Assembly: GCA_035569395.1 (NCBI GenBank)
Contig: DATMNC010000062.1
Location: 30,591-94,590 of the forward strand
Direction: 5' to 3'
Length of the DNA stretch: 64,000 bases
DNA from: Thermoanaerobaculia bacterium
Lineage (GTDB): Bacteria > Acidobacteriota > Thermoanaerobaculia > Gp7-AA8
Under the pieces are notes generated by a model, which ran no database searches, had not been told where the DNA came from, and saw only the letters and a list, made by a program, of their open reading frames with translations. Made by a program: the position numbers and the translations under genes. Below are positions 1 through 64,000 of this stretch, in pieces; the first letter of the stretch is position 1, and every line of letters starts with the position of its first letter.

Positions 1-510
1 CGATCCAAGCGGTTCCGAAAAATACTTCCTGACGAGTTCCGGGGCTTCGGATGTTCGCCTTAGATTCCAGTATTGCTCCTCAGCAGTCGTGGTGGGTTTG
101 GGCGATTGCGGTGGTAACTGGGCAGCGCTGGGATGTGAATATCGGACAGCGCCTTCTATAACAACGATCATCATCAAGATTAGAGTGGCCATAACCCAGA
201 CCCACCACGGCAACGCGTGAAAAAGGACGATAAGTTTCCACTTCTCTGGGTTTTTTGGCTGAACGAACTCGTCACGAATGAGCACGAACCCGCTCATGAG
301 TGCAAAAACTGAGCACGGCGATACGATCGCGATCAACATGAGCGGTCGGATAAACACTTTCCGCACGAGAGTGAGGCGTCCGTGCGATATCGACTCAGCC
401 ATGTCGATACCCTACTCTCCCTCCGCGCGAGTTGATCGGAAGTTATTTGATGGCGTCGTAATTGGTGGGATCGCGCACGTCCTAGCGAGCGAGCGCGGTA
501 TGATCGCCCG

Positions 511-1497
511 ATGCTTCGCGCAGTAGCGTTTCTGGCTCTCGTGGTAACGGCGACGACATCACAGCCACCACCCCCAGTTCCAGCTAAAACAGCTCAGGAA
601 AATCAGAATCAGAGCGCCCCAGCAGCAAGCAAAACTGAAGCCAATCAAAAGACGACCAGCACGGCGCCTGCCGGAGGCAGTCAGGGCGGCAGCCCGTCGC
701 CACTCTGGATACAGCAACAGCTCGGCAATCAGGCCGAGTACAAACCACCTACCGATTGGTGGCCCATCGCGGCCACCGCCCTGAATCTGCTCTTTACCGC
801 CCTGCTGGTGATTCTCATGTTTCGACAATGGCTTGCTATGGAAAAACAGGCTGTCTATATGCGCGGCGCGTTGAAGGAAACTAGGAAAGCTGCCGACGCC
901 GCGTCGGGTCAAGTAAAGTTGATGGCCGGCCAACTTGCCGAGATGACAGCAAGCCGCGAGCATGCTTATGCACTGGCTCGCGCACGGATTGTAATTGACA
1001 GTATCGAGACTACATCTTGGTACGAAAACAACGTGCCAAATGACATTAGCGTAACCTTCAGGAACACCGGCCAAACTCCTGCAATCAACGTGACTCTTAG
1101 TGGAGATCGGTTTGTCAGGCAGTCGCGCATCATGCCGGGAAGCCCCGGATCGGAAGATCCGCAGAACCTTCTCGAAAGCAACGTTACTATCGGAGCCAAC
1201 GACACGATGAGCTTGGACGTTCAAGCGCCATCTATTTACGGTATCGATGATATTGCCGACGTCGCTGAAGGACGGTGCGGCATGTACGTCGCGGGCGGCG
1301 TGCGGTATGACGACATCTTTGGCACTAAGGACCGACAAGTGTTTCAGTACGCCGCTAAATACGATCGGGGCAGCGCTAAGTGGATACAGTACATGAGCCG
1401 CAATGTATGGGGCCAGCGCCGCGAGGATCGCAAGCGCCAGCCCTACAAAAACGAAACCGGCCTGTTCCCCGGAGGGGAAACCCCCGAAAGGCTGTGA
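511..1497 (+). CDS. hypothetical membrane-anchored protein (N-terminal signal/TM, low-complexity PQ-rich linker)
   Basis: 328-aa ORF with hydrophobic N-terminus MLRAVAFLALVVTA and a second TM stretch; no recognisable domain; moderate-GC flank. Confidence 0.4.
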   Translation: MLRAVAFLALVVTATTSQPPPPVPAKTAQENQNQSAPAASKTEANQKTTSTAPAGGSQGGSPSPLWIQQQLGNQAEYKPPTDWWPIAATALNLLFTALLVILMFRQWLAMEKQAVYMRGALKETRKAADAASGQVKLMAGQLAEMTASREHAYALARARIVIDSIETTSWYENNVPNDISVTFRNTGQTPAINVTLSGDRFVRQSRIMPGSPGSEDPQNLLESNVTIGANDTMSLDVQAPSIYGIDDIADVAEGRCGMYVAGGVRYDDIFGTKDRQVFQYAAKYDRGSAKWIQYMSRNVWGQRREDRKRQPYKNETGLFPGGETPERL

Positions 1498-1828
1498 GTC
1501 AAGTAAGTTAATACGAAAACTTTGGTCGCCATAACGCTCTCAGCCGGTGGCAAGCGCCAAAGGCGCGCCGCCGCCGGTCCCAATCGCCACCACACTCCCG
1601 ACCCCGGCAGGGGTCGCGGACGGCGATCCGGCACCCCATCCGGGGTGCGCAACTGGAGGGGATCGGAATCCGGTGGCGGCGCGCCTGCGGCGCTCGCCGC
1701 CGGCCAATATCCGGCACGCCTCCGGCGTGCTCTGGAGTTTGGACATTTGAAGGTCGGTATGTTGTATGACATATTGACATTGATACTATATAGACCTACC
1801 TTGTTCAGCAGTACGAAGGAGGTACTGC

Positions 1829-2185
1829 ATGGACGAGACGCTCCAGGCTGAGATTCGCTCTCTCTTCATTCAGGCTCAGATTCGCTGTCTTGAAGCACAA
1901 CTACGGGCTCTTCGCTCACTCGGATCTGTCGCTTTTGAGTCCTCGGCACCTCGGCGCGGACGCCCGCCTTCCGGTAAGTCACAGGTCGATATTGTTTTTG
2001 ATATTTTACGTACGGCTGGTTCTCCGCTTCACATCGACGAGATTCTCAAGCTCGCCGCCCGCAAGCGTAAACCTCTCGATCGCGAGTCGGTCGTTTCGGC
2101 CATCACCAAGTACATCAATCGACACCAACGCTTCGTCCGCACCGCCCCCAACACCTTCGCCATCCTCGAGCAGGAGGCGCCATGA
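1829..2185 (+). CDS. IS accessory protein (small, probable DNA-binding helper), translationally coupled to the transposase
   Basis: 118-aa ORF whose stop overlaps the downstream transposase start (ATGA at 2182); lies inside the IR-bounded element. Confidence 0.45.
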   Translation: MDETLQAEIRSLFIQAQIRCLEAQLRALRSLGSVAFESSAPRRGRPPSGKSQVDIVFDILRTAGSPLHIDEILKLAARKRKPLDRESVVSAITKYINRHQRFVRTAPNTFAILEQEAP

Positions 2186-3555
2186 GCCTGCTCGCACGCT
2201 ATCGCTCGCTGCTGGAAGCTACCAGTGGTCTGTTCGCGCAACAGAGAACAGCTCGCCGCTCGGTGGAGTTCTCTCTGGCTATGCCGGCTTCCGTGGGCCG
2301 GCACACCATCACCAATGCCTTGTCGGTTCTGGGCCGCACCCAGGTGGACTGGAGTGGCGCGTACAAGTTCTTCAGCCGCTCACGCTGGAACCAGGCTGGT
2401 CGGTTTCGGCCTGTCTTCGAACATTACCTCCAGATGTTCCCCTCAGGCCCGATCGCCATCGCCGTGGACGACACCAAGGCGCATAAGGTAGGAAAGAAGA
2501 TCCGTTCTGCCTTCTGGCAGCGCGATCCGCTCTCGCCTCCCTTCCATGCCAATCTGATCTGGGCTCAGCGCTTTCTCCACTTCTCGCTGATCTTTCCGCT
2601 CCATCGAAACGGCCTGGTTCCGGCTCGCTCGCTTCCGGTTCGCTTTGAGGATGCTCCGGCCCTCAAAAAGCCAGGCATCCGAGGCTCGCTCCAGCAGTGG
2701 GAGGCGTATCGACAGCAGGTCAAACAGACCAATCTTTCGACCCAAGCGCGCACCACGGCCGAGGAAATCCGTAAGCACCTCGATCAGCTTGGTCAAGCCC
2801 ATCGCTCACTGCTGCTACCCGTGGACGGAAGCTTCTGCAATCGGCGCTTCTTTCGTGAACCGCTCGATCGCACCTACATCCTGGCCCGTGCTCGCAAGGA
2901 TGCCCGTCTTTGCTTTCCCGCCCCCGCCGGATCGCGACGCCGCTATGACGCGAACCTATTTACTCCCGAGGCTGTCCGCAAGGACGACTCCATTCCCTGG
3001 CACAAGGCCACGGTCTTTTTTGGCGGAAAGCGTCGTAAGGTCCGATTCAAGGTCGTCAACAAAGTTCTGTGGCGGCGAGGCTCGGGGCTCCGAACCCTTC
3101 GACTGATCGTCCTGGCACCAACTCCCTACCGGCTCTCCCCAAATGCTTCGATCAACTACCGCGATCCGGCCTACCTGCTCACCGACGAGTTGGCCTCTTC
3201 GCTGACCTCACTTCTCCAGAGCTACTTCGACCGTTGGCAGATCGAAGTCAATCATCGTGAAATCAAGCAGCACTTCGGCGCTGGCCAAGCCCAAGTTCGG
3301 GCCCTTTTATCTGTGCCGCGGGTTCCCGCCTTTGTGGTCTCCTGCTACAGCCTTCTCCATCTGGCCGGGCTTCTCGAGTTCGGCTCCTCACGAATCGACC
3401 GATATTCGCCTCTGCCTATATGGAGGCGAGCTTCGACGCGCCCTTCCATCGCCGATCTGCTCCGTCTGCTACGAACAGATCTGAACGAAACGCGAGATTC
3501 AACTTCCGGACTTCAAATCCCTGCGGCCAATCTCGTTCTCTCTCCCGCTGCCTGA
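2182..3555 (+). CDS. DDE transposase, IS4-family type (DDE_Tnp_1-like)
   Basis: 457 aa; C-terminal Y-x2-R-x3-E-x6-K signature (YFDRWQIEVNHREIKQ) typical of IS4-family transposases; sits inside terminal inverted repeats. Confidence 0.7.
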   Translation: MSLLARYRSLLEATSGLFAQQRTARRSVEFSLAMPASVGRHTITNALSVLGRTQVDWSGAYKFFSRSRWNQAGRFRPVFEHYLQMFPSGPIAIAVDDTKAHKVGKKIRSAFWQRDPLSPPFHANLIWAQRFLHFSLIFPLHRNGLVPARSLPVRFEDAPALKKPGIRGSLQQWEAYRQQVKQTNLSTQARTTAEEIRKHLDQLGQAHRSLLLPVDGSFCNRRFFREPLDRTYILARARKDARLCFPAPAGSRRRYDANLFTPEAVRKDDSIPWHKATVFFGGKRRKVRFKVVNKVLWRRGSGLRTLRLIVLAPTPYRLSPNASINYRDPAYLLTDELASSLTSLLQSYFDRWQIEVNHREIKQHFGAGQAQVRALLSVPRVPAFVVSCYSLLHLAGLLEFGSSRIDRYSPLPIWRRASTRPSIADLLRLLRTDLNETRDSTSGLQIPAANLVLSPAA

Positions 3556-3577
3556 CTCGGTAATGTCCAAACTCCAG

Positions 3578-3745
3578 GCCCCCGTCTTCAGACGGGGGAA
3601 CCGCGATCCCCTTCCCATTTCGCGAGCCCGCTTGAGCGGGCGAAAGAGAGCCGTCCGCGCGATTTCTGTCGCCCGCTGAAGCAGGCTCCCAACGTTGGGG
3701 ACCCCATTTTTCCCCCGCCTGAAGGCGGGGGCTACGATCTCACGC
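3578..3745. repeat. cluster of short GC-rich stem-loops (REP-like) directly abutting the IS right end
   Basis: gcccccgtc-ttca-gacggggg (3578-3598), gcccgc-ttga-gcgggc, cccaacgttggg palindrome, cccccgcc-tgaa-ggcggggg (3712-3731); 8-bp stems with 4-nt loops. Confidence 0.5.
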
Positions 3746-3779
3746 CGGCTTCGCCGGCCAAGGGACGGAACCGTTTCCG

Positions 3780-4373
3780 TCAGGTTCGATTGAAGAGCAT
3801 AAACAGAACGAAGACCACGATCATGATGGCAATCCACAGCAGAAAGACGCGAATCGGCCGCAGCGAAGGTTTGGCCGAGGATGGTGCCGCGGCCGCGAGA
3901 CGGCGAAAGCCTTCCCACGACTCGTCGTCCGCGAAGAACTCCCGGGGAAGAATGCGAATGCTGCTGGCCGACTGGTAGATCGTGACCAGGTTCGGAGTCA
4001 CCACGACCTTGTGCATCAGCGCCCACGGCAGATCGGCCCGGCCGTGCGCCGACTCCATGCGGACCCCCTGCTCGTCGGCTTCCCCCGAGACCTGGTCCGC
4101 CAGGAGCCGATCGGTGGCGAACGCCCGGCTTACGGTGATCCTCGGCATGATCAACAACATCACCCCGAACAATCCCAGAAACAACGGCGCCCCCCAGGAG
4201 ACAGGAACCGCAATGTGGGCGGAGGAAAGGGCGATGACTGACGCCAGGATCATTCCCCAGGCGACCGTCCGGATCGATCGGCCGGTGACACCGATCGCGC
4301 GACGGTAGAGCTCCGGCGTGAGTGTCCCTTCGAAACGGATCATCCGTGCATTCTGCACGAATCCGCTCCCCAC
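3780..4373 (-). CDS. hypothetical membrane protein (two TM segments, bacterial PH/YcxB-like architecture)
   Basis: 197-aa ORF with TM stretches ILASVIALSSAHIAV and VFLLWIAIMIVVFVLFMLF; no confident family assignment. Confidence 0.4.
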   Translation of the reverse strand: MGSGFVQNARMIRFEGTLTPELYRRAIGVTGRSIRTVAWGMILASVIALSSAHIAVPVSWGAPLFLGLFGVMLLIMPRITVSRAFATDRLLADQVSGEADEQGVRMESAHGRADLPWALMHKVVVTPNLVTIYQSASSIRILPREFFADDESWEGFRRLAAAAPSSAKPSLRPIRVFLLWIAIMIVVFVLFMLFNRT

Positions 4374-4446
4374 GAGGGCACGGTTGGTGACGGAAGCGCG
4401 AAGAAGCCCTCTCCTCCGTCACCGGAACCACTTCCCTCGGAGGCGG

Positions 4447-4553
4447 AACCAAAATTCAATCCGTCAGAACTAAAATTCAATCCGTCAGAACCAAAAATCA
4501 ATCCGTCATTGCCAAAAATCAATCCGTCATTGCCAAAATTCAATCCGTCAGAA
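4447..4553. repeat. tandem repeat, 5 copies of a ~21-bp unit (yAAAAwTCAATCCGTCAgaac/ttgc)
   Basis: Direct reading: taaaattcaatccgtcagaac / caaaaatcaatccgtcattgc x2 / caaaattcaatccgtcagaac; AT-rich relative to the surrounding sequence. Confidence 0.8.
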
Positions 4554-4583
4554 CAATATATTATTCTGTCACAGCGAATTTCG

Positions 4584-4726
4584 TTTCCGGCGGAGCGCCC
4601 GGCCGCTCCACGGGAAACGAAATTCAATCCTGCAGAATGATTTTTGTTTCCGAAGGAGCGCCGGCCCGTTCCGGCAGAAACAAAATTCGTTCCGACGGAA
4701 TGATTTTTCGCTCCTTCAGAATGATA
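4584..4726. repeat. two direct ~63-bp repeats plus partial third (gtttccg[g/a]..gagcgcc..ggc...gaaac.aaattc.ttcc..c.gaatgatttt)
   Basis: 4584-4644 and 4646-4708 align with few mismatches; partial third copy follows. Confidence 0.6.
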
Positions 4727-5018
4727 TAATGTTCTGTTGTTGCCAAAATCATTTAGTCGGCAACCGACACCAATATTCGTCACCGACCTCGGGATAGACG
4801 ATGTCCCCGGAGACCCCTGAGAAGATTCGAAAGAACCTCCCGCTTTTCGGGATCAGAAAGGGCTCGAAGTCGCCAGGATGCGGCGGTCATCTCCCGAGTA
4901 TGCAGGGACTTACGTCGTGTTGCAGTTATGCACGACCCCCGCCGGCGAAGCCGGCGTGAGGCCTCGACCGCCCAAAACCGGCTGCCCTCCCGAGCCACGC
5001 GGCACTCATCTGCGGATA

Positions 5019-5068
5019 AGAAACATCCATCCGCAGATTGCGCAGATGTACGCAGATGAAACCTACTC
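5019..5068. repeat. CGCAGAT motif cluster: inverted repeat catctgcggat...atccgcagatg followed by direct cgcagatg repeats
   Basis: catctgcggataagaaacatccatccgcagattgcgcagatgtacgcagatg; same ATCCGCAGAT motif recurs at 13554-13637 and 11110-11350. Confidence 0.5.
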
Positions 5069-5116
5069 CGGCTCGCTGTACATCCTGCCCTGAGCGAGCG
5101 AAGCGAGTCGAATGGG

Positions 5117-5410
5117 CTACTTTCGGTGACGCCAGTATCCGGGCCGCCTGCTTTGATGCGCGACCGCCGTGATGAAGACATGGTCATCCCGTACCCGATA
5201 CAGCACTGTGTACGGGAAGCGATCCAGGACGAAACGGCGTTCGCCTCGCATGCCCCGCGGCCATCGCAATGGCGCTTCCCTGATACTACGGACGGCATGA
5301 TCGATCTCGAGTGCGAAGGCCTGTGCGGCTACCTCGCTCCGTTCGCTGTACCAAGCCGTGGCTTCCGTGAGCTCTTGATCGGCTTCCGGGTGAAACCTGA
5401 TCCGCATCAT
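5117..5410 (-). CDS. parE: type II toxin, ParE/RelE family (plasmid stabilisation system protein)
   Basis: MMRIRFHPEADQELTEATAWY...FVLDRFPYTVLYRVRDDHVFITAVAHQSR matches ParE/RelE toxin pattern; start overlaps the upstream antitoxin stop. Confidence 0.7.
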   Translation of the reverse strand: MMRIRFHPEADQELTEATAWYSERSEVAAQAFALEIDHAVRSIREAPLRWPRGMRGERRFVLDRFPYTVLYRVRDDHVFITAVAHQSRRPGYWRHRK

Positions 5411-5643
5411 CCCCGACGGAACAATCGCGCGCGAACCTCTTCCCACGGGATGGTCTGAACGGCGCCCGACTCGATCTCCTGCCAGCGACGCTCGGCCTCG
5501 ACGGCCCAAATCTCTTCGACCTCGGGATCAGGAGGCGGTTCCAGGCTTTCGATTAGCAGACCGGCAAGCGTCGCCCGATCGCCCTCGGAGAGCTCCAACG
5601 CGTCACGAAACATGGTCTGTAGGTCGCGTGCCATGGACGACAT
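5407..5643 (-). CDS. antitoxin, putative addiction-module component (TIGR02574-like)
   Basis: MSSMARDLQTMFRDALELSEGDRATLAGLLIESLEPPPDPEVEEIWAVEAERRWQEIESGAV resembles the addiction-module antidote family that pairs with RelE/ParE; start chosen at MSSMARDL inside the longer ORF. Confidence 0.65.
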   Translation of the reverse strand: MSSMARDLQTMFRDALELSEGDRATLAGLLIESLEPPPDPEVEEIWAVEAERRWQEIESGAVQTIPWEEVRARLFRRG

Positions 5644-5699
5644 TCTACCGCGCACCGCTCGTTTTCTCCGCGCCTCCGCGTGAACCGTCTCCCCGTGAC

Positions 5700-5882
5700 C
5701 TACTCCGGCCCGCTGTATGTCGCATCCATCATCCACCGCATCAGCGCGGCGGTGAAGCCGGGGACGGCGAATTCGAGGTGCGGTATCTCCTTCACCGAAA
5801 GCGGCGAGAAGAGATACCACTCGACGACGTCGTTGAACGACACCATCTCTTCGTCGTGTGCTCCCGCATTGGTCATCTCCAC
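5700..5882 (-). CDS. possible small ribbon-helix-helix-like protein divergent from the XRE gene. True start uncertain: an ATG start would overlap the XRE gene, the alternative is a GTG start
   Basis: Segment RRLTIPIELPEFAIRALEHRVEMTNAGAHDEEMVSFNDVVEWYL resembles an RHH beta-strand plus helices; could be a spurious antisense ORF in high-GC DNA. Confidence 0.25.
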   Translation of the reverse strand: MEMTNAGAHDEEMVSFNDVVEWYLFSPLSVKEIPHLEFAVPGFTAALMRWMMDATYSGPE

Positions 5883-6011
5883 CCGATGCTCCAGCGCCCG
5901 GATCGCAAACTCCGGCAGCTCGATCGGAATGGTCAGCCGCCGGGTCAAAGCCTTCGCGGCGTGCGTGGTGAGGTTGCGGTGCGCGTCATGTTTGCCTCTC
6001 CGTGCTCTAGC

Positions 6012-6050
6012 ACACTTCAGTGTGTAGCTACTCGGCACACAATAGTGTGC
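6012..6050. promoter_or_regulatory. two adjacent operator-like palindromes (CACACT-tc-AGTGTG and GCACAC-aata-GTGTGC) in the divergent XRE promoter region
   Basis: Perfect 6-bp inverted repeats sharing a CACAC half-site, immediately upstream of the XRE start at 6055/6061. Confidence 0.45.
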
Positions 6051-6060
6051 AATTGTGCGG

Positions 6061-6321
6061 ATGTCAAGAGCACGCCGGACCGCCGAGATCATCTTTGGCG
6101 AACATCTGCGGGCGCTGCGCGTGTCAGCCGGGCTATCCCAGGAAGCGCTCGCCGAGAAGTCTGGCCTCCACCGCAACTACATCGGCCACATCGAGCGCGG
6201 CGAGAAGACGGCGAGTTTGGACGTGTTGGTGAGGCTCTCCGCCGCGTTCGAGCTATCACTCCCCGAACTGCTAGAAGGTTTCGACTCCCGTACTGTGCGT
6301 ATGCTTTCTGGCAACCGGTGA
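6061..6321 (+). CDS. XRE-family helix-turn-helix transcriptional regulator (Cro/C1-type)
   Basis: LSQEALAEKSGLHRNYIGHIERGEKTASLDVLVRLSAAF is a canonical HTH_XRE; ATG at 6061 (track ORF begins at GTG 6055). Confidence 0.8.
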   Translation: MSRARRTAEIIFGEHLRALRVSAGLSQEALAEKSGLHRNYIGHIERGEKTASLDVLVRLSAAFELSLPELLEGFDSRTVRMLSGNR

Positions 6322-6463
6322 GGGTGACTCCTCACAATCAACGACTAGCGCTGCCGATTGTCGCGAGAGATTTTACTTTTGCGAAGTGGCTCTGCATCCT
6401 CACTAAAATGCAGGTCGTCCAAGGTTAACAAGCATAAAGTAGGCCTCCGCGCCTTTTGAGCCT

Positions 6464-6994
6464 ATGCTTGGAGTGCTGTACACTCGCGCCATGGCTTCTG
6501 ACATACTTCATCTTCTTTTCGGTGCCGGTCTAGCAACCGCAGGCGGTGCGGTCATGGAACTGTGGCGCGAAGGTCGTGGCAATCACAAGGAAGTAGTCTT
6601 ATTGCAGCGAGAGATCGCCGCAACCTCACAACTCTGTGATGTCTTGCTCGCCTCTCGCGAGGATCTGTCGGTCACGGTGTATCTTCAGCAATGGAAGTCG
6701 TTCGCAACACAAGGAGCCGCAGCGAGTCGTGCGTGGTTGCGTGTGATACCTGATCGAGACGCTCGCGACCACGTTCTTCGCGTGTACCTCATGACCTCCA
6801 GCCTCGTTTCAACTTTTGAAGAGTTTGCAGCTCGAGAGGGCACGTTTAAGGCAGCAAAGGACCGCGATGGCTTCTATCATTGGATCGCAGAGCACCGTAA
6901 GTTGGCGATAGAAGCCGCAACAATCTTAAAGAACGATGCGGAATCCGCCACTCGACTTCTTCAGGGCTATGTTGATCGGCCGCTCCTTCTGTGA
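6464..6994 (+). CDS. hypothetical protein (176 aa), lower-GC island; convergent partner of the TIR-domain gene
   Basis: Clean ORF in a ~52% GC segment; hydrophobic N-terminal segment; no recognisable domain. Confidence 0.5.
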   Translation: MLGVLYTRAMASDILHLLFGAGLATAGGAVMELWREGRGNHKEVVLLQREIAATSQLCDVLLASREDLSVTVYLQQWKSFATQGAAASRAWLRVIPDRDARDHVLRVYLMTSSLVSTFEEFAAREGTFKAAKDRDGFYHWIAEHRKLAIEAATILKNDAESATRLLQGYVDRPLLL

Positions 6995-7132
6995 CGAATG
7001 GACGTTTTCACACGTCCTCTCGAGTGTTCGCGCGAAGTATTGCCCTTCATCAACGGTACTACGCAGAATATGCATTTGCGTTGCTTAGAAGGGGCTGTTT
7101 GACACTTCCTCGAAGTGTAGCCACAAAGAGAA

Positions 7133-7789
7133 TCAGTCCTTGCGAAGGCTCCAGTGTCCTGGCCCGATAGAAAAAATCATGGTGACCTCCTTCACACCAG
7201 GCATTTCCCGAAGGACCTTGATCTGGGCACGTATGTCCATACCAGCAATGTCCACGAGAAGATCAGATTTGCCCAACAGAGTAGAAGTTGAAACGAGGCC
7301 AGGCAGCGTCGCTATCTGTTGTAGGAGCTGATCGAAAAGGCCGGGCTCCGCGCGTATCATCCAAGAGGAGTACTCGACATCCCTCACTGGTTGTTCAAAT
7401 AGCTGACGCAATTGACGAACACCGTCATCCCATGAAGGAAACAGATTCACCCGGTTATATTCGGACAGTTCCCGATGAGTCGACTCACACTCGTCGAGCC
7501 GAACTGGGATAATAAACGGTTCATTCGCTGGAAGCTCAGTAGCCACATCGAGCGCTTGGCGAATCTCCGCGTTGAGATACCCTCGGCGACTTACAGACGA
7601 CGAAGACAGCAATGCGATGAAGTACTTGCTTCTGCGGATCGCTGAAGCTATTGCTACCTTCCAGCGCTCGCCCGGACGAAGAGAATCCCGATCGAACCAC
7701 ACGTCGACGGCAGACTTGAGGTCATTGCGAAGCCGAGCCGCTGCCTCGGCATCCTCACGGCCGTAACTCATGAAGATTTGAACCGTCAT
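7133..7789 (-). CDS. TIR-domain protein with unknown C-terminal domain (~115 aa)
   Basis: N-terminal IFMSYGREDAEAAARLRNDLKSAVDVWFDRDSLRPGERWKVAIASAIRRSKYFIALLSSSSVSRRGYLNAEIRQAL...PFIIPVRLDECE matches bacterial TIR (TIR_2) motifs (F-x-S-Y, W-D, S-x-W-C/V..E); start taken at MTVQIF; lower-GC island. Confidence 0.75.
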   Translation of the reverse strand: MTVQIFMSYGREDAEAAARLRNDLKSAVDVWFDRDSLRPGERWKVAIASAIRRSKYFIALLSSSSVSRRGYLNAEIRQALDVATELPANEPFIIPVRLDECESTHRELSEYNRVNLFPSWDDGVRQLRQLFEQPVRDVEYSSWMIRAEPGLFDQLLQQIATLPGLVSTSTLLGKSDLLVDIAGMDIRAQIKVLREMPGVKEVTMIFSIGPGHWSLRKD

Positions 7790-7859
7790 GTGGTGTAAGC
7801 ACACCCGATAGCGCAGCACTCGGGCCGCGCTATCCACTTATGGCCGTCAAACTAGCGGC

Positions 7860-10691
<2,832 letters not shown>

Positions 10692-10986
10692 GGCCTGTTC
10701 TCCTTGATTCGACGCAAAAGCGCCCCTACGCGGGGCGCTCCGGGTTAGTTGTGTAGTTTGTTAGCGAGCCAGCAAGCGTGCGCCGGTGGGGCGGGCCTGA
10801 GGGATTGGCGTCTTGACTTTGACGGTGACCTGATACTCGCGAATCTGCAGTGAAACGGATCGCAGTGGACTCCGGGTGGCAAGACGGGAAACGTGTTTCA
10901 AATCCTTCATCAATCCTCCCCGCGCTCTCCAGTCATATGTTGTGCCGGACAACGTACGCCGGGTGGAAACGGATGTCAAGTCTGAG

Positions 10987-11002
10987 GCCACAAGATGTTG
11001 TG
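10987..11002. promoter_or_regulatory. putative NrdR-box-like palindrome (ccACAAgATgTTGTgg) ~300 bp upstream of nrdJ
   Basis: 16-bp palindrome resembling the acaCwAtATaTwGtgt NrdR consensus; second half-site-like inverted repeat TTGTGG...CACAA follows at 10997-11028. Confidence 0.3.
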
Positions 11003-11433
11003 GTCGTAATTGGTGAGAACACAACAGGAAGCGTAAGTATTCGCTGAATCAATGAGTTAGTCCACAGGATGTAGACGGCCGTTCAAATGGTTCTCCGCCA
11101 TTATTCCGCCAGTTCTACGCAGGTTATCCGCAGGGTTTTCGACAGTCTTTCGAGGGCAAATCCGCAGAAAATCAACGTCTTTTCCACATGTTTTGCACAT
11201 GATTTTCGTGCAGATTTCACTGGTTCTTTTTCCGCAGGATTTACGATGTGATTCCGAAGGAAATAGCAGACCCGGCTGGAAAAAACGTTGGCCTGGGGGT
11301 TGAGGTGGAGGATTGGCTGCGGAAAAGGGGCTGCGGATCGCCGCAGACCCCGGTCTTTCGTCCTCCGAAATGCTCCGGCGCAGCCATGCACAACGGTTGT
11401 GACACGTGGAACACTGCGGGTTCTGGGCTTCGC

Positions 11434-11571
11434 GGGTTGTCGGTTCTCGGTTATCGGTTGTCGGTGATCAATTGTCGGGCTCGGTGCGACTGACCGGCGT
11501 AAATTGGATGCAATTAATCGATCCGACCGACAACACGCGAAGCGCAATCAACGGACAACCGACAACGCGGC
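11434..11571. repeat. intergenic hairpin element, family A (GGTTGTC/GGTTATC heptamer arms; conserved end CCGACAACGCGGCGAAaCCGC)
   Basis: Left arm gggttgtcggttctcggttatcggttgtcggtgatcaattgtcggg; right arm ccgaccgacaacacgcg...caaccgacaacgcgg is its approximate reverse complement. Confidence 0.75.
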
Positions 11572-11581
11572 GAAACCGCAG

Positions 11582-12631
11582 TCAGTACCCCGCTCCGGCA
11601 CCACCGCCGCCGAAGGATTTGTCGGTGGGGCCGGAAGAGTCGGCGAGGTCGGGGCCGGTGTGCTCGTGCGAGGCGGGAGCGCTGCCGTGCGGGGCGACGC
11701 TGATGATGCCGCCGATCTGCATCGCTTCTTCGTAGCCGCTGCTCTGCACGGGGGTAACGACGAAGCCTCGGGTGGCGTTGCGCAGGGCGCGGCCGAGGGC
11801 GGCGGCGATGGCGGCGACGAGGACGCCGGCGGCGATCAGCTTGGCCTCGGTGGAGTAGTCGAAGAGGTCGCGCAACTCGATGGCCGCGCAGGCGATCGTC
11901 AGGACGGCAGAAACGAGGAGAACGCGGTTGCGCCAAAGTACGCCGCAGGCGAGAAGAACGATCGCGGTCGCGCCGAGGATGGCGATGATCGGGACATTCG
12001 CCTGTCCCGACCGTGAGATTGAGTGGACAAGGCTGGCCAGGTAGCCGGCCACCGGCATCACCAGCACCAGGCCGGCGAAGAGACGCTCGGTCGACGGCCG
12101 CTGCCAGACACGCTGCAGCGCGATCGTCGCGCCGATGGTCACGACGGAGGCGACAGCCATCGCCGAAAGCGGATCGTGCTCCCATTTGAACGCGACATAG
12201 GCGACCACCAGGATCGCCGCGAACACGCCGAAGAATGTGTTGCGCATCCTCCAGCCCGAGAGGGCCGCGGCGGCGGCGAAGACGAGGAGGGCCTCGACTT
12301 TCCCAGTGCTGGACAGACCGAAAATGAAGGCGAAGGTGCCCCAGATCCAGAGGCCCGACTCGATGCCGGTGCGGAAGAAGTGTTCCTTCCGGATCAGTAA
12401 CTCCGAGATGCCGATCGCCGCGGCCGCCGTCAGCAGGCCTTTCGGTAAAGAGAGAAGGGAAAGGAATCCGAACATCGCCGCCGTTGCGATCAAGGCCAGA
12501 ACGGTGAAGACGATGCGCAGCAGCAGCCCGTTGTGCCGCCACGCCGTCTCCGGCTTCGTGCCCGGCAGCAACTTCTGCAAGGCCTCGGCGCGCTCGTCAG
12601 CGACCGACGGTCCCGGAAACCAGTCGTTCAT
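11582..12631 (-). CDS. hypothetical polytopic membrane protein
   Basis: Start taken at MNDWFPGPSV (internal to longer ORF); multiple TM helices; Gly-rich C-terminus; stop/start overlap with upstream membrane gene. Confidence 0.55.
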   Translation of the reverse strand: MNDWFPGPSVADERAEALQKLLPGTKPETAWRHNGLLLRIVFTVLALIATAAMFGFLSLLSLPKGLLTAAAAIGISELLIRKEHFFRTGIESGLWIWGTFAFIFGLSSTGKVEALLVFAAAAALSGWRMRNTFFGVFAAILVVAYVAFKWEHDPLSAMAVASVVTIGATIALQRVWQRPSTERLFAGLVLVMPVAGYLASLVHSISRSGQANVPIIAILGATAIVLLACGVLWRNRVLLVSAVLTIACAAIELRDLFDYSTEAKLIAAGVLVAAIAAALGRALRNATRGFVVTPVQSSGYEEAMQIGGIISVAPHGSAPASHEHTGPDLADSSGPTDKSFGGGGAGAGY

Positions 12632-13542
12632 GCCGCCCTCCGCATCCGCGCGTGTGAAACAAAAAGACCGACGATAGCAGCGACGGTGGAGACGAGGAGA
12701 TAGAGGGCTATGAGAGCTTCGTCGCTGATGGCATGACAGACGACGATGTCGACGGCGATCGTTCCGTAGACCCAGGCATAGATGACGAATGTGGCTTCGC
12801 GTATGCGCCAGCCATGGAGCATCGAGGCGATGGCCAGAGCGATGGCGATGGCGCATCCCAGCAGCCGCGTCTCCTTGTGCACCGCCAGCGTCAGCGCGCC
12901 CCAGAAGGCGAGGTTGGCGGCGGCGTGATCGAAGAGAGAACTGAACGTCGTGTTACTCCGCACGGCCCGATCGACGACGCGCCAGACGATGACGACGGCC
13001 GCACAGACGAAGGCCCGGCCCGCGGTCGCGACCGGCGAGTCGAAGATGGCGTCGAAGGTTCGCCGCTCGATCCCGAGCCACGCGGCGAGCGACGCCACCG
13101 AGAGAGAGAGCACGAGGCGCGATTGGAAGATGTACGCCGTCACGGCATGCAGGAGGGCGAGAAAGAGGAAGTGCCGCGACCAGCTTTCGCCGAGGAGGTG
13201 GTAGTGATACTCGATGTAACCGACGTCGGCGCTGGCGAGGAGCGCGCCCAGAAGGAGGACGTAGTCGTCGACCAGCGCCGCCTGGCGGGCCTTTTTGTAA
13301 AACGACCATACGTAGCAGGCGATGGCGGCGATGCCGATGGCCGCGGCGATGGCCAGCGGGCCGATGTCGTCGAGATGTTTGGAGATGTAGAGCCCGACAC
13401 CCGAAACGATCAGCATCACGCCGGCCCAGGTCAACAGACGCAGCTCGGGATAGATGCTGACGACGTCACGGCGCTCGATGGCGATGAGACGGGCGGCGGC
13501 AGGGTCGCCGCTCGCGGTCAGCTCGGGTTCGAGGGAAAGCAT
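12628..13542 (-). CDS. hypothetical polytopic membrane protein (operonic with 11582-12631)
   Basis: Start taken at MLSLEPELTAS; about 8 predicted TM helices. Confidence 0.55.
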   Translation of the reverse strand: MLSLEPELTASGDPAAARLIAIERRDVVSIYPELRLLTWAGVMLIVSGVGLYISKHLDDIGPLAIAAAIGIAAIACYVWSFYKKARQAALVDDYVLLLGALLASADVGYIEYHYHLLGESWSRHFLFLALLHAVTAYIFQSRLVLSLSVASLAAWLGIERRTFDAIFDSPVATAGRAFVCAAVVIVWRVVDRAVRSNTTFSSLFDHAAANLAFWGALTLAVHKETRLLGCAIAIALAIASMLHGWRIREATFVIYAWVYGTIAVDIVVCHAISDEALIALYLLVSTVAAIVGLFVSHARMRRAA

Positions 13543-13553
13543 AGAGGGATTGT

Positions 13554-13637
13554 AATCCGCAGATGACGCAGATAAAGGCAGATAGAGGCCCGCTCGGATT
13601 CCTATCTGCGTTCTATCTGCGTCATCTGCGGATTGAC
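13554..13637. promoter_or_regulatory. perfect 21-bp inverted repeat AATCCGCAGATGACGCAGATA (43-bp spacer) in a divergent promoter region
   Basis: aatccgcagatgacgcagata...tatctgcgtcatctgcggatt; spacer itself contains ggcagatagag/ctatctgcg. Confidence 0.6.
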
Positions 13638-14499
13638 TTCCGTAGGCTACACTCGGGTTGTGATCCGTCTGCTTCGCCCGGCGCAGTGGCTGAAGAACGG
13701 GTTCGTGCTCGCGCCGTTGATCTTCTCGCGGTCGTTCACGTCGGCGAACGCGGTCCTCCACTCCCTGGCCGCCTTCGCCATCTTCTGCGGCGCGGCCTCG
13801 GCCGCGTACATCATCAACGACCTCTTCGACCGCGAGAGCGACCGCGCGCATCCGGTCAAACGTCTGCGGCCGATTGCGTCAGGCGAGATCTCCGCAAAGG
13901 CAGCAGTAACGATCGTTACGATTGCCATTCCCCTCCTTCTCATCGCCGCGTTCTTCGTCGCGCCGAAATTTCTGCTGGCCGTCGCTCTGTACCTCGTGCT
14001 GACGACGTTCTACTCCATCCGGCTGAAGACGATGCCGATCGTCGACCTCTTCGCCATCGCCTGCGGCTTCGTGCTGCGGGTGTGGGGCGGGGCGGTGGCG
14101 ATCGACGTGGTGCTCTCGGTCTGGATGTTCATCACCACCCTGTCGCTGGCGCTCTACCTCGCCGCGACGAAACGGCGCCAGGAACTCCTGACGACGACCG
14201 CCGCCGGCGGGTTCCGGGCCGTGCTGCAGCACTACTCCGTGGCGCTGATGGATTACTACTCCGGGATCGCCGTGGTGGCCACATTCGTCTTCTACGGTCT
14301 GTACATCGTTACCGTGCGTCCCCAGCTCGCCGCCACCGTGCCGGTGGTGTTGTTCGGCGTCTTCCGCTACCGGTACCTCCTGGAAATCAATCACGAGGAA
14401 TCGCCGACCGACCGGCTCGTGCGCGACCCGCAGATGATCGTCTGCGCGCTTCTGTGGGCGGCGATCGCGGTGCTCGTGCTCTACTTCGAGCCGTCGTGA
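13633..14499 (+). CDS. UbiA-family decaprenyl-phosphate phosphoribosyltransferase-like enzyme (DPPR synthase type)
   Basis: YIINDLFDRESDRAHPVKRLRPIASGEIS contains the N-D-x-x-D-x-x-x-D motif of 5-phosphoribosyl-transferring UbiA enzymes; 8-9 TM helices. Confidence 0.8.
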   Translation: MTSVGYTRVVIRLLRPAQWLKNGFVLAPLIFSRSFTSANAVLHSLAAFAIFCGAASAAYIINDLFDRESDRAHPVKRLRPIASGEISAKAAVTIVTIAIPLLLIAAFFVAPKFLLAVALYLVLTTFYSIRLKTMPIVDLFAIACGFVLRVWGGAVAIDVVLSVWMFITTLSLALYLAATKRRQELLTTTAAGGFRAVLQHYSVALMDYYSGIAVVATFVFYGLYIVTVRPQLAATVPVVLFGVFRYRYLLEINHEESPTDRLVRDPQMIVCALLWAAIAVLVLYFEPS

Positions 14500-16022
14500 T
14501 CTCCCGACCCAGAACCGCGAACGTCGTTTTCGCCGTGATCTTCGCGGCCTTCGCCTTCCTGCACCTCCACCGCATGGCCTCGATCTCGCCGACGTGGGAT
14601 GAGGGGACGGACATCGAGATCATCCACTGCCTGGCGTCGACGCACGATCCATTTGCCTGCCCCGACGACATCTCGCAGACGCGCCTCCCCTTCTACATTC
14701 ACGCCGCCGTCCTGGCGATCACGCCACGGATGGAGGCGCAGTACGCCGTCAGCTTCGTCGCCAGCGCTCTGACGCTGCTCCTGCTGTACGCCTTCGCGCG
14801 GCGTGAGTTCGGCGTGGCCGTGGCGACGATGACGGCCGCACTGTATGTCACCTCGCCCCAGCTCCTGGCGTCGGGACGGATGCTGCTGACGCACGCGAAC
14901 ATGCTCTTCACGCTGTTCACGACGGTCTCGTTTGTCGCGTTTTATTACGTGGTCTCGCGGTCTCGCGGTTTCGAGGTCGCGCGGTCCGCGATTTCCAAAC
15001 CGCGTGACCCCGCCACAACCCCGCTGCTCATCAGCGCCGTCGCGTTCGGATTGGCGACGTCGTGCTCGATCGTAGGCGTCTTCAACGGCCTCTTCATCGC
15101 CGTTTTCTATGCGGTGACGATCGGCCGCGAGCGGCGGATGTTGTGGCGCGACCTCCTCTTTCTGCCGGTGGCCGTGGCCACGTTTTTCGCGACATCGGTC
15201 ATCTACCTGAAGCCGAAGCTGCTCGTGGCGCTGATCCGCGCCTGTACGTTGCCAAAACCCTATCCGTTCTGGAACTACCTCGGGCTCGGATCGCCGTACG
15301 CGCCCTGGTACTTCTCGCTGGTCATCTTCGCGATCAAAATCGGGCCGTGGTGGCTGGCGCTGGCGGCGATCTGCTGGGCAATCTCACGGCGCCCCGCTCC
15401 ACGTACGACGCAGCGTGCCTTTCTCGCCGCAATCCCCATCAGCCTGGCCATCAACTTCGCGCTGAAGGGATTGGTCTTCCATTACGACGCGCCGCATCAC
15501 CAGGTGCAGTTCTATCCGCTGGTCTACCTCGTGATCGCCGCCGTTCTCCTCGGATACGAATTCCGGCGCCGCGTCTCCGCGCCGCTCGTGGCCGTCATCG
15601 CTGTCTGCTTCGCCCTGCAGCTCTACGACGTCGTCCGCTTCTTTCCGAACTATCTCTTCTACGGCTCGCAATACGGCGACCGGTTCATCGGCGAGTTCTA
15701 CGGACCGGCGGTCATGCACGCGCAGGACCGCGGGCCAGTGAATGCCTACATCGACCGGCTGCTGGCGCGCGACCCGAACGTGAAGATCCTGGTCGCCGAC
15801 AACAATGCGCTCGAACGGCCGGAACCGAATTTCGTCCTGTTCACGAAGCGGGATCCTTCGGTTCGCTATCAGTACGCGTTCGTCGATCGGTTGTACGCGG
15901 TGCATCTACAACTGCCGGAGAGGGATGCGTACAACGCGTATCTGGCGGCGAACTACGTGGATGACTACACGTACGACTTTCCGCCGGGGGTTTGGATGTA
16001 TCGGGTTCTGCGGCTCCGGTGA
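14495..16022 (+). CDS. GT-C fold membrane glycosyltransferase (ArnT/PMT, GT39/GT83-like)
   Basis: About 500 aa polytopic protein with N-terminal TM bundle and periplasmic C-terminal domain; GTG start overlapping the UbiA stop. Confidence 0.65.
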
Positions 16023-16172
16023 TCCGGAGAGTCCCATCCTGACGTGGAGCGAAGCGACCGTCAGGATCTCCGGTCAGGCCGCGCAGCCCCTGCCACTGGC
16101 AACTACCCAGCGGTCTAACCGGAGATCCTGACAGTGTCGCTTCGCTCCACGTCAGGATGAGGGTTTGGGGCC

Positions 16173-17126
16173 CTAGACGACATACGCCACCGCGAACCCC
16201 ACCTGAGCAGCCATCATCATCAGGTACATGTGCCGCCATGACGGATGGTTCTCGGTCGCGGTCAGCTCGTCGGGATTGCGGACGATGAGCCAGACGGTGT
16301 AGGCGCCCCAGAGCGACAGGGCGATGCCGAGGATCGTGAGGAACCGGGCGTTGCCGGTGAGGATGTGCGTGGCGGCGCCGAGGGGCATGAGCAGCCACGG
16401 GAAGATGAAGAACGGCGCGATCATCCAGGCGGCGCGCTTCACGCCGAAGGTGATCGGCAGGGTGCGGCAGCCGCCGGCCCGGTCGCCCTCGATGTCGCTG
16501 AAATCTTTCGTCGAGGCCGCGCCGAGGAGGAAGAGCATGAAGACCGAGCCAATGAACCATGGCTCCGCGGTCGTCGCGCTCGCCACCATCGTCCAGCCGG
16601 CCACCTTCAGGAGACAGCCGCGCGGGATGGCGATGGTCAGATTCGCGCCGATCGGATGCGCCTTCGTCCGTCCGAGCGCGGGGACCGAGTAGACGAAGGT
16701 CGAAATGAAGGCGATGAGGTAGATGGCGATGCATTCGTGGAGCGGCAGCGGCGCGAAGAACTTGGCGTGCCACGTGGTGTAGGGATAGACGACGACCAGC
16801 CACGTCGGCACCAGGCCGAGGACGTACATGATCCAGGTGAAGATCCAGGCGCCGCGGATCGACACCTCGCCGGTGACGATCGGCCGCTTCGGCTTGTTGA
16901 TCCGGTCGATCTCGAGGTCGTAGATCTGATTGAGTGAGTTGTTCGCCGCGTTGAGGAACGACGCGCAAAGCGAGCCGAGGACGATCGTCCAGATCACCGA
17001 CGACGTCAGCGCACGCGCCGGATCGGGATTGTGGGCCGATCCCCACGCGCAGACCGCTCCCGAAACGATGCCGAGGAGCGGTGGGAGGAGGGTGAACGGA
17101 CGGGCGAGGGCGATGTAGTGCTTCAA
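16173..17126 (-). CDS. UbiA-family prenyltransferase
   Basis: NNSLNQIYDLEIDRINKPKRPIVTGEVS (N-x-x-x-D-x-x-x-D) plus second Asp-rich motif KDFSDIEGDR; TTG start deduced just downstream of the hairpin element. Confidence 0.7.
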   Translation of the reverse strand: MKHYIALARPFTLLPPLLGIVSGAVCAWGSAHNPDPARALTSSVIWTIVLGSLCASFLNAANNSLNQIYDLEIDRINKPKRPIVTGEVSIRGAWIFTWIMYVLGLVPTWLVVVYPYTTWHAKFFAPLPLHECIAIYLIAFISTFVYSVPALGRTKAHPIGANLTIAIPRGCLLKVAGWTMVASATTAEPWFIGSVFMLFLLGAASTKDFSDIEGDRAGGCRTLPITFGVKRAAWMIAPFFIFPWLLMPLGAATHILTGNARFLTILGIALSLWGAYTVWLIVRNPDELTATENHPSWRHMYLMMMAAQVGFAVAYVV

Positions 17127-17143
17127 GGGGGGGAAGTGTATAT

Positions 17144-17312
17144 GCGGTTGCGCGGTCTCGGGGTTGCGCGGTCTCGGGGTTGCCCGGTCTCGGGGTTGCC
17201 CGGTTGCGCGGGGTTGTCGGTTATCAGTTGTCGGTTGCTGAGTTGCTGGGTTACGTGGTCGGGCCCGGCAGCCCGCCGCGAGACCGCGCAACCCCGCGAC
17301 CGCGAGACCGCA
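17144..17312. repeat. intergenic hairpin element, family B (GCGGTCTCG / GGGGTTGCG sub-repeats), in divergent promoter region
   Basis: Left arm is five or more tandem ggttgcgcggtctcgg units; right arm cgcgagaccgcgcaaccccgcgaccgcgagaccgc is the complement. Confidence 0.75.
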
Positions 17313-17360
17313 CTGGAATTGCTGTTCCCGTTCGGTGTTAGGCTGCTGGATTAACTGCAC

Positions 17361-18194
17361 ATGAACCGTAAGCCAAACTTCGACAACGATGCGGCCGAGG
17401 ACGACGCGAATGTCGGACCGCCACCATCGAGAAGCAGCATGAACGAAAGCAAAATCGCCCTTTTCATCGACTTCGAGAACATCGCCATCGGCGTGACCGA
17501 CGCGAAGTACAAGAAATTCGAAGTGAACCTCCTCCTCGAGCGCCTGCTGGAGAAGGGGAAGATCGTCGTCAAACGCGCCTACTCCGACTGGGACAAGTTC
17601 CCCGACTACAAGCGGGAGCTGCACGAGGCCGCCATCGAGCTGATCGAGATCCCGGGCCGCGTCTACTCGGGGAAGAACTCGGCCGACATCCGCATGGTCG
17701 TCGACGCCATGGACATGGCCTGGTCGAAGGATCACATCAACATCTTCGTGGTGGCCTCGGGGGATTCCGATTTCTCGCCGCTGGTCTCGAAGCTGAAAGA
17801 GAACGACAAACACGTCATCGGCGTCGGGGTGAAGAATTCGTCGAGCGATCTGCTGATCGACAACTGCGACGAGTTCATTTTCTACGAGGACCTCGTGCGC
17901 GGCACGAAGGCGCCGTCGAACGTGACCTTCAAGGACAAGAAGCAGGGCGAGGTCTTCAAGCTCCTGATCGACTCGATCAAGGCCCTGATGCGCGAGAACA
18001 AAGAGATCCTCTGGGGCTCGATGGTCAAGCAGACCATGCAGCGCAAGAAGCCGACCTTCAACGAGGAGTACTACGGCTACAACACGTTTAGCGACCTGCT
18101 CGAGGACGCGCAAAAGAACGAGATCATCAAGATCAAGAAAGACGTGAAGAGCGGGTCGTACGTGATCACCGGCTTCGCGCAGCCGACGCCGTAG
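17361..18194 (+). CDS. NYN-domain (LabA-like) protein with C-terminal OST-HTH/LOTUS domain
   Basis: KIALFIDFENIAIG...VVASGDSDFSPLV is the NYN PIN-like nuclease pattern; C-terminal region fits OST-HTH. Confidence 0.8.
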   Translation: MNRKPNFDNDAAEDDANVGPPPSRSSMNESKIALFIDFENIAIGVTDAKYKKFEVNLLLERLLEKGKIVVKRAYSDWDKFPDYKRELHEAAIELIEIPGRVYSGKNSADIRMVVDAMDMAWSKDHINIFVVASGDSDFSPLVSKLKENDKHVIGVGVKNSSSDLLIDNCDEFIFYEDLVRGTKAPSNVTFKDKKQGEVFKLLIDSIKALMRENKEILWGSMVKQTMQRKKPTFNEEYYGYNTFSDLLEDAQKNEIIKIKKDVKSGSYVITGFAQPTP

Positions 18195-18379
18195 AGATTG
18201 TCACTACTCCTCGCGCTTCCTCGTGGCGTAAATCCATACCACGAAGACCAGCAGCAGAAGACCGAAGAAGAGCGAGTGGGTGGCGGTGCTGACCAGTCTC
18301 ATCGCCGCGCGCAGAGCAAAGCCTCCGAACAACAGGGCCAGCATGGCGAGGATGGCGAGCTTGATGATGGTTGCGGATT

Positions 18380-18988
18380 TCAATCGACCGCGAGGATAGT
18401 CGATTCCGCGTCACTCATTGGATCGCGGCGACGTTGCGGCTTGCCATCCGGCGTGCTCTTCGGCAAGGCCGGGATCGTTTCGTGGACACCCTTGAGCCGG
18501 ATGGCGGCGGCGCGAAGGTACTTGCGCAACCATGGCGCGCGCGCGGCCGCGGCCTCGATGACATGCGAAACCGGCTCAAAAAGGCGAACGCGTATGGCGA
18601 CCTGGTGGTCGACGCAAAGAACGCTCGTCCGGGCGCCGAGGATCAGGCGGGATAGCGCGGCGACCTTGCGCCCGTGCACCCGGTCGCAGAAGACGACGAA
18701 TCGCGCCACGACGCCGGCGTGATACTCGGCCAGTCCGCGCGCAAAGATGAGGTTCTCCAGCGTAGTCATGGCGTGCTCTTCGAGGACGATCGTCGGCGCC
18801 GGCACGATGTCGCGCAGGTGCCCAGCCATGACCCAGGCCTCGGAATGATTCGATCGCGGAGACGTGCGGCCACCCGACAAGATCACGAAGTCGAGATTCT
18901 CACGGGCGATGAGCGGCGCTACCGATCTCACGTACCCGGGCAGGCCGTCGTTGAGATCGTAACCACAGACAATACCGACAGAACGCAT
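18380..18988 (-). CDS. DUF218 (YdcF/ElyC-like) domain protein
   Basis: DFVILSGGRTS...AMTTLENLIFA matches the DUF218 core. Confidence 0.7.
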   Translation of the reverse strand: MRSVGIVCGYDLNDGLPGYVRSVAPLIARENLDFVILSGGRTSPRSNHSEAWVMAGHLRDIVPAPTIVLEEHAMTTLENLIFARGLAEYHAGVVARFVVFCDRVHGRKVAALSRLILGARTSVLCVDHQVAIRVRLFEPVSHVIEAAAARAPWLRKYLRAAAIRLKGVHETIPALPKSTPDGKPQRRRDPMSDAESTILAVD

Positions 18989-19060
18989 CTCGCTAGCCCC
19001 CTGCTGCGCGATTTACGCCAGATGGAGGGTTACGAATGAGGTGCCGGGTTCGTTGAAGGC

Positions 19061-19144
19061 GGGTTTCTGGGTTGCTGGGTTGCAGAGTTGCTAGGGATTG
19101 GAAGAAACCCAGCAACTCAGCAACCCAGCAACCCAGCAACCGCG
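19061..19144. repeat. intergenic hairpin element, family C (GGGTTGCT sub-repeats)
   Basis: gggtttctgggttgctgggttgcagagttgctaggg...gaaacccagcaactcagcaacccagcaacccagcaacc. Confidence 0.75.
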
Positions 19145-20389
19145 TTACGACTGCACTGGACCCACGAGCACGGTCGGAACCATCGACCCCGCCTCGATCG
19201 CGGTGACACCGGTCTCGACGATCATGAGGCCGTTGGCCTGCACCATCGACGTCGATACCCCGGAGCCTTGCGAAATCATCGGCTGCGAGACGAGCTCGCC
19301 ATCCCGCGCCATGACGCGGGCGCGCATGTAGTTGCGGCGGTCGCCGCGCGATTTCAGCGGCGCCAATACACGCGTCTGCACGATCGGCGGCAGGAGGTTC
19401 GTCGTCTGTCCCATCGCTTTCCGGATCGCCGGCGCGATGAAAAGGAGGAACGAGACCAGACACGAAACCGGATTGCCCGGCAGCCCGAAGTAGAGCCGGC
19501 CGCGGATCCGCGAGAGGACCACCGGTTTGCCGGGCTTCATCGCTACCTGCCAGAACCTCGTCTCCGCTCCCAATGTATCGAGCGCCTCTTTGACGAAATC
19601 GTAAGCGCCGACCGAGACACCGCCGGAGGAGATGATGTAGTCGGACTGGAGCCCTGATTCGATCGCCGCGATGGTGGCCTCGGGGGTATCGGGCACGATG
19701 CCGACCATCCTCGGAACCGCCCCCGCTTCACGGATGAGCGCCGCGAGCGAGTAGGAGTTCGAGTTGACGACCTTGCCGTACGCCATCTCGTCGCCGACGT
19801 CGATGATCTCGTCTCCGGTGGAAAGGATGGCCACGCTCGGTCGCCGTCCGACGCGGACGACCGGCTTCTGAACACCGGCCAGCACACCGACCTCGGCAGC
19901 ATGAATCGGAGTCCCATCCGCAAGCACGATGTCGCCGGCGTGCATGTCTTCGCCGCGCCTGCGGATGTTGGTTCCGCGGCTCAAGGACTCGTTGACTGTC
20001 ACGATCTCCGAGCCGGCGTCGGTGATCTCGACGTGCGCGACGGTATCCGCGCCGTCCGGCATCAGCGCGCCGGTCATGATGCGAATCGCCGTCCCCGCCT
20101 CAACCCGTTTCGTCGCCACCGTCCCCGCGGGGAGGTTCTCGACGACACGCAACGACACAGGAGGATTGGCGATGTCGTCCGCCCGTACGGCATAGCCATC
20201 CATCGCCGTGTTGTCGCCGCGCGGCACATCGAAACGCGCACGCACGTCCTCGCGCAGCACGCGCCCGAGAGCGTCGGTGAAGACGACCTGCTCGGTACCG
20301 AGCAGTTGCACCTCCGCCAGCACGCGCTCCTGAGCCTCTTCGACAGGGATCATCCGCTCGCCCGGGCGGGAGGGTTGGAAGGTAGGCAT
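19145..20389 (-). CDS. moeA: molybdopterin molybdenum/tungsten transferase
   Basis: 414 aa with MoeA N-terminal, MoCF-biosynthesis and C-terminal domain pattern. Confidence 0.9.
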   Translation of the reverse strand: MPTFQPSRPGERMIPVEEAQERVLAEVQLLGTEQVVFTDALGRVLREDVRARFDVPRGDNTAMDGYAVRADDIANPPVSLRVVENLPAGTVATKRVEAGTAIRIMTGALMPDGADTVAHVEITDAGSEIVTVNESLSRGTNIRRRGEDMHAGDIVLADGTPIHAAEVGVLAGVQKPVVRVGRRPSVAILSTGDEIIDVGDEMAYGKVVNSNSYSLAALIREAGAVPRMVGIVPDTPEATIAAIESGLQSDYIISSGGVSVGAYDFVKEALDTLGAETRFWQVAMKPGKPVVLSRIRGRLYFGLPGNPVSCLVSFLLFIAPAIRKAMGQTTNLLPPIVQTRVLAPLKSRGDRRNYMRARVMARDGELVSQPMISQGSGVSTSMVQANGLMIVETGVTAIEAGSMVPTVLVGPVQS

Positions 20390-20418
20390 GAGGAGAGTTT
20401 AGCTGGAGTGGGGGTTAC

Positions 20419-20647
20419 ACGCGCGGAGGCGCGCCGGACAATCCAGCCCCGCGCTCGGCGCGGGGTTTGTGTATCGACCGGAATTGCGGCCGCGGAGGCA
20501 GCCGCTACAAAGTCGAACGATCGAGAGGATTCCGACGTATCCGGCGACGGTTTGTCGCGGCCGCCTCCGCGGCCGCAATTCCTGGCTCACGAACGTACCC
20601 CGCGCCGAGCGCGGGGCTGGATTGTCCGGGCGCGCCTCCGCGCGCGT
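20419..20647. repeat. MITE-like nested-palindrome element, copy 1 (outer ~47-bp inverted repeat, inner gaattgcggccgcggaggcagccgc inverted repeat)
   Basis: acgcgcggaggcgcgccggacaatccagccccgcgctcggcgcgggg...ccccgcgccgagcgcggggctggattgtccgggcgcgcctccgcgcgcgt; homologous copy at 42959-43200. Confidence 0.7.
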
Positions 20648-20712
20648 AACCGGCGGTGCTTCGCGGCGCCTTGGAACATTGACGACGCCGCGATAGCGGC
20701 ACAAAGAGGGTA

Positions 20713-20898
20713 GCCAGAGGTGCGAGCGCTTTTTGCGAGCACCTCTGGTCGTTGTGTGCGTTGAAATTGTGCCGCGTCAGCGGCACTGGATGAGTGAGAC
20801 GAATGACGATCGCGACGACTTCCGGTGCCGCTGACGCGGCACGAAATCCATAACGTCCGCTTCCAGGGGTGCTCGCAAAAAGCGCTCGCACCCCTGGC
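20713..20898. repeat. second nested-palindrome element (ccagaggtgcgagcgctttttgcgagcacctctgg hairpins at both ends, inner gccgcgtcagcggcac inverted repeat)
   Basis: Arms 20713-20750 and 20863-20898 are reverse complements and each is itself a hairpin. Confidence 0.65.
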
Positions 20899-20974
20899 TA
20901 TCGTCTTGTTGCCGCTATCGCGGCAAGACTCGCCGCTTCGCGTCGCCATCAATGAGGTGCGGCCGTATTGATGC

Positions 20975-21202
20975 TCAGCCGCCCGCGATGGCCACGACGA
21001 TCTCGACTTCGTCGCCGTTCTTCAGCATGATGCTTTTTTCGCCATGTAACACGAGCTCGCCGTTGACGGCGAAGTTGAACAACTCGTCGCGGTCCTCAGC
21101 AAGATCGAGGCGGGCGATGATGTCGCCGAGGGAGGTTGCGTCCATCGTCATGATGGCACCTCGACCATTCTGTAGCGGCTCAGGCAAGCGGACGGTGACC
21201 AT
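20975..21202 (-). CDS. MoaD/ThiS-family sulfur-carrier protein
   Basis: 75 aa ending ...EIVVAIAGG (C-terminal Gly-Gly); beta-grasp length. Confidence 0.7.
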   Translation of the reverse strand: MVTVRLPEPLQNGRGAIMTMDATSLGDIIARLDLAEDRDELFNFAVNGELVLHGEKSIMLKNGDEVEIVVAIAGG

Positions 21203-21206
21203 CAGC

Positions 21207-21608
21207 TCACGCGGCCGTCTTCAGGAACTTGAGAATCTTTTCCGCCGTCCGTTGCGGGTCCTGGGCCTCTTTGATGAACGGCAGATCTCGCAGGATCCAT
21301 GGATATGGGAACGGCGTCTGCGACGGAGCGCGGCGCTCGACCGTGATGACCCGGTTCTCGAAGCGCGGCGTCGTCATCGCGAATTCGAATGCCTTTTTCA
21401 AGTCCGGAGAACCGCTCGTTTTGGCAGAGAGCACGAGAATCATCGTATCTGCACGATCGAGAGCCCTGGCTCCCGACCGCAGCCAATTCGTTCCAGGTTC
21501 GACGTCGCTGGCGTCGAGCCACGCATCAATACCGGCGCCGCGGAGGGAGTTGGCAATCTCCGCGGCGAAATCGCGATCGGCGTCGCCGTGACTGATGAAT
21601 ACGAACAT
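21207..21608 (-). CDS. small standalone TIR-like (flavodoxin-fold, TIR_2/DUF1863-like) protein
   Basis: MFVFISHGDADRDFAAEIANSLRGAGIDAWLDASDVEPGTNW...ADTMILVLSAKTSGSPDLKKAFEFA matches TIR-like motifs; 12-bp gap to AOR and overlapping junction with moaD-like gene. Confidence 0.6.
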   Translation of the reverse strand: MFVFISHGDADRDFAAEIANSLRGAGIDAWLDASDVEPGTNWLRSGARALDRADTMILVLSAKTSGSPDLKKAFEFAMTTPRFENRVITVERRAPSQTPFPYPWILRDLPFIKEAQDPQRTAEKILKFLKTAA

Positions 21609-21620
21609 AGCCCCTTTATT

Positions 21621-23576
21621 CTACGCCGTCAGCACCGTCTCCAGCTCCTCACGCCACTCCGGCTTCGGCATCCCTTCCTCGGTCAGATTCGAGACCTCGT
21701 AGAAGCGGGAGAGCATCTTGTCGAACTCGCCGCGGTCGATTTTTTCGCCTTTGTAGGGGCCGACGCCGATCGCTTCCTCGAACCAGCGTTTGGGGAGGGT
21801 GTCGTCGGCGCGGGTGACGCCGAGTCTGGCGTTGATGAGACGCTCGACACCCATCACGTTCAGACCGATGCCGTCGATGGCCTGCTTCGTCAGCTCGATA
21901 CCGGTGACGTTGGCTACCTGATCGGCAAACTCCTCGTAGCCCGGGAGCGAGGGGGAATTGAAGAGCTTCGTGGTGAAACGGCACATGCCGACCGAATCGC
22001 CCACGGCGTAGATGTTCTCGCAGCGGCGGACGGCGATCTCTTTCCCCTCGTAGCTGTTCGGCTCCGCGGAGACTGGTCCGCCGTATAGCTCGGCCTTGAA
22101 ATCGGGGGAGTCGTTGATCTTGGCGTTGATCTCCAGCGTCACCCGGTTGCGAAGGTGGTCCATGCCGCGCGTGGCCACGGCCAGGCCGAGGGCGAAGGCT
22201 TTGAGGATGCGGGCATCGTGCGGATCGCTTTGCGTGAGACCCTTCACGGCCATCAGGTAGTCGAGCGACTCGACCGGATACTTGCCGTTTGCGACCGCCT
22301 GCGACGAATCGGCGATCACGTCGCCGAAACCTTCGCGCCTCGCGGTCATGAAGAGGAGCTGCTCGATGGCGTCGTAGTTGCCCCACGTCAGATCGAGCCG
22401 CGTCTCTTCGCGGGTGATGATGCCGCGCTGGTAGAGCTCCATGGCCCAGGAGATGGCCGAGCCGGAGGAGGCGGTGTCGAGTCCGAGGTCGTTGCAGATG
22501 TTGTTCAGACGCAGCACTTGCGTCACCTCGGTGATGCCGACGTTCGGACCGAACTTGCCGAGTGTCACGTACTCGGGACCGTCGCCTTTGATGTATTTGT
22601 CGGGACGGACGTTCGTATCGTTCGACATGTCATTCAACGGACGGCAGTTGACCGGGCAGGCGAAACAGCCCTCCATGCCCGGGCGGTAGGGATCGATGTT
22701 CTCGGCGTCGAGCTTGTCGGTCCAGGTCGTTTCCTGATTGTTCTTCGTCCCCATCGCGCCGAGCATGCGCGACGGTTTGTAGAGGAACGGCGTGCCGCGC
22801 TTTTTCAGGGCATTTTTCACCACCGAGGTGTTGAGGAGCTTCAACGCCACATCCCGGTTGCGGAGCTTGTGCGGGCGGGCGGTAGTGAGGTCGGCGTGGC
22901 GTCCCTGAATCAGCACTGCTTTGAGGTTGAGCGCACCCATCTTCGCGCCCGGGCCACCGCGGGCGTAGATCGCTTTCGGACCGGCCATGATCCCGGAACA
23001 GAGGACGAGGTTCTCGCCGGCGGTGGTGATGGCCGCCAGCCCATAGTCCTTCCCTTCGACACCGTGAAAGTCTTCGGCGATCTTCGCACGCAGGTCGAGG
23101 TTGTCGAGCCCGACCCATGGCGTGGCATCGACGAATTTGGGCTCATTCCCCTCGAAGTGCAGCAGCGTCCAGGCCGGCGCTTTCCCGTAGAGGACGAGGT
23201 GATCGATGCCGTTGAGCTTCATGAACGACGGGAAGTAGTCGCCGGCGTTCGAATCCATCAATACCCGCGACTCCGGCGACCACGAGGTGACGTTGCCGCG
23301 CGATGCCGAGGGCACCATCGACGTCAGGATGCCGGTGCCGAAGATGAGCGGGACGTGGGGATGAATCGGCTCGAGTGTTTCATCGAGCAGGTTGTGAAGC
23401 AGGAACATGTTTACACCGCGCCCGCCGAGGAGAGCGTTGACGACGCGAAGCGGAATCCAGGCCCGGCGCACCTCCCGCCGCTCGAGGTCGACGAAGATCG
23501 TCTCCCCCTGCGTCGGGAATTGCTGCTCGGAGGCGAGCCGGGTCAGGAGCGCGTCGACGCGCGTGTGGATCGACAT
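21621..23576 (-). CDS. aor: tungsten-containing aldehyde:ferredoxin oxidoreductase (AOR family)
   Basis: 651 aa; AOR N-terminal and catalytic domain pattern including the Cys-rich 4Fe-4S region. Confidence 0.9.
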   Translation of the reverse strand: MSIHTRVDALLTRLASEQQFPTQGETIFVDLERREVRRAWIPLRVVNALLGGRGVNMFLLHNLLDETLEPIHPHVPLIFGTGILTSMVPSASRGNVTSWSPESRVLMDSNAGDYFPSFMKLNGIDHLVLYGKAPAWTLLHFEGNEPKFVDATPWVGLDNLDLRAKIAEDFHGVEGKDYGLAAITTAGENLVLCSGIMAGPKAIYARGGPGAKMGALNLKAVLIQGRHADLTTARPHKLRNRDVALKLLNTSVVKNALKKRGTPFLYKPSRMLGAMGTKNNQETTWTDKLDAENIDPYRPGMEGCFACPVNCRPLNDMSNDTNVRPDKYIKGDGPEYVTLGKFGPNVGITEVTQVLRLNNICNDLGLDTASSGSAISWAMELYQRGIITREETRLDLTWGNYDAIEQLLFMTARREGFGDVIADSSQAVANGKYPVESLDYLMAVKGLTQSDPHDARILKAFALGLAVATRGMDHLRNRVTLEINAKINDSPDFKAELYGGPVSAEPNSYEGKEIAVRRCENIYAVGDSVGMCRFTTKLFNSPSLPGYEEFADQVANVTGIELTKQAIDGIGLNVMGVERLINARLGVTRADDTLPKRWFEEAIGVGPYKGEKIDRGEFDKMLSRFYEVSNLTEEGMPKPEWREELETVLTA

Positions 23577-23606
23577 GTGCGGAGTCTAGAACAGGGCCAT
23601 CGAACG

Positions 23607-24617
23607 TCAAATGTCCAGAAGGACGAGGCCGTGCTCGAAGCGGTGCTCTCCTTCACGCGGAATGGCCGCATCATTGCGGCAGATCAGGACGTTACGCAGC
23701 TCGACCGGCGCGGCGATCTCCACGCCGTGCGCGACGACGCAGGAATCGAGGACGACGCCTTTCGCGATCCAGCAATCGTCCCAGACAACGCTGCCGTCCA
23801 ATCTCCCCTCGATGACGCTGCGCGCGCCGGCGATGCTGCGCGTCATCGTACCGGTCACGACGGCCGTGTCATCGAACAGCGAGTCGCCGGCGACGTGCGT
23901 GCCGCGCGCGGGCGCGAGACGGCCAAGCACGGTGAGGTCTAGCAGCGTGCGTGACGCGGCCACGTAGCGTTGCGGCGTTCCGATGTCGAACCAGAGACTG
24001 TCGTCGACAACGCCGGCAATCGTTTCACGGCCACTGTCGATGAGCGGCTGATAGACCTCGTCGACGATGCCGGAGAAGTCTTTGTCCGGAAGGTAGTCGA
24101 AGATGCGGTTCGAGATCAGGTGTGTGCCGGAGAACATCAGCGCCTCGCCGATTCCTCTGCCGAAGCCGTTGACGCGGCCATCTTCGAAGTAAACCGGCGT
24201 GAAGCGATCACCCGGTGGTGGATGTCGCAGCGTCAATACCGCAAGTGCGTCGCTCCGCGCTGCAAGCAAGGCGTCGTATGACGGGAACTGAATCGTGTCA
24301 CCGTTGACAAGGAAAAACTCGGCGTCCCGCTCCAGAAGACTGCGCACCTTTCGTACACCGCCACCGGTCCCGAGAATCTCCGGCTCGTACGAAAACTCGA
24401 ACCGCGCGTCCGCAAACCGGTCCCGAAGAAATCGCTCGATCGGCTCGAGAAGATGGTGGAGGTTGACGATGAAATCGCGGATACCGAATGCGAGCAACGA
24501 TTCAATCGCCCAGGCCACGAGTGGCTGTCCGCACAACGGCACGAGCGGCTTCGGCAGCGTGTACGTGACCGGCCGGAGACGCGTGCCGTAGCCGGCGGCG
24601 AGGATCATGGCCTTCAT
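23607..24617 (-). CDS. sugar-phosphate nucleotidyltransferase with C-terminal left-handed beta-helix
   Basis: MKAMILAAGYGTRLRPVTYTLPKPLVPL is the NTP_transferase G-x-G-T-R-L motif. Confidence 0.8.
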   Translation of the reverse strand: MKAMILAAGYGTRLRPVTYTLPKPLVPLCGQPLVAWAIESLLAFGIRDFIVNLHHLLEPIERFLRDRFADARFEFSYEPEILGTGGGVRKVRSLLERDAEFFLVNGDTIQFPSYDALLAARSDALAVLTLRHPPPGDRFTPVYFEDGRVNGFGRGIGEALMFSGTHLISNRIFDYLPDKDFSGIVDEVYQPLIDSGRETIAGVVDDSLWFDIGTPQRYVAASRTLLDLTVLGRLAPARGTHVAGDSLFDDTAVVTGTMTRSIAGARSVIEGRLDGSVVWDDCWIAKGVVLDSCVVAHGVEIAAPVELRNVLICRNDAAIPREGEHRFEHGLVLLDI

Positions 24618-24619
24618 TG

Positions 24620-24709
24620 CGGTTGCGGGGTCCCGAGGTTGCGCGGTCTCGCGGTTGTGTAGGGCGAAGAAACTGCGAGACCGCGTAACCGCGAGACCCC
24701 GCGACCGCG
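24620..24709. repeat. intergenic hairpin element, family B
   Basis: gcggttgcggggtcccgaggttgcgcggtctcgcggttgtg...ctgcgagaccgcgtaaccgcgagaccccgcgaccgcgc. Confidence 0.75.
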
Positions 24710-24711
24710 CA

Positions 24712-25269
24712 TCACAGTTGCTCCGGCGGAAAGATCATGTTCTCGCCCAGATCGGGCCGTGTCCGTCTCGCCAATCGATAGAGGTCCGCGTAGGTCTGCC
24801 GGATGGCCTGCTCCATCGTCATCCCCAGCTCGGCGGCGATGGTGCGGATGACGTCGATGGGGCCTTCGATCTCGAAGTAGTCGCCGATGGGGGTGCGGTC
24901 GAGGACGACTTCGACCTCTTTGATGCGCCAGACCTCGCGGAACTTCTGGTAGCGGAAGACCGGCTTGTATCCGAGGGCATCGAAGAGCTGGATGGCCAGC
25001 TCGAAACTCTCGACGCCGGTCTGCACTTCCTCGCGCGACTTCACCCCTCCCTCGATCGACATCGGCCCTTTGTAGGTCGCGATCGAGTACTTGCCGAACT
25101 TGCGCACGCGCAGCAGCGAGCCTTTGGTCCGCAGCTCGCCGCGGCGGTCGAGGACGATGTTGTCCTCGAAGGTCTCGGGATAGAGCCGCTGCCCGCCGAT
25201 GTCATGCAGCTTCCGCACGAGATCGGCGCGGTCTTTGAGGGCGAATTTGACTTCGATTTCCTGAGGCAT
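24712..25269 (-). CDS. CYTH-domain protein (CyaB/thiamine-triphosphatase-like)
   Basis: EIEVKFAL...start with ExExK motif typical of CYTH; start taken at MPQEIEVKF. Confidence 0.75.
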   Translation of the reverse strand: MPQEIEVKFALKDRADLVRKLHDIGGQRLYPETFEDNIVLDRRGELRTKGSLLRVRKFGKYSIATYKGPMSIEGGVKSREEVQTGVESFELAIQLFDALGYKPVFRYQKFREVWRIKEVEVVLDRTPIGDYFEIEGPIDVIRTIAAELGMTMEQAIRQTYADLYRLARRTRPDLGENMIFPPEQL

Positions 25270-25273
25270 GGCG

Positions 25274-25362
25274 TGGGTTGCTCGGTTGCTGGGTTGCTTG
25301 GTTGCTCGGTGCCAGTGATTTGACTCTACCCAGCAACGCAGCAACCGAGAAACCCTGCAACC
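25274..25362. repeat. intergenic hairpin element, family C
   Basis: gggttgctcggttgctgggttgcttggttgctcgg...cccagcaacgcagcaaccgagaaaccctgcaacc. Confidence 0.75.
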
Positions 25363-26535
25363 TCACTCCCGCAGCACCTCCACTCCCGGCAGCGTTTCCC
25401 CCGAGATGAACTCCAGCGATGCGCCGCCGCCGGTGGAGATATGGCTGATGCGGCTGGCGTACCCGGACGCTTTCACGGCTTCGACCGATTCGCCACCGCC
25501 GACGACCGTGGTCCCGCCAGCCTCGGCCACCGATCGCGCCACGGCCATCGTTCCCTTCGCGAAGGCTTCGTTCTCGAACACGCCCATCGGCCCGTTCCAG
25601 AAAATCGTGCGCGCTCCTTTCAGGATCGCGTCGTACGCCGCGATCGTCTTCGGTCCGATGTCGAAGGCCTTCTGACCGGCGGTCAGACCGCTCGATACAT
25701 CGACCGTCTCGATTGTCTTCGGCTGTTCCAGATCGTCGGCGACGATGAGATCGACCGGCAGCGTCACGTTCGTGATCCTCTTCGCCACTTCGAGCGAATC
25801 GTTGTCGACGAGCGAGCCGCCCATGGCGACGCCTCGGGCGGCCAGAAACGTGTTCGCCATCCCGCCGCCGACGAGGACCGTGTCCGCGAGCTTGACGAGC
25901 GCTTCGAGCGGTTCGATCTTGCCGGCGATCTTGGCGCCGCCGAGGAGGGCGACGAAGGGGCGGTCGGAAACGTTGGTGATCTTCTGCAGGAACTCGATTT
26001 CTTTCGCCAGCAGGAGGCCGCCGGCGGTGTGCGCCTTGTCGAACAGGCGCGCAAGCGCATCGATCGAGGCGTGGGCTCTGTGGCAGGCGCCAAAGGCATC
26101 GTTGACGTAGTAGCCAGCGAGCTTGCGCAACTGCTCGGCAAAGGCGTGGTCATTCGCCTCTTCACCGGCGTGGAAACGAAGGTTCTCGAGAAGCAGAACG
26201 TGTCCCGGCGCTAGGGCTGACGCCTTCGCTTCGGCTTCGCTGCCGATGCAGTCATCCGACCATTGCACGCCGGCTTCGAGCAGCTCGGCCAGTCTTGCGC
26301 GGACCGGTTCCAGCGAGTACTTCGCCTTCCGCTCCCCCTTCGGTCTGCCGAGGTGGCTGGCGATCACGACGGCGGCTCCGGCAGCGCGGAGACGGCGAAG
26401 AGTCGGCAACGTCTCCTCGATGCGGGTGGCGTCGGTGATCCTTGCACCGTCGAGCGGCACGTTGTAATCGACACGGTAAAACACACGCGCGCCGGCCGGG
26501 AGCGAAAGGTCGTCGAGGGTACGGATCGTGATCAT
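25363..26535 (-). CDS. pgk: phosphoglycerate kinase
   Basis: 390 aa, canonical PGK N-terminus and full-length pattern. Confidence 0.95.
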   Translation of the reverse strand: MITIRTLDDLSLPAGARVFYRVDYNVPLDGARITDATRIEETLPTLRRLRAAGAAVVIASHLGRPKGERKAKYSLEPVRARLAELLEAGVQWSDDCIGSEAEAKASALAPGHVLLLENLRFHAGEEANDHAFAEQLRKLAGYYVNDAFGACHRAHASIDALARLFDKAHTAGGLLLAKEIEFLQKITNVSDRPFVALLGGAKIAGKIEPLEALVKLADTVLVGGGMANTFLAARGVAMGGSLVDNDSLEVAKRITNVTLPVDLIVADDLEQPKTIETVDVSSGLTAGQKAFDIGPKTIAAYDAILKGARTIFWNGPMGVFENEAFAKGTMAVARSVAEAGGTTVVGGGESVEAVKASGYASRISHISTGGGASLEFISGETLPGVEVLRE

Positions 26536-26546
26536 TTTTATGAGAA

Positions 26547-26625
26547 GTTATCGGTTGTCGGTTATCGGTTCTCGGTTGCGGCCACAACCCACAACTGACA
26601 ACTGACAACCGATAACCGACAACCA
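26547..26625. repeat. intergenic hairpin element, family A
   Basis: gttatcggttgtcggttatcggttctcggttgcgg / ccacaacccacaactgacaactgacaaccgataaccgacaacc. Confidence 0.75.
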
Positions 26626-26640
26626 ATTCGCGTCAGCGTC

Positions 26641-27669
26641 TCATGACGACATCGTAAACGACTCCCTCTTCACCCGCGCCACGTGCGCGATCAGATCGAG
26701 GATACGGTTCGAGTAACCCCACTCGTTGTCGTACCACGACAGCACCTTGTGCATGTGCGGGTCGACCGAACGGGTGAAAGTCGTATCGACGATCGCCGAA
26801 TACGAGTTGTGGTTGAAATCGACCGAAACGAGCTGTTCGTCGGAGTAGGTCAGGATGCCCTTCAGCGCGCCGTTCGCGGACTCGCGCAGCACAGCGTTGA
26901 TCTCATCCGCGTTCGTCGCCTTTTCGGTGCGGAAGGTCAGATCGACGAGCGAAACATTCGGCGTGGGAACGCGGACGGAGATGCCGTCGAACTTTCCCTT
27001 CAACTCGGGCAGCACCAGGCCTACGGCCTTGGCGGCGCCGGTCGTCGTCGGGATCATCGACATCGCTGCCGCGCGTCCGCGGCGGACGTCCTTGTGCGGG
27101 AGATCGAGGATCTCCTGATCGTTCGTGTAGGAGTGAATCGTGGTCATGATCCCCATCTCGATGCCGAACTTCTCGTGCAGCACCTTCGCCACGGGCGCCA
27201 GGCAGTTGGTGGTGCAGGAGGCGTTCGAGACGATCTTGTGCGCGGCGGGATCAAAATCCTGCTCGTTGACGCCGATGCAGATGGTCACGTCGGCATCCTT
27301 CGAGGGGGCGGAGATGATTACCTGCTCGACCGATTTCCGGAGATGGAGCGATGCCTTCGTCTTCGACGTGAACCGGCCCGACGACTCGACGACGATCTCG
27401 GCGCCGGCTTCGCCCCACGGGATGTCGGAGGGATCGGGAGAGCAGAAAACACGAAGCTCTTTCCTGTCGATGGTGATGCCATTGGCCGTATGTCCGACCT
27501 CGTTCGGAATGGTGTGATGAACCGAGTCGTACTTCAGGAGATACGCCAGCGTCGCGGCGTCCGTGAGATCGTTGACGGCGACGAATTCGATATCGAGATT
27601 GCGCTCGAGCGCGGCGCGGAGCACATTGCGTCCGATACGCCCGAAACCATTGATTCCTACCCTGACCAT
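26641..27669 (-). CDS. gap: type I glyceraldehyde-3-phosphate dehydrogenase
   Basis: MVRVGINGFGRIGRNVLRAA...SCTTNCLAP. Confidence 0.95.
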   Translation of the reverse strand: MVRVGINGFGRIGRNVLRAALERNLDIEFVAVNDLTDAATLAYLLKYDSVHHTIPNEVGHTANGITIDRKELRVFCSPDPSDIPWGEAGAEIVVESSGRFTSKTKASLHLRKSVEQVIISAPSKDADVTICIGVNEQDFDPAAHKIVSNASCTTNCLAPVAKVLHEKFGIEMGIMTTIHSYTNDQEILDLPHKDVRRGRAAAMSMIPTTTGAAKAVGLVLPELKGKFDGISVRVPTPNVSLVDLTFRTEKATNADEINAVLRESANGALKGILTYSDEQLVSVDFNHNSYSAIVDTTFTRSVDPHMHKVLSWYDNEWGYSNRILDLIAHVARVKRESFTMSS

Positions 27670-27722
27670 TGATCCTCCGAAAGCTAGCCGTAGTATAACG
27701 ACCGCCTTTCACTGCGAACCGC

Positions 27723-28706
27723 ATGCACGTTGAACCTATTCGCTGGCGCGGCAACGCGCTGGACCTCCTCGATCAGCGCCTGTTGCCCCGGGAAGTCCGC
27801 TGGGTGAGCTGCACGGACGCGCACGAGGTCGCCGTGGCCATCCGGGACATGATCGTCCGCGGCGCGCCGGCCATCGGTGTTTCGGCGGCATTCGGTGTCG
27901 CGCTTGCGGCCCGGCGCGGCGACGATATCGATGACGCCGCGGCGGAGTTGCGGGCATCGCGTCCGACGGCCGTCAATCTGATGTGGGCGCTGGACAGAAT
28001 GCTCGCAGCACGGGAGGCCGGCCGCGATCTGACCGCCGAGGCCGAGTCGATGTTTCGCGAAGACGTCGAAGCCAACAAGCGCATCGGCCGCTACGGCGCC
28101 GAGCTTCTCGGCGAATCGGTCACCGTTCTGACCCACTGCAATGCCGGAGCGTTGGCGACCGCGGGCTACGGCACGGCGCTCGGCGTAATCCGCGCGGCGG
28201 TCGAAGAGGGCAAGCGCGTGGCGGTCTTCGCCGACGAGACGCGTCCCTACCTGCAGGGCGCGCGATTGACGGCGTGGGAGCTGAAGCAGGAAAACATCGA
28301 CGTCACCCTCATCACCGACAGCATGGCCGGTCACTTCTTCCAACAGGGACGTTTCGACGCCGTGATCGTCGGCGCCGACCGCATCGCCGCGAACGGCGAC
28401 ACGGCGAACAAGATCGGCACGTACACGGTGGCCGTCCTCGCGAACGCCCACGGCGTTCCGTTCTACGTGGCCGCGCCGCTGTCGACGATCGACGTGAACA
28501 CACCAACCGGTGCAGGCATCGACATCGAGGAACGGAGCGCGGCGGAGGTGACGTCGATGAACGGTGTTTCGATCGCGCCGGATGGGATCAACGTCCGCCA
28601 TCCGGCCTTCGATGTCACGCCGGCGCGCCTGATCAGCGCCATCATCACCGACCGCGGTCTGCTGCGCGCGCCGTACGACGAATCGATTCGCGAGGTATTT
28701 CGATGA
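27723..28706 (+). CDS. mtnA: S-methyl-5-thioribose-1-phosphate isomerase (eIF-2B alpha/beta/delta family)
   Basis: 327 aa, MtnA-like pattern throughout. Confidence 0.85.
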
Positions 28707-29233
28707 CCGAGGATCCGAGTATCGAGCCTGCGCCGGCGGCGGCGCTCGAGGAAACACCCGTCGAAGTCAGCGTCCCGCCTGAGGAATCGCGTCAGCCGCG
28801 AAAGTCCTCGCTGGCAATTACCCGCCTAATCCAGGCGCTCTGGCTCGGCAGCGGCGTATTTCTCATGCTTTCGGCCTCGGCTGCATTCAGCGCGGCGACC
28901 AATCCCACCGATGCCGCCAATGTCGTCGGCGCGATCCTCACGCGCTGGCACTACATCGCCCTTCTCGCGCCGCTCTTTCTCCTGTTCCTGGAGTGGCGCC
29001 GCAGCCGGACTGTGATGCTGGTCATCCTCTTCGTGGCCATCCTCCTGGCGTCGTTCCAGGCGCTGCTCGACACCCGCATCCGGATCATCCGCGCCGAGTC
29101 GTTTGCCCCGATCAGCAGCCTTCCGTCTGATGATCCAGTGCGGCGACAGTTCGGAATGCTTCACGGCATCTCGCAACTGTTTCTCCTCGGCCAGGTCATT
29201 GCGGCAGCGACAGCGATCGCCATCCGCGAGTAG
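28704..29233 (+). CDS. hypothetical membrane protein
   Basis: Start MTEDPS overlapping the mtnA stop; 4 predicted TM helices. Confidence 0.45.
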
Positions 29234-29332
29234 GCCGCACGGCCGGCGGCGTTGGTTGACCGTCGGTTGACCAAGCTCCGCCAACAGCGCTTGAATAACG
29301 TTCCACCGCGGCAGACTCCTATAATCCGAGCT

Positions 29333-30736
29333 GTGAACCTGCTGATCGTCGATGACGAGGCGTCGCTACGCGACTTTCTCTCGATCGTCTTTGAAGAGGA
29401 ACGCTGGCGCGTGGAGACGGCCGGCTCGCTTGCCGAGGCGCGAATGGCGATGGCGAAACACGAGCCCGACATCATTCTCTGCGACCTCATGCTGCCGGAC
29501 GGATCGGGCATCGACCTGTTGCGCGAAGTGAAAACCGCGACGCCGTCCGTGGCCGTGGTGATGATCACCGCACACACCTCGACGAAGTCGGCGGTTGAGG
29601 CGCTCAAGGCAGGGGCCTTCGACTACATCGCCAAACCATTCGACATCGACGAGCTGAAGATCATCGTCCGCAACGCCGCGGAGCGGAAGGAGCTGGAGGA
29701 CGAGAACATCCACCTCCGCACGGCGCTCGAGGAGCGCTTCACCTTCTCCAACATCATCGGCCGCAGCGCGCGCATGCAGGAGATCTTCTCCATCGTGCAG
29801 CGCATTGCCAAGACCACCTCGACGGTGCTGATCTCGGGCGACTCAGGCACCGGCAAGGAGCTGATCGCCCGGGCCATCCACTACAACTCCGGCCGCCGCG
29901 GAAAGTTCGTCTCGATCAACTGCGGCGCTCTGCCGGAGACGCTGCTGGAGTCGGAGCTCTTCGGACACGAGCGCGGCGCCTTCACCGGCGCGATCCGCGA
30001 GAAAAAAGGACTCTTCACGGAAGCCGACCGCGGGACGATTTTCCTCGACGAGATCGGCGAGACCTCGACGGCCATGCAGATCAAGCTGTTGCGCGTGCTG
30101 CAGGACCACGTGGTACGCCGCGTCGGCTCGAACAGCGAGACGCAGGTCGAGGTGCGCGTTATCGCGGCCACGAATCGCGATCTCGCCGAGTCGATCCGCG
30201 CCGGTTCGTTCCGGGAGGATCTCTTCTACCGCATCAACGTGATCCCGATCGCCCTTCCGCCGCTGCGGCAGCGGCGCGAGGACATCGCTCTGCTGGTGGA
30301 GCACTTCATCACCAAATACTCCAAGTCGATGGGGGTGCCCCAGAAAAGGATCTCGTCCGATGCCATGCGCTCGATCGAGAAGTACCACTGGCCCGGCAAT
30401 GTGCGCGAGCTGGAGAACGTCATCGAACGGATGATCGCGCTGGAAGCGTCGGACGTGTTGACGACGAAGTCGCTCCCGGAGCATGTTCTTCTCGGTGGCT
30501 CGATGCCGGACGTCACGTTTGATCTTCCGGCCGACGGGATCTCGCTGGTGGACCACCTCGAGGGAATCGGAAAGATCTTCATGCTGAAGGCGCTGGAGCG
30601 CACCGGCGGAGTCCAAACGCAGGCAGCCGAGCTGCTGCGGATGTCGTTCCGCTCCTTCCGCTACTACGCCAAGAAATATGACCTCATCTCCCGCGAGCGG
30701 CTGGACGAGGTGGTCGAGGTGGAAAATGAAAGCTAG
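29333..30736 (+). CDS. sigma-54-dependent response regulator (NtrC family: REC + AAA+ + Fis HTH)
   Basis: REC domain with D54 context LCDLMLPDGSG, Walker A GDSGTGKE, GAFTGA motif, C-terminal HTH; GTG start at VNLLIVDDE. Confidence 0.9.
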   Translation: MNLLIVDDEASLRDFLSIVFEEERWRVETAGSLAEARMAMAKHEPDIILCDLMLPDGSGIDLLREVKTATPSVAVVMITAHTSTKSAVEALKAGAFDYIAKPFDIDELKIIVRNAAERKELEDENIHLRTALEERFTFSNIIGRSARMQEIFSIVQRIAKTTSTVLISGDSGTGKELIARAIHYNSGRRGKFVSINCGALPETLLESELFGHERGAFTGAIREKKGLFTEADRGTIFLDEIGETSTAMQIKLLRVLQDHVVRRVGSNSETQVEVRVIAATNRDLAESIRAGSFREDLFYRINVIPIALPPLRQRREDIALLVEHFITKYSKSMGVPQKRISSDAMRSIEKYHWPGNVRELENVIERMIALEASDVLTTKSLPEHVLLGGSMPDVTFDLPADGISLVDHLEGIGKIFMLKALERTGGVQTQAAELLRMSFRSFRYYAKKYDLISRERLDEVVEVENES

Positions 30737-31202
30737 CATTCTGTTGATGTTTGCTCTTGCCTGCACCCAGCGGACGCCAACGCCGAGTCCGGCCACGACG
30801 ATGGCTGCGGCGAGCGCTCAGCGCATCGTCTTTCCCGACCACTTCGTCGTTGCGGTCGAAGTGGCTTCGGACGATGAAACCCGGTCGCAGGGCCTGATGT
30901 ACCGCGATCACCTGGCTGACGATCGGGGGATGATCTTTCTCTTTGTGCAGCCTGGCGACTATCCGTTCTGGATGAAGAACACGCTCATCCCGCTCGACAT
31001 GATCTGGATGGACAGCCAGCACCGCATCGTCCATATCGCCCATGACGTCCAGCCCTGCAAAGCCGACCCCTGCCCGAACTATCCGCCGAAGGCGCAGGCC
31101 TCATCCGTCCTGGAACTGGCCGCCGGCGTGGCGGCCAAGCATCACCTTGCCAACGGCAACGTGCTGCGGTTCGAGGGGCTGGAGAACGTAGTGGTGCGGT
31201 AG
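30726..31202 (+). CDS. DUF192 domain protein (secreted/lipoprotein-like)
   Basis: N-terminal signal MKASILLMFALAC; DUF192-like core. Confidence 0.65.
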   Translation: MKASILLMFALACTQRTPTPSPATTMAAASAQRIVFPDHFVVAVEVASDDETRSQGLMYRDHLADDRGMIFLFVQPGDYPFWMKNTLIPLDMIWMDSQHRIVHIAHDVQPCKADPCPNYPPKAQASSVLELAAGVAAKHHLANGNVLRFEGLENVVVR

Positions 31203-31372
31203 GGGTTGCGGGGTCTCGCGGTCTCGGGGTTGCGCGGTCTCGAAGTTGCGGGGAGCTCTCTGAAATTGGAGTCTCGCGGTCTCGAAGTTGCGCGGTCTCG
31301 CGGTGTTTCGGGCTCACGCGGCGTGATGACGTCGCATCCCGCGAGACCCCGCAACCGCGAGACCCCGCAACC
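31202..31372. repeat. intergenic hairpin element, family B (long left arm, short right arm)
   Basis: ggggttgcggggtctcgcggtctcggggttgcgcggtctcgaagttgcgggg...cgcgagaccccgcaaccgcgagaccccgcaacc. Confidence 0.75.
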
Positions 31373-31469
31373 ACGCCTGCAAACGAATTCAACACTCTCG
31401 CCGTCCAATGCGTAACAACCGCACGGGAGGCATTGAATTATTCAATCCAGGACTTACGTTCGGATCGTC

Positions 31470-32387
31470 ATGTTCCGAAGTCGCGGTGAAAATCTGCGCT
31501 CGACGTACATTCTCCTGTTCCTGAATGTCGCGTTCTTCCTTCTCCAATACCAGGACGCCCAGAAGTTCACCCGCCTCTTCGGATTCGACCGGAACGCCGT
31601 TGCCACCGGACAGATCTGGCGCCTGTTCACCTACCAGTTCGCGCAGGCCGGTCATGTCGGCGCGTTCACGATCCCGCCGGTTCTGACCCTCTTTCTCAAT
31701 CTCGTGTTGCTCTCGTTGATGGGGTTCGCCGTCGAGGAGCAGTGGGGAACGGGAAACTTCCTTCGCTTCTATCTGATGTCGACACTGGCGACGGCGCTCG
31801 TGGCAGCCTGGTTCAACACGCCGCTCCTCGGTTCCTTCTTCATCAATTTCACGTTGCTGTTCGTCTACGCCGCGCTCAACCGCGATCAGACGTTCTATCT
31901 CTCGACGATCCTGCCCATCCGCGTAACGTTTCTGGCCTGGCTGGCGCTGGCGGCGCTGCTTACCGGCGTCTTTTTCGGCAGCAAGACCAATCTGGCGGCG
32001 CTGGCCGGGGCTGTTGTCGGTTTCGGCTATTACGTTTCGCAGCGTGTGCGGGTGCTGGCGATCGCAACGCGGGAGACTGGTCCGGCACCAAGGCTCGGAT
32101 CGGAGGATGCCGCGGTGGTCGCCGCCACACGCAATATCACCCGCGTAGCGGCCATGAAACGGGCTCTAGTCACAGGGTCTGACTCCGACATCAATCGTCT
32201 GATCGACCTCGCGCAACGCGAGAAAGTCAACGGCGTCAACATCTGCGAGCCGATCGACTTCAAGCCGGAGCACTCAGACCGCTACTGCATCCGCTGCGAA
32301 GGGTTCGCCGAATGCACGGCCCGCCATCTCCAGCTCAACCGGCCGAAGGTTGCTGCGCAGGCGCCGGCGACGGCAACGCTCGCGTAA
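31470..32387 (+). CDS. rhomboid-family membrane protein, probably catalytically divergent or inactive, with C-terminal Cys-rich tail
   Basis: WRLFTYQFAQAGHVGAF...NLVLLSLMGFAVEEQWGTGNFLRFYLMS matches rhomboid TM2/L1 signature, but the usual His residues are replaced and GxSG is degenerate (LLGSFF). Confidence 0.55.
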   Translation: MFRSRGENLRSTYILLFLNVAFFLLQYQDAQKFTRLFGFDRNAVATGQIWRLFTYQFAQAGHVGAFTIPPVLTLFLNLVLLSLMGFAVEEQWGTGNFLRFYLMSTLATALVAAWFNTPLLGSFFINFTLLFVYAALNRDQTFYLSTILPIRVTFLAWLALAALLTGVFFGSKTNLAALAGAVVGFGYYVSQRVRVLAIATRETGPAPRLGSEDAAVVAATRNITRVAAMKRALVTGSDSDINRLIDLAQREKVNGVNICEPIDFKPEHSDRYCIRCEGFAECTARHLQLNRPKVAAQAPATATLA

Positions 32388-32401
32388 ACGGCTGCTGCGC
32401 C

Positions 32402-32716
32402 GCGTTGTCGGTTATCGGTCCAATTTGATGCGGTATCGATCCAATTTGGAGCGGTATCGGTCAAATTTGATGCGGCATCGATCCAATCTGGACCGGTATC
32501 GATCCAATTTGGAGCGGTATCGATCCGATTTGACGCGGTATCGATCCAATTTGGAGCGTTCATCGATCCGATTTGATGCGGTATCGATCCGATTTGATGC
32601 GATATCGATCCGTTTGGAGCGGTATCAGTCCAATTTGATGCGATTTCGGTCCCGAGGCTCGCCGCGGTTCGGCAAAATCTACCGATAACCGACAACCGAC
32701 AACGCGGCGCAGCCGC
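32402..32716. repeat. family A hairpin element whose core carries a 21-bp minisatellite (about 10 copies of GGTATCGATCCAATTTGRWGC, 32441-32650)
   Basis: Flanks gcgttgtcggttatcgg and ccgataaccgacaaccgacaacgcgg are inverted. Interior is a tandem array of ggtatcgatccaatttggagc / ggtatcgatccgatttgatgc units. ORFs 32282-32695(-) and 32350-32688(+) are repeat translations. Confidence 0.85.
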
Positions 32717-32718
32717 AA

Positions 32719-33366
32719 CTATGACGGCGGGGTCTCTGGTCCACCACTACCACCCCCACCACCGCGGCGCCGGCGGAAACGTCTCCGCCGTTTGGGACCG
32801 TCACCCTCGGGGCGCGGCGTTCCGCCATCCTCGCGAGGAGGCTGAGGATTCGGGCGCGCCGCCTGGGGCGGGCGCGGCGGACGCGGCTCGCGCGGCGGCC
32901 TCGGTTGCAGCGGGGCTGCATTCTGGTTGGCCGCGGCAGATTCTGCTGGTTTGCCGCCGCGACGACGGCGGCGACGGCGGCCCGTCCGCTCTCCTTCGGC
33001 TTGCGGGGATGTCTGTTGCTGCTGTGGCCGCGGCTGCTGCGGAGGGCGTTGCTGGTTAGGACGCTGTGGCTGCGGACCGCCACGCTGCGGACGTTGCGGA
33101 CGGCCATCGCGGCCTCGCTCGCGCTGCTGCTGTTGCGGCCTGGCATCGGGCCGCGGAGGACGTCCGCCGCCACCACCACCCGCGCGACGCTCGTCCTTCT
33201 TGCCCGTCCGCTGCTCAAACTCCTGCAGCTTCCGCTGCATGTACTTGCGGATCGGTCCGTCCTGACGGGCCCGCATCTCGTCGAAACCGCAGTACGGGCA
33301 GCGCTTCCAACCTTCGGGATAGGTTTTCCTGCAGGAGTTGCAAAGGATGCTTTTGGGGAGCGGCAT
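32719..33366 (-). CDS. zinc-ribbon protein with long disordered R/G/P/Q-rich tail
   Basis: MPLPKSILCNSCRKTYPEGWKRCPYCGF (CxxC...CxxC) followed by a low-complexity RGG/PQ-rich region; start taken at MPLPKS. Confidence 0.5.
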   Translation of the reverse strand: MPLPKSILCNSCRKTYPEGWKRCPYCGFDEMRARQDGPIRKYMQRKLQEFEQRTGKKDERRAGGGGGGRPPRPDARPQQQQRERGRDGRPQRPQRGGPQPQRPNQQRPPQQPRPQQQQTSPQAEGERTGRRRRRRRGGKPAESAAANQNAAPLQPRPPREPRPPRPPQAARPNPQPPREDGGTPRPEGDGPKRRRRFRRRRGGGGGSGGPETPPS

Positions 33367-33552
33367 TGTCGGGCGGGGCGCATTGTACACTTCCAGCCAT
33401 GGAGCTTCCGGACGATGCCGCACGCCGCAAAACACTGCGGACGCTGATCGAATTGGCCGAGGGCTCCAGTCCCTCCGACTGCTGGGACGATGCCCGCGCC
33501 GAGGATCTGTTGCGATCGCAATCGTCGCCGGACGAAGTGCGGGGGCTGGGAA

Positions 33553-33992
33553 TGAGCGAAGAGATGATTGCCAGAGTCTTTCGGGAGTCGGGGAACCGAC
33601 AACCGACAACCGGCAAACGTTTCACAGTCCGCGTCTCCGCCCGCTTCGAAGCCGCACACTTCCTTCGCGAATACCGCGGCATCTCCGAGCCGCTGCATGG
33701 GCACTCCTACAAGGTCGAAGCCGACCTCGCCGCACGGGCGGGGGGCGTCGACTCCGATGCCATCGCGGTCGATTTCGTCACTGCCCGGCGCAAGCTCGAA
33801 GCGCTGGCCAAACGGCTCGATTACGGCTGTATCAACGACGTTCCGCCCTTCGACGAGATCAATCCTTCCGCGGAGAACATCGCCGAATGGTTCGCGGACC
33901 AGCTCGGTGAGGCGGTGGCCGGGGAGGATGCCGTCGTTCTGGCTGTGACCATATGGGAAGGACCGGTGAACTCGGTAACGTTCCGTCCATGA
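33553..33992 (+). CDS. queD: 6-carboxy-5,6,7,8-tetrahydropterin synthase (QueD/PTPS family)
   Basis: FTVRVSARFEAAHFLREYRG...EPLHGHSYKVE (C-E-x-H-G-H core). Alternative in-frame upstream ATG at 33399. Codons for GNRQPTTGKR derive from a family A repeat motif. Confidence 0.8.
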
Positions 33993-34522
33993 CCATGAAC
34001 AAGATTCCGAATCACACGTCGCTGAAGGAGTGGGCATCCGTCATCGACGCCCTCGGCAGCGGCGATCAGGTCGTGCTGATCCGCAAAGGCGGCCTCGCCG
34101 ATCAGACGTTCGGCGTCGAAGCCGCCCGCTTTTACCTCTTTCCTACGAACTACCACGACGCCGGCGGCGCTGAGCCGTCGCATGTGCGGATCACGCATTG
34201 GGCCGAAGTGCTGAAGACGTGGCAGATCCGCGACAGCGAGTTACTGCAACGCCTCGAGCCTCTGACGGTCCTCGACCGCGACACCATCAACACCCGCTAC
34301 CGCTTCCGGCCCGACCAGGCCATCAACGTCATCGCCGTACGCGCGTACCGGCTGGCCACGCCCGCCGAGGTGGTGATGAAGGCAGAGTACGCGGGATGCC
34401 GGAGCTGGGTCAGCATCGATGAGGAGATCGGCATCGACGGCTCGCTCCCCGCTTTGGGCGAAGAGGCAATACAAGCGCGCATCGCCGCGATCGACGCGTT
34501 GCTCCTCCCCGTTCACGCATAA
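33989..34522 (+). CDS. DUF1802-family protein
   Basis: Start MTMNKIP overlaps the queD stop (ATGA); LKEWASVIDALGSGDQVVLIRKGG is the DUF1802 N-terminal pattern. Confidence 0.55.
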   Translation: MTMNKIPNHTSLKEWASVIDALGSGDQVVLIRKGGLADQTFGVEAARFYLFPTNYHDAGGAEPSHVRITHWAEVLKTWQIRDSELLQRLEPLTVLDRDTINTRYRFRPDQAINVIAVRAYRLATPAEVVMKAEYAGCRSWVSIDEEIGIDGSLPALGEEAIQARIAAIDALLLPVHA

Positions 34523-34529
34523 TCGCCCC

Positions 34530-35276
34530 GTGGAGCTGACCGTCGTCATCATCATGCTCGCCATCGGTGTCGGGCTGGCGGCCTCGATCATCATCACCTT
34601 TGCGGCGGCGCAGCGCGAGGCGGAGATGAGCGGGGCCACGCGCGCCAGTGTCGCGCCGGACCGCAATCACATCGCGGCTTCCCTCCTCGTCAATCTGCTC
34701 GTCGCCGGTGGAACACCTCCGGATGCCGCAAAGCGCGCGGTCCGGCAGGGAGCAGGGGTGGCTGCGCCCGTCACGTCGTCGATCGACGTCGTCAGTTGGA
34801 GCGAGCGTTTCGCGAAGCTGGCCACGGCGGAACAGCGCATGTGGCTCCTCGATACCGCCGTCCGGCTCGTCGCTGACCGGACCACACCGGTTCCGTTGCG
34901 CCAATACTCGGCGCTTCTCGATCTCAGCTTCGGCCTCGGTTTCCAGACTGACGCCCTGGCTAAGCTGCGTGATACCTACGGTTTCGACTATGTCGACTAC
35001 GCCAAGGCCGCCAGGCCACGGAGCGCCGACCGAGGCGGAGTGACCACGCCGCTTTACTCCCGGGACCAGCGTGAGACATCGGAGTTGCTCCGGATCATCG
35101 GTGTCGAGGGCCCTGCCACACGGGCCATCATCATCGCCGCCTACCGCAAGCTCGCCGCGCAGCATCATCCTGACAAGGTGTTCGGCCAGCCCGCCGAAGT
35201 GCAGACGGCGGCGGCGGCGCGGTTCATCGAGATCACCCGCGCCTACGAAACCCTCCTCGTCATCTACAGCGAATAG
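34530..35276 (+). CDS. DjlA-like co-chaperone (N-terminal TM, TerB-like middle, C-terminal J-domain)
   Basis: C-terminal ELLRIIGVEGPATRAIIIAAYRKLAAQHHPDKV is a J-domain with HPD; GTG start after upstream stop. Confidence 0.7.
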   Translation: MELTVVIIMLAIGVGLAASIIITFAAAQREAEMSGATRASVAPDRNHIAASLLVNLLVAGGTPPDAAKRAVRQGAGVAAPVTSSIDVVSWSERFAKLATAEQRMWLLDTAVRLVADRTTPVPLRQYSALLDLSFGLGFQTDALAKLRDTYGFDYVDYAKAARPRSADRGGVTTPLYSRDQRETSELLRIIGVEGPATRAIIIAAYRKLAAQHHPDKVFGQPAEVQTAAAARFIEITRAYETLLVIYSE

Positions 35277-35628
35277 AGGAAGGGCTTGCCCTTCGCCGGC
35301 GACCGTGTATAATGCGCGCTGGGAATTCGGGTTGTTCACTGGTTGTTCACCGGCACTTCCCCTCCGTAAACCGTAGTAAATCTCGACGACAACAACTTTG
35401 AGGACGGACGTGTCCGGTCGCGGTGACGCGGACGCCGACGGTTCACCGGGTCGCAGAGAGCGTTTCAGCAATTGCCAACCGAAGTCGTAACCCCTGCATC
35501 GGCAACGACTTCGGCAGCAAACCCCGGAAACTTCGACGCCCTTGGTAACCATTTTTTTGATCGCCGCATCTAACAACGATAACGGCACGACTTACGCATT
35601 TTTTGGAAGTAGACGTACGGGAGACACG

Positions 35629-36399
35629 ATGAAAACCGCTGTAGCGACTGATCACGAGCAGGGATGGGACTTCGAGAAGGCAGCCATGCCTTACGTCGAC
35701 TCCCTCTACAACACTGCCTATCGCATGACGAGGAACTCCGAAGACGCTGAGGATCTCGTGCAGGAGACCTATCTCAAGGCCTACAAGTACTACGACAAGT
35801 TCGAGGAAGGCACGAACTTCAAGGCGTGGCTCTTCAAGATCATGAAGAACACGTTCATCAACAACTACCGGAAGAAGAAGCTCACGCCGCACAAGATCGA
35901 CTTCTCCGAGATTGAAGAGTCGTACGAACGGGTCATCCAGAAGAACGCGCCGGACCTGATCAAGGATCCGGAGAGCGAGATCTTCCAGGACATGATGGAC
36001 GCCGACGTCAAGCGCGCGCTCGACTCGCTTCCGCATGACTACAAGATGGTGGTCCTGCTGGCGGACATCGAAGGCTTCTCCTACAAAGAGATCGCCGAGA
36101 TCCTCGACTGCCCGGTTGGCACCGTCATGTCGCGCCTCTACCGCGGCCGCAAGATGCTGGAGCGGACGCTGCTGGAGTACGCCCGCAAGTACGGCTACAT
36201 CCGCGGCGGCGCCGAGCCCGCCAAGATGCGCTCCCGCAAGGACGAGACCAAGGGCCGCAAGAAGAAGGACTCCGAGTCTGGAGATGAGACTGAAATCCAG
36301 GAACCGGAAGTCGACGAAGAGGCCATTCTCTTCGCCGACGACGAAGACCTCGAGCTGGAGATCGAAGAAGAAGAGCCGGAGCAGTTCGAGATCGAGTAA
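35629..36399 (+). CDS. ECF-type RNA polymerase sigma factor with acidic C-terminal extension
   Basis: Sigma70 region 2 (DAEDLVQETYLKAYKYYDKF) and region 4 (FSYKEIAEILDCPVGTVMSRLYRGRKML); Glu/Asp-rich tail. Confidence 0.85.
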   Translation: MKTAVATDHEQGWDFEKAAMPYVDSLYNTAYRMTRNSEDAEDLVQETYLKAYKYYDKFEEGTNFKAWLFKIMKNTFINNYRKKKLTPHKIDFSEIEESYERVIQKNAPDLIKDPESEIFQDMMDADVKRALDSLPHDYKMVVLLADIEGFSYKEIAEILDCPVGTVMSRLYRGRKMLERTLLEYARKYGYIRGGAEPAKMRSRKDETKGRKKKDSESGDETEIQEPEVDEEAILFADDEDLELEIEEEEPEQFEIE

Positions 36400-36424
36400 C
36401 GCATTCCATCAAACGATCACGCGA

Positions 36425-36457
36425 AGGGCGGCCACAAAACTGGCCGCCCTTTTTTTG
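36425..36457 (+). terminator. rho-independent terminator after the sigma factor gene
   Basis: agggcggcca-caaaac-tggccgccct followed by TTTTTTT. Confidence 0.6.
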
Positions 36458-36535
36458 TTCGGAATTCGGCTTGCCTCCTGCCAGTTGCGAACCGTTGCAG
36501 AGTCGTCACCTCGACAGCCAAGGAGAACCGCAGTA

Positions 36536-36772
36536 ATGATCTGTGACGATGTGAAACGGGTTGCCTACTTCTTCCTCGACGGAAACCTCGGCGAGCGCAA
36601 ACAGACCGACTTCAAGACCCACGTCAGCCTCTGCCCCGAGTGCGAACAGCGCGTCAGCATCCACCGCCGGTTGCGCATCTTCATTGTCAAACGCCTCGGC
36701 CGCGATTCCGCCCCGCAACACCTGCGGCAACGCCTCTCGCGAACGTTCCGTGCCTTGACCACCGAGACATAG
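36536..36772 (+). CDS. zf-HC2-type anti-sigma factor (small, zinc-binding)
   Basis: MICDDVKRVAYFFLDGNL...HVSLCPECEQR carries the H-x3-C-x2-C motif of RsrA/ChrR-type anti-sigma N-terminal domains; downstream of the ECF sigma gene. Confidence 0.65.
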   Translation: MICDDVKRVAYFFLDGNLGERKQTDFKTHVSLCPECEQRVSIHRRLRIFIVKRLGRDSAPQHLRQRLSRTFRALTTET

Positions 36773-36782
36773 AATCCGCCGC

Positions 36783-37343
36783 GTGTCCGACCGCGACAAG
36801 CTGATTCTCGTTTCCTCGAATCCGAACAAAGGCATCGAAGCCGAGCGCATCCTGGGCATGTCTTTGCTCCGTGTTTCCATCGCTTTACCCGAGATTCAGG
36901 CTTCGGGTGTCGAAGAGATTACCCGCAACAAGCTCGAGGTGGCACGCACGAAAGGCTACAGCCGTCTCATCGTCGAAGATGTCTCCCTCGGCTTCGACGA
37001 GCTCGGCAACTTCCCCGGCCCCTACGTGCGCTGGCTGCTCGAAGCAGCAGGCGGCAAGGGGCTTGCCGCCATCGCCTACGCCCTCAACAACCGCGCCGCC
37101 AAAGCGGAGTGCTGCGTCGGCTACTGGAACGGCACGAAGGTCGAGATCTTCTGCGGCGTCTGCGAGGGCGAGGTCCTCGTTCAGCCGCGCGGCGAAGGGC
37201 AATTCGGCTGGGATGCCTGGTTCCAGCCGCGCGGATCAGAGAAGACGTTCGCCGAGATGACCGCCGAGGAGAAGGACAGGGTCTCGCATCGCGGCAAGGC
37301 TTACCGGAAACTTGCCGCCTGCCTCGTGGCGGAAAACGGCTGA
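36783..37343 (+). CDS. rdgB: non-canonical purine NTP pyrophosphatase (RdgB/HAM1 family)
   Basis: ILVSSNPNKGIEAERIL...FGWD..F.P...KTFAEM...KDRVSHRGKA signature; GTG start. Confidence 0.85.
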   Translation: MSDRDKLILVSSNPNKGIEAERILGMSLLRVSIALPEIQASGVEEITRNKLEVARTKGYSRLIVEDVSLGFDELGNFPGPYVRWLLEAAGGKGLAAIAYALNNRAAKAECCVGYWNGTKVEIFCGVCEGEVLVQPRGEGQFGWDAWFQPRGSEKTFAEMTAEEKDRVSHRGKAYRKLAACLVAENG

Positions 37344-37753
37344 CCCGCGCTCCGGACGTACTGAGTCCCACCGAGGACAGTACGCCTAAACCCTTTGCCG
37401 GAACCATCCGTAGAAACTACTGAAACCAGTGATGTTGGAAGCTGGCAGAGCTGGCAGGCCAATTGAAGTAGGAGTGGTCAACTCGGAGAAACCGAGCAAG
37501 CAGTGGAAAGGACGCCCCCATGTGGATATACGACGGTGATCAATGGACCGAAGAGGGCGTGAGCGAGACCGACAAACAAAGGCCGGAAACGATCATGCCG
37601 CGGCACGGAGAAGAGTTCTACCCCGAGCTCCAGGTCGTCGAAGTCGAGATCGTACCGGTTCCGCGGACAAACTACGTACCCCACTTTCCGCAGCCGTAAA
37701 TCGAAATCGATCCCCTACCGATGAGCCGCGCCGAAAGGCGCGGCCTTTTTTTG

Positions 37754-38269
37754 TCAAAGCGTCTCGATCCACGCCTCGATCGCGGCGATGGCGCGATCGT
37801 TTCGGAAGTTGTACCAGGCACGCTCGATGGTGCGGTCGGCGGCAAGCGCGCGGCGGAAGGTTTCGGCATCGCTGCTGCGCGCGAGCTCGTCGCGCGCGGG
37901 CGACGCATCGAGCGACTCGATGAATGCACGCCGATCCTCGGCCTCCGATTTTCCGGTACGCGAAGGCACACGACGGTACCGCGGCGCGGCCAGTTCCGGA
38001 TGCGCGCTCAACTCCGCCACACGAAGATCGACGATTTCGCCATCCTCGGTGTCGAGAAAGTGCGCGAGCTGGCCCGAATCGTCGAGGTAGGCAACGGTCA
38101 ACCCCTCGGTGTCGACATCGAAGGAACGTTCTCTCGCGGGCGGCGCCGCTGCCGCGGCCGGCGTCGTGCTCCACCCCGCGTTGCGCGTCAGAAACTCCTT
38201 CTCGCGCTCCTCCCGCCGCCGCTGCCAGCCGCGGAAGACGAGGCGGATCTTCTGCATAAGGGTAGGCAT
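37754..38269 (-). CDS. hypothetical cytoplasmic protein
   Basis: Start MPTLMQ chosen so as not to overlap divergent murQ; no confident domain. Confidence 0.4.
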   Translation of the reverse strand: MPTLMQKIRLVFRGWQRRREEREKEFLTRNAGWSTTPAAAAAPPARERSFDVDTEGLTVAYLDDSGQLAHFLDTEDGEIVDLRVAELSAHPELAAPRYRRVPSRTGKSEAEDRRAFIESLDASPARDELARSSDAETFRRALAADRTIERAWYNFRNDRAIAAIEAWIETL

Positions 38270-38294
38270 GCCTCGAATGATATCTTCCAAAGCC

Positions 38295-39170
38295 ATGAGC
38301 CAGGAGCGGCTCGACGCGAGTCTCGACATCGACCAGCGATCGGCACGCGAGATCGTTCGGATCATTCAGGAGCAGGACGCACTCGTCGCCGCCGCCGTCG
38401 CCGCGGAGGCCGACCGCATCGCGCACGCCGTCGACCAGATCGCCGATCGCCTGAAGCATGGCGGCCGGCTCTTCTACGCCGGCGCCGGCACGAGTGGCCG
38501 CATCGCCATGCTCGATGCCTCGGAGCTGCCTCCGACCTACGGCATCGACCCATCGCTCGTCCGCGTGCTCATGGCCGGCGGCGAACGCGCCTTCCTGCAC
38601 GCCGTCGAAGGCGCCGAGGACGACGAAGAGGCCGCCATCGAAGCCGTCAACGCCGAGGTCAAGGCGGAGGATGCCGTCGTCGGCATCGCCGCCTCGGGGA
38701 CGACTCCCTACACCGTTGCCGCCATTCGCCGCGCCAACATGCTCGGCGCGCTCACCGTCGCCGTCACATCCAATCCGAATTCGCCGCTGGCCAGCGAGGC
38801 CGACATCGCCATCGCGCCGCAAACGGGGGCCGAGGTCATCATGGGATCGTCGCGGATGAAGAGCGGCACCGCGCAGAAGCTGGTGCTCAACACGCTCTCC
38901 ACCGGCGTGATGATTCGTCTCGGGCATGTCTATTCGAACCTCATGACCGACATGCCGGCCACGAATGAAAAGCTGCGCAACCGCGCCGTGCGGATGGTCG
39001 AGCTGGCCGCGGGCGTGCCGCGCCCGGCAGCCGTTCAGGCCATCCGGGATGCCGGCGGCAATGTGAAGTTGGCCACCATCATGGCGAAGAAGAAAACGAC
39101 GTTCGACGACGCCCGTGCCCTGCTCGAAGCGCATCACGGCAACCTGCGCGAGGTGCTCGAAACGCAATGA
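38295..39170 (+). CDS. murQ: N-acetylmuramic acid 6-phosphate etherase
   Basis: SIS domain; MSQERLDASLDIDQRSAREIVRIIQEQD...GAGTSGRIAMLDASE. Confidence 0.9.
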   Translation: MSQERLDASLDIDQRSAREIVRIIQEQDALVAAAVAAEADRIAHAVDQIADRLKHGGRLFYAGAGTSGRIAMLDASELPPTYGIDPSLVRVLMAGGERAFLHAVEGAEDDEEAAIEAVNAEVKAEDAVVGIAASGTTPYTVAAIRRANMLGALTVAVTSNPNSPLASEADIAIAPQTGAEVIMGSSRMKSGTAQKLVLNTLSTGVMIRLGHVYSNLMTDMPATNEKLRNRAVRMVELAAGVPRPAAVQAIRDAGGNVKLATIMAKKKTTFDDARALLEAHHGNLREVLETQ

Positions 39171-40291
39171 CTGACCGGAAAATCTTCGGCCGTGCCTTTG
39201 TCGGAGGCGCGCTGCGCGAGGGGACGCTCATCGCCATCGACGACGGACGGATCGCCGACGTCCGCGATGCCGCCCATCCGCCACCGGGCAGCGACGTGGC
39301 CGAGGGAGTCATCGTTCCGGGATTCATCGACATCCACGTTCACGGCGGCAACGGCGCCGACTTCATGGACGCCACGTCGGACGCGGTCTCGCGCGTGACG
39401 CGCTTTCACGCCACCGAGGGGACGACGGCGCTGGCTGCGACGACGCTCTCCGCGTCGCGGCAGCATCTGCACGAGGCGGTGACCACGATCGCGCGGGCGT
39501 CACGCGGCGTCGGTGCGGCAATCTGCGGCATCCATCTCGAAGGACCGTACATCAGTGTCGCCCGTGCGGGGGCGCAGGACGCCGGCTCGATTCGGCCGGC
39601 CGAAATCGGCGAGCTGGCCGCGCTCCTCGCCGAGGGGCCGCACCTTCGCTGGATGATGACCGTCGCGCCCGAGATCGAAGGAGTGCGCGCCCTGATCGAG
39701 CATTTTCGCGATCGAATCCTCTTCTCCATCGGCCACACCGCGGCGGACTACGCCGATTGCGTCGCCGCGCTGCGATGGGGAGCGTCGCATTTCACGCACC
39801 TCTTCAACGCCATGACCGGACTCGAGCATCGTAAGCCGGGCGCGGTCGGAGCGGCCCTGACGTCGGTCGACGCCACCGCGGAGCTGATCGCCGACGGCAT
39901 CCACGTCCATCCCGCCGTTCTCCGGATCGCCGCGCTGGCCATGCCGCACCGCATCGCGCTCGTCACCGACGCCGTCCGCGCCTGCGGGATGCCTGACGGA
40001 ACGTACAAGCTCTACGAGCACGAAATCACCGTCGCCGACGGTGCGGCACGCCTCGCTGATGGCACCCTCGCCGGCAGCGTGCTGACGATGCGCTGCGCCG
40101 TCCAGAACATGGTCGAGCTGGCCGGACTGCCGCTGGAGCTCGTCCTTCCGCTGGCCACCGAAGTCCCCGCCCGCATCCTCGGCATCGGCGACCGGAAGGG
40201 AAAGCTCGCACCGGGATACGACGCCGACATCGTCGTCCTCACCGACCGTTTCGAGATTGCGGCAACGTACTTGCGAGGGGAGAGGGTTTAG
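39167..40291 (+). CDS. nagA: N-acetylglucosamine-6-phosphate deacetylase
   Basis: GFIDIHVHGGNGADFMD metal-binding motif; amidohydrolase fold length. Confidence 0.9.
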   Translation: MTDRKIFGRAFVGGALREGTLIAIDDGRIADVRDAAHPPPGSDVAEGVIVPGFIDIHVHGGNGADFMDATSDAVSRVTRFHATEGTTALAATTLSASRQHLHEAVTTIARASRGVGAAICGIHLEGPYISVARAGAQDAGSIRPAEIGELAALLAEGPHLRWMMTVAPEIEGVRALIEHFRDRILFSIGHTAADYADCVAALRWGASHFTHLFNAMTGLEHRKPGAVGAALTSVDATAELIADGIHVHPAVLRIAALAMPHRIALVTDAVRACGMPDGTYKLYEHEITVADGAARLADGTLAGSVLTMRCAVQNMVELAGLPLELVLPLATEVPARILGIGDRKGKLAPGYDADIVVLTDRFEIAATYLRGERV

Positions 40292-40360
40292 CGGTCGCGA
40301 GGTCGCGAGGTCTCGCGGTAAAACCCCGAGACCGCGCACCCCCGAAACCGCGAGACTGCG
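40291..40360. repeat. intergenic hairpin element, family B-like (GCGAGGTC/GGTCTCGCGG)
   Basis: gcggtcgcgaggtcgcgaggtctcgcgg...ccccgagaccgcgcacccccgaaaccgcgagactgcg. Confidence 0.7.
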
Positions 40361-40363
40361 AAT

Positions 40364-41065
40364 ATGAACTGGGAAACCCTTCCCAACCACGACATCCTCT
40401 CCGATCGCGCCGCCGAGATTCTCCTGGAAGCGATCCTCCGCAACCCGCGATCGGTTCTCGGACTGCCGACCGGACGAACACCAGTGAAGATGTACGAGCG
40501 CGCCGTCGCCGCATGCGGGCGCGCCTATCACTGCTTCCGCGATGTGGTGACGTTCAATCTCGACGAGTACGTCGGCATCGAACGGATACATCCCGGCAGC
40601 TACTTCACGTTCATGAAGCGGCACCTTTTCGATTACATCGACATCGATCCCGCGAACGCGCACATTCCGAATGGCGCGGCGGCCGATGTCGATGCGGAGT
40701 GCGCGCGGTACGAGCGCGACATCGCTGCTTCCGGCGGTCTCGATCTCACCTTCCTCGGCCTCGGCAGCAACGGCCACATCGCCTTCAACGAGCCCGGAAC
40801 ATCCTTCCACTCGCGCACGCGGTCCGTCACGCTCACCGAGTCGACGCGCGCCGCCAACGCCTCGCTCTTTCCCGACGGGAACGTCCCGACCCACGCCATC
40901 ACCATGGGGATTGCCACGATCCTGGAGTCGAAATCGATCGTGCTGCTCGCCAGCGGGGAGAGGAAGCGAGACGCCATCGAACGGCTGCGCAGCGGCGAGA
41001 TCAGCGAGGAGTTCCCGGCCAGCGCGCTATGGAAGCATCCCGATGTGACGGTGCTGACCGCATAG
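40364..41065 (+). CDS. nagB: glucosamine-6-phosphate deaminase
   Basis: LGLPTGRTP...FNLDEYVG...LGLGSNGHIAFNEPG. Confidence 0.9.
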   Translation: MNWETLPNHDILSDRAAEILLEAILRNPRSVLGLPTGRTPVKMYERAVAACGRAYHCFRDVVTFNLDEYVGIERIHPGSYFTFMKRHLFDYIDIDPANAHIPNGAAADVDAECARYERDIAASGGLDLTFLGLGSNGHIAFNEPGTSFHSRTRSVTLTESTRAANASLFPDGNVPTHAITMGIATILESKSIVLLASGERKRDAIERLRSGEISEEFPASALWKHPDVTVLTA

Positions 41066-41118
41066 CCGAAAGGGCCTGAGCGTTGATAATCGGCTAATCT
41101 ACTAATCTACTTCCACCC

Positions 41119-41982
41119 ATGGCCACTCTGCCTGTCGAAGGACGCTGGTCGATCAAGTCGATCGCTAATGACGACGTGGCGGGAGCCTTGACGTTCCTGC
41201 GTCGCGATCCGCTCATCAACGTCTACCTCATCTCGCGCATCCTCGAGGAGCGCTTCGCGCCGTCGACGCAGACGGTGGAGGTGCGTCATAACCGCGACGT
41301 CGTCCTGGTGGCCTCCCTGGCGACGAACATCGTCCTGGCCGGCGACAGCGAGTTGCCGCAGGACGTCACGGAGACGGCCATTGCCGTCATCGCCGAGCGT
41401 ATCCTCACACGCATGCTGCCGGTGCGGGCGATCATCTCACCGGCACATCTGGTGGAGATGCTCTGGTTGCGGCTCAGGACGCGGCTCGATCCTCCCACCG
41501 TCGTGCGGATGAATCAGCCGGTCTACGCAATCCGAGGACGGCTCGACTACCCCGATCTGAAGGAGTCGCGCTATGCGACCATGCGCGATCTCGAAGCGCT
41601 CGTCCCCGCCTGCGCGGCCATGCATCGCGAGGAGGTCGGAATCGATCCGCTCGACCGCGATGCCGCCGGCTACCGGGAGCGGGTGCGGGAGCTGGTCGAG
41701 CAGAAACGCTCCGTGATCCGCGTCGTCGATGGCGTCATCGCCGCGAAGTGCGAATACTCGGCGGTCACCAACGAGACCGTGCAGTTGATGGGCGTCTGGA
41801 CCAATCCGCGGTTCCGCCGCCGCGGCTACGCCCGCGCGCTCCTTCGCGAGGTCTGCGGCCACTGCGCGCGGAAGGGAAAGGCGGTGACGCTCTTCGTGAA
41901 CGACTTCAACCTGCCGGCGATCGCGCTGTACGAGGAGCTCGGATTTCAGCGCATCGGGATGAATCGGGCCCTGATCTGGTGA
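41119..41982 (+). CDS. GNAT-family N-acetyltransferase with N-terminal extension domain
   Basis: C-terminal [24 protein letters not shown] is acetyl-CoA binding motif A. Confidence 0.75.
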
Positions 41983-42077
41983 CTCCCGAGTGGCAGGCAC
42001 GGCGTGAACATTGCACGATTTCAGCGATAGCCCGGATTCACGCGGCCGGGAACCGCGTTACCAGGCCGGAGGTTGAA

Positions 42078-42299
42078 ATGGCCGAAGTTGGCACAGTCAA
42101 GTGGTTCAACAACGACAAAGGCTACGGCTTCATCAAACGCGATACCGGCGAAGACGTCTTCGTGCACCACAGCGCCATTCAAGCGCAAGGTTACCGGACG
42201 CTGAATGAAGGTGAGCGTGTGGAGTTCGACGTCAAGCAGGGCCCGAAGGGCCTGCAAGCCGAGAACGTCCGCCGCGCGGACGAAGCGCGTACCGCCTAG
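42078..42299 (+). CDS. cspA: cold-shock protein
   Basis: [35 protein letters not shown] (RNP1/RNP2 motifs). Confidence 0.95.
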
Positions 42300-42308
42300 C
42301 CGGCACGG

Positions 42309-42343
42309 CCGGCTGCGTTGGCTGCCCAAGGCTCCGCAACCAG
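42309..42343 (+). repeat. ~35-bp dispersed motif CCGGCACGGCCGGCTGCGTTGGmTGCCCAaGGCTC, copy 1 (immediately after cspA stop)
   Basis: Near-identical copies at 50898-50932 and 52154-52183, all on the + strand. Confidence 0.7.
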
Positions 42344-42584
42344 TGGCGCAAGAACGTTTCGGCTCTAGCTCTCGCCTGGCCCGAACCGCGCCATCACGCA
42401 GGCTCCGAGCGTGCCGCCGACGGCCAACGCGGGAAGGGCCGCCCCCTGTCCTTTGAGCGCAAGCACCAGCGCCGCAAGCCCGCCGGCGATGAGGATGAGA
42501 GTGCGCAACGCTACGTCCTGTAGATCGAATCGCATGACGTGGATACGGCGATTGGAGCGCCGTGAGGGTTATTGTACATGACTG

Positions 42585-42628
42585 GGGTTTGTTGCGGCGG
42601 GTTATCGGTTGTCAGTTGTCGGTTGCGA
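42585..42628. repeat. family A repeat, single arm
   Basis: ggggtttgttgcggcgggttatcggttgtcagttgtcggttgcg without an evident complementary arm. Confidence 0.55.
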
Positions 42629-42677
42629 ACAGAGTGGTTCACCGCAGTCATAATTGGACCGATTGGAAGGATCCTCG

Positions 42678-42938
42678 ATGAAATGCCGAGTTTGCGGAGG
42701 GACGCAGCAACCCACAAACACTGATCTCCCCTTCAAGACAGGAGAGCGGTCCATCGTGATCATTAAGTCTCTTCCGGTGATTCAGTGCCCGCAGTGCTAC
42801 GAGTACTCGATCGACGATCCGACGTTGCGGAGAGTGGAGGAGACCCTTGCCAGGGTCGATTCCGGCGCTGAGCTGGAGATCATCCCCTTTGCAGCTGAGT
42901 TCACAGCGCGGGCTTCTCTCGCAACCGAGGGGACTTGA
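42678..42938 (+). CDS. YgiT-type zinc-finger protein (MqsA N-terminal-like)
   Basis: MKCRVCGG...VIQCPQCYEY four-Cys zinc ribbon, about 85 aa; no partner toxin gene evident. Confidence 0.55.
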   Translation: MKCRVCGGTQQPTNTDLPFKTGERSIVIIKSLPVIQCPQCYEYSIDDPTLRRVEETLARVDSGAELEIIPFAAEFTARASLATEGT

Positions 42939-42958
42939 CGCCAGCCCTGGGCCGGATG

Positions 42959-43200
42959 CGCGCGAAGGCGCGCTCAACAATCCAGCCCCGCGCTCGGCGG
43001 AGCACGAGCGCGGGGTAAGAAGTGTCAGCAATTTGCCGGCCGCGGAGGCGGCCGGGACAACCGCCCGGTTCGCGCGAGAAGCGAGATCCTCACAGCCTGT
43101 GGCAGCCGCCTCCGCGGCCGCACCTCAACATCCCATCGATACCCCGCGCCCGCGCTACGCCGAGCGCGGGGCTGAATTGGAGTGCGCGCCTCAGCGCGCA
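42959..43200. repeat. MITE-like nested-palindrome element, copy 2 (homologous to 20419-20647)
   Basis: Shares caatccagccccgcgctcggcg, gccgcggaggcggcc and ccccgcgc.gagcgcggggctgaattg motifs in the same nested arrangement. Confidence 0.7.
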
Positions 43201-43282
43201 ACCGAAATCTTCCCGTCGCGCGCAGAAATTAAAGGTTAGTAGTACAGAGAACCGAGAACCGACAACCCGGCGAAGCCGCGCG

Positions 43283-45244
43283 CTACATCCTCTCCGGCAC
43301 CGGAATCCCCAACAACCCGAGCGTCGCCGCCATCGTCTGACGAAAGACCTCGGCGCACACGGCGCGACGCTGGCGCTCGGCGGGGTCTTTCTCATTGAGG
43401 ATCGGATACTTGTGGTAGAAGCTGTTGAACTTCTGCGCCAGCACGAACAGGTCGTGCGTGATGATCGACAGCTCCAGCGCCTCGGTGGCGCGGCGGATCG
43501 CGGCAGGCAGCTCGGCGCTCAAACGCACCAGCTCCCACATCTCGTCGGTCAAACCTTCAGTGAGCGTCAGCTCGTCGAGTGAGGCGTCGTCGAGCCGTGC
43601 GTCGACGCCGCGCTCGGCCATCTTGCGGAAGATGTTCTCCACGCGGACGGTCGAGTACTGGAGGTATGGGCCGGAATCGCCCTCGAACGTCAGCGCTTCG
43701 TTGAAGTCGAAAGCGATGACTTTGTTGCGGCCGTACTTGAGCATGAAGTAGCGGAGCGCGGCCACGGCGATCTGGCGTCCGAGCTGTTCCGACTCCTCAC
43801 CGGTCAGCCCTTCGCTTCTCCCCTCGCGCACCGACTCCGCGGCTTTCGACTGCAACGCGTCGAGCAGATCGTCAGCCTTGACGCCCAGCCCCTTCCTGCC
43901 TGACATCTCGAGGTACGGTTTCTTCGCGTCCTCCTCGGAGACGTCGATTCCAAGGGCCTTCGCGGTAGCCGGTGTCAGTGCCACCATCTCGTACGAGAAG
44001 TGGATCGAATTCTCCGCCTCGCGGGGGTGACCGAGTTGCCGTACGCCTTCCTTGACGACTTTCTGCAGATAGGCCTGGCGCACGTCGATGACATTGACCA
44101 CTCTCTGCGCCCCGCCGAACCGTGGCGCGTCAGTTGAGCCATCGCCGCTCGTCGTTTCCCACAGCACATGGCCACCCGGGTATGTCGAGAACTTGCGGAA
44201 GTTGAAGGTGCGGTCGAGCAGACCGAACTTCCAGAGCTGATAAGCGATGTCCTTGCCGGTATAGGTGACGGTGCCGTTGGAGCGGACGAGGATCTTGTCC
44301 GGCTCGTTCATCCCTTCGAACTCGGCACTCTCGTCGAGCTTCATCACCCAGCAGTCTTTGTGCTTCCCTTCCGTTTCCTGGATGACGGCACCGCTGGCTT
44401 TCAGCAATTCGAAGGCCCGGTCCCAGAAGTGGAGCGTGATGATGTCGCTCTCTTTCGGCAGCAGGTCGTAGGTGATGCCGAGCCGCAGCATCGTAGCGAT
44501 ATGAAGTTTGACGATGGCCCGGGCGATAGTCGATGCGAATTCAAAGGTGTCGCCCTCGTGGCGTTCGATGTCGTGCAACGTGTCGCGCCGCCACTGTTGC
44601 GCCTCGGGATTCTCGGCGTAGTAGCCGGCCATTTTCGAGTAGACGTCCCAGCAGTAGTAATCGAAGCGCACACACGGGTCGTCGATCATCGCTTTGACCT
44701 CGGCCAGCGATTTCGGCTCGAGATGCCGGAAGGCGACGACGACGTCGGCAACCTGCACGCCGGTGTCGTCGATGTAGTTCTGCGTTTCGACGCGGTAGCC
44801 GAGCCACTTCATGCAGCGGACGAGCGTGTCGCCGAGGACGGAGTTGCGAAGGTGGCCGATGTGGGCGGCTTTGTTCGGATTGATGTTCGTGTGCTCGACG
44901 ATGACGCGCTCGCCGGTCGGTGAGGCCGGCGCCATCACACTGCGGATGTGCGCCGCGGTAAAGGCGCCGCGGTCGAAGCGGAAGTTGAGGTAGCCGGCCC
45001 CTTCGATGGTCACCGACTGCACGAACATCGGCAGTTGCAGGCCGTTGACCATCGCCTCGGCGAGCTCGCGCGGCTTGCGCTTCAGCGCCTTGGCCAGCTC
45101 CAGGCAAAGCGGCGTGGCCAGATCTCCCATCGCCAGGCGCGGCGGGGCCTGCAGAACGACGCGATCGATGGCGTGGCCGAAGAGCGTCAGCACGCGCGCG
45201 GTCAGTGTTTCGGTGAGTTGCTCGGTAATCTGTTCCAGGATCAC
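43283..45244 (-). CDS. argS: arginine--tRNA ligase
   Basis: 653 aa; class I HIGH-type motif NPNKAAHIGHLRN and C-terminal DALR anticodon-binding region. Confidence 0.9.
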   Translation of the reverse strand: MILEQITEQLTETLTARVLTLFGHAIDRVVLQAPPRLAMGDLATPLCLELAKALKRKPRELAEAMVNGLQLPMFVQSVTIEGAGYLNFRFDRGAFTAAHIRSVMAPASPTGERVIVEHTNINPNKAAHIGHLRNSVLGDTLVRCMKWLGYRVETQNYIDDTGVQVADVVVAFRHLEPKSLAEVKAMIDDPCVRFDYYCWDVYSKMAGYYAENPEAQQWRRDTLHDIERHEGDTFEFASTIARAIVKLHIATMLRLGITYDLLPKESDIITLHFWDRAFELLKASGAVIQETEGKHKDCWVMKLDESAEFEGMNEPDKILVRSNGTVTYTGKDIAYQLWKFGLLDRTFNFRKFSTYPGGHVLWETTSGDGSTDAPRFGGAQRVVNVIDVRQAYLQKVVKEGVRQLGHPREAENSIHFSYEMVALTPATAKALGIDVSEEDAKKPYLEMSGRKGLGVKADDLLDALQSKAAESVREGRSEGLTGEESEQLGRQIAVAALRYFMLKYGRNKVIAFDFNEALTFEGDSGPYLQYSTVRVENIFRKMAERGVDARLDDASLDELTLTEGLTDEMWELVRLSAELPAAIRRATEALELSIITHDLFVLAQKFNSFYHKYPILNEKDPAERQRRAVCAEVFRQTMAATLGLLGIPVPERM

Positions 45245-46782
45245 GTAGTGCTCCGTTCCAGCAGCGACTGGCCCGTCATCTCCTTCGGCTGCTCGATGCC
45301 GAGGATATCGAGGATGGTCGGCGCGACATTCTGAAGCGCGCCGCCGCCGCGCAGCGAGCCGAAACGCTTTTGCGCGTCGACGAGGATCAGCGGCACGGGG
45401 TTGATGGTATGCGCGGTGTGCGGCTGGCCCGTGGCCGGATCGAACATCAGCTCGGCGTTGCCGTGGTCCGCGGTGATGAGAGCTACGCCATCGACCTCAT
45501 CGACAGACTTGAGAATCCGATCGATGGCGACGTCTGTATCGTGGACCGCTTCGACCGCCGCCGTCATCACGCCGGTGTGGCCGACCATGTCGGGATTGGC
45601 GATGTTCATGATGATGACGTCGAATTTCTTCGACGCGATCGCCTCGACGACCTTGTCGGTGAGCTCGACGAGCGACATCTCCGGCTTGAGATCGTATGTG
45701 GCCACCTTCGGCGACGGGACGAGGATCCGTTCCTCGCCGGGCGATTTGGTGTCGGAACCGCCGTTGAAGAAGAAGGTGACGTGGGCGTACTTTTCCGTTT
45801 CGGCGATGCGGAGCTGCCTGAGGCCGGCGTGCGAGAGCACTTCGCCGAGATCATTCCTTACCTCCTGCGGCGGAAAAAGCACCGGAAGGGTCCAGTTCTC
45901 GCGGTAGGAGTTCATCGTGGCGAGATGAACCTTCGGGCGCATGGCGCGATGGAAGCCGTCGAAATTGTCGTCCTTGAACGCGGTGACGATTTCGCGCATC
46001 CGGTCCGCGCGGAAATTGAAGAAGACGAGCGAGTCGCCGTCTTCGATACGCCCGCGGTGCGCCCCTTCCGGTGTCAGCACCGAGATCGGCTCGACGAACT
46101 CGTCGGTCACACTTTGCTCGTAGAAGCGGCGCAGCGTTTCCAGCGCGTCTTTCGTCTCCGTGCCGACGCCGACCGTCATCAGGTCGTATCCGCGCTGCAC
46201 GCGGTCCCAGCGCTTGTCGCGGTCCATGGTGAAGTAGCGGCCGATGACGGTGGCCAGATGAGCTTGCGGTTTGCCATCGATGTGGGCGAGGAGATCGCCG
46301 AGGTACTTCTCGGCCGACTTCGGCGGCGTGTCGCGGCCGTCGAGGATGGCGTGGATGAAAACATCGTTCGCCCCCAGTGCGATGGCGGCATCGATGAGGC
46401 CGTGCAGGTGCGACTGCATCGAGTGGACACCGCCGTCCGACAAGAGGCCGGCGAAGTGAATCGCCTTGCCCTCCCTCACGGCGTCGACGAGCACCGGATT
46501 CGCTTCCAGTTCGTGTCGCGAGACCGCCTTCCCTATGCGGACGATGTCCTGATCGACGATACGGCCGGCCCCGATATTGAGATGACCGACCTCCGAGTTC
46601 CCCATCTGGTCGCGCGGCAGACCGACGGCGCGCCCCGAGGCCTCGAGCGTCGTCCACGCCGACTCCCGATACAGCCGGTCAAAGCACGGCGTCTCGGCCT
46701 CGGCGATGGCATTCGATTCGGTTTCCTTGCGGCAACCAAAGCCGTCGATGACGATGAGGATCAGGAAAAGGTGGTCGGGCAT
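45241..46782 (-). CDS. gpmI: 2,3-bisphosphoglycerate-independent phosphoglycerate mutase
   Basis: 513 aa; LILIVIDGFG...SEVGHLNIGAGR iPGM motifs. Confidence 0.95.
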   Translation of the reverse strand: MPDHLFLILIVIDGFGCRKETESNAIAEAETPCFDRLYRESAWTTLEASGRAVGLPRDQMGNSEVGHLNIGAGRIVDQDIVRIGKAVSRHELEANPVLVDAVREGKAIHFAGLLSDGGVHSMQSHLHGLIDAAIALGANDVFIHAILDGRDTPPKSAEKYLGDLLAHIDGKPQAHLATVIGRYFTMDRDKRWDRVQRGYDLMTVGVGTETKDALETLRRFYEQSVTDEFVEPISVLTPEGAHRGRIEDGDSLVFFNFRADRMREIVTAFKDDNFDGFHRAMRPKVHLATMNSYRENWTLPVLFPPQEVRNDLGEVLSHAGLRQLRIAETEKYAHVTFFFNGGSDTKSPGEERILVPSPKVATYDLKPEMSLVELTDKVVEAIASKKFDVIIMNIANPDMVGHTGVMTAAVEAVHDTDVAIDRILKSVDEVDGVALITADHGNAELMFDPATGQPHTAHTINPVPLILVDAQKRFGSLRGGGALQNVAPTILDILGIEQPKEMTGQSLLERSTT

Positions 46783-46798
46783 GATTGCAGCTTCGCTG

Positions 46799-46936
46799 CG
46801 TTGTCGGCTATCGGTTATCGGTTGTCAGGGCGCGATACGACGATTTCTCACGTTCCCGATCGCCGACGGCACCATATCAAACGATCGAGACGCTGAGACG
46901 AACCGACAACCGATAACCGACAACCGACAACGCGGC
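46799..46936. repeat. intergenic hairpin element, family A (arms about 37 bp, 64-bp spacer) in divergent promoter region
   Basis: gcgttgtcggctatcggttatcggttgtcagggcgcg...cgaaccgacaaccgataaccgacaaccgacaacgcgg. Confidence 0.75.
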
Positions 46937-47007
46937 AAAGCCGCATTCCCTCGAACCCTGCTACACTTTCGGCACTAGCGTTCAGCACCGCGGGAGGGGG
47001 CGGACCC

Positions 47008-47205
47008 ATGAAGACCTGGGAGTACAAGATCATCAATGTCCGGTCGGAGAATTACTCGATGGATCCGCGGCGCGCCGAGGAGTTGAATCGGCTCGGCGAC
47101 GACGGATGGGAGCTCGTTAGCATCACCTCGATCAACTTCAAGACCGGCGCGACCGATCACATCGGCATGGTCTTCAAGCGGGAGAAGCAACAACAACCCG
47201 CGTAA
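47008..47205 (+). CDS. DUF4177-like small protein
   Basis: 65 aa; MKTWEYKIINV...LGDDGWELVSI pattern. Confidence 0.55.
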   Translation: MKTWEYKIINVRSENYSMDPRRAEELNRLGDDGWELVSITSINFKTGATDHIGMVFKREKQQQPA

Positions 47206-47243
47206 CTGCTACAGTTCCCTGGAATCAACCGGAGTGACATCCC

Positions 47244-48704
47244 ATGCCGAAGAAAATCCTCCTCGCGGATGACAGCATCACCATTCAGAAGGTCGTCGAG
47301 CTCACGTTTTCTGATGGCGACTATGAAGTGACCGCGGTCAACAACGGCGCGAAGGCGATCCAGAAACTGGCCGAGATGCGGCCCGACATCATCCTCTCGG
47401 ACATCATCATGCCGGAGAAGAACGGCTACGAGGTCTGCGAGTACGTGAAGTCGCATCCCGAGTACCGCAACATCCCGGTGATCCTGCTGACCGGCACGTT
47501 CGAGCCATTCGATCCCGACCGTGCCGACAAGGCCGGCTGCGATGCCGTGGTCACGAAACCGTTCGAGTCGCAGAGCCTCATCCACAAGGTCGAGGAACTG
47601 ATTCAGCAAAGTCAGTCGAGCATTGCCGCCGCCGGGCAGGAACCGGCCGCGGCGGCCGCGGATCCCTTCGCGCATGACAACGACATCTTTTCGGCTGCTC
47701 CGCCGGTGGCGCCGGCGTTCGCCGCGGAGATGCCGTTCGACGCACCGTCCGAGGATTTCAGCGGAGAGACGCGTGCCTTCTCGCGTATGAGCTTCGAGGA
47801 GATGCAGCAGATGGCGAATGAGCCGAGCCTGCCGACGACCGCGCCGCAGCCGGCGATGCCCGAGCCCGAACTTCCGCCGGTCGAGGCTTCACCGGCCGAG
47901 GCTCCAGTAATCGAGCCTTCGCCCTGGGACGAAGCACCATCGGCCTTCGGCGGTGAGACGCGCGCCTTCCCCCGAATGAGCTTCGAGGAGATGCAACAGA
48001 TGGCGGCAGAGCCGTCGGCTCCGCCTCCGCCGCCACCTCCGGCTGCTCCCGAGCCGTCACCATGGGATGAGCCGCAGGACGATGCCTCGACGCGCGCCAT
48101 TCCCAAGATGAGCTTCGAAGAGATGCGCCAGATGGCCGAGGCGTCGCAGGAACAGCCGGCGCCATTCGAGGTACCCAATCCGCCACCGGAGCCGGAAGCG
48201 TCGCCGTGGGATGAACAGCCGGCCGCATTCGCCGCTGAGACGCGTGCCTTCACGCGCATGAGTTTCGAAGAGATGCAGCAGTTGTCGTCGGCTCCCCCCG
48301 CGTCACCTGAGCCGTCATGGTCTCCGACCGCGGATCCGTTCGCAGAACCGGCGCCGGAGCCGGCCGCCGAAGAACCGGACTGGTCGATGCCGGCGCCGAT
48401 TCCCGAAGAGGCCAGCGAGCCGCTCGTCAACAGCCAGATCACCGACGATGTGAATCCGCAGATCGCCGACGTCAACCCCCAGATCACGGACGTCAATGAC
48501 CAGATTACGGACGTCAACTCGCAGATCACCGACGTCAACCCGCAGATTACCGACCTTACCGACGAACAGGTCGACCGCATCGCCCGCCGCGTGGTGCAGA
48601 TGATGTCGGAACAGGTCGTCCGCAACATCGCCTGGGAAGTCATCCCCGACCTCGCCGAGATGGTGGTGAAGGAGAGGATCCGCCAGCTCGAAGCGGAGGC
48701 GTGA
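47244..48704 (+). CDS. response regulator receiver protein with long repetitive C-terminal region
   Basis: N-terminal CheY-like REC (ILLADDS...DIILSDIIMPEKNGYEV...TKPF). Then four copies of ETRAF.RMSFEEMQQ and six 7-aa QITDVN. repeats. C-terminal helix. Confidence 0.8.
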   Translation: MPKKILLADDSITIQKVVELTFSDGDYEVTAVNNGAKAIQKLAEMRPDIILSDIIMPEKNGYEVCEYVKSHPEYRNIPVILLTGTFEPFDPDRADKAGCDAVVTKPFESQSLIHKVEELIQQSQSSIAAAGQEPAAAAADPFAHDNDIFSAAPPVAPAFAAEMPFDAPSEDFSGETRAFSRMSFEEMQQMANEPSLPTTAPQPAMPEPELPPVEASPAEAPVIEPSPWDEAPSAFGGETRAFPRMSFEEMQQMAAEPSAPPPPPPPAAPEPSPWDEPQDDASTRAIPKMSFEEMRQMAEASQEQPAPFEVPNPPPEPEASPWDEQPAAFAAETRAFTRMSFEEMQQLSSAPPASPEPSWSPTADPFAEPAPEPAAEEPDWSMPAPIPEEASEPLVNSQITDDVNPQIADVNPQITDVNDQITDVNSQITDVNPQITDLTDEQVDRIARRVVQMMSEQVVRNIAWEVIPDLAEMVVKERIRQLEAEA

Positions 48705-48706
48705 TT

Positions 48707-48779
48707 GCGGTTGCGCGGTCTCGCGGTTGCGCGGTCTCGAAGTGACCGCGCGACTTCGCGACCACGAGACTCCGCAACC
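48707..48779. repeat. intergenic hairpin element, family B
   Basis: gcggttgcgcggtctcgcggttgcgcggtctcgaagtg / cgcgcgacttcgcgaccacgagactccgcaacc. Confidence 0.75.
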
Positions 48780-48784
48780 TCGTC

Positions 48785-49321
48785 ATGAAGATCTACACCC
48801 GCACCGGTGACACCGGCGAGACGTCGTTGTTCGGCGGCACGCGCGTCCGCAAAGATGATGCGCGGATCGAGGCGTACGGCACGATCGACGAGCTGAATTC
48901 GTTCCTCGGCGTAGCGCGGGCAATCTGGCCGTCGTCGTCCTTCGACGGTGAGCTGCATCTCATCCAGTCGGATCTGTTCGATATCGGAGCGCATCTGGCG
49001 TCGCCCGGCACATCGCGTTTCGCCGGCCCCGATCCGGCGCGGGTGGCGGCGTTGGAGCAGGCCATCGACGCCATGGAGTCCGAGCTCGCACCGCTCAAGT
49101 CGTTCATCCTCCCCGGCGGCAGCCTCGCCGCCGCACACCTTCACGTGGCCCGCACAGTCTGCCGGCGCGCGGAACGCCTGGTGGTCGCACTCAGGGATGA
49201 GGACGAAGCCACGAAGGCCTCGATCACCTACCTGAACCGGCTGTCGGACTTCCTGTTCGTTGCGGCGAGGTTCGCAAACGTCAAACACGGCGTGGACGAC
49301 GTGCCATGGACGGGGAGGTAG
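48785..49321 (+). CDS. ATP:cob(I)alamin adenosyltransferase, PduO/MMAB type
   Basis: MKIYTRTGDTGETSLFGG.RV.KDD.R.EAYG.IDELNS. Confidence 0.85.
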   Translation: MKIYTRTGDTGETSLFGGTRVRKDDARIEAYGTIDELNSFLGVARAIWPSSSFDGELHLIQSDLFDIGAHLASPGTSRFAGPDPARVAALEQAIDAMESELAPLKSFILPGGSLAAAHLHVARTVCRRAERLVVALRDEDEATKASITYLNRLSDFLFVAARFANVKHGVDDVPWTGR

Positions 49322-49496
49322 GCTCCCTGGCAAGTGCTACCGATCACTTAGCCATCACATACGGTCAAGGCCGATAAGTCTCGATAGGTCATAGGTTTGG
49401 CATGACGTCACGTGGACGACGACCGAAGATCGGCCCACTCCAGCCCTGCTGCGGAGCACAGGAACGTCTTGTCTCGTCAGGGGTTAGGCCTCCGAG

Positions 49497-49650
49497 AGTC
49501 TGTTAACTGCCTCTGGAAGGCTATTAACTGCCTCTGGAAGGCTGTTAACTGCCTCTGGAAGGCTGTTAACTGCCTTTGGAAGGCTGTTAACTGCCTCTGG
49601 AAGGCTGTTAACTGCCTCTGGAAGGCTACTAACTGCCTCTCGGAGGCTGT
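49497..49650. repeat. minisatellite: 7 tandem copies of the 22-bp unit GCTGTTAACTGCCTCTGGAAGG
   Basis: Read directly; variants gctattaac, gcctttgg, gctactaac; sits between convergent genes. Confidence 0.85.
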
Positions 49651-49740
49651 TAAAAGCCGGGGGTTACGACCTCTCGCCGGCTCCGCCGGCAATACGTGCT
49701 CGTTCGCCGGTTCCGTTGATGACGGATATCCTTTCCAGTA

Positions 49741-50643
49741 CTAATCGCCTGCTTCCCGCCGTTTCGGCGGATTCGCGGAGTTGCGCCAAGCGGACCACCA
49801 CAGGTCGCGCAAGAGCGAGGCTCCCGCGGCCAGACGTTCGGCGGCAAACGTCTTCCCTTCCGGCAATGACGGTTTGCGGAAGAGGTCGAAGCCGCCGGCT
49901 TTGTCGACGCGATAGACCTCTTCCACCAGTGCGTTCGACTGGCGGACGAATGTGATCGCGGTGTCGAAGTAGTCGGTGCGCAACTTCGGCGCGGTCATCT
50001 TCGACACGATGTCACCGGTCGAGATTGCGTGGGAGACGAAGTCGGACTCGAAACGGGCGTGGATCTGACAGTCGTTCGCGTAACCGTTCGGGTTAGGCAT
50101 GATCCAGCCGTTGTAGCTGATCGTGTCGTGCAGCGGGTTCGAGGCGTCGGCGACGAAATGCCCGAGGACGCCGGAGTCGCGGACGATGTCGCGCTCGATG
50201 AAGAGGCGGTCGGGCGAGTCCGGCGCCGCGCTGCGCCAGAGACGCCATTCGACGGTGAGCTGCTCGCACATCTCGGCGATGCGCCACGGCAGAAAGCCGG
50301 GATCCGTGTTCCGGATGCCGTATCTGCGCAACGTGCCGGACGTGGTCAGCAACGCCACGAACGAGTAGCGGTCGCGCGGCAGTTGCAGCGCGGCGATGTA
50401 CTCGTAGTTCATAACGTGATCGGGAGCGTTCGACGCGTCGAGCGCCGGCCCGCCGCCCCGCCAGCGGTCAGGATTCGGTCCTAGCCAGATGAGCTGCGGG
50501 AACTGGCGATAGAAAAACTGGGGCATGTCGGCCGGCAGTCCGAACGTGGCTGCCTCGTTTGCCATCAGATGGCCTGCCTGCCCCCACGCGAAGGCGGGGA
50601 CGGCGGCGAGTGAGAGGAGAAGGGCGAGGATGAGTCGTTTCAC
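49741..50643 (-). CDS. secreted S1/P1 nuclease-family (zinc-dependent) protein
   Basis: Signal peptide MKRLILALLLSLAAVPAFA then WGQAGHLMANEAA resembling the S1-P1 nuclease N-terminus (WG..GH). Confidence 0.55.
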   Translation of the reverse strand: MKRLILALLLSLAAVPAFAWGQAGHLMANEAATFGLPADMPQFFYRQFPQLIWLGPNPDRWRGGGPALDASNAPDHVMNYEYIAALQLPRDRYSFVALLTTSGTLRRYGIRNTDPGFLPWRIAEMCEQLTVEWRLWRSAAPDSPDRLFIERDIVRDSGVLGHFVADASNPLHDTISYNGWIMPNPNGYANDCQIHARFESDFVSHAISTGDIVSKMTAPKLRTDYFDTAITFVRQSNALVEEVYRVDKAGGFDLFRKPSLPEGKTFAAERLAAGASLLRDLWWSAWRNSANPPKRREAGD

Positions 50644-50706
50644 GGAGCGCGCATTGTAGTGAAATGAAAACGGCCCCGCGTGACGCGGAGCCGGTCAAAA
50701 TCCAAT

Positions 50707-50784
50707 TGGTCGGGGCAAGAGGATTTGAACCTCCGACCTCACGGTCCCGAACCGTGCGCTCTAACCAGGCTGAGCTATGCCCCG
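50707..50784 (-). tRNA. tRNA-Pro (anticodon CGG), CCA encoded
   Basis: Reverse complement folds as CGGGGCA/UGCCCCG acceptor, GCUC/GAGC D-stem, CACGG-UUCGGGA-CCGUG anticodon arm (CGG), GGAGG-UUCAAAU-CCUCU T-arm, discriminator A, CCA. Confidence 0.85.
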
Positions 50785-50897
50785 GGAGTTCAGACGCGCT
50801 GGAAGGCGCGAAAAAGAGACGCGGATTCTAGGGGAACCGCGCAGCCCGGTCAAACCGGCCCCCTCCGGGGTTCATTCCGTCAGAAGCGCCGGCAAGG

Positions 50898-50932
50898 CCG
50901 GCACGGCCGGCTGCGTTGGATGCCCACGGCTC
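50898..50932 (+). repeat. ~35-bp dispersed motif, copy 2
   Basis: ccggcacggccggctgcgttggatgcccacggctc. Confidence 0.7.
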
Positions 50933-51085
50933 GACCACCATCTTCGTTTCATCCTCCTGCCGCGAAGACTCGAGGACCGTCTGTACATAGCGGTGACAAT
51001 GCGTCGTGAACCGCGCGCCGTGGCTACCCCGGCGGAATCCCCTCTCCTCGCATCGTCGTTTGCACCGGCGAAGGGGGACGACTTT

Positions 51086-52153
51086 ATGTCCAGGCGTTTC
51101 ATCACCTTACTCATGATCGTTGCCGCGCCGCTGCTCGCGCAGCAGACGCAAAAGAATCCACAGCCGTTCAACGAGAGGGTCGACGTCAATCTGGTGCAGC
51201 TCGACGCGATCGTGACCGATTCCCGCGGCAGCCAGATACTCGGCCTCGGCAAGGACGATTTCGTGGTCACCGAGAACGGTCTGGCTCTGCCAGTCGATTC
51301 AGTCGATTACTTCACAAACCGCCGCCTCATCAACGCGCCTGAATCGACCGCGGCCTTCAAGGTCGAGCGCGTCCACGACGAGCGGTACCTCATCTTCTTT
51401 TTTGACAAAGTCACGTCCGATTTCGCTTCGCAGGCCGAGATGATCCGGGCCCGCAACGACGCCTTCCGGTTCCTCGACGACAGGCTGCGTCCCGAGGACC
51501 GCGTCGCCATCGTCGGCCACGACGTAAGGCTCAAGGTCTACAGCGACTTCACCTCCGACAAGACGAAGATCCACCGTGCATTGAACGATGCCACGGCATA
51601 CGGTCTTGGCATCCGCACCAAGGACACCTCGAGCTCCAGCACGTCCTTGCTTGCCAACATGGACATCGATCGGATGATCAACAAGACCGGGTCGGTCTAC
51701 GAGGCTCTCGATCTCCTCGGCGATGCGCTGCGTCCGATTCATGCGCGCAAGGATGTGGTCATCTTCTCGAACGGCATCATCGGCCCCGACGAAGAGGTAC
51801 GCGGCAACATCGTGTTGACCCGCAGCCGCTACTACGATCCGATGATCGCATCGCTCAACAGCGCGGACGTGACCCTCTACCCGGTCTCGCTGCAGAGCGG
51901 CATCAACGAGCCGGAGTTCGTGCACCAGAATCTTTCGACGATGGCCAGCGACACGAACGGACGTTACTACCGCCTCCACACGAGCTACATCTCGCCTCTT
52001 CAGCAGATTGAAAAGCAGACGGCCGGGTACTACCTCATCAGCTACTACACGAAGAAGCGCCCCGGCGAGCACGGCTTCCAGAAGGTCAACGTCGCATTGC
52101 GCAACCCCGAGTTCAAGGTCAGCTCTCGGTCTGGTTACTCATACGGCGACTAG
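51086..52153 (+). CDS. VWA-domain protein with acidobacterial-type N-terminal region (TIGR03436-like)
   Basis: Signal/TM MSRRFITLLMIVAAPLLA then ERVDVNLVQLDAIVTDSRG...GLGKDDFVVTENG, then VWA fold (IFFFD...D.V.IV). Confidence 0.75.
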   Translation: MSRRFITLLMIVAAPLLAQQTQKNPQPFNERVDVNLVQLDAIVTDSRGSQILGLGKDDFVVTENGLALPVDSVDYFTNRRLINAPESTAAFKVERVHDERYLIFFFDKVTSDFASQAEMIRARNDAFRFLDDRLRPEDRVAIVGHDVRLKVYSDFTSDKTKIHRALNDATAYGLGIRTKDTSSSSTSLLANMDIDRMINKTGSVYEALDLLGDALRPIHARKDVVIFSNGIIGPDEEVRGNIVLTRSRYYDPMIASLNSADVTLYPVSLQSGINEPEFVHQNLSTMASDTNGRYYRLHTSYISPLQQIEKQTAGYYLISYYTKKRPGEHGFQKVNVALRNPEFKVSSRSGYSYGD

Positions 52154-52183
52154 CGGCACGGCTGCGTTGATTGCCCAAGGCTC
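52154..52183 (+). repeat. ~35-bp dispersed motif, copy 3 (immediately after the VWA gene stop; lacks the CCGG duplication)
   Basis: cggcacggctgcgttgattgcccaaggctc. Confidence 0.65.
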
Positions 52184-52203
52184 GGCCTCCATTGCCGCCC
52201 GAT

Positions 52204-53721
52204 TCAACCGGCCGTGCAAACGATCAGGCGGATCCGCTCGCCCGGCGCAAGCTGGGCGAGCTTCCAGAGATCGTCGGACACCACCGTCGCCGGCTGCAGA
52301 TAGCCGCCGGTGACGGGGTGGTCCGGCCCCATCGCCACTAGGCTCCCATCCGGGTGCCACTGCAAGGTGCCGAACTGCATCCCGCACGATGGGAGATTCG
52401 CTGACGCCACGAACGACGATGTCTCGATCGGCCGCAGGCGAATACCGACGCGGTTGAGTTGCGCCGTTACTTCCCATTCTTCGGGGAGTGTGGGTGCATC
52501 GTGTGGGCCGAGGATGATGCGGATGTCCTTTGCTTCGGGCTCCTTCCGCGAGAGATCCGCCCCCTCATCCGCCGGAGCTTGCCCTGAGGAGCGATAGCGA
52601 CGAAGGGGCACCTTCTCCCCCAAAAAGCGGGGGAGAAGGCTCTCGACGGTTGAGACGCGCAAGTAGGATGCTTCCCTTTTCAACGATCGTATTGCCATCC
52701 CCACCCGCACCACCGTCGGCGCCTCGGCATAACGTGCGCGCATTTCGTCGATGCCACCTTCGATCGCGAGATAGCCTCGCAAGCCTCCGTGGAAGCGACC
52801 GAGGTTCAGCTCCTCGCCCGCGGCGAGCGTGAACGTCTGCACGTCGCCGCCACCGTCGCAGAACGCGGCGCGGCGCGCCGTGCGGAATCGAAGACGGGGC
52901 GCGACGAGGACGCACTCCAGCAGAGGTGCATCGTCGTCATTGCCGGCAGCGCGGTTGGCCAGGGCGGCGGCGAGGACGTCGAACGGTCCGCCAGGGGAAA
53001 CGCCGTAATCGGCGCGCTTCCAATCACGAGCACCAACAATCGTCGTGAGCTGCCCGGGCGCAACGACCTCCGCGACGATTTCGCTGCCGTTTTCCACGTT
53101 CGCAGCCGCTGGCGCGTCAAAGCTGTCGATCGAGGCCGGACGAATCTCGATCACATCACCGGGAGCAAATCGATTTGGCGGGTCCGCATTCGAGTCCCAC
53201 AGCGACGCGTTCGTCCTGCCGAGGAGGTTCCAGCCGCCCGGCGAATCGACGGGATAGAAGCCGGCCATGGCGCCGGCGATGGCGAAGCTGCCGCGCGGTA
53301 CGAGATTGCGCGAGGTCGTCCGGCGCGGCATCCGCCATTCGTCCGGCCACCCTTCGAGATAGGCAAACCCGGCGCAAAAACCGAGGTAACGGGCAGTGAG
53401 GCGGATGGACGGAACGCGTTTCAGGAAATCACCGCGCGCGAGGTGCGCATACGCGAGGAGCTCGTCGAGGTCGGGACCGGAGAAATCGACGTCGATGACG
53501 TGCGTGCGCGGTGTGAATGCGATCGGCGGCACATCGTCGAAATCAATCGCCGGGTCGCCATCGAACACGACGTAAAGAGACTGCTGGCCGACGACGCAGG
53601 CCACGACGTGCGGGTCCTCGTGCAACGCGGCCGCGCGTGCATGCAACTCCGCCGCGGTGACGTCCGCGCCGAAGTCGGCGAGGATTCCACGGTCGCCGGC
53701 CCGCGTCACTTTCGGCTGCAT
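52204..53721 (-). CDS. fused 5-oxoprolinase subunit B/C-like carboxyltransferase (allophanate hydrolase subunit 1/2, KipI-KipA type)
   Basis: About 505 aa with two cyclophilin-like CT domains; start taken at MQPKVTRAGDRGIL. Confidence 0.75.
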   Translation of the reverse strand: MQPKVTRAGDRGILADFGADVTAAELHARAAALHEDPHVVACVVGQQSLYVVFDGDPAIDFDDVPPIAFTPRTHVIDVDFSGPDLDELLAYAHLARGDFLKRVPSIRLTARYLGFCAGFAYLEGWPDEWRMPRRTTSRNLVPRGSFAIAGAMAGFYPVDSPGGWNLLGRTNASLWDSNADPPNRFAPGDVIEIRPASIDSFDAPAAANVENGSEIVAEVVAPGQLTTIVGARDWKRADYGVSPGGPFDVLAAALANRAAGNDDDAPLLECVLVAPRLRFRTARRAAFCDGGGDVQTFTLAAGEELNLGRFHGGLRGYLAIEGGIDEMRARYAEAPTVVRVGMAIRSLKREASYLRVSTVESLLPRFLGEKVPLRRYRSSGQAPADEGADLSRKEPEAKDIRIILGPHDAPTLPEEWEVTAQLNRVGIRLRPIETSSFVASANLPSCGMQFGTLQWHPDGSLVAMGPDHPVTGGYLQPATVVSDDLWKLAQLAPGERIRLIVCTAG

Positions 53722-53750
53722 GCGCGCTGATGGTAACGTGCCGCCCCACC

Positions 53751-55229
53751 ATGGCAAACGACCACGTACATCAGGGATGCAACCACGGCTCGATCCTTCA
53801 GGATGTTGCGCGCCAGGCGATGATCGATCGCGGGCTCGCACCCGATTTTTCCGACGCCGCGCAGAAACAGGCGGATGGGATAAGCGGCGCCGCAACCGAC
53901 TCTGACGCGTCGATCCGCGATCTCCGCAACCTTCTCTGGTGCTCGATCGACAACGACGACTCCCGCGATCTCGATCAACTCACGGTGGCCGAAGACCTCG
54001 GCGGAGGCAACGTCCGGGCCATGGTGGCGGTGGCCGACGTCGATGCCGTCGTCAAGAAGGGCTCGCCGATCGACGATCACGCGCGGCAGAACACGACATC
54101 CATCTACACGGCCGCGCGCATCTTTCCGATGCTTCCCGAAAAGCTGTCGACGAACCTGACCTCGCTCAACGAGCACGAGGAACGGCTGGCGATCGTCATG
54201 GACATGGTCGTCGCCTCCGACGGCTCGGTCACGAAAGGCGATGTGTACCGGGCCCGCGTCCACAACAAAGCGCAGCTCGCGTACAACGCCGTCGGAATGT
54301 GGCTCGAGGGCCACGCCGACATGCCTCCGAAGGTGAAGGCGGTGCCCCGCCTGGCCGAAAATCTTAAGCTGCAGGATCGCGTCGCGGACTCGATGCGGGA
54401 GCTGCGGCACGAGCACGGCGCCCTCGACCTCGATACGATCGAGGCTCGCGCGGTGATGGAGAATGGGCACGTGGTCGATCTGCAGGTCGAGGCGCGCAAC
54501 AACGCCAAGAACCTGATCGAGGATTTCATGATCGCCGCCAACGGCGTCACCGCGCGCTTCCTGACGGCGAAAGGGCTCTCCGGCCTGCGACGCGTGGTCC
54601 GCTCACCAGAGCGTTGGGACCGCATCGAGGCCATCGCCGCGACATATGGCGAGAAACTGCCGGCTGATCCCGATTCGGTCGCGCTCGAGGAGTTCCTCGT
54701 CCGCCGGCGCAAGGCTGACCCCTTGCGCTTTCCCGATCTTTCGCTGGCCATCGTCAAGGCGATGGGCGCGGGCGAGTACGTCGTTGAAAAGCCGGGCCAA
54801 TCGTCGATTGGACACTTCGGCCTGGCCGTGCGCGATTACACGCACTCGACCGCCCCGAACCGCCGCTTTCCCGATCTGATCACGCACCGGCTGGTGAAAC
54901 CTGCCCTCGACGGCGAAAAACCGGGCTACACCGACGACGAGCTCGCGGCGCTGGCGCAGCACTGCACCGAGGCAGAGGATGCTGCGAACAAAGTGGAGCG
55001 GCAGGTTCGCAAGTCTGCGGCGGCCTGCATCCTCGAGCCGCGCGTCGGCCAGCGTTTCGACGGAATCGTCACCGGCGCGTCGGAGAAAGGAACGTGGGTC
55101 CGTGTCTTCCATCCGCCCGTTGAGGGAAAGGTCATCCACGGCGCTCATGGAGTCGACGTCGGCGACCGCGTCAACGTGAAGCTGGTCGACGTGAACGTCG
55201 AACGCGGCTACATCGACTTCGTCCGATAG
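53751..55229 (+). CDS. RNB-domain exoribonuclease (RNase II/R family) with C-terminal S1 domain
   Basis: IDNDDSRDLDQLT...DDHARQNTTSIYT RNB catalytic motifs; C-terminal GIVTGASEKGTWVRV S1-like. Confidence 0.85.
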   Translation: MANDHVHQGCNHGSILQDVARQAMIDRGLAPDFSDAAQKQADGISGAATDSDASIRDLRNLLWCSIDNDDSRDLDQLTVAEDLGGGNVRAMVAVADVDAVVKKGSPIDDHARQNTTSIYTAARIFPMLPEKLSTNLTSLNEHEERLAIVMDMVVASDGSVTKGDVYRARVHNKAQLAYNAVGMWLEGHADMPPKVKAVPRLAENLKLQDRVADSMRELRHEHGALDLDTIEARAVMENGHVVDLQVEARNNAKNLIEDFMIAANGVTARFLTAKGLSGLRRVVRSPERWDRIEAIAATYGEKLPADPDSVALEEFLVRRRKADPLRFPDLSLAIVKAMGAGEYVVEKPGQSSIGHFGLAVRDYTHSTAPNRRFPDLITHRLVKPALDGEKPGYTDDELAALAQHCTEAEDAANKVERQVRKSAAACILEPRVGQRFDGIVTGASEKGTWVRVFHPPVEGKVIHGAHGVDVGDRVNVKLVDVNVERGYIDFVR

Positions 55230-55347
55230 GGGCGGAGAGCGGGCGTCCCGCCTGCTCCCGCCGTGGCGTCTCGCCCGGCGGTGGTCCCGCCGAAAGTAGG
55301 GTTGAACTGAAAACGCGGATGGAGAGATCGCCGTTTTTACCCGACAC

Positions 55348-56709
55348 TTACGTTCGCCTTCGTCCCCACCGCCGGGCGAGACGCCCGTCGGGAGCAGGCG
55401 AAGACGCCCGCTCTCCTTTTTCGGCGCGAGCTCCGAGCGCCAGAAGAAACAGCGCTGGCGCGATCACATGCATCAGCAGCCGGTCAGCCGTTACAGCGAT
55501 CAGGTCGGATGCGACCCACTCCGTGGCGATATAGACGCCCGCGTAAACGGCGAGCATGGCGATGATGACGCTGATGGCCACCTTGGCCCCGCTGCGGTCG
55601 ACGCGCCACGCCAGCACTGCCGCGATGACGACAGCGATCCAGAAAAGGCCCCATCGCGGGAAGAGGAAGATGTGCGCCGGAAACGCCGCCAGCGCGTCGC
55701 CGAGGTGGTGCAGCTTCCGGAAAATCGTCGGAAGCTTGTGGAGGATGTCCTCTTCGTCGCCGGCGGGAATGCGCGCGCGCCAGACGAAGAGGGCCAATGC
55801 CGCGATCACGCTCGTAATCGCCGGAATCACAATCCGTTTACGAAAGACAAAGGCCCCGATGACGAGGAAGATGAGGGCGAACGGCAACCCTTCGCTTTTT
55901 GTCAGCACGAGGAACGCGAGCCACAAACCAAAGCGGATGGCGCGGTCTCGCGGTGATGAAGGAGCGGAGCACCCCGAGACCGCGAGACCGCGAGACCCCG
56001 CGACCGCATCAACCAGTTCGAAGAAGGCCCCTGCCGCAAAGGCCGCGAGCGCGATGTCGCTATAGGCCGACAGCGCGCCGCCCTCGGGTTCGACGGCGAA
56101 TTGCGGGATCCAGACCAGGAGCGCCGCACACCAGGCACCCGCCGTCGGAGAGACCATGCGGCCGATCCGTTCGCGCACAAGCAACGCGAAGGCAGCGAGC
56201 AGGCCGAGGTACAGCCAGCGAAGTTGACGGTCATCGGAATCGTGGGCGACACCGAAGATCACAGCGCCGTCGAGCGGGATCAGGATCGGATAGTGATTGC
56301 GCGGATCGAGCGTCGCACCGCGAAAGAACGGCCCGTCGATGGCGCGTTCCTGCGCGATCCCTTTCGCCTTCAGCACCCAGAACGCGCGGCCATCGAAATC
56401 GCTGAGCGGAGTGATTGCGGCGACGAAGGTTAGCGCGATGAGGGGAAGGCACATCAGGATTGTGGGAAGCAGGGGGTAGGGATTAGGTCGCCGGGTTGAG
56501 CGACGCAGTAGCTCCCACAACCCACTCCCCACGATCCAAACCCCGATCAACCCCAACGCAACAACCAATGGCACGTGCGCGACGCCGGCGAGAAAGAGGA
56601 GCGCGCCAACCAGACCGGCGCCGAAGAGAAATGCTTCGCCGATGCCGCGTCGTCCGAGGCACCAACCGGCGAGTGGGAAAAGGACGAGTGTGACGACGAG
56701 TCCGATCAT
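55348..56709 (-). CDS. polytopic membrane glycosyltransferase-like protein (GT-C/DUF2029-like); contains an in-frame family B repeat
   Basis: More than 10 TM helices. Nucleotides 55936-56005 (gcggtctcgcggtga...gagaccgcgagaccgcgagaccccgcgaccgc) are translated in frame as ...AVAGSRGLAVSGCSAPSSPRDRAIRF. Confidence 0.55.
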   Translation of the reverse strand: MIGLVVTLVLFPLAGWCLGRRGIGEAFLFGAGLVGALLFLAGVAHVPLVVALGLIGVWIVGSGLWELLRRSTRRPNPYPLLPTILMCLPLIALTFVAAITPLSDFDGRAFWVLKAKGIAQERAIDGPFFRGATLDPRNHYPILIPLDGAVIFGVAHDSDDRQLRWLYLGLLAAFALLVRERIGRMVSPTAGAWCAALLVWIPQFAVEPEGGALSAYSDIALAAFAAGAFFELVDAVAGSRGLAVSGCSAPSSPRDRAIRFGLWLAFLVLTKSEGLPFALIFLVIGAFVFRKRIVIPAITSVIAALALFVWRARIPAGDEEDILHKLPTIFRKLHHLGDALAAFPAHIFLFPRWGLFWIAVVIAAVLAWRVDRSGAKVAISVIIAMLAVYAGVYIATEWVASDLIAVTADRLLMHVIAPALFLLALGARAEKGERASSPAPDGRLARRWGRRRT

Positions 56710-57707
56710 CGTGGCCAGAGAAAATCGGTGCGACCGTTCATCTCGCGTGTCGCGACGAAGGCGTAGACATCACCGCTGACGCGCGGAACGTTCGTAACCG
56801 GCCAGGAGACGAATGCCTGGGGGTCGAATGGGAACGATACGCCTCCGACCACAGCCGTCACCGGCGTCGCGGCTGGATTGATCACGAAGAGCTTCGTGTC
56901 GCGATAGATCGGCGCTGCCGCGAGGCCGGTTGCCGCGCCGGCGATGTTCGGCAGCAGGGTGGCATCTCCATGTCCGCGGTTTACAAAGTAGAACGCCGCG
57001 CGCAACGGCAGCGGCGAATCGACGTGCATCCATCCTCGATCGAGGACTCCGAAGAGTTGGTGCACGAGGTCGTAATACTTCGCGGTCGAACCCGGCGCGA
57101 TCGTGATCGTCCGTACCAAGCCCTTCGGCCAGAATGTCGCGCGAAGCTCGGCTGGCACTCGGTTCGGGTTGACGATCGTCGCCTCGATCACGAACGTCTC
57201 CGGCGCCGGACCGTCGAGCGATGCCGCGATCGGCAGGATGAACGTCGTCCGCGGCTCACTGAGCGTTGGCGCGCCGACAACCCGATGTCCGGTACGGAGA
57301 TCGCGGTCGCGCAGTGCATCGTATGTCGTCTGCGTAACGCGGTCCGCGGTCACGGCAACGATGGTCTTCGGCAGCATCGGATCGGGAGCGGCATTGCGAT
57401 AGTCGTCGCGGCCAATGAACAGCCGCGTGCGGATCGGGTGGAGGTAGTAGCTGGCAAAAACGGCAGACTCGACGTCGCGCGGGCTGGCGATGAGCGCGAC
57501 CTGCTCGTGAGGTGGCAGCTCGCGGCGAAGCGCTTCGACGGATGCGTACCACGGCCCCATCTGCTTCTCCCGTCTCGCCTCGTAGCCCAGCGGCAGCAGC
57601 GTGCGGGCGTTGTTCACGAGCGCCACCAGCCGCGGCAGCGTCGTCACGGCAAGCGAAAAAAACAGCAGCGCGCATGCGATGCGCGGGATGACCGGACGTT
57701 CGCTCAT
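56706..57707 (-). CDS. hypothetical protein with N-terminal TM anchor
   Basis: 333-aa ORF overlapping panD stop and the next gene start; no family recognised. Confidence 0.5.
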   Translation of the reverse strand: MSERPVIPRIACALLFFSLAVTTLPRLVALVNNARTLLPLGYEARREKQMGPWYASVEALRRELPPHEQVALIASPRDVESAVFASYYLHPIRTRLFIGRDDYRNAAPDPMLPKTIVAVTADRVTQTTYDALRDRDLRTGHRVVGAPTLSEPRTTFILPIAASLDGPAPETFVIEATIVNPNRVPAELRATFWPKGLVRTITIAPGSTAKYYDLVHQLFGVLDRGWMHVDSPLPLRAAFYFVNRGHGDATLLPNIAGAATGLAAAPIYRDTKLFVINPAATPVTAVVGGVSFPFDPQAFVSWPVTNVPRVSGDVYAFVATREMNGRTDFLWPR

Positions 57708-58063
57708 CCTTCGCCGACCGAGACTACCTGATTGTTTTCGCCGAGCGCGACGATGCGCGGTCTGTGGGCGAGCGTCTGCCCCTCATGAAACGTGGCGAAG
57801 GCAACGATGCTGATGGTGTCGCCCACACGCACCGGCGCGCGCGCGCCGGTGTGAACGGCTACCTCCCCGCTTCCCTGCGGCGCCGGCTCGATCCAGGTAC
57901 GAAACCGTTCACCGGTGGCGATATTGATGACGTCGACTTCCTCGAACGGCAGGACTTCCGCGGCGCGCAGCACGAACGCATCCACCCGCAACGCCACCGG
58001 CCAAAGCGTGGCGGCACCGGTGACGACGGCGTTCTGGATGACGGCGTGAAGGAGAGTACGCAT
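57704..58063 (-). CDS. panD: aspartate 1-decarboxylase
   Basis: MRTLLHAVIQNAVVTGA...GSG... pyruvoyl-dependent PanD pattern, 119 aa. Confidence 0.9.
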   Translation of the reverse strand: MRTLLHAVIQNAVVTGAATLWPVALRVDAFVLRAAEVLPFEEVDVINIATGERFRTWIEPAPQGSGEVAVHTGARAPVRVGDTISIVAFATFHEGQTLAHRPRIVALGENNQVVSVGEG

Positions 58064-58120
58064 GATCTGCGGCTTCGCCGCGTTGTCGGTTGTCGGTTGA
58101 CTGCGCGGCGTTTTTTGGCC

Positions 58121-58969
58121 TCAGGCACGCGCAATTCGTATGTTATCAATCAGCCGCGTCCGTCCGATTCGTACCGCGCCGACGAGAAGGAGGTCGCGCC
58201 GGAGATCAGCGGGCGGCAGAAAGGTCTCCGGATCGACGACGGTGAGGTAATCGATCTCGATTCCGGGCCTCTTCTCGATCATCTTTCGCATCAATGTCTC
58301 GATGGCGCTCACGTCCCGGATGCCGCGGATGACAGCCTCTTCTCCTGCCCGCAGTGCGCGATACAGCGCCGGCGCGAGTCTTCGTTCGTCCGGAGACAGA
58401 TAGCTGTTGCGCGACGACAACGCCAGGCCGTCGTGCTCGCGCGCGGTCTCGGCGAAGATGAGCCGCACCGGGACATCGAGATCGCCGACCATCCGATCGA
58501 TCACCGCGCACTGCTGGGCGTCCTTCCGTCCGAAGACGGCCAGATCGGGCTGGACGATGTTGAACAGCTTCATCACGACCGTGGCCACGCCATCGAAGTG
58601 TCCGGGGCGCCGTTCGCCTTCGAGGGGCATGGCCACGGCTCCGGCCGACACCGTCGTCTGTGAGCCCGGCGGATACATGATCCCGACCGACGGCAGAAAG
58701 AGGAGATCGACGTCTTTCCCCGTCAACAGCTCCTGATCGCGCGCCTCGTCGCGCGGATAGCGCGCAAAGTCTTCATTCGCGCCGAATTGCTTCGGGTTGA
58801 CGAAGATCGAGACGACGATGAACTCCGCGCCGGCCTCGCGCGCTGTGTCGATCAGCGAGAGGTGACCTTCGTGGAGAAAGCCCATCGTGGGGATGAAGGC
58901 GATGGTCTTGCGCGAATCGCGCGCGCGGGCGATCGCTTCCCGAGCTAAAGAGATCGTGGTTGTTGTTTG
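58121..58969 (-). CDS. panC: pantoate--beta-alanine ligase
   Basis: IAFIPTMGFLHEGHLSLI (HIGH-like motif); start taken at MQTTTTIS downstream of the family C repeat. Confidence 0.9.
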   Translation of the reverse strand, partial: QTTTTISLAREAIARARDSRKTIAFIPTMGFLHEGHLSLIDTAREAGAEFIVVSIFVNPKQFGANEDFARYPRDEARDQELLTGKDVDLLFLPSVGIMYPPGSQTTVSAGAVAMPLEGERRPGHFDGVATVVMKLFNIVQPDLAVFGRKDAQQCAVIDRMVGDLDVPVRLIFAETAREHDGLALSSRNSYLSPDERRLAPALYRALRAGEEAVIRGIRDVSAIETLMRKMIEKRPGIEIDYLTVVDPETFLPPADLRRDLLLVGAVRIGRTRLIDNIRIARA

Positions 58970-58974
58970 CATGG

Positions 58975-59070
58975 GTTGCTGGGTTGCTAGGTTGCTGGGT
59001 TGCTCGATGCCGTAGCAGGGCTTTGCCTCACCCAGCAACTCAGCGACCCTGCAACCCAGTAACCCTCATT
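58975..59070. repeat. intergenic hairpin element, family C
   Basis: gggttgctgggttgctaggttgctgggttgctcg...cccagcaactcagcgaccctgcaacccagtaacc. Confidence 0.75.
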
Positions 59071-59947
59071 GCGCCTTCGGCATCTCGATCACGACGCCCT
59101 CGCCGTACAACTCCCGCAACTCGTCCGCGCTCGCGGCGTGGAACGACTCCTTCACGTCGTCGGGGAAGCTGCCGTCGCGCACGTCGGCGAGGTAGTGCTC
59201 GATCGCGGCGCGCATCTCGTCGGCCATGTTGGCGTAACGACGGACGAACTTCGCCGTGTGGCCGTCGTACAGGCCGAGGAGATCGTGAAAGACGAGCACC
59301 TGCCCGTCGCAGGCGGGACCGGCGCCGATCCCGATCGTCGGCACCGACACGCGCTCGGTGATCATCGCCGCCAGTTCCGATGGGACGCACTCGAGCACGA
59401 TCGAGAAGCAGCCTGCCTGATCGAGTGCCTGCGCCTCTTCGACGAGCCTCCGGGCATCGTCGCGATTCTTTCCTTGCAGCTTGAATCCGCCGAGTGTGTT
59501 GACCGACTGCGGCGTGAGACCGATGTGGCCCATCACCGGGATCTCGGCATCGAGGATCGCTTCGATCACGCGTATCCGCGAGGCCTTCCCCCCTTCGACC
59601 TTCACCGCATGGGCGCCAGCCTGGATAAAGCGGCCGGCATTGCGCACCGACTCCTCGACCGACACATGGTAGGAGAGGTACGGCATGTCGCCGACGACGA
59701 GCGCTCGCGTCGCGCCGCGTACGGCCGCGCGCGTGTGGTGGACCATGTCGTCCACCGTTACGCTCAGCGTGTCGGGATAGCCGAGGACGACCATGCCGAG
59801 AGAGTCGCCGACCAGGATGATGTCGCTGCCGGCGGCGTCCGCCACCTTCGCGCTCGGATAGTCATACGCGGTGATCATCCCGATGCGCGTTACGCCCTTC
59901 ATGGCGCGGATGGCCGGGACGGTGATGTGTTTCGGTGTTGCTGCCAT
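59066..59947 (-). CDS. panB: 3-methyl-2-oxobutanoate hydroxymethyltransferase
   Basis: MITAYDYPSAKVADAAG.DIILVGDSLGMVVLG; start taken at MAATPK. Confidence 0.9.
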   Translation of the reverse strand: MAATPKHITVPAIRAMKGVTRIGMITAYDYPSAKVADAAGSDIILVGDSLGMVVLGYPDTLSVTVDDMVHHTRAAVRGATRALVVGDMPYLSYHVSVEESVRNAGRFIQAGAHAVKVEGGKASRIRVIEAILDAEIPVMGHIGLTPQSVNTLGGFKLQGKNRDDARRLVEEAQALDQAGCFSIVLECVPSELAAMITERVSVPTIGIGAGPACDGQVLVFHDLLGLYDGHTAKFVRRYANMADEMRAAIEHYLADVRDGSFPDDVKESFHAASADELRELYGEGVVIEMPKAQ

Positions 59948-59965
59948 TTGCTCCTCCAGTGGACC

Positions 59966-60047
59966 TTCAGGAGGAGCGAAGGATGAAGAATGAAGGATGA
60001 ACGATGAATACAGGCGATTCATCCTTCGTCCTTCATCCTTCAGACTT
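59966..60047. repeat. unique intergenic hairpin built from GAAGGATGAA sub-repeats
   Basis: gaaggatgaagaatgaaggatgaacgatgaat-acaggcg-attcatccttcgtccttcatccttc. Confidence 0.7.
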
Positions 60048-60074
60048 CCTCTACCCCCGTCTCGGTCCGTCGAC

Positions 60075-60716
60075 TCAGGATCCAAGCGGTACGTAGTACT
60101 GCGTTCCCTTCTTCGCATTGCGGATCTGCTCGATGAGCTGATCGAAATGCTCGGGCGTGTTGACGAAATCGATCTCGTTCGTGTTCACCACCAGCAATGG
60201 CGTCTCGTCGTACCGGTAAAAGTAGTGCGAGTACGCCTCGCTGATCTCTTTCAAGTACTCCTGCGAGATCGACTTCTCGTATGCCTTCCCGCGCTTCTTC
60301 ACGCGTTTCAATAGTGTATCAAGCGAAGCCTGCAAGTAGATAACCAGGTCCGGTTTGGGCACGCTTTCCCGCAGCATCTCGTAGAGCCGGTTGTAGATCA
60401 TCAGCTCCGAGTCTTCCAGCGTCAGGTAGGCGAAGATCTTGTCTTTCGGGAAGGAGTAGTCGGCCAGGATCAGCTCGGTGAAGAGGTCCCGCTGCGAGAT
60501 CGACCTCTGCTGGTCGTAGCGCGACAGCAGAAAGAAGAGCTGGCAGCGGAAGGCCGCACCGCGTTTGTCTTTGTAGAACTCGGCAAGAAACGGGTTGTCG
60601 ACGTCCTCGAGAATCTTCGTCCCGCGGAACCGCTTCGCCAGCAGGTTGACCAGCGATGTCTTCCCGACGCCGATCGGCCCTTCGACGGCGATTTGACGAA
60701 ACGGCAGAGGCGGCAC
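60075..60716 (-). CDS. deoxynucleoside kinase (dAK/dGK family)
   Basis: IAVEGPIGVGKTS P-loop, LILADYSF, ERV..RGR motifs; GTG start deduced. Confidence 0.8.
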   Translation of the reverse strand: MPPLPFRQIAVEGPIGVGKTSLVNLLAKRFRGTKILEDVDNPFLAEFYKDKRGAAFRCQLFFLLSRYDQQRSISQRDLFTELILADYSFPKDKIFAYLTLEDSELMIYNRLYEMLRESVPKPDLVIYLQASLDTLLKRVKKRGKAYEKSISQEYLKEISEAYSHYFYRYDETPLLVVNTNEIDFVNTPEHFDQLIEQIRNAKKGTQYYVPLGS

Positions 60717-60747
60717 GGGGGAAGGATAAGGGCAGAAGGCAGAAGGC

Positions 60748-60830
60748 AGAAGTGGCAAATTTAGACGTGTTGTCCTTTCTCTGAACCTTGGCCCTCTGCC
60801 TTCTGCCTTCCGATCGTGATACAAACCGCG
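60748..60830. repeat. unique intergenic hairpin built from AAGGCAG sub-repeats, in divergent promoter region
   Basis: gggcagaaggcagaaggcagaag...cctctgccttctgccttcc. Confidence 0.7.
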
Positions 60831-60835
60831 CCCCG

Positions 60836-62092
60836 ATGCTCGCCCTCGAAGACTACCGACTCCCCAACGGCCTCCGCGTCGTTCTCAACGAAGACCATTC
60901 CGCACCACTCGTGGCCGTCAATCTCTGGTATCACGTCGGCTCGAAGAACGAGCGTCCGGGCCGTACCGGCTTCGCCCACCTCTTCGAGCACATGCTCTTC
61001 TCCGGCTCGGAGCACGTTGGCAACAACGAGCACTTCCGCTACGTGCAGTCGGTCGGCGGGGTCCTGAATGGGACGACTTTCTTCGATCGAACGAATTACT
61101 TCGAGACGCTCCCCTCGAACTACCTCGCCCTCGGCCTCTGGCTGGAGTCGGACCGGATGGGCTACTTCCTCCCCGCTCTGACACAGGAAAAGCTCGACAT
61201 CCAGCGCGAAGTGGTCAAGGAAGAGCGGAGGCAGCGCTACGACAACGTCCCCTACGGCACCGCCTTCGAGCGCCTGTTGAATCTCGGTTACGATCCCGAC
61301 TACTCCTACCACTGGCCCACCATCGGATCGATGGAAGACCTCGGCGCGGCCTCTCTCGACGACATCCGCGAGTTCTTCGCCACCTGGTATCGCCCCGACA
61401 ACGCCACGCTGACGCTGGTCGGCGATTTCGTTCCCGCGGAAGCAAAGGCTCTCGTCGAGCAGTACTTCGGCCCTCTCCCGGCCGGCGGCTCGTTTCCCCC
61501 CTTCGACCTCGAACGCCGCCCGCTGGAAGGCGAACGGCGGGAAGTCTTCCCGTCGCCCGTGCAGCTTCCACGCGTCTATCGGCTCTATCACTTCCCGAAA
61601 ATGGGCCACCCCGACTGGATCGCGGCCGATCTGCTCAGCTCCGTCCTCAGCGGCGATAAGGCCAGCCGCCTGGAGAAGGCCCTCGTGCTCGAGCAGCAGA
61701 TCGCCACCGACGTCTCCGCGTACATCCTCCCCACCGAGGCCACCGGCATTTTCATGATGCAGGCGACAGCGAACGAGGGGGTTCCCATCGAAGATATCGA
61801 GCGCGCCATCGACGCGGAGCTGGCGCGCATCGCCAGCGACGGCATCACGGCCGACGAGCTGACGCGCGCAAAGAACCGTGCCGAGGTCGAGCACGCGCAC
61901 CAGATCGAAAACTACGACTCGCGTGCCGACATGATCGGGATGATGGCGACCTACTTCAGCGATCCGTCAATGGTCCACACCTGGCTCGATCCATATCGCA
62001 CCACCACGGGAGGCGATCTGCAGCGCGTGGCGCGGCAGTACCTCGTGGCCGGGAATCGCGTGACCAGCCTGTTCGTCCCGGAGAACGCATGA
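60836..62092 (+). CDS. M16-family zinc peptidase (active subunit, HxxEH)
   Basis: GFAHLFEHMLFSGSEH inverted zincin motif. Confidence 0.85.
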   Translation: MLALEDYRLPNGLRVVLNEDHSAPLVAVNLWYHVGSKNERPGRTGFAHLFEHMLFSGSEHVGNNEHFRYVQSVGGVLNGTTFFDRTNYFETLPSNYLALGLWLESDRMGYFLPALTQEKLDIQREVVKEERRQRYDNVPYGTAFERLLNLGYDPDYSYHWPTIGSMEDLGAASLDDIREFFATWYRPDNATLTLVGDFVPAEAKALVEQYFGPLPAGGSFPPFDLERRPLEGERREVFPSPVQLPRVYRLYHFPKMGHPDWIAADLLSSVLSGDKASRLEKALVLEQQIATDVSAYILPTEATGIFMMQATANEGVPIEDIERAIDAELARIASDGITADELTRAKNRAEVEHAHQIENYDSRADMIGMMATYFSDPSMVHTWLDPYRTTTGGDLQRVARQYLVAGNRVTSLFVPENA

Positions 62093-63456
62093 CCGTCGAT
62101 CGCAATATCGCTCCCCAACCCGGGCCGCCGCGGCCGTATCACTTCCCGCACGTCGCCCGCCGCACGCTGGACAACGGCCTGCGCCTGCTTGTGGCCGAGA
62201 ATCACAACGCGCCGCTCGTCTCGGTCCGGTCGCTCGTCCGCTCGGGCGCTGATTTCGACACTCCCGAGCTGGCCGGTCTGGCCTCGCTCACGGCGGCCCT
62301 GCTCGACGAAGGTGCCGGCACCCGCGACGCCGTCCTTCTCGCCGAGGACCTCGGCCTACTCGGCGCCTCCCTCGGCAGCGGCGCCGACTGGGATGCCTCG
62401 TACATCTCCGTCGATTCGCTTTCGCGCACCTTCGCCGAGGCCTTCGCCATCTTCGCCGATGTGAATCGCCGGCCGATGTTGCCGCAGGCATCGCTGGAGC
62501 GCGTGCAGAGCGAGCGGCTGATGGAGTTGATCCAGCAGCGCGACGAGCCGGCCTCCATCGCCGGCAAGCGCTTCTCCAATCTCATCTACGGACGCGGCGC
62601 CTACGGCAACACCATCATCGGCAATCCTGAGTCGGTCGCGCGGGTCACCGTCGATGACGTGCACCACTACTTCGCCACGCACTACGTTCCCAACAACGGC
62701 TCGATCGTGATCGCCGGCGACGTCAACGCCGAATCGGCGCTCGATACGACCTCGCGATTCTTCGCCGACTGGCCCGCCGCCAACATCCCGCCGCGGCCCG
62801 AAGTCTCACCGAAGACGTTCGAATCGAGCCGCATCTATCTCATCGACCGCCCGACCGCAGTGCAGTCAGAGATCCGTATCGGCCACATCGGCATCGCCCG
62901 CAGCACGGAGGACTATTTCTCCCTTTCCGTGATGAACGCACTCCTCGGCGGCTTGTTCAATTCGCGCATCAACCTCAACCTCCGCGAAAAACACGGCTAC
63001 ACCTACGGCGCACGATCACTGTTTGCCTTCCGCCGTCAGGCCGGCCCCTTCGTCGTCAGCGCCCCGGTGCGCAACGAAGTCACCCGCGAGTCGGTGACCG
63101 AGGTTCTCTCCGAGCTCCGACGCATCCGTACCGGCGATGTCGAAACGCAGGAGCTCGAGGACACAAAAAACTACATGATGGGCTCCTTCCCCTCGAGCGT
63201 CCAAAGCTCCAGCGACATCGCCGGCCGGCTGCTGGACATGGAGCTCTACGAGCTACCCACCGACTACTTCGATCGCTACCGCGAGAACATCGGAGCCGTG
63301 TCAAAAGCGGATGTGGAGCGCGTGGCGCAGAAGTACATCGACCCCGATCGCGCCATCATCGTGATCGTCGGCAACGCGGAGCAGATTCGCGAGCCGTTGG
63401 GGACGCTCGGGATGCCGATCCATGAGTTGGATATCGAGGGGATGGCAATCGCCTAG
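62089..63456 (+). CDS. M16-family peptidase, second (probably non-catalytic) subunit
   Basis: M16 fold pattern without an intact HxxEH; stop/start overlap with upstream M16 gene. Confidence 0.8.
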   Translation: MTVDRNIAPQPGPPRPYHFPHVARRTLDNGLRLLVAENHNAPLVSVRSLVRSGADFDTPELAGLASLTAALLDEGAGTRDAVLLAEDLGLLGASLGSGADWDASYISVDSLSRTFAEAFAIFADVNRRPMLPQASLERVQSERLMELIQQRDEPASIAGKRFSNLIYGRGAYGNTIIGNPESVARVTVDDVHHYFATHYVPNNGSIVIAGDVNAESALDTTSRFFADWPAANIPPRPEVSPKTFESSRIYLIDRPTAVQSEIRIGHIGIARSTEDYFSLSVMNALLGGLFNSRINLNLREKHGYTYGARSLFAFRRQAGPFVVSAPVRNEVTRESVTEVLSELRRIRTGDVETQELEDTKNYMMGSFPSSVQSSSDIAGRLLDMELYELPTDYFDRYRENIGAVSKADVERVAQKYIDPDRAIIVIVGNAEQIREPLGTLGMPIHELDIEGMAIA

Positions 63457-63479
63457 AGTTGCGTGGCTTCCAAAGCACA

Positions 63480-63596
63480 GACAAGAGTGTCTGTGCCATG
63501 TCACATCGGCCAAGCTCGTTGGTACTTTACGCCCGGTAGCGCAGATGCGGGAAAATGTGGCACAGACACTCTTGTCTGTGCCTTGGCGCTCGCGGA
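63480..63596. repeat. double hairpin: two copies of the palindrome CACAGACA-nnnn-TGTCTGTG in inverted orientation
   Basis: ccaaagcacagacaagagtgtctgtgcca...tggcacagacactcttgtctgtgccttgg. Confidence 0.75.
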
Positions 63597-63665
63597 GCTG
63601 CAGCTGGGCCTCCTCCGGTCTCCAGACAGGGCTTCGCGCGTCACCCGCTATAATCCATCCCCTCG

Positions 63666-64000
63666 ATGGAGCAGCTCCAACTTCACTACGTCGATCTGGG
63701 CGTGCCGCGGGTCATGGACCTGAAGCATGAGCTGTCGGTGGGGCGCACCGAGGGGAATGATCTGATTCTCAACCATCCCTCGGTGTCGCGAAAGCATGCG
63801 AAGTTCGAGCTGCGGGGGGAGCACTGGTGGATCGTCGACCTGAAGTCGACGAATGGGGTGAAGCTCAACGGGAACCTCATCACCGAGGGGCAGGTGGCGG
63901 CGGGGGACAAGCTCTCCGTCGGCTCCGTGCTGCTCGACGCGCGGGCGATGCCGTCCGTCGATTTCAACGCCGACTCCATGTTCGACAACCCGTCGGGCAC
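63666..64000 (+). CDS. FHA-domain protein (5' partial; runs off window end)
   Basis: SVGRTEGNDLILNHPSVSRKHAKFE...STNGVKLNG are canonical FHA motifs. Confidence 0.6.
   Translation, partial: MEQLQLHYVDLGVPRVMDLKHELSVGRTEGNDLILNHPSVSRKHAKFELRGEHWWIVDLKSTNGVKLNGNLITEGQVAAGDKLSVGSVLLDARAMPSVDFNADSMFDNPSG

Follow-up and report, generated by a model that had tools for sequence, protein, structure and literature searches.

We consider it probable that positions 6322 to 7859 of the window (the whole 64-kb stretch of DNA that was analyzed) are the current cargo of a defense hotspot in Thermoanaerobaculia (Acidobacteriota), and that this cargo includes a self-contained, single-gene TIR-RAM protein, a predicted NADase activated by clustering of its TIR domains. 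Two 3′ ends bound the hotspot, that of nrdJ, a housekeeping gene that forms the right anchor, and that of a conserved gene for an XRE regulator (Table 1). Between these anchors, the cargo is made up of independent pieces, namely, the single-gene TIR-RAM, an unrelated orphan (here p167), and the truncated remnant of an HNH-like gene.

Table 1. Features of the cargo slot and its flanks (window positions)
Feature	Position	Strand	Basis or remark
ParE-family toxin gene, 97 aa from MMRIRF	5117..5410	-	Pfam ParE_toxin, E 1.3e-12
Antitoxin gene, 75 aa from ATG 5634	5407..5634	-	Pfam Unstab_antitox, E 6e-16; NCBIfam TIGR02574, E 1e-10, above cutoff
ORFx, conserved small gene without family	5700..5996	-	Divergent from HTH gene
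Two operator-like palindromes, GCACAC-N4-GTGTG(C)	6010-6024 and 6035-6050		25 nt start to start
XRE/C-protein-like HTH regulator gene, 86 aa from ATG 6061	6061..6321	+	Pfam HTH_3 (PF01381), E 7e-17
Variable cargo slot (low-GC island)	6322..7859		Edges exactly at HTH stop codon and nrdJ stop codon
p167	6491..6994	+	Convergent with TIR-RAM gene
HNH-like gene relic, 5′ end, truncated by a stop codon	7021..7161	-	tblastn of L001 288-aa ORF
TIR-RAM gene, 218 aa, intact ORF	7133..7789	-	Pfam TIR_2 (PF13676)
RAM (Lrp/AsnC ligand-binding-like) domain, aa 140-205	7175..7372	-	Beta-alpha-beta-beta-alpha-beta topology
TIR domain, aa 1-133	7391..7789	-	Catalytic Glu75 codon 7565-7567
nrdJ, B12-dependent ribonucleotide reductase	7860..10691	-	NCBIfam NF005122, 1454.7 bits, cutoff 859

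The slot stands out both in composition and in comparison with sister loci. The GC minimum of the whole window is the 1.5-kb segment starting at 6251 (GC of 0.533, about 3.8 standard deviations below a window mean of 0.627 with a standard deviation of 0.025). The initial annotation had reported low GC at 6.3 to 7.85 kb against a background of 68%; the low-GC segment holds (53%), but the background is about 63% (mean, 62.7%). GC3 is 0.53 in p167 and 0.56 in the TIR-RAM gene, compared with 0.90 in the adjacent nrdJ. DNA homology to sister loci ends at 6288 to 6321 and restarts at 7862, and divergence among the sister loci begins directly past the stop codons of the HTH gene and nrdJ. Inside the slot, homology falls into two separate blocks, 6472 to 6987 and 7024 to 7861.

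In eleven related metagenome or MAG loci, the anchors (HTH-ORFx and/or nrdJ) recur while the cargo changes. At least seven distinct combinations of cargo occupy the space between nrdJ and the HTH gene, and cargo GC is 0.51 to 0.56 in every locus of the slot. Amino acid identity of nrdJ is 89 to 98% in L001, L002, L003, L006, L009, and L012, and that of the XRE regulator is 76 to 86% in eight loci. The cargo consists of TIR-RAM and an HNH-like gene in L001 to L003, a Trypsin_2 gene (PADLOC PDC-S45, E of 2e-29) and p167 in L006, a 207-aa protein without assignment in L009, HerA (PADLOC, E of 7.6e-84) in L010, a 239-aa membrane protein and an MBL protein (PDC-M48B, E of 4.5e-36) in L011, and a 777-aa P-loop protein with a weakly TIR/Nuc_deoxyrib_tr-like N terminus in L012 to L014. 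Conserved flanks around variable, defense-enriched cargo (HerA, PDC-S45-like, and PDC-M48B-like) are the pattern of a chromosomal defense hotspot. The slot thereby resembles core-gene-flanked defense hotspots, in which a fixed position between conserved genes holds interchangeable low-GC defense cargo. Both the low GC and the variable defense-type cargo of the sister loci support the initial view of the segment as foreign and of defense-island type, although for a defense role such a position counts as circumstantial evidence.

The product of the TIR-RAM gene had been annotated as a TIR protein, and a profile check agrees, with a match to Pfam TIR_2 (E of 2.6e-24, 86.5 bits, cutoff of 28) and a conserved Glu75. 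In the AF2 model (pLDDT of 79.8), the TIR domain has the flavodoxin-like TIR fold. All 12 homologues retain E75, which lines up with the Glu of AbTir 'NYEL', the AbTir catalytic Glu. As a point against the predicted activity, the surrounding motif is Y-x-x-x-E in TIR-RAM and W-x-x-x-E in the aligned AbTir. The nearest solved relatives are the SPARTA tetramer, the TIR-STING fiber, the Cat1 filament, and the SpbK filament. These four relatives are NADases switched on by assembly.

TIR-RAM is under purifying selection, with an overall dN/dS of 0.12 against L001, a between-lineage value that is compatible with recent loss of function in the window copy. The RAM domain evolves faster than the TIR domain (dN/dS of 0.20 versus 0.08), and identity to P0003 is 32% over the RAM domain and 59% over the whole protein. 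Faster divergence of RAM than of TIR is the pattern expected of a sensor domain. At 50% identity, the fusion forms a single cluster among 1.84 billion representatives, and it is known from three sequence clusters, mostly on 1.6- to 2.9-kb contigs, so that few neighborhoods can be counted. The fusion is exceedingly rare, and the organisms that carry it are uncultured.

The C-terminal part of the protein had been described as a domain of ~115 aa that matches nothing. It is instead an extension of ~85 aa with the Lrp/AsnC RAM fold, a dimeric alpha/beta barrel. When searched in isolation, the domain scores 24.6 bits (E of 2.3e-5) against Pfam AsnC_trans_reg (PF01037), just under the cutoff of 25.0, while its own profile finds PF01037 proteins in 17 of 18 remote matches and hhalign gives a probability of 98.2%. 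A G-x-x-D-L-L motif is invariant in A1, and its G and D are nearly invariant in the remote RAM matches. RAM domains of the Lrp/AsnC type bind amino acids at subunit interfaces, driving dimer-to-octamer assembly. A RAM ligand can drive octamer assembly, as glutamine is reported to do for Sa-Lrp (PMC3584215). The NapD family also weakly matches the domain (E of 5e-4). NapD is a peptide-binding chaperone with a fold of the RAM type, and the weak match implies that the "ligand" of RAM could be a peptide or that the domain could be a constitutive oligomerizer. In Lrp/AsnC proteins, RAM is fused to a winged HTH, and in STS042, TTHA0845, and the Pyrococcus 75-aa AsnC it stands alone, whereas TIR-RAM joins it to a TIR enzyme. 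A RAM-TIR fusion was not found among PADLOC, NCBIfam, or Pfam matches or in the literature searched. Nor does the protein belong to any system described in PADLOC v2, NCBIfam, or Pfam, consistent with the earlier description of the candidate as undescribed.

The initial annotation joined the TIR protein and its 176-aa neighbor into one two-gene module, for instance, a TIR sensor or signal generator with a membrane effector or regulator. The neighbor had been given as ORF 6464 to 6994, convergent with the TIR gene; the orientation stands, but homologues and the NCBI gene call place the start at ATG 6491, giving 167 aa. Homologues of p167 form only four clusters in 5.8e9 proteins, its dN/dS is 0.07 to 0.10, and its AF2 model (pLDDT of 70.6) is all helical, with a hydrophobic helix at the N terminus ahead of a four-helix bundle. 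No fold match was found at E ≤ 1e-3, and no family match was found in Pfam, PADLOC, NCBIfam, or PHROG. A joint module would fit the adjacency of the two genes in the window, their shared low GC, the lack of any family beyond the TIR domain, and the hydrophobic helix of p167, which could anchor it in the membrane. However, the genes are convergent rather than co-oriented, and the HNH-like relic lies between the homology block of the p167 cassette (6472 to 6987) and the separate block that contains TIR-RAM. Moreover, each gene occurs without the other, TIR-RAM in L001 to L003 (where the HNH-like gene is present) and L004 (neither p167 nor HNH-like gene), and p167 in L006 (with the Trypsin_2/PDC-S45-like gene in the TIR position) and in other contexts in L005, L007, and L008. 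Among four TIR-RAM contexts and five p167 contexts, the two are found together only in the window. These loci contradict an obligate pair, and a two-gene defense module of TIR-RAM and p167 is highly improbable. The genes swap independently, and p167 is an independent passenger cassette, not the obligate partner of TIR-RAM.

A second candidate partner is the HNH-like gene, which directly follows the TIR-RAM gene on the same strand in L001 to L003, with a gap that is small or nil. In the window, ~140 nt of its 5′ end remain, ended by a stop codon (aa 3 to 47 of the L001 288-aa ORF, 55% identity, E of 1e-8), and DNA homology runs contiguously from the TIR-RAM gene into this relic. Given its position 3′ of the TIR-RAM gene on the same strand, a former two-gene system may have been broken in this genome, with the p167 cassette destroying the HNH-like gene and orphaning TIR-RAM. 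We consider it unlikely that the two genes are the functional unit, since HNH-like homologues (50 to 69% identity) occur without a TIR gene in L015 (by a phage integrase), L016, L017, and L018, L004 has no HNH-like sequence within 188 nt 3′ of its TIR-RAM gene, and the TIR-RAM ORF of the window is intact. No neighbor of TIR-RAM is conserved across the window, L001 to L003, and L004.

SpbK of Bacillus subtilis is also a single-gene TIR protein, an abortive-infection protein clustered by a phage portal protein, but it lacks a RAM domain, and no sequence-level family tie between SpbK and TIR-RAM was found beyond the TIR domain. Since the accessory domain of TIR-RAM has the RAM fold, its expected trigger would be a small ligand or peptide together with RAM self-assembly. 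TIR-STING, TIR-SAVED (CBASS), and Cat1 (CARF-TIR, type III CRISPR) are similar to TIR-RAM in that TIR is fused to a small-molecule-binding domain, and their NADase activity is activated by ligand-driven filament or oligomer formation; structural matches to the TIR-RAM model are 9lmq, 7un8, 7qqk, and 9mud. However, the STING, SAVED, and CARF sensors bind cyclic nucleotides from an adjacent partner cyclase, whereas TIR-RAM has a RAM sensor and no conserved cyclase or partner. With respect to CBASS and Pycsar, the SAVED_TIR match spans the TIR part only, and the neighbors include no cyclase. The best PADLOC match is SPARTA Aga_TIR-PNTD1-PNTD2 (E of 1.8e-16), and the best Foldseek matches to the TIR domain are SPARTA 8isy and 8i87. 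The SPARTA TIR-APAZ match is again confined to the TIR part (profile positions 31 to 133 of 443), and TIR-RAM, at 218 aa, lacks an APAZ domain, with no short Argonaute gene close by.

Thoeris (a ThsB TIR protein with ThsA) shares with the window a TIR protein in a defense island. TIR-RAM might produce a messenger of the cADPR type that acts on an effector encoded at another genomic position. Hotspot-mobile defense cassettes, however, generally bring all their parts. No ThsA-type effector (SIR2, Macro, SLOG, or TM) matched in any scanned neighbor in the window in Pfam, PADLOC, or NCBIfam, in accordance with the initial statement that SIR2, Macro, and other Thoeris partners are lacking. The scanned neighbor proteins of L001 have no Pfam or PADLOC match, and no additional gene is called in the flanks of L004. 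Matches to ThsB-type profiles are weak and under cutoff (Pfam ThsB_TIR, E of 0.033 and 15 bits versus 21.2; PADLOC ThsB, E of 1.9e-4; NCBIfam ThcB4, 18.7 bits versus 220). Although bacterial TIR proteins that carry the catalytic Glu can produce signaling nucleotides (PMC10899771), we regard a Thoeris-like role as quite unlikely.

A role outside immunity was also weighed, either as a metabolite-responsive, NAD-related housekeeping or regulatory protein tied to nrdJ or as a decaying passenger. In the window and in L001 to L003, TIR-RAM directly follows nrdJ and shares its strand, and RAM domains are classically metabolic sensors (PMC2995911). However, the same position in sister genomes holds unrelated cargo, including HerA and PDC-type candidates, and the TIR-RAM gene of L004 has no nrdJ upstream. 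Foreign GC and extreme rarity oppose a housekeeping role, and purifying selection opposes decay. Such a role is thus very unlikely.

TIR-RAM is most likely a self-contained sensor-effector, in which RAM oligomerization would switch on the TIR NADase. The N-terminal TIR domain would be an NAD+-consuming enzyme that is active only once TIR domains are brought together, while the C-terminal RAM domain would serve as both sensor and assembly module. Upon infection or stress, RAM may bind a small ligand (or peptide) and change its oligomeric state, and the resulting TIR clustering would lead to NAD+ hydrolysis and to arrest or death of the infected cell, a putative antiphage role. It is possible, though we put it forward only tentatively, that TIR-RAM is a metabolite-gated immune NADase and, together with this, that the nrdJ-HTH hotspot is a source of further undescribed defense genes. 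An amino-acid-type RAM sensor would then read an infection-caused shift in a small-metabolite pool, and this shift would produce TIR clustering and NAD+ collapse without a partner protein or nucleotide second messenger. Candidates for the further defense genes are p167, the 207-aa and 239-aa membrane proteins, the HNH-like protein, and the 777-aa P-loop protein.

Bacterial, plant, and animal immunity all depend centrally on TIR enzymes, and the key question for each enzyme is what gathers its TIR domains. To our knowledge, the well-described bacterial triggers are all a nucleotide second messenger (STING, SAVED, and CARF), a nucleic acid (SPARTA), or a phage protein (SpbK). TIR-RAM may point to a fourth route, in which a ligand-dependent oligomerization fold directly senses a small metabolite or peptide. 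If true, TIR immunity would gain a new class of trigger, and, if confirmed, the protein would offer a minimal, 218-residue model of metabolite-gated NAD+ depletion. The nrdJ-HTH slot is itself a hotspot with sharp boundaries in Acidobacteriota, a phylum that has received little study, and could be mined for new defense genes.

The left flank holds several features outside the cargo slot. The ParE-family toxin and antitoxin genes overlap by 4 nt, as in a ParDE-type type II toxin-antitoxin pair. This pair was correctly annotated, but the several toxin-antitoxin modules initially reported reduce to it alone. Similarly, an IS4-family-like element had been placed immediately upstream; the transposase (2182 to 3555) is IS701-family-like (NCBIfam IS701_3, E of 6e-43, under its cutoff) and lies ~2.9 kb left of the reported interval, not adjacent to the island. 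ORFx is conserved in L001 and L009 to L014 (84 to 94% amino acid identity), has no Pfam, PADLOC, NCBIfam, or PHROG match, and is intact at 96 aa in L013 and L014. The window copy carries a 1-nt deletion just past the ATG and is thus frameshifted or begins at a downstream start.

The XRE regulator matches the PADLOC R-M 'Control_protein' (E of 3e-18). The palindromes end ~10 nt 5′ of its start codon, are the only two GCACAC-N4-GTGTG sites in the window (0 expected by chance), and have arms that are invariant in L001, an independently found locus. A C-type HTH with two tandem palindromic boxes before its own start is the arrangement of R-M controller (C) proteins. Unlike these, the window regulator has no attached restriction-modification genes, with no REase or MTase match beyond noise among its neighbors in PADLOC. 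The XRE gene and both palindromes are present as first annotated, but they belong to the conserved left anchor and not to the island cargo. Since the regulator is conserved whatever the cargo, we regard it as a hotspot anchor rather than a cargo-specific controller.

All of the genes listed in the initial annotation (transposase, toxin-antitoxin pair, XRE regulator, 176-aa ORF, and TIR ORF) were present in our ORF map. The low-GC island to which it drew attention is also real, since the 1.5-kb segment starting at position 6251 is the GC minimum of the whole 64 kb (0.533; mean, 0.627; standard deviation, 0.025), although the background is about 63% rather than 68%. GC3 is 0.56 in the TIR gene and 0.53 in the 176-aa ORF versus 0.90 in nrdJ. 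A transposase exists as well, but its closest models belong to IS701 rather than to an IS4-like family, and it lies ~2.9 kb from the reported interval rather than immediately upstream. The last 4 nt of a 118-aa ORF (1829 to 2185, plus strand) overlap the 5′ end of the transposase gene. This ORF matches HARE-HTH weakly (E = 9e-5, under the cutoff) and may be an IS accessory ORF.

Genes of the island and its flanks, with cargo at related loci
Locus	Feature	Coordinates	Strand	Evidence
Window	IS-type transposase	2182-3555	+	ORF map; IS701 models closest, NCBIfam E 6e-43, below cutoff
Window	YcxB-like gene	3780-4373	-	ORF map
Window	ParE	5117-5410	-	Pfam ParE_toxin E 1.3e-12
Window	Antitoxin of ParE	5407-5634	-	Pfam Unstab_antitox E 6e-16
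Window	ORFx, small conserved ORF	about 5700-5996	-	ORF map
Window	XRE HTH gene	6061-6321	+	Pfam HTH_3 E 7e-17
Window	176-aa ORF (p167 from ATG 6491)	6464-6994	+	ORF map, homologue alignment
Window	TIR ORF (TIR-RAM)	7133-7789	-	Pfam TIR_2 E 2.6e-24
Window	nrdJ, B12-dependent ribonucleotide reductase, 943 aa	7860-10691	-	NCBIfam NF005122, 1454.7 bits, cutoff 859
L001	HNH-like protein	1350-2216
L009	207-aa unknown, N-terminal hydrophobic segment	1235-1858
L010	HerA			PADLOC E 7.6e-84
L011	239-aa multi-pass membrane protein	12062-12781
L011	MBL-fold protein			PDC-M48B E 4.5e-36
L012-L014	777-aa P-loop protein, weak TIR/Nuc_deoxyrib_tr-like N-terminus	914-3247 (L012)

Related metagenomic loci were compared with the window. 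Three contigs encoding P0002, a second cluster of the TIR-RAM protein (a TIR domain followed by a RAM, or Lrp/AsnC-type ligand-binding, domain), are syntenic with it in the order nrdJ, TIR-RAM, a 252- to 288-aa HNH-like ORF in the TIR orientation, the XRE gene at 81% identity, and ORFx at 88% (L001 to L003). The contig L006, also syntenic, carries the XRE gene (86%), a homologue of the 176-aa ORF (76%), a Trypsin_2 protein (PDC-S45 match, E = 2e-29), and nrdJ (89%), with the protease convergent with the 176-aa homologue and sitting where the window has its TIR gene. Searching public contigs with the operator pattern described below gave six further loci (L009 to L014), in which the anchors are as in the window and the cargo is different again. 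DNA homology to the window stops at 6288 to 6321 on the left and restarts at 7862 on the right, the sequences of the loci part immediately past the stop codons of both anchor genes, and cargo GC is low in all loci (0.51 to 0.56). Given the shared anchors, differing cargo, breaks at stop codons, and low cargo GC, the island (6322 to 7859) is cargo in a hotspot whose anchors are nrdJ and the HTH-ORFx pair. We regard this picture of a hotspot filled by independent cassettes as highly probable, and it backs the earlier idea of a defence island more strongly than do the flanking toxin-antitoxin pair and IS. The 207-aa, 239-aa, 777-aa P-loop, and HNH-like cargo proteins, which have no assignable family, are candidates for undescribed defence genes. 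A structured RNA or tRNA as the integration target was rejected, with no Rfam matches in kilobases 1 to 12 of the window and no tRNA matches in kilobases 1 to 14. A phage or plasmid origin of the cargo was likewise set aside: neither the RAM part nor the 176-aa ORF product had relatives in IMG/VR, GenBank phages gave no match to the TIR protein, and plasmid matches covered at most the first 154 of its 218 residues, essentially the TIR part.

The TIR gene and the 176-aa ORF (p167 when read from its corrected start) had been proposed to form a two-gene defence module. Co-occurrence across loci argues against this pairing, as the two genes are found together only in the window. No TIR or protease gene lies near the p167 homologues of L005, L007, and L008, and the available flanks of a further TIR-RAM gene (L004; 0.7 kb upstream, 0.19 kb downstream) contain no nrdJ, p167, or HNH-like sequence. 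The two genes also belong to separate homology blocks, a p167 cassette at 6472 to 6987 (L005 and L006) and a TIR cassette at 7024 to 7861 (L001 to L003), and we therefore abandon the module. Between the cassettes lies a truncated relic (7161 to 7021, minus strand) that corresponds to the HNH-like gene of L001 over its first ~47 codons (tBLASTn, E = 1e-8). This gene, which encodes a CxxC...H...CxxC motif and whose weak HNH_5 match (E = 0.018) is not counted as a family assignment, is intact after the TIR gene in L001 to L003, and the relic points to recombination in which the p167 cassette took over the site of this gene. An obligate pair of TIR-RAM and the HNH-like protein was also considered; HNH-like homologues elsewhere stand alone, one of them adjoining a phage integrase, and we retain such a pair only as a minority rival. 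Purifying selection on both TIR-RAM (dN/dS, 0.12) and p167 (0.07 to 0.10) indicates that both are real genes.

No family match to p167 was found in Pfam, PADLOC, NCBIfam, or PHROGs. In its model, a long hydrophobic helix at the N terminus precedes a four-helix bundle (pLDDT, 70.6; only one of five models confident), and Foldseek against the PDB returned nothing at an E value of 1e-3, with generic four-helix-bundle matches at best reaching 0.013. Assignment to a known family was thus rejected. Our best guess for p167 is an independent passenger, a small gene whose product may be membrane associated.

The TIR domain spans residues 1 to 133 of TIR-RAM, and its best Foldseek matches are the SPARTA TIR-APAZ protein and AbTir. 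Glu75 (codon 7565 to 7567) is invariant in 12 homologues, and a phmmer alignment to PDB 7uwg/8g83 pairs it with the Glu in the NYEL motif of AbTir. That Glu is the catalytic residue of AbTir. With both the fold and a conserved catalytic-type Glu found, the TIR assignment stands. A second TIR_2 protein, stand-alone and 133 aa long, is encoded elsewhere in the window (21207 to 21608, minus strand; Pfam E = 2.4e-19), directly downstream of a 651-aa ORF (21621 to 23576, minus strand), and is 29% identical to the TIR-RAM N terminus.

The C-terminal domain, initially described as matching nothing recognizable, is a RAM domain. In isolation, residues 134 to 218 match Pfam AsnC_trans_reg at 24.6 bits (E = 2.3e-5), just under the cutoff of 25, and NapD at an E value of 5e-4. 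The predicted fold of residues 140 to 205 is beta-alpha-beta-beta-alpha-beta (pLDDT, 75 to 91), and Foldseek matches are to the Lrp/AsnC proteins 7fby, 2e1c, and 1ri7. The three C-terminal sequences known (A1) were made into a profile, and an exhaustive search of 1.84 billion representatives with it returned only 19 proteins at E ≤ 1e-3; its own cluster was the sole strong match, and 17 of the remaining 18 were AsnC_trans_reg proteins (best E = 2.6e-23). An hhalign comparison of A1 with these remote matches gave 98.2% probability, a partly circular figure because the A1 profile had itself picked the remote set. Within A1, the G-x-x-D-L-L motif typical of RAM is invariant, and its G and D are near-invariant among the remote matches.

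The fusion is rare. Only three clusters among 5.8 billion clustered proteins cover both domains, namely, that of the window, P0002 at 80% identity, and P0003 at 59%. Other matches share the TIR domain only and carry different C termini (for example, cold-shock, SspB-like, and DUF1566-like). PADLOC, NCBIfam, and PHROGs matched the TIR part and nothing else, and the literature searched offered nothing relevant on a fusion of TIR with AsnC, RAM, or ACT. The architecture is thus unreported in the resources searched. By analogy, TIR-RAM would be functionally similar to the ligand-gated TIR effectors TIR-STING, TIR-SAVED, and Cat1, but its sensor domain differs and it is not a member of that group; it would likewise resemble the single-gene system SpbK without belonging to it. 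Scans of the neighboring genes gave no cyclase, Argonaute, or ThsA partner. TIR-RAM joins a TIR domain to a proposed sensor or assembly domain of a novel kind, an architecture that suggests a new trigger class for TIR.

RAM domains are described as binding small ligands and undergoing shifts in oligomeric state, with glutamine leading to Sa-Lrp octamers (PMC3584215), and SpbK as forming filaments (PMC12847820). The most economical model would make TIR-RAM a one-protein sensor-effector, in which ligand-responsive assembly through the RAM domain would cluster the TIR domains and switch on NAD+ consumption, leading to abortive infection or growth arrest. Quicker evolution of the RAM half (dN/dS, 0.20 versus 0.08 for the TIR domain; 32% identity to P0003 versus 59% for the whole protein) would fit a sensor role. 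We infer enzymatic activity, a ligand, assembly, and an antiphage role for the protein; that it is a defence NADase seems slightly favored, while gating specifically by a small molecule is rather doubtful. TIR-RAM is very rare and comes from uncultured bacteria, and the mechanism is a proposal from sequence and model.

The two operator palindromes noted earlier beside the XRE gene were found at 6010 to 6024 and 6035 to 6050 (GCACAC-N4-GTGTG); they are the sole such sites in the window, where shuffles predict 0. A dedicated role for the regulator in controlling p167 is out, since it is present in every locus regardless of cargo, mostly before convergent cargo, which makes it an anchor gene. Because p167 is co-oriented with the XRE gene and lies 170 nt downstream of it (93 nt in L006), transcription may read through into p167 at both loci. 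On the minus strand, a sigma-70-like promoter (6039 to 6067; TTGACA, 17 nt, TATTGT; 10/12 matches) is directed toward ORFx and overlaps the second palindrome, so the XRE protein could control not only its own gene but also the divergent ORFx-antitoxin-ParE strand. ORFx, a conserved 96-aa partner of XRE, has a 1-nt deletion in the window a few codons past its ATG (5960 to 5996, minus strand; compared with L001, L013, and L014), which puts the annotated start out of frame; ORFx could be a pseudogene or begin at a TTG farther downstream, or the assembly could be wrong here.

Farther left, an AT-rich stretch (about 47% GC) contains a tandem repeat of 21 nt (5.2 copies with 88% matches) and then a 63-nt repeat (2.1 copies), at 4446 to 4554 and 4579 to 4708. 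They have no Rfam match, and an overlapping 147-aa ORF looks like their by-product. A hairpin-forming REP-like element ('...CATCTGCGGATAAGAAACATCCATCCGCAGATTGCGCAGATG...') at 5007 to 5063 recurs several times in the sister loci L011, L013, and L014. In L013 the antitoxin gene is present as three tandem fragments with this element between them, so the hotspot is in flux on its left side as well.

Follow-up and report, generated by a model that had tools for sequence, protein, structure and literature searches.

Intergenic heptamer repeats have been described in Xanthomonas (GGGAATC) and Nostoc (GGGGAYT); they include inverted pairs, of which there are 70-75 in a genome (Rehm et al. 2015, PMC4692102), and the Xanthomonas pairs are described as convergent (PMC4692102). 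In Beggiatoaceae, TAACTGA repeats have been reported with one inverted case in Beggiatoa (MacGregor 2015, PMC4679880), and an excess of heptamers among long SSRs has been reported (Mrazek 2007). REPINs keep fixed distances, and REP singlets are described as decayed doublets (Bertels and Rainey 2011, PMC3116915).

We analysed a stretch of 64,000 nucleotides (the window) from an uncultured soil member of the Thermoanaerobaculia (Acidobacteriota), in which a first-pass annotation had listed sixteen hairpin copies under three families, A, B and C. All of them (16/16) were found again, in place or displaced by a few bases (Table 1), and their fold prediction gave dG values of -33 to -158 kcal/mol. 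When the 64-kb window was compared to dinucleotide shuffles, GGTTRTCGGTTRTC was counted 27 times for 0.06 expected, GGTTGCGSGGTCTCG 24 times for 1.03 and GGTTGCTGGGTTGC 24 times for 0.38. The same sequence is found in an independent ENA assembly, where a match of 17,254 bases contains 3 mismatches and 0 indels, so the hairpins are not an assembly artefact. They had been reported from nearly every intergenic gap and are indeed widespread, but a strong hairpin (MFE z < -3) was present in about half of the gaps of at least 50 nt (17/35, as compared to 1/35 coding controls), with MFE z < -2 in 22/35. Searching the whole window with Rfam 15 at gathering score returned one tRNA (50710-50784) as the sole match and nothing at the hairpins.

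Each element consists of two convergent arrays of a G-rich unit of 7 or 8 nt around a centre that differs in every copy; the TRF periods of the arrays are 7, 8 and 10-11. The units start with GG, and a GGTTG core is common to several of them. Since the arrays converge, the G-rich arm is the 5' arm on both strands, and G exceeds C in the 5' arm of 52/56 hairpins and for 20/23 unit types. The hairpins measure between 59 and 326 nt, and the loops are unrelated between copies of one family. Different unit types are mixed in mirror-symmetric mosaics, one arm of B1 combining all three types (B, A and C), and variant units are partly mirrored between the two arms. The window holds further unit types as well, namely GAAGGAT, GGCAGAA and GCAGATnnnn. 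The initial description of three discrete families with fixed ends is not supported, given the unrelated loops, the spread of lengths and the mosaics: the letters A, B and C stand for types of unit and not for separate elements.

Table 1. Hairpins and single arrays of short G-rich units in the window.
Feature	Coordinates	Strand	Description
A1 hairpin	11416..11581		GGTTGTC/GGTTCTC/GGTTATC heptamer arms; right end CCGACAACGCGGCGAAACCGC adjoins stop codon at 11582
Extra hairpin, not in earlier list	13555..13636		GCAGATnnnn 10-11-mer arms; divergent gap; z -7.3
B-type single-arm array	14944..14995	+	GGTCTCGC x5, within CDS of 508-aa gene
B1	17143..17312		B-unit hairpin, divergent gap; 5' side also with units of A type (17212-17237) and C-like type (17234-17252)
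C1	19061..19141		GGGTTGCT octamer hairpin; end 1 nt off MoeA stop codon
B2	24619..24708		Occupies gap from CYTH stop to NTP-transferase start; orthologue L127 has GGCAGAA hairpin instead
C2	25275..25362		Occupies gap from PGK stop to CYTH start; L127 has GGCAGAA hairpin instead
A2	26547..26627		Heptamer hairpin without GC terminus; missing in orthologue L127 (gap 11 nt)
B3	31195..31381		B-unit hairpin from 1 nt past stop codon; L187 version with internal tandem duplication
A3	32391..32716		Family A arms and GC termini around a 21-bp repeat present 11 times (32413-32642)
A units x3	33594..33616	-	Within N-terminal part of PTPS gene
B4	40290..40357		Short B-type hairpin from stop codon of amidohydrolase gene
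A4	42590..42627	+	A array, single arm
A5	43246..43283	-	Single arm and GC terminus; runs on into further modules in orthologue L101
A6	46783..46948		Family A hairpin, divergent gap; L120 keeps family A, with one-unit indels and diverged loop
B5	48707..48779		Between TGA stop and ATG start; C-type hairpin instead in L120
B6	55936..56008		B-type hairpin, in frame in 453-aa membrane-protein gene 55348-56709(-)
A7	58065..58101	+	Single arm and GC terminus; kept in L199, with one heptamer more
C3	58973..59065		Fills gap from PanB stop to PanC start exactly; family C in L199 too
Extra hairpin	59969..60050		GAAGGAT heptamer arms; GTRGRTTN octamer hairpin at same site in L199
Extra hairpin	60731..60810		GGCAGAA heptamer arms, divergent gap; single GGCAGAA array only in L199

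A terminus of its own distinguishes family A. It is a REP-like GC mini-palindrome (GCGGC-nnn-GCCGC), accompanied by sister modules, which can fold alone into a clover form, builds BIME-like chains and was found in more than 117 soil metagenome contigs; none of the B, C, GAAGGAT and GGCAGAA hairpins carries one. This terminus had been described as conserved, which applies to 5/7 A copies by exact scan pattern, A2 having none and A4 a degenerate GCGGCGGG stub; the broader statement that termini are shared within each family thus holds for A, whereas B and C have unit phase only. A GTRRCT head lies at most 45 nt upstream of 27/114 family A termini (background 1.3%, an enrichment of about 18-fold), spaced by 0 or 18 nt, and most copies in the window are without it. 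Because the termini and this head resemble the ends of a defined element, family A may move as a unit, and the type A module might be mobilised by a Y1 (RAYT-type) enzyme. B units co-occur in 51 and C units in 24 of the retrieved loci, figures that are biased, as are the copy counts, since most of the extra loci were retrieved through the family A pattern. Among 80 PGK loci, hairpins with 6-9-mer arms were restricted to the three closest relatives and two Chloroflexota. The same specific units recur at many loci and in many metagenomes, which argues for copying and upholds the earlier proposal that related sequences were amplified rather than formed independently.

The elements had been placed between convergent, tandem and divergent genes, and our gene calls agree, with 12 in tandem, 5 in divergent and 1 in convergent position and 1 inside a gene. 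The last of these is B6, previously taken as intergenic; compared with homologues at a greater distance, it is an insertion. Single arrays likewise lie within two other genes (14944-14995 and 33594-33616). In 9/11 tandem gaps the hairpin sets in 0-4 nt past the stop codon, and hairpins end a few nt upstream of start codons devoid of Shine-Dalgarno motifs. The first-pass annotation was also right that these are not simply terminators: no T-run follows the arms, a terminator scan of the window called none of the hairpins, and they lie flush with stop and start codons in operon-like gene strings, canonical terminators with a hairpin and a T-run being present in other gaps of the window. An intrinsic (Rho-independent) terminator was rejected on the lack of a U-tract, the flush position between cistrons and the occurrence in divergent gaps. 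On the reading favoured below, the hairpins are neither terminators nor promoters, and a benefit to the host, such as protection of mRNA 3' ends as for REP, is possible.

In orthologues of about 90% identity the corresponding gap contains a different type of unit or just one arm, or it has no element at all. Compared with the window, L127 has GGCAGAA in place of both a B and a C hairpin and nothing in place of A2, L120 exchanges B5 for a C-type hairpin, and L199 shows the passage from a heptamer to an octamer hairpin and from a hairpin to a single arm. At one site with flanks 97% identical, a 210-nt family A element is opposed to an unrelated 35-nt sequence. At the A3 site in L127 and L187 the aligned blocks lie about 840 nt apart, with sequence missing from the window that we read as extra copies of the 21-bp array. 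Orthologues of A6 and A7 differ by one heptamer, homologues of the in-frame B6 differ in length by steps of 24 nt, and indels with a length that is a multiple of 7 or 8 make up 7/37 inside arrays and 30/507 outside (p = 0.009). The indels of unit number have no mirrored counterpart in the other arm, for which reason we can only infer arm-to-arm template switching. In more distant relatives, hairpins with unrelated sequences return at the same gaps, a recurrence that selection for structure would explain too; some orthologous gaps are empty or of zero length. A separate, true MITE of 65-83 nt with a CTAG/CTGG target duplication (3-4 bp) also occurs in these loci.

We favour a reading of the hairpins as dispersed palindromic microsatellites, REP/BIME-like and noncoding, of a soil Thermoanaerobaculia lineage, and give it an even chance of being correct. 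Unit arrays, rather than whole hairpins, would be copied between noncoding sites, their spread itself being observed, and slippage in replication may add or remove whole units, as the observed unit changes suggest. A single array could then become a hairpin, the arms of which would be held complementary by inverted duplication or template switching in the manner of quasipalindrome correction. New unit types would accrete inside or outside older ones to give the mirror-symmetric mosaics, and loss of the older arms would leave an apparent replacement; mosaics and replacements are both observed, and the order of events is our reconstruction. Elements would persist only where a hairpin is harmless, in the few bases from stop to start or in frame in a protein loop, and those that persist are probably co-transcribed as intercistronic stem-loops.

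It seems to us unlikely that whole hairpins are non-autonomous mobile elements, RAYT-moved of REPIN type or IS-moved of MITE type, with A, B and C as three families. The GC mini-palindrome of family A, its chains and the roughly 18-fold enriched GTRRCT head at fixed distances would suit such elements, as would the insertion of B6 into a gene and the single arms, which resemble decayed doublets like REP singlets (PMC3116915), and a Y1_Tnp gene (PF01797, 30.9 bits) is present in the related contig L119. This RAYT-like gene was, however, the only one in 965 kb of loci, and it is flanked by a different, rare palindrome, with 3 occurrences among 199 loci and none in the window. Neither the window nor the 965 kb of loci yielded a RAYT that has A, B or C units on its flanks, and in the window itself no RAYT-like gene was detected, as had been noted, nor any ORF with an HUH/Y motif. 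REPINs keep a fixed spacing, and doublets of fixed spacing or spacer were not found here, where lengths within a family vary from 59 to 326 nt around unrelated loops, unit types mix in mosaics, and B and C, the phase of their units apart, lack a terminus. Filled and empty orthologous sites yielded neither a target-site duplication nor a clean empty site, unlike the MITE nearby. A MITE was rejected, as replacement without target-site duplication is what these sites display. Of the original REP/MITE-like label, the REP-like terminus and BIME-like chains of family A are supported, and discrete MITE- or REPIN-like families are not.

Selection by the host for RNA structures is another rather unlikely explanation, in which the hairpins would serve in processing by RNase III, in the protection of 3' ends, in insulating or coupling translation, or in termination independent of a U-tract, while their sequence drifts or is replaced. 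Their retention at the same gaps in relatives despite sequence replacement, and their position between stop codons and start codons without Shine-Dalgarno motifs, are consistent with it, and the stems of 21-40 bp, a length compatible with RNase III, would suit this enzyme. The sense strand is nevertheless not favoured, its fold being more stable in 8/23 tandem gaps and its G-U pairs 29 fewer than on the antisense strand; hairpins are present in divergent gaps and within a gene as well, they are dispensable given the empty or zero-length orthologous gaps, they have no U-tracts where canonical terminators exist elsewhere in the window, and arms made of tandem units of a few shared types are left unexplained. 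We regard it as very improbable that the arrays are binding sites or non-B DNA signals, acting in double- or single-stranded DNA as protein-binding iterons or two-tetrad G-quadruplexes (e.g. GGTTGTC and GGTTGCGC arrays) and regulating neighbouring genes, even if the units are G-rich with a GG start, several share the GGTTG core, and related GGGAATC units make G4s in vitro (PMC4692102). Many unrelated unit types occupy one site in close relatives, which speaks against a single sequence-specific factor, and no neighbouring regulator is common to the loci. The paired C-rich arm would moreover compete with G4 formation, and GG-only tracts give weak G4s. The hairpins might finally be scars left by the repair of breaks: once the gap is broken (e.g. 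at a hairpin tip), G-rich units would be added to both 3' ends and the ends joined head to head. Such repair predicts G-rich 5' arms on both strands, unique junction loops, mosaics with old units outside and new ones inside, and repeated rewriting at one site; we hold it to be extremely unlikely, since neither a template nor a candidate enzyme that could add repeats came to light, the partly mirrored variant units suggest arm-to-arm copying and not independent synthesis, and we know of no such unit-adding repair system in bacteria. By a bolder and very doubtful reading, the hairpins are written, not transposed, by an activity that would rebuild the spacer between two genes again and again, adding G-rich units of 7-8 nt either outward from each flank or at the tip of a hairpin already in place, and joining the arrays head to head. 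If true, it would explain the G-first polarity, the unique loops, the mosaics and the exchange of unit types at a fixed site, and would supply a mechanism for the spread of the STRR, GGGAATC and TAACTGA heptamer families.

Considered as dispersed palindromic microsatellites, the hairpins have the features of long-SSR and heptamer families, that is tandem units of 5-11 nt, intergenic and recurrent at many loci, and a polymorphic unit number (A6, A7, B6 and the indels within arrays). Specific heptamers in tandem at many intergenic loci, often adjoining start codons, with a patchy taxonomic distribution and no evident spreading mechanism, are shared with the STRR of cyanobacteria and the TAACTGA repeats of Beggiatoaceae; these are mainly direct arrays, whereas in the present lineage most arrays form inverted pairs and several unit types occur together. 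With REP, BIME and REPIN of Proteobacteria they share extragenic palindromic repeats, long hairpins from inverted doublets, mosaic clusters, sites just past stop codons and singlets as likely remnants, and the family A module is, like REP, a short GC palindrome, preceded by a head in about a quarter of the copies. REP, however, has one fixed palindrome of 20-40 nt and not arms of 7-8-nt units in variable number, and unlike in REPINs, spacing and loops are variable and neither the window nor the 965 kb of loci showed a RAYT bordered by these units. Pneumococcal BOX elements likewise fold into hairpins and contain internal modules that vary in number, and the palindromic elements of Rickettsia, like B6, lie in frame within genes, but copies of both have defined ends and conserved internal sequence, and no likeness in sequence or unit is known. 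The closest precedent is the GGGAATC inverted arrays of Xanthomonas; we would regard the present hairpins as a multi-family, fast-turnover version of these and of the cyanobacterial heptamer repeats. The Xanthomonas arrays and those described here are both G-rich heptamer arrays, mostly intergenic, in convergent pairs (which in Xanthomonas we read as the same G-first arrangement), located in gaps between aligned, convergent and divergent genes, with repeat length varying between related species and no IS link. They differ in that here one genome contains many unit types, including 8-mers and 10-11-mers, arranged in mirror-symmetric mosaics, and closely related genomes have different types at one and the same site, in the REP-like GC module on one unit type, and in the Acidobacteriota host. 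The hairpins are best placed with the known dispersed heptamer repeats, and not with common terminators or miniature transposons of the classic kind; to those repeats they add many coexisting unit types, mosaics, site-level unit exchange and a host among the Acidobacteriota.

All the copies listed in the first-pass annotation are present in the window, where motif A was found 27 times against 0.06 expected from dinucleotide shuffles, motif B 24 times against 1.03 and motif C 24 times against 0.38. The arms are 72-100% complementary and the copies fold with predicted stabilities of -33 to -158 kcal/mol, the window having a G+C content of about 63%. Minimum free energy z-scores fell below -3 in 17 of the 35 gaps of at least 50 nt versus 1 of 35 coding controls, so that a strong hairpin is found in about half of the gaps and not, as had been proposed, in nearly every one. 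Window proteins were matched exactly in the JGI soil metagenome 3300050821 and in the ENA assembly ERZ27253680 (contig k141_3269781), and the gene map for 7.8-64 kb was drawn from pipeline gene calls and Pfam labels obtained through these exact-protein matches. The ENA copy (L001) displays 3 mismatches and 0 indels relative to window positions 3438-20691, which span hairpins A1, B1 and C1 (the first copy of each family); since these are intact there, the hairpins are not assembly artefacts. The three mismatches, the only differences over 17 kb, are regularly spaced (see table). One copy reported as intergenic, B6, instead lies in frame within a 453-aa membrane protein; in a 16-homologue alignment residues 234-258 are missing from the more distant homologues, and the segment is variable among close ones, including LATSQPRD repeated three times, equivalent to steps of 24 nt. 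The finding is real, and the elements are more structured than was first described; three further hairpins of like build but made of other units had been missed.

Specific units recur at many loci, B units in 51 of the fetched comparison loci and C units in 24. Loops within one family share no similarity, those of A1 and A3 having in common nothing but a weak match to one 21-bp unit. Units A, B and C combine in mosaics with mirror symmetry, of the types outer B/inner C, outer C/inner B, outer A/inner C and outer B/inner A; on the 5' side of B1, B units are followed by A and then by C-like units. The arrays vary by whole units, indels whose length is a multiple of 7 or 8 nt accounting for 7 of 37 inside arrays versus 30 of 507 elsewhere (p = 0.009, Fisher test). 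Copying from one arm to the other would be indicated by the same unit indel in both arms, but none was found in the few cases available. The hairpins also have a G-first polarity: of 56 detected hairpins, 52 have a 5' arm in which G outnumbers C, and this holds for 20 of 23 unit types (p = 5e-4). Because a palindrome reads identically on either strand, this polarity is a property of the element and not of its orientation. One possible reason is that a C-rich 5' arm, which would load Rho, is avoided in transcripts of either direction; another is the mode by which the arrays are made.

The nearest genomes by PGK (72-77% identity) belong to uncultured Thermoanaerobaculia, phylum Acidobacteriota, and homologues of one window protein are likewise labelled Thermoanaerobaculia. 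An ECF-sigma and starts lacking a Shine-Dalgarno motif had at first pointed to Planctomycetes, an origin rejected on the grounds of the PGK relatives and the protein names. A simple detector of hairpins in which both arms are arrays of 6-9-mers was run on 80 PGK loci across bacteria and was positive in five: the closest relatives (L002-L004), one Thermoflexales MAG and one other Chloroflexota MAG. Their units (for example GGCAGCA, GATGAGT, GAACGAT, GAGGACT, AAGGATG, GGGATTT and GAGTTAT) show no relation to those of families A, B and C. The synteny GAPDH-PGK-CYTH-NTP transferase is conserved; PGK is flanked on both sides by hairpins in L003 as in the window, with different units, and GAPDH and PGK are adjoined without a gap in L002. 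A metagenome scan detected the family A terminus in more than 117 stretches, some of those listed being orthologues of the window with a nucleotide identity of about 90%.

Comparison of orthologous gaps revealed fixed sites at which unit types are exchanged. In locus L127, GGCAGAA hairpins occupy both the NTP transferase/CYTH gap (B hairpin in the window) and the CYTH/PGK gap (C hairpin), and the PGK/GAPDH gap, which holds A2 in the window, measures 11 nt and has no hairpin. The orf486/CobAdoT gap contains B5 in the window and a C-type hairpin in locus L120, both flush with TGA and ATG, and the iPGM/DUF4177 gap contains family A in both (A6 in the window), with one-unit indels and a diverged loop. 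In L199, a 6.64-Mb contig of a relative with 83% protein identity, held in ENA as ERZ25039543 contig_5021, the dNK/PanB gap carries a GTRGRTTN octamer hairpin at the place of the GAAGGAT heptamer hairpin, the non-coding flanks being conserved; family C is retained between PanB and PanC. One orthologous position alternates between a hairpin, a single arm and an empty state. The GGCAGAA hairpin of the M16/dNK gap is a single GGCAGAA array in L199, the single-arm array A7 of the PanC/PanD gap is there a single arm with one heptamer more, and at one site in two contigs with 97% identical flanks, a 210-nt family A element is opposed to an unrelated 35-nt sequence. No target-site duplication was found at hairpin indel junctions among orthologues.

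The elements are limited to positions where a hairpin leaves the genes unbroken. Of 11 tandem gaps, 9 have a hairpin that starts 0-4 nt past the upstream stop codon, and in five tandem gaps its end lies 0-4 nt ahead of the next called start; one of these five starts belongs to a doubtfully called gene, the ORF that follows A3. Hairpins B2, B5 and C3 occupy their whole gap, leaving no space for a Shine-Dalgarno motif. We found no T-run at the window hairpins, and none of them scored in terminator and promoter scans of the window, whereas textbook hairpins with T-runs are found in other gaps, which bears out the earlier view that the elements are not simply terminators. An Rfam gathering scan of the window returned one tRNA only and no match on the hairpins. 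A role selected by the host at the RNA level appears unlikely: among 23 tandem gaps the sense strand folded more stably in 8, and it contained 29 fewer G-U pairs than the antisense strand. This test, which gives no indication that the sense RNA is under selection, is a weak one, as a near-perfect palindrome folds almost equally on either strand. It was for this lack of sense-strand preference that an RNA function was not adopted as the main reading, and such a function would also leave the tandem-unit build unexplained.

The proposal that the families are REP/MITE-like could be upheld in part. The family A terminus is a GC mini-palindrome, GCGGC-nnn-GCCGC, which in metagenome loci forms one module within chains (for example GTAGCT-GCGCTTCGCGC-GTTGTCT-GCGGCTTCGCCGC-GTTGTCGGTTGTCT-GCGCGCTGCGGCGCGC), and a GT[AG][AG]CT head is located 0 or 18 nt outside it in 27 of 114 copies versus a background of 1.3%. 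In these respects family A is REP/BIME-like, and its transposition as a whole element is possible. As an account of the hairpins, however, whole-element transposition of the REPIN or MITE type is quite improbable, since the spacing and the loops do not fit it and neither a target duplication nor a cognate transposase was found. Over 965 kb, a regular-expression search for HUH...Y..N/Q yielded a single match, in locus L119, confirmed by Pfam as a Y1 transposase (PF01797, 30.9 bits); no RAYT-like gene was found in the window, in agreement with the first-pass annotation. The palindrome flanking this gene is not A, B or C and occurs 3 times in 199 loci, never in the window. The family A terminus and a B doublet had zero matches in 2.9 million viral contigs. 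A 65-83-nt element (GGCCGGCACGGCCGGC...GCGCAGRCTCC), present or absent at orthologous sites and accompanied by a target duplication of 3-4 bp (CTAG/CTGG), is a true MITE-like insertion and in this differs from the hairpins made of unit arrays.

The best fit is that the hairpins are dispersed palindromic microsatellites. Slippage would account for changes in unit number, inverted duplication or template switching may have supplied the second arm and its complementarity, and accretion followed by loss could replace one unit type by another.

Other repeats and palindromes were recorded nearby (see table). The two 21-bp tandem arrays are of different kinds. The region of lower G+C at the start of the window resembles an accessory or defence island.

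Coordinates of hairpins, repeats and other features in the window and in comparison loci
Feature	Window	Other loci	Remarks
Hairpin, GAAGGAT units	59969-60050		Missed at first
Hairpin, GGCAGAA units	60731-60810		Missed at first
Hairpin, GCAGATnnnn units	~13555-13636		Missed at first
Textbook hairpin + T-run	36423-36452, 37725-37744, 50693-50671		
A7 arm, PanC/PanD gap	58064-58120	L199	Small GC hairpin then T6 on strand opposite to genes; would be intrinsic terminator for antisense transcription; weaker version kept in L199
C-to-G differences, window/ENA	18026, 18035, 18044		Spaced exactly 9 nt; all within NYN-domain gene
MITE-like element	42300-42364	L127 7141-7224; L139 8806-8882, 7362-7452; L187 12100-12179	
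RAYT-like Y1 gene		L119 7307-8170(-)	Followed by palindrome GCAGGCATCCTGCC
Partial paralogue of Y1 gene		L119 ~8220-9100	Beside Y1 gene; followed by GCAGGCATCCTGCC
21-bp array, first	32413-32642	L127, L187	Inside hairpin A3; L127 and L187 ~840 nt longer there, apparently extra copies
21-bp array, second	49500-49653 (also 4446-4725)	L119 11260-11500 (other context)	Missing from L120 with entire 430-nt gap; 64 nt different in JGI contig
Nested palindrome, ~250 nt (CCGGACAATCCAGCCCCGCGCTCGGCG...)	20390-20974, 42953-43204	L119 10300-10560	Two window copies, one in related contig; 585-nt gap 20390-20974 folds with dG -427 (z -29); JGI contig ends within second copy
Dispersed palindrome on CACAGACAnnnnTGTCTGTG	63470-63586	L100, L107, L132, L141	29-nt arms, 97% complementary
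Near-perfect palindrome, 150 nt	16023-16172		No sub-repeats; convergent genes either side; dG -108, z -12
Giant hairpin, 612-nt gap	50 nt only	L199 14313-14924	~21-nt units (CACCGGCGGATTTTCGCGAnn) in two opposed blocks; dG -319
Low-G+C region	1-7800		G+C 0.55-0.60; TIR-domain, HTH, antitoxin-like genes; ENA contig ends at 3438

The hairpins are markers of gene boundaries in a poorly annotated phylum, and can mislead ORF prediction and start-codon calling. Cyanobacteria have been known to carry dispersed heptamer repeats since 1990, and Xanthomonas and Beggiatoaceae were added later; what is new is a multi-family, mosaic variant of this kind of bacterial repeat, in a poorly studied host phylum. 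The lineage offers a richer test case for how a single short unit can come to be present at hundreds of sites between genes, with several unit types coexisting in one genome, mirror-symmetric mosaics, a strict G-first polarity, orthologous sites in close relatives that are empty, single-armed or built of another unit type, and one in-frame genic copy. Given the many near-identical soil-metagenome genomes and the 6.6-Mb contig of the relative, the birth, growth and replacement of hairpins can be traced directly. In Xanthomonas, GGGAATC pairs are always convergent, with one array per strand (Rehm et al., PMC4692102), an arrangement that we read as having the same G-first polarity as the window hairpins.

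Follow-up and report, generated by a model that had tools for sequence, protein, structure and literature searches.

What occupies the spacer between moaD and moeA in this member of the Thermoanaerobaculia? In the window, as we call the whole 64,000-nucleotide stretch of DNA analysed here, the spacer holds two palindromes side by side, and a homologue of the first lies elsewhere in the same stretch. An earlier note, made from the sequence alone, had described nested palindromes in two homologous copies together with a further palindrome, and every feature that it described is present in the sequence. We conclude that both palindromes are very probably non-autonomous REPIN-like elements of two separate repeat/Y1-transposase systems in a Thermoanaerobaculia (Acidobacteriota) lineage. 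The coordinates of the elements, their hairpin modules and the neighbouring genes are collected in Table 1.

Table 1. Palindromic elements, their modules and the flanking genes in the window.
Feature	Position	Strand	Basis or remark
Family-1 element copy 1, subfamily I (short B hairpin)	20413..20651	.	inverted repeats, BLAST, family consensus
Copy 1, module A hairpin (A)CGCGC-GGAG-GCGCGC	20419..20434	+	mirror A' 20630-20645
Copy 1, linker CAATCCAG + module B hairpin CCCCGCGC-TCG-GCGCGGGG	20439..20465	+	mirror 20598-20624
Copy 1, module C hairpin GCGGCCGC-GGAG-GC(A)GCCGC	20486..20505	+	mirror C' 20557-20576
Family-1 element copy 2, subfamily II (long B hairpin, asymmetric arms)	42902..43204	.	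inverted repeats, BLAST
Copy 2, left half, outer hairpin D	42902-42926		
Copy 2, left half, A	42958-42973		
Copy 2, left half, linker+B	42978-43015		
Copy 2, left half, C	43036-43055		
Copy 2, right half, C'	43102-43121		
Copy 2, right half, B'+linker	43142-43179		
Copy 2, right half, A'	43184-43199		
Family-2 element	20672..20924	.	inverted repeats, BLAST; left end extended to ~20672
Family 2, left half, A2 (GCCGC-GATA-GCGGC)	20687-20700		
Family 2, left half, B2	20714-20748		
Family 2, left half, C2	20769-20786		
Family 2, right half, C2'	20825-20842		
Family 2, right half, B2'	20863-20897		
Family 2, right half, A2'	20911-20924		
moaD (ThiS family), upstream neighbour	20975..21202	-	Pfam PF02597; stop at 20975
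moeA, downstream neighbour	19145..20389	-	Pfam MoeA_N / MoCF_biosynth / MoeA_C; start at 20389

The two homologous copies (family 1) are both built from hairpin modules in the order A, linker plus B, C, followed by the same modules in mirror order. In both, module A has the form GCGCGC-GRAG-GCGCGC, module B is CCCCGCGC..GCGCGGGG preceded by the linker CAATCCAG, and module C has the form GCGGCCGC-GGAG-GCGGCCGC. Across the family each arm measures ~95-110 nt and comprises three distinct hairpins plus the conserved linker; an arm on its own folds into three hairpins. The 22-mer CAATCCAGCCCCGCGCTCGGCG occurs four times in the window where 0 would be expected, once in each of the four arms, and the inner GCGGCCGCGGAGGCGGCCGC occurs four times against 0.18 expected. 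When the copies were aligned in both orientations, the hairpin modules were found to be conserved and the spacers not.

The core of copy 1, from A to A', spans 20419-20645 and is extended by GGTTAC/GTAACC, and BLAST against more than 40 other copies covered 20420-20646. Its outer inverted repeat (20413-20466 / 20597-20651) was called as two, of 33 nt (100%) and 23 nt (96%), with a one-base offset, while the inner one lies at 20480-20511 / 20551-20582 (32 nt, 94%). Folded as DNA, copy 1 gives z = -15.6, far beyond chance. Copy 2 has inverted-repeat arms at 42953-43017 / 43140-43204 (65 nt, 85%), and comparison by BLAST with 10 other copies places its extent at ~42902-43204, including an extra outer hairpin (CAGCGCGGGCTTC.C.CGCAAC); the earlier note had recognised a real element here but made the unit ~60 nt too short. 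That note had also missed that each arm consists of three separate hairpins and that the second palindrome represents another family, which has a partner gene of its own.

This second palindrome (family 2), which had been placed at 20713-20898, is likewise real and extends to 20672-20924. It is unrelated to family 1 in sequence, yet has the same three-hairpin layout, with arms at 20687-20748 / 20863-20924 (62 nt, 90%) and inner arms at 20769-20790 / 20821-20842. Between its two B2 arms, an A-T to G-C swap keeps the local pairing and breaks the long-range pairing, and module C of family 1 carries compensatory C-G/T-A and G-C/C-G changes. Judging from these sequences, the local hairpins are what is kept in the arms.

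The moaD-moeA spacer, given in the earlier note as a 580-bp gap completely filled with such elements, is 585 nt long, and the two elements occupy ~492 nt of it. Folded as RNA, the whole spacer gives z = -23. Several ORFs cross it, which the note had dismissed as spurious; we agree, since Pfam gave zero matches for four spacer-crossing ORFs and for two ORFs overlapping the left end of copy 2, and the source record's own gene calls place no gene in the gap. A search of the whole window with Rfam 15, including the Moco riboswitch, returned above the gathering score just a tRNA elsewhere, and at relaxed E-values the spacer drew generic long-hairpin (miRNA-precursor) matches far below gathering scores. 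A scan of the spacer for promoters and terminators found none, and there is no terminator-like T run. The adjoining moeA has orthologues at 81-97% identity.

Both families are widely dispersed. A family-1 21-mer from the linker and module B is found exactly in more than 105 loci among the matches listed, almost all from about 12 Thermoanaerobaculia MAGs, one of which carries at least 72 arms; a census of 738 kb gave 198 arms, arranged as 70 full doublets and 58 single arms. A 32-mer of family 2 is present in more than 119 metagenome stretches among the matches listed. These copy numbers, together with the extreme folding and the lack of gene calls in the gap, bear out the earlier description of a dispersed, structured, non-coding element. 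Target-site duplications, for which the note had suggested looking as well, did not appear: in 67 family-1 elements no signal was found at offsets 0-8 and lengths of 2-8 nt, the maximum being 15% against 6.5% in the null.

The ends of family-1 elements are sharp, with information content falling to zero immediately beyond module A. No conserved GT[AG]G tetranucleotide precedes the hairpin foot on the 5' side, a point against our reading; a weak ggtc/cgtc (~0.4-0.9 bit per position) stands there instead. Because many copies start with ..CGTC followed at the boundary by GCGCGC, membership of the CGTC-tagged REPs was considered; it was rejected because the tag is weak and other features do not fit (A/T at the stem base, CCA tail). 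Among 49 family-1 elements with two confidently called neighbours, 17 lie in convergent, 28 in tandem and 4 in divergent spacers, so that most (45/49) are found downstream of genes; 3 further elements lie inside long ORFs, as judged by crude ORF calls. Relative to the genes beside them they show no orientation bias (8 same vs 7 opposite), which would have hinted at a strand-specific RNA function. Clustering of 659 flanking ORFs revealed no recurring transposase, the multi-copy clusters being ordinary paralogues (response regulators, ABC ATPases, DUF4388, sigma factors). Across species the hairpin sequences are almost invariant and the spacers drift; instead of recognition by a transposase, such constancy of the hairpins may stem from selection by the host for the binding of proteins. 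Within a genome, copies have diverged to a fair degree from one another (median best identity 84%), which gives no sign of recent activity and counts against our reading.

In relatives, the arms were found to bracket a gene. Five independent records (L065, L096, L106/107, L108/109 and L110) carry a gene for a ~145-aa protein with a Y1_Tnp domain (PF01797, E = 9e-20) in precisely the interval that separates C from C' of family-1 arms. On its 5' side lie A, CAATCCAG, B and C and then a conserved leader, the gene starting ~55-100 nt past C; on its 3' side the first base of C' falls within the stop codon, and C' is followed by B', CTGGATTG and A'. The junctions are the same in the five records, the proteins are only 70-84% identical, and the neighbouring genes differ in every record; the gene lists of the five loci contain no tnpB. 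Family 2 has a partner of its own, a 147-aa Y1 paralogue with A2-B2-C2 before it and C2' immediately after, represented by one sequence in two records (L148, L194). Moreover, in MAG La1_metabat2.109 the C loop reads GAAG in 5 of 6 dispersed arms and also in the arm upstream of its Y1 gene, while elsewhere it reads GGAG in ~150 of ~165 arms. Because a Y1 gene is flanked by the same arms in relatives, we read both families as REP/REPIN-type mobile elements and not as genes or regulatory RNAs. The order arms-Y1-arms is REPtron-like, and the window copies are hence read as its non-coding REPIN-like counterparts. The Y1 gene is present in 2 of the 105 repeat loci listed, and each 90% Y1 protein cluster is found on about one contig. 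A tblastn search with the Y1 protein found no such gene within the 64-kb window, which counts against this reading.

The Y1 proteins are 145-150 aa long, with invariant or near-invariant columns at H54, H56, W91, Q92, Y111, Q115, H118 and H119 and a tail conserved at F124 and E127. By its motifs, and not by phylogeny, the protein carries the signature of TnpA-Y1 subclass 1.2. Several homologues bear the JGI name 'REP element-mobilizing transposase RayT'. Three results set the protein apart from a classical class-2 RAYT and weigh against our reading: the motif is Y---Q--HH and not the Y---NP of class-2 RAYTs; a PDB profile search retrieved IS608, ISDra2 and further TnpA proteins of the IS200 type (1e-10 to 1e-14) but, at E <= 0.01, not E. 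coli TnpA-REP; and the IS200 model was the only NCBIfam hit, at 51.7 bits, under its cut-off of 55. A single-sequence PDB search gave only marginal matches.

The moaD-moeA gap was compared in four close relatives, a check for presence or absence that the earlier note had proposed, and the interval proved polymorphic, which supports the note's reading. In the window it contains families 2 and 1 (585 nt), in relative L230 a SnoaL gene, in L231 two copies of another palindrome (398 nt) and in L232 a third palindrome family (168 nt); MoeA in these three relatives is 86-89% identical. These differences indicate turnover at the site. At a second orthologous site, each of three species has a different palindrome, and at one site a canonical hairpin-plus-T-run terminator in the window is matched by a family-1 element in a relative. 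A copy in L004 resembles copy 2; when the window's flanking proteins (ArgS, MoeA, MoaD, AOR and the product of the ORF at 42654) were searched by tblastn in 110 loci, orthologous flanks did not appear, so this copy sits at another site.

The earlier note had called the elements MITE- or BIME-like. The likeness to BIMEs and REPs stands; as MITEs in the strict sense they would be internally deleted derivatives of DDE-type insertion sequences and would move by a cut-and-paste mechanism acting on their terminal inverted repeats. Such an origin would suit the long inverted repeats at the termini, the size of 200-300 bp, the many dispersed copies and the lack of coding capacity, but it fails on the absence of target-site duplications at every offset and on the nature of the partner, since the sole gene between matching arms encodes a Y1/HUH and not a DDE protein (five records plus one for family 2) and no transposase-like ORF recurs beside the copies; we regard it as highly implausible. 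Still less credible is that the spacer encodes a regulatory RNA for the molybdenum-cofactor genes (a Moco riboswitch or sRNA) or small proteins. The spacer is directly upstream of moeA and strongly folded, and several ORFs of 100-130 aa cross it, but no Rfam family reaches threshold, the same elements stand beside unrelated genes in either orientation, the relatives do not have them at this site, and the ORFs have neither a Pfam match nor a call in the source record.

The palindromes might instead be selected by the host at the level of RNA or the chromosome, as terminators without a U tract, 3' stabilisers of mRNA or sites for nucleoid proteins, the association with Y1 being secondary; host structural roles of such kinds have been proposed for E. 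coli BIMEs. The preference for positions downstream of genes, the family-1 element standing where the window has a terminator, the different palindrome families at the same intergenic sites in different species, and hairpins that stay almost constant while spacers drift, with extremely stable predicted folding, all agree with this. However, host selection leaves unexplained the sharp unit boundaries, the fixed module order and the exact embedding of Y1 between C and C' in two unrelated families, and the moaD-moeA spacer, which has no T run, separates genes of an apparent operon, in which a terminator would do harm. We consider it unlikely as the main explanation, and compatible with the REPIN-like reading as a secondary effect. 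Alternatively, an IS200-type Y1 element may simply prefer pre-existing palindromes as insertion sites, the palindromes having spread by other means. IS200/IS605 elements are known to have specific short sequences and hairpin-rich DNA as targets, and the Y1 sequence resembles IS200 TnpA more closely than it does class-2 RAYTs. An incidental insertion is nevertheless hard to reconcile with identical junctions in five records despite the protein divergence, with a diverged paralogue in the same relation to a different repeat family, or with the loop variant shared by gene flank and dispersed copies in one genome; separate IS ends are not visible, and among the loci listed the gene is rare relative to the repeats and appears not to be multi-copy. 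We think it very unlikely.

For the REPIN-like elements that we favour, the following scheme can be proposed. Each element consists of two inverted arms of ~100 nt with three small G+C-rich hairpins apiece and spacers free to vary, each arm running from the outer hairpin through the conserved linker and middle hairpin to the inner hairpin; the window copies correspond to the REPtron-like structure with ~50 nt in place of the Y1 gene. The Y1 enzyme, an IS200-like HUH single-strand DNA endonuclease, would recognise the hairpins on single-stranded DNA, and probably also the conserved linker or foot beside them. By analogy, it may cut and rejoin at the hairpins, so that doublets are excised and reinserted with no target-site duplication; IS200/IS605 TnpA and E. 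coli TnpA-REP cut and rejoin in this mode and leave no such duplication. Copies would then build up where they are tolerated, mainly downstream of genes and in operon spacers such as moaD-moeA. When transcribed they would form very stable hairpins, and if these influenced mRNA stability or termination, that would be a secondary role. In a wider form, which we regard as an evenly balanced proposition, several repeat/enzyme pairs would coexist in Thermoanaerobaculia, in each of which a Y1 of the poorly understood subclass 1.2 type mobilises composite three-hairpin REPINs, and the families would compete for the same intergenic sites.

How do these elements compare with known systems? With IS200/IS605 elements and PATEs they share a ~150-aa Y1/HUH enzyme, the lack of target-site duplication and, by analogy, hairpin ends that would be recognised as single-stranded DNA. 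The ends of IS200/IS605 elements are different subterminal hairpins and not inverted copies, and their tnpA is multi-copy and often accompanied by tnpB; here, in contrast, each arm mirrors the other, the gene is rare among the loci listed and tnpB is absent from the five loci. Bacterial MITEs with strong secondary structure, such as Correia, ERIC and Nezha, are similar in size, terminal inverted repeats, intergenic location and co-transcription with neighbours. Those elements have target-site duplications and depend on a DDE transposase, whereas neither was found here.

The REP/REPIN/BIME repeats and RAYT (TnpA-REP) genes that form REPtrons in E. coli and Pseudomonas fluorescens (PMC3116915, PMC3337134) offer closer parallels: extragenic palindromic units, inverted doublets able to form one long hairpin, per-genome copy numbers from tens to hundreds, a lack of target-site duplications, a preference for the 3' side of genes, a Y1/HUH gene, rare among the loci listed here, between the same units inverted, and several repeat families in one genome, each with its own enzyme. 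Where REPtron units are single hairpins of 20-40 nt in Proteobacteria, the units here are ~100 nt long with three hairpins and a conserved linker, they occur in Acidobacteriota of the class Thermoanaerobaculia, the GTAG foot and the class-2 Y---NP motif are absent, and the Y1 is closer to IS200 TnpA. TIRtrons, described by Di Nocera et al. in 2013 (PMC3733652), among them a group from Acidobacteria whose long TIRs are in part self-complementary, also place a RAYT-like gene between long inverted repeats that are not canonical REPs, and some of their TIRs are 'double palindromic' and belong to moderately abundant dispersed families organised as dimers. However, most TIRtron TIRs share a GGGGWSAS motif (PMC3733652) and most TIRYT proteins, assigned to subclass 2.1 in PMC6006769, have C-terminal HTH domains, while the proteins here are ~145 aa without HTH and the arms have three hairpins; this separation is by description and not by sequence.

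Subclass 1.2 is defined by DH[IV]H, WQ and Y---Q--HH, a length of ~148 aa, a conserved C-terminal tail and low copy number (Quentin et al. 2018, PMC6006769), all of which are seen in the Y1 described here. It has been reported mostly from Cyanobacteria and Bacteroidetes, without REPs or IS-type ends (PMC6006769), whereas the present gene is embedded between high-copy repeat arms. Class 3 TnpA-Y1 is known from Acidobacteria and Planctomycetes, with flanking 'atypical secondary structures' in ~600 copies in Solibacter usitatus (PMC6006769); its proteins, of ~178 aa, have the motifs NHVH, W[TA] and Y----Q, and the foot is CnGA (PMC6006769); none of these size, motif or foot features fits. The literature searched yielded no prior description of such elements in Thermoanaerobaculia or Acidobacteriota.

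In practical terms, ~500 of the 585 nt of the moaD-moeA gap should be annotated as repeat elements, as should ~300 nt downstream of the ORF ending at 42938, and the ORFs across both should be dropped. These repeats explain assembly breaks around such loci in these organisms. To our knowledge, work on REP/REPIN-RAYT systems has been confined almost entirely to Proteobacteria; here an uncultivated acidobacterial class shows the REPIN-RAYT logic, its arms being far more complex and its enzyme signature fitting a Y1 subclass without a previously reported DNA substrate or repeat association. If the wider form of our reading is true, these arms would be the first proposed substrate for subclass 1.2, and persistent replicators of the REPIN-RAYT type would reach Acidobacteriota with a new, complex recognition architecture. 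The two families share architecture and not sequence, and there are probably more such families. Because each has its own paralogous enzyme, they would provide a natural test set for how Y1 proteins read hairpin DNA, and because one family takes the place of another at shared intergenic sites, the lineage would be useful for studying competition between replicators within a genome.

The nested palindromes at 20413-20924 and 42953-43204 of the window belong to two families of three-hairpin REPIN-like elements that are tied to IS200-like Y1 transposase genes of Thermoanaerobaculia. Two of them lie in the moaD-moeA spacer, 585 nt long, which extends from the moaD stop codon at 20975 to the moeA start codon at 20389 (both genes on the minus strand). 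Each family-1 arm in the window carries one copy of the 22-mer CAATCCAGCCCCGCGCTCGGCG, four in all (0 expected), and the inner family-1 sequence GCGGCCGCGGAGGCGGCCGC likewise occurs four times. Alignment of copies 1 and 2 in both orientations gave three conserved blocks with unconserved spacers between them, and folding yielded z = -15.6 for copy 1 (as DNA) and z = -23 for the whole moaD-moeA spacer (as RNA) versus shuffled controls. Repeat coordinates, word counts, alignment and folding therefore bear out the earlier note, which had described nested palindromes in two homologous copies plus a second palindrome; its view that the ORFs predicted across them are spurious also held, as these have no family match and are absent from the gene calls of the source record.

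Palindromes, hairpin modules, subfamilies and contents of orthologous sites (L-numbers are database stretches from relatives)
Feature	Location	Description
First palindrome (family 1, copy 1), outer arms	20413-20466 / 20597-20651	
First palindrome, inner arms	20480-20511 / 20551-20582	
Homologue of first palindrome (copy 2)	42953-43204	
Second palindrome (family 2), outer arms	20687-20748 / 20863-20924	62 nt, 90%
Second palindrome, inner arms	20769-20790 / 20821-20842	
Module A		GCGCGC-GRAG-GCGCGC
Module B		CCCCGCGC-TCG-GCGCGGGG, preceded by invariant linker CAATCCAG
Module C		GCGGCCGC-GGAG-GCGGCCGC, after variable spacer of ~20-25 nt from B
Module A2		GCCGC-GATA-GCGGC
Module B2		CCAGRGGTGC..GCACCYCTGG
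Module C2		GTGCCGC-GTCA-GCGGCAC
Subfamily I		~200-230 bp, short B hairpin; includes window copy 1
Subfamily II		long B hairpin CCCCGCGCTCG-GCGYAGCG-CGAGCGCGGGG, left and right arms distinguishable, extra outer hairpin; includes window copy 2
moaD-moeA gap	window	families 2 and 1; 585 nt
moaD-moeA gap	L230	SnoaL-type gene
moaD-moeA gap	L231	two tandem copies of another palindrome, ~190 bp each; 398 nt
moaD-moeA gap	L232	a further palindrome, based on GCACAGACAAGAGTGTCTGTGC; 168 nt
Second site	window, 11426-11581	8-nt-period palindrome
Second site	L036	family-1 element
Second site	L058	third kind of palindrome
8-nt-period palindromes	11426-11581, 14945-14992, 17140-17313, 19061-19149, 24602-24710, 25267-25370, 26544-26624, 31195-31381, 40271-40364, 46783-46948, 48690-48783, 55962-56009, 58067-58117, 58957-59072	

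Each family-1 arm consists of three separate hairpins, the opposite arm being its mirror image (A', B', C'), and one arm folded alone forms exactly hairpins A, B and C. Family 2 has the same layout in unrelated sequence. An A-T to G-C exchange between the two B2 arms leaves the local hairpins perfect and spoils arm-to-arm pairing, and among family-1 copies there are C-G/T-A and G-C/C-G exchanges in module C; therefore it is the small hairpins, and not a single long stem, that are maintained. At L022 552-700 and at L096 3590-3640 and 4005-4030 the usual B hairpins are replaced by variants, CCCCTGGC-NNN-GCCAGGGG, with pairing kept by double changes and the flanking linker kept; one of them belongs to the arm that precedes the L096 Y1 gene.

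A scan with the family-1 query AATYCAGCCCCGCGCTCGGCG, covering one genome per species, matched at least 105 stretches, and copy numbers are lower bounds. Among the matches listed, 5 of the 105 were from other taxa and had no neighbouring modules, and the other 100 came from 12 MAGs, labelled Thermoanaerobaculia (ten), Acidobacteriota only (one) and, for one short contig, binned as Gemmatimonadaceae. A single MAG holds at least 37 loci with at least 72 family-1 arms, and 738 kb from the listed matches contain 198 arms, of which 58 occur singly and the rest make up 70 full doublets. By BLAST comparison with ten further copies of subfamily II, copy 2 ends at ~42902 and ~43204, and information content in the family-1 consensus falls to zero directly outside module A, save for a weak ggtc/gacc foot. 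Family 2 has four copies among the 105 family-1 loci listed, and its 32-mer matches more than 119 metagenome stretches, a minimum among the matches listed. These counts agree with the dispersed element that had been proposed.

The partner gene was found in a relative (L065), where a plus/minus arm pair 680 nt apart encloses a 145-aa ORF matching Pfam Y1_Tnp (PF01797, E = 9e-20); L096 has a gene with 71% identity to it. A protein search returned 56 relatives, almost all on a single contig each, several of them named 'REP element-mobilizing transposase RayT' by JGI. Three further relatives, one of them from MAG Chersky.31_28, were taken with their flanks, giving five records in all. All five share one layout with family-1 arms on either side: the ATG comes after A, CAATCCAG, B, a spacer, C, ACAA and then a leader that is conserved (CCGAGGTACGAT..GGGACTTCCGCATGGTTC); C' shares its first base with the stop codon, and a spacer, B', CTGGATTG and A' follow. 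The genes beyond the arms are different in each record. For family 2, L148 and L194 carry a 147-aa Y1 paralogue with A2-B2-C2 before it and C2' directly after. Five of six dispersed arms in MAG La1_metabat2.109 have GAAG as the C loop, as does the arm that precedes the Y1 gene of this MAG; outside this MAG the loop is mostly GGAG. No Y1 gene was found in the 64-kb window.

The Y1 proteins have 145-150 aa and a conserved tail, with H54, H56, W91, Q92, Y111 and Q115 invariant and H118 and H119 near-invariant. A profile search of PDB matched IS608, ISDra2 and other IS200-type TnpA at 1e-10 to 1e-14, E. coli TnpA-REP not being among the matches, and in NCBIfam only the IS200 model was hit, with a score under its cut-off. 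In the classification of Quentin et al. (PMC6006769), class 2 is the true TnpA-REP group (Y---NP); class 3 comes from Acidobacteria and Planctomycetes and is marked by NHVH / W[TA] / Y----Q, ~178 aa and 'atypical structures' in ~600 copies in Solibacter; and subclass 1.2 has DH[IV]H / WQ / Y---Q--HH, ~148 aa, low copy number and no REPs. Judged by motif, our proteins carry the signature of subclass 1.2.

Orthologous sites differ in content. Where MoeA orthologues (81-89% identity) were compared with their flanks, the moaD-moeA interval varied among relatives, which is the presence/absence polymorphism that the earlier note proposed to look for; in L233 the moeA neighbour is not moaD. The window and L232 are conserved over the ~25 nt that directly precede the moeA start, which brackets the insertions. 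A second site carries three different palindromes in three species whose flanking genes are 88% identical. The palindromes in the L231 gap (2103-2500), with ends CCCTGTCATCCTGAG...CTCAGGATGACAGGG, are a fourth family. The third, two inverted GCACAGACAAGAGTGTCTGTGC hairpins, is present at 63475-63581, fills the L232 gap and also occurs shortly upstream of the Y1 gene of family 2 in L148/L194. Elsewhere, a gene in the window has a canonical intrinsic terminator downstream of it (37727-37755; GCCGCGCC-GAAA-GGCGCGGC, then T7), where its orthologue in L027 is followed by a family-1 element. Between moaD and the gene for aldehyde:ferredoxin oxidoreductase, 21207-21608 (minus strand) encodes a 133-aa protein with a TIR domain (PF13676); in one relative such genes form a tandem pair (L230 1044-1899), and others have none.

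The elements had been called MITE- or BIME-like. The BIME-like half of this description stands; a DDE-type MITE is excluded because the partner is a Y1 gene and because no target-site duplication was detectable at family-1 elements at any offset or length. A regulatory RNA is likewise excluded, because Rfam shows nothing relevant at threshold, the elements are absent from the moaD-moeA gap of relatives, and their orientation relative to neighbouring genes is random (8 same, 7 opposite, among elements asymmetric enough to orient). For 49 elements with both neighbours confidently called, these are convergent in 17 cases, tandem in 28 and divergent in 4. Divergence among the copies of one genome is moderate (median best identity 84%, maximum ~93% for dispersed pairs). 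Two family-1 copies in L089 (3265-3482 and 3600-3817), 98% identical, 335 nt apart and in one orientation, have identical left flanks, which indicates local tandem duplication, not transposition. No promoter- or terminator-like site was found in the moaD-moeA spacer, and therefore the elements are probably transcribed within a moaD-moeA message; any RNA-level role would be putative.

Other repeats are also present. The arms of the 8-nt-period intergenic palindromes are tandem 8-nt units (GGTTGCGC/GGTCTCGG, GGTTGCTG, or GGTTGTCG/GGTTATCG) with reverse-complement units on the opposite arm, and a GCGGC-loop-GCCGC hairpin often forms the cap; the palindromes are spaced ~4-5 kb apart, and one lies directly against the stop codon of moeA. 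Halves of one (42591-42626 and 43243-43280) bracket family-1 copy 2 and a 94-aa ORF (42654-42938, plus strand) that has CxxC...CPxC zinc-finger-like motifs and no Pfam match. The last ~12 codons and TGA stop of this ORF lie inside outer copy 2 (42902 onward), which may supply its C-terminus and stop codon. Similarly, GTTGTCGG and CCGACAAC repeats (~2700-2760, 3640-3720) enclose the entire Y1 gene and its arms in L106. Both cases (window 42591-43280 and L106) suggest insertion of one type of repeat into the middle of another. Three 21-nt tandem-repeat arrays (4428-4742, 32393-32652, 49467-49676) have 7-10 units each, with unit sequences that differ; after one of them comes half of an 8-nt-period palindrome (32681-32717).

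No earlier description of these elements was found in the searchable literature. Di Nocera et al. (PMC3733652) described 'TIRtrons', RAYT-like genes between long, at times doubly palindromic inverted repeats, which include an Acidobacteria group. Non-coding inverted doublets of a hairpin-bearing unit, together with a rare, bracketed Y1/HUH gene (a REPtron), fit a REP/REPIN-type system. It therefore works like a REPtron/REPIN system, but lacks three marks of the classical family: a GTAG foot, a unit of one short hairpin, and an enzyme of class 2. We infer that the Y1 protein would mobilise the elements of its family.

Follow-up and report, generated by a model that had tools for sequence, protein, structure and literature searches.

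In the 64,000-nt stretch of Thermoanaerobaculia DNA analyzed here, referred to throughout as the window, the gap of 331 nt that separates the stop codons of two convergent genes is occupied over its whole length by a hairpin and an array of 21-bp tandem repeats, and this raises the question of what such an array is and how it came to lie there. On balance, we think it probable that the array is one copy of a small modular repeat, non-coding and previously undescribed, that is interspersed through the genomes of a clade of soil Thermoanaerobaculia. It would be a VNTR of the BOX/MIRU-like type, placed as a new family within a known kind on its architecture and behavior. No relevant report of tandem repeats of Thermoanaerobaculia or Acidobacteria was found by full-text search of the literature. 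The features of the locus and the modules of the element are given in Table 1.

Table 1. Features of the 21-bp array locus in the window and end modules of the element as defined across loci.
Feature	Position	Strand	Basis
Gene for rhomboid-family membrane protease	31470..32387	+	ORF; PF01694 E=1.7e-8
Left arm of family A hairpin: GC-rich base, then heptamers CGTTGTC GGTTATC	32391..32419	+	Inverted repeat, heptamer matches
Units 1-9, variable interior (unit 8, 32558-32579, 22 nt)	32411..32600	+	TRF, unit layout
Penultimate, 20-nt unit GATATCGATCCGTTTGGAGC (family consensus GATTTCGRTCCGTYTGGAGC)	32601..32620	+	Same relative position in most independent loci
Last full unit GGTATCAGTCCAATTTGATGC (family consensus GGYATCGGTCCAATTTGATGC)	32621..32641	+	Unit layout, cross-locus comparison
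Right-end module: truncated unit GATTTCGGTCC, then tail ...GGCAAAATCTA	32642..32681	+	Cross-locus comparison
Right arm of family A hairpin: CCGATAACC GACAACC GACAACG, then GC-rich base	32682..32716	+	Inverted repeat, heptamer matches
Convergent gene for zinc-ribbon protein with RGG/PQ-rich tail	32719..33609	-	ORF; weak Zn_Ribbon_1 and DZR matches
Left module of the element: TTAGCCGTTGC / TTAGCCGTTG(A)GC, or first unit CGCATCGCTCC / CGCATCGCTCCAATTTGATGC	Element start		Cross-locus comparison
Right end of the element: 20-nt short unit GATTTCGRTCCGTYTGGAGC, full unit GGYATCGGTCCAATTTGATGC, truncated unit GATTTCGGWCC, one of few tails			Cross-locus comparison

The 21-bp array is real. Tandem Repeats Finder (TRF) places it at 32413-32642 with a period of 21, 11.0 copies, 80% matches and a score of 269, and reports over the same array a second, higher-order period of 63 nt (3.7 copies, 84% matches). 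Laid out unit by unit, it consists of 11 head-to-tail units (32411-32641) of GGYATCGRTCCAATYTGRWGC, with a consensus of GGTATCGATCCAATTTGRWGC. The distance from one unit start to the next is 21-22 nt and there are no spacers, which rules out a CRISPR-like array. When the window was searched for the 18-mer ATCGATCCRATTTGRWGC allowing up to three mismatches, all 10 matches fell within the array, compared with 0.54 expected by chance. The G+C content of the array is ~50% and that of its neighborhood 60-77%. The period had been described as perfect in the initial annotation and this is not correct, as it is broken by the 22-nt unit 8 and again by unit 10, which has only 20 nt (32601-32620), and the ATCGAT palindrome attributed to the unit is present in 8 of the 11 and missing from the other three. 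An assembly artefact, which had been named as the outcome that would undo the array, is contradicted by more than 20 independent assemblies, all with an array at this site. These include the complete long-read chromosome OY970284.1, and because its copy of the locus (L032) has 14.2 units the array cannot be ascribed to faulty assembly.

The two neighboring genes are those originally proposed, with a rhomboid gene on one side (PF01694) and a zinc-ribbon/RGG-rich ORF on the other. The rhomboid gene, whose orthologues at 66-98% identity carry the source name "rhomboid family serine protease", has the same direction as the array as written, with its stop codon 3 nt ahead of the left hairpin arm, and the right arm ends 2 nt short of the stop codon of the convergent gene. 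The match of the latter to Zn_Ribbon_1 is weak (E=1e-3, under the Pfam cut-off). This gene is syntenic both in relatives that have the array and in those that do not, and it therefore has no specific tie to the array.

The arms that enclose the array (32391-32419 and 32688-32716) are inverted repeats of 29 nt that are 93% complementary and are made of GGTTRTC heptamers. The double heptamer GGTTRTCGGTTRTC has 27 matches in the window where 0.06 are expected, so that the repeats termed family A are a real family. The array does lie within a family A hairpin, as had been stated, since mirror-image GGTTRTC and GAYAACC arms bracket it. The accompanying view, that the array is the expanded core of a family A element, has to be given up on the evidence of the other loci, of a hairpin-only allele and of the locus phylogeny. 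A dozen or more other loci carry the array without family A arms, and in a sister lineage the hairpin is found without the array. Family A heptamer arms flank the array solely at the syntenic locus, the arrays of L008, L062 and L035 being bracketed by long inverted repeats of another hairpin family (GAGACGCCAGCGCTCCG), and at ~9 loci no inverted repeat flanking the array exceeds the 95th percentile of the control. Elsewhere in the window, family A copies either lack a core or enclose a unique, unrelated one of ~80-90 nt, and a core of ~650 nt is also possible. The arrays elsewhere that have no such arms, the hairpin that has no array, and the confinement of the combination to a single clade together lead us to conclude that hairpin and array are independent elements, the second nested in the first.

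How the two were joined is best seen in L032, where the insert is positioned exactly at the apex of the hairpin (...GGTTGTCGG / TTAGCCGTTGC-units-...GGCAAAATCTA / CCGATAACC...). In the window the final bases of the left arm are fused to unit 1 of the array, which we attribute to a deletion, relative to L032, between two TATCGG microhomologies. Three states of the site are found among the rhomboid orthologue loci. Hairpin and array are both present in the window and in L001, L032, L023, L164 and L128-L140; the hairpin is present without any unit in L141-L143; and the third state has neither family A nor family 1, with a different 21/22-bp array (CCTCYTC...AGG...), itself variable in copy number, in L144-L148. 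A neighbor-joining tree built from the DNA of the rhomboid gene groups every array-bearing locus in a single clade (≥91% identity), with the loci that have the hairpin alone as sister group (84-87%) and those in the third state as outgroup (~82%). The parsimonious history is that the hairpin came first, with a single gain of the array at its apex between the convergent genes, and that the clade has inherited the array since then.

The number of copies at this site is highly variable. Across all of the syntenic loci that were recovered, TRF gives 6.0, 11.0, 14.2, 14.6, 15.2, 15.7, 16.0, 16.7 and 17.0 copies, most of these alleles coming from short-read assemblies, which can collapse repeats, and the 14.2-copy allele from a long-read one. 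The polymorphism in length that a comparison of strains had been suggested to reveal is thus evident, on mostly short-read assemblies, in a range of 6.0-17.0 copies. Two loci with rhomboid genes that are 100% identical have 6.0 (L128) and 17.0 copies (L130). The soil metagenome contig L001, found by exact-protein lookup of the rhomboid protein, has the same flanks and 14.6 copies; both edges of its array are identical to those in the window, it has ~4 extra internal units, and one heptamer present in the left arm in the window is missing from its own. Other syntenic loci have DNA identities to the window of ~92% (L023) and ~90% (L032), and the window therefore represents a third lineage related to theirs. 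Interior units may be gained and lost by slipped-strand mispairing or by unequal recombination between units. In addition, the dominant variant of the unit can be specific to a locus, such as GAATCAATCTGATGC in L062 and GATTTCAATCC / GATTTCAATCCAATCTGGATC in L048/L076, and homogenized, locus-specific interiors of this type are what concerted evolution through slippage or unequal exchange typically produces.

The element is not confined to this site. In a scan for the unit that used one genome per species, multi-copy arrays were present, among the matches listed, only in two Thermoanaerobaculia (Acidobacteriota) MAGs, and the remaining hits listed were single and at chance level. One of these MAGs, Chersky.31_28, has arrays of the unit at 8 loci, and the other, MFD05513.bin.1.42, which is the complete 6.64-Mb chromosome OY970284.1, has them at no fewer than 5 loci within its first 1.1 Mb. 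Soil metagenome contigs contributed ~25 further arrays, and clustering of the flanks gives about 13-15 independent array loci. At these unrelated loci the arrays are polar and of the same design, with a left module, a variable interior that ranges from 6 to 23 units per array across independent loci, and fixed end units. The truncated unit of the right-end module is common to nearly all loci, and the tail ...GGCAAAATCTA is common to the window, L032, L035, L099, L016, L224 and L268. Within the unit, positions T5, C6, C11, A13, T14, T16 and G17 are near-invariant among 207 units from 16 loci, and positions 3, 15, 18 and 19 are near 60:40 in the same 207 units. The same end modules at unrelated loci are not expected if each array had a local origin, and we therefore infer that whole elements have been dispersed, presumably by being copied to many intergenic sites. 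No mobilizing enzyme, terminal inverted repeat or target-site duplication belonging to the element itself was identified at the array loci studied.

The sites occupied have much in common. Every copy of the array is intergenic and none is clearly between divergent genes. Of the independent loci, 8 have their nearest upstream gene in the same direction as the unit as written, 3 have it in the opposite direction and 2 are ambiguous, and this bias of 8 to 3 is not significant. Where the directions agree, the stop codon is followed by the array after 4-97 nt, the distance being 4-5 nt at two loci. The elements sit at gene 3' ends, and they probably persist there because insertions at such positions are tolerated. 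Read-through from the upstream gene would allow the quasi-palindromic units and the outer arms to fold into a large stem-loop and, at most, this structure might affect how the transcripts of the neighboring genes terminate or how stable their 3' ends are, a role of the type proposed for BOX, REP/BIME and ERIC elements. The element is likely to be a tolerated, perhaps mildly useful, 3'-end structure. It counts against this explanation that the near-invariance of seven positions in the unit exceeds the constraint predicted for a purely neutral repeat, and that the 21-bp period common to unrelated families is left without an account.

Structured RNA and protein-binding or curvature roles are both possible for the array, and the evidence that bears on them and on more conventional explanations has to be weighed against that for a dispersed, tolerated repeat. 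A functional RNA, in the form of a discrete non-coding RNA or of a 3'-UTR module whose unit hairpins bind protein or RNA as a sponge or decoy, appears unlikely to us. Folding of the region is very stable on the + strand (−157.8 kcal/mol, z = −8.2) and also on the − strand (−147.1 kcal/mol, z = −6.9), a consequence of quasi-palindromic units in a structure closed by the arms, and the strong z-scores on both strands mean that folding does not discriminate between them. Each unit can form a hairpin in two registers, one of GYATCGR/YTGRWGC that depends on G-U pairs and the other of TCCA/TGGA (ATCA/TGAT in a variant) with Watson-Crick pairs, and 89% of 454 units form one or the other (at least 6 of 7 pairs in the first register or 5 of 5 in the second). 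The first register is paired in 83% of cells on the + strand compared with 61% on the − strand, and at most loci the upstream gene has the + strand as its sense strand, but the G+T richness of the + strand would by itself favor G-U pairs. Moreover, pairing is scarcely above that of shuffled sequences. In 135 distinct units it is 81.7% versus 80.8% in the first register, with 28 of 500 shuffles reaching the observed value, and 78.4% versus 75.9% in the second, where no shuffle reaches it but the two central pairs are disrupted in about half of the units, and such counts are to be read with the proviso that related sequences can exceed shuffles without any structure. The conserved right end has one-sided changes that preserve pairing (U-G to C-G, G-U to A-U), but not a single double, compensatory one, and mutual information between unit positions is dominated by adjacent positions, reflecting variant haplotypes. 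Also against an RNA are the 3 loci where the array is antisense to neighboring genes, the lack of promoter-like or terminator-like sites within 32388-32720, and the lack of any Rfam match in the region at the gathering threshold, the best one in sensitive mode being MIR6440 (26.4 bits versus a gathering score of 95). A sponge of the CsrA/RsmA type, with GGA in the hairpin loops of a minus-strand transcript, was also considered and rejected, as there is no GGA in the abundant GAATCAATC variant. Coding of a heptad repeat, in which 21 bp correspond to 7 codons of a small repeat protein or a C-terminal extension, is very improbable. From the unit sequence, 5 or 6 of its six reading frames are free of stops, gene callers predict ORFs of 110-162 aa through the array, and a genuine coding 21-bp repeat exists elsewhere in the window (48425-48554). 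However, by our estimate ~4.3 of 6 frames would be open by chance in a 21-mer of this composition, some arrays are antisense to neighboring genes, and the public calls are on either strand and differ between alleles. It is the conserved 20- and 22-nt units, which shift the frame, together with the lack of any Pfam match to the ORFs that lead us to reject coding as unlikely, and the original opinion that these ORFs are unlikely to be genes is borne out.

A phased DNA array of the kind suggested in the initial annotation, in which units of two helical turns are sites for a nucleoid-associated or other protein, or align intrinsic bends, to build a higher-order nucleoprotein structure, deserves more consideration, and we regard it as a real if minor possibility. 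It would explain why seven positions of the unit hardly vary across the 16 loci when the positions next to them are free to do so, and the center of the unit is palindromic (TCCAA-T-TTGGA). A transposon-like element inserts precisely at this center, and the unit is thus recognizable as DNA. In addition, at least five unrelated non-coding families in the clade also have a period of 21, a value absent from 1.32 Mb of unrelated sequence. Predicted curvature, from a wedge model that serves as a lead only, ranks all three of the window's non-coding arrays within the top 1-2% and gives the two main unit variants a net bend of ~30° per unit, but such a model scores any 21-bp repeat as curved, so that the result for whole arrays does not discriminate, and the common variants GAATCAATC and GATTTCAATCC have low predicted bends of 3.9° and 12.6°. 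The curvature model was rejected, its prediction being inconsistent between unit variants. Phasing is also difficult to reconcile with the recurrent 20-nt units, which shift the helical phase, with 6-17 copies in strains that are otherwise near-identical, with a sister lineage in which the site has the hairpin only, and with the lack of a candidate protein gene linked to the arrays. When the unit was compared with the consensus motifs for IHF and Dam/SeqA, only a minority variant was found to fit the first half of an IHF site (WATCAANNNNTTR), and phasing of GATC of the Dam/SeqA type is not compatible with the common GGTCC, GAATC and CAATCC variants, which have no GATC; both were dropped. The length of the unit and its head-to-tail arrangement resemble iterons and centromeres of the parC/sopC type. 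The initial annotation had named the iteron type as one of two options, yet it is extremely improbable that the array is an iteron set at an origin of replication or that it serves an integrated plasmid or phage as its partition centromere. Direct tandem repeats in the ~17-22 bp range (here a period of 21 and 11 copies) would be suitable, but the genes on either side are of the housekeeping type, keep their synteny among relatives and include neither rep nor par, each genome has many chromosomal copies, and the unit matches viral contigs only singly and at chance level and has no match in 72,556 plasmids.

A preference for the 21-bp period is seen across the clade. A survey of tandem arrays of at least 3.5 copies and a period of 15 or more compared ~0.5 Mb from the clade with 1.32 Mb of unrelated bacterial sequence. 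All arrays in the clade had a period of 21 with the exception of four with periods of 16, 18 or 87, and none of the 12 arrays in the control sequence did. The 21-bp arrays include at least five non-coding families unrelated to that of the array studied here (GTTAACTGCCTCTGGAAGG, AAAATTCAATCCGTCA, CATCGAATAGGTCGATG, CCTCCTCAAAAGGCCGCGA and TTCGCGCCTCAGGCCATCAAT). In 84 kb from more distant relatives heptamer/octamer hairpins are present and non-coding 21-bp arrays are not. As 21 bp are both two helical turns and seven codons, the gain or loss of one unit maintains both rotational phase and reading frame, and the preference may reflect tolerance, a binding factor common to the families or a shared way of generating them. 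The arrays are also interrupted by other elements. One mobile element, whose 15-bp terminal inverted repeats (TIRs) are perfect, inserts at the palindromic center of the unit with duplication of CCAATTTGGAG, and it splits the arrays at two loci of one MAG. The cassette elements that target the unit have the terminal repeat TAGTGGTAGCGTTTG, and a related cassette with a gene for an NYN-domain protein interrupts the syntenic array in a whole subclade, beyond which the tail of the array and the right hairpin arm are intact (for example, the tail in L134). It is conceivable, although we consider it rather doubtful, that a dedicated factor or process makes or keeps such 21-bp-period "satellite" DNA in this clade, whether a nucleoid-structuring protein that reads the two-turn phasing or a common machinery for amplification or mobilization, and that the arrays serve as specific landing pads for TIR cassettes with cargo such as the NYN-domain gene and a ClpP-like protease.

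If the array is an interspersed, modular repeat, as we favor, there are several known systems with which it can be compared. The BOX elements of Streptococcus pneumoniae (boxA-boxB(n)-boxC) have terminal modules and a variable tandem interior, are enriched between convergent genes, are nested with other repeats and give rise to spurious ORFs in their large copies, and a 3'-end distribution is reported for BOX as well as for the pneumococcal RUP and SPRITE elements (PMC3049150). The 21-bp element is like BOX in being a small, non-coding interspersed repeat with conserved ends and a tandem interior, in a length that varies between strains (in BOX more so in large copies), in being located downstream of genes, in clustering or nesting with other repeat families, in the stem-loops predicted if it is transcribed and in the spurious ORFs of large copies (PMC3049150). 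The two are from different phyla and no sequence relationship is expected, so that the likeness is one of "works like" and not of membership. The mean size of boxB is ~45 bp and the internal unit here is 21 bp, with much higher copy numbers of 6-23 units per array. The closing stem at the locus is supplied by a separate hairpin family, and ISSpn2 has been proposed as the mobilizer of BOX while no candidate mobilizing IS was identified for the 21-bp element.

The MIRU-VNTRs of Mycobacterium tuberculosis are minisatellite-like repeats at many intergenic loci whose variation in copy number between strains is used for typing, and in this respect they too are dispersed intergenic arrays of one unit family with strain-variable copies (PMC3635867). 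The conserved polar end modules of the 21-bp element are not in the definition of MIRU, and its 20-nt and 22-nt units, which break the frame, are conserved. MIRU units are of 40-100 bp rather than 21 bp. Within operons, MIRUs are also reported to overlap the stop and start codons of the ORFs on either side, whereas only at two loci do 21-bp arrays start as close as 4-5 nt after a stop codon. For the REP/BIME sequences of enterobacteria and pseudomonads, roles in transcript 3'-end stability or attenuation have been proposed (PMC3049150). These are likewise quasi-palindromic intergenic units at gene 3' ends, but REPs form inverted pairs (REPINs/BIMEs) while the 21-bp units are direct and in long head-to-tail arrays. 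RAYT transposases are associated with REPs, which are also targets of the IS elements IS1397 and ISKpn1, and specific insertion of a mobile element into the repeat unit is thus a feature that they share with the 21-bp element. Finally, the STRRs of cyanobacteria are tandem heptanucleotide repeats in intergenic regions, to which the family A arms with their tandem GGTTRTC heptamers, and not the 21-bp array, bear a resemblance. Family A differs in consisting of mirror-image hairpin pairs, in its unrelated sequence and in its phylum.

These results provide a well-defined family of interspersed repeats in a phylum, and in a largely uncultured class of soil bacteria, for which none was found described in a targeted search of full-text literature. 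Strains of these bacteria can be followed in metagenomes with the arrays as ready VNTR markers, and array loci are liable to collapse in short-read assemblies. The family also accounts for the spurious "proteins" of 110-162 aa that are produced by public gene callers. Moreover, the common period of unrelated families and a cassette that targets the repeat unit provide openings for the study of how repeat families of bacteria originate and are used.

In contig JADGNY010000092.1, which spans the loci L016 and L013, a 21-bp array is split by an insertion of ~3.85 kb that is bounded by perfect 15-bp terminal inverted repeats, TAGTGGTAGCGTTTG and CAAACGCTACCACTA, and flanked at both junctions by a duplication of CCAATTTGGAG. 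Among its cargo is an SDH/ClpP-like protease (PF01972); a transposase could not be recognised in it. The left end of this insertion is also found in L023, where it interrupts the array that is syntenic with that of the window. The insertion looks like a mobile element that uses the repeat unit as its target.

A smaller cassette of ~0.8 kb, exemplified by L134, lies within a unit at the position where the ~3.85-kb element inserts, and its right end, ...TGTTACAAAC...CCACTACC, is similar to the end of that element. The cassette carries a gene for a 204-aa NYN-domain protein (PF01936), a promoter-like TTGACG...TATTAT and a GC hairpin with a T-run after it. Beyond the cassette, both the tail of the array and the right arm of the enclosing family A hairpin (arms of GGTTRTC heptamers) resume.

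Arrays of this period are not confined to one sequence. The window holds two more non-coding 21-bp arrays, whose units are of unrelated sequence: 5.2 copies of GAACCAAAATTCAATCCGTCA in one and 7.3 copies of CTGTTAACTGCCTCTGGAAGG (92% matches) in the other. A 63-nt repeat is also present. The GTTAAC family, moreover, directly adjoins arrays of family 1, the unit of window 32411-32641, at L099, L035, L013, L189, and L245. In the L144-L148 lineage, with rhomboid DNA ~82% identical, a different array based on CCTCYTCRRSAGGYC... has a higher-order period of 87 nt, and its copy number is higher in L146 than in L144. Of the six 21-bp families, three have TCGA in their units: family 1 has it as ATCGAT, the CCTC family as TTCGAG, and the CATCGAAT family as both ATCGAA and GTCGAT. 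By a rough estimate this is above expectation for 21-mers.

Many intergenic hairpins are present in the window, in which each arm consists of tandem 7-, 8- or 16-mers (GGTTRTC, GGTTGCTG, GGTTGCGCGGTCTCGC, or GAAGGAT) followed by the mirror-image array, and comparable structures occur in relatives down to ~80% rhomboid identity (L269, L271). One pair of family A heptamers encloses a 65-nt inverted repeat pair and may represent a further hairpin of this family, one whose nested core is large. Long, near-perfect inverted repeats are densely nested in another region, with arms of 62 nt (90% complementarity), 33 nt (100%), 32 nt (94%), and 23 nt (96%).

Coordinates of repeats, insertions and predicted reading frames
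Feature	Location	Remark
~3.85-kb insertion	L016:5689-8000 + L013:1-1538	
Left end of same	L023, about 1900-2017	
~0.8-kb cassette	L134:3802-4605	same one in L128-L140, L162, L183, L197
21-bp arrays and 63-nt repeat	window 4446-4554, 4579-4708, 49500-49653	
CCTCYTCRRSAGGYC... array, 21/22 bp	L144-L148, about 3430-3570; L146:2047-2469	at intergenic site of window array
TCGA-containing units	window 32411-32641; L146; L222:98-323	
Tandem-arm hairpins	window 17143-17312, 19061-19141, 24619-24708, 25275-25362, 26546-26627, 31195-31381, 46783-46948, 48707-48779, 58967-59065, 59969-60050	
Family A heptamers	window 42600-42620 (+), 43254-43267 (-)	~650 nt apart
65-nt inverted repeat pair	window 42953-43017 / 43140-43204	
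Nested inverted repeats	window 20413-20924	
ORFs through array	L130:3436-3819; L135:3433-3921; L134:3363-3851 (- strand); L140:1416-1904	public gene callers

In public gene calls, ORFs of 127-162 aa run straight across the array, with the strand differing from one assembly to another, and these are probably spurious proteins in the sequence databases.
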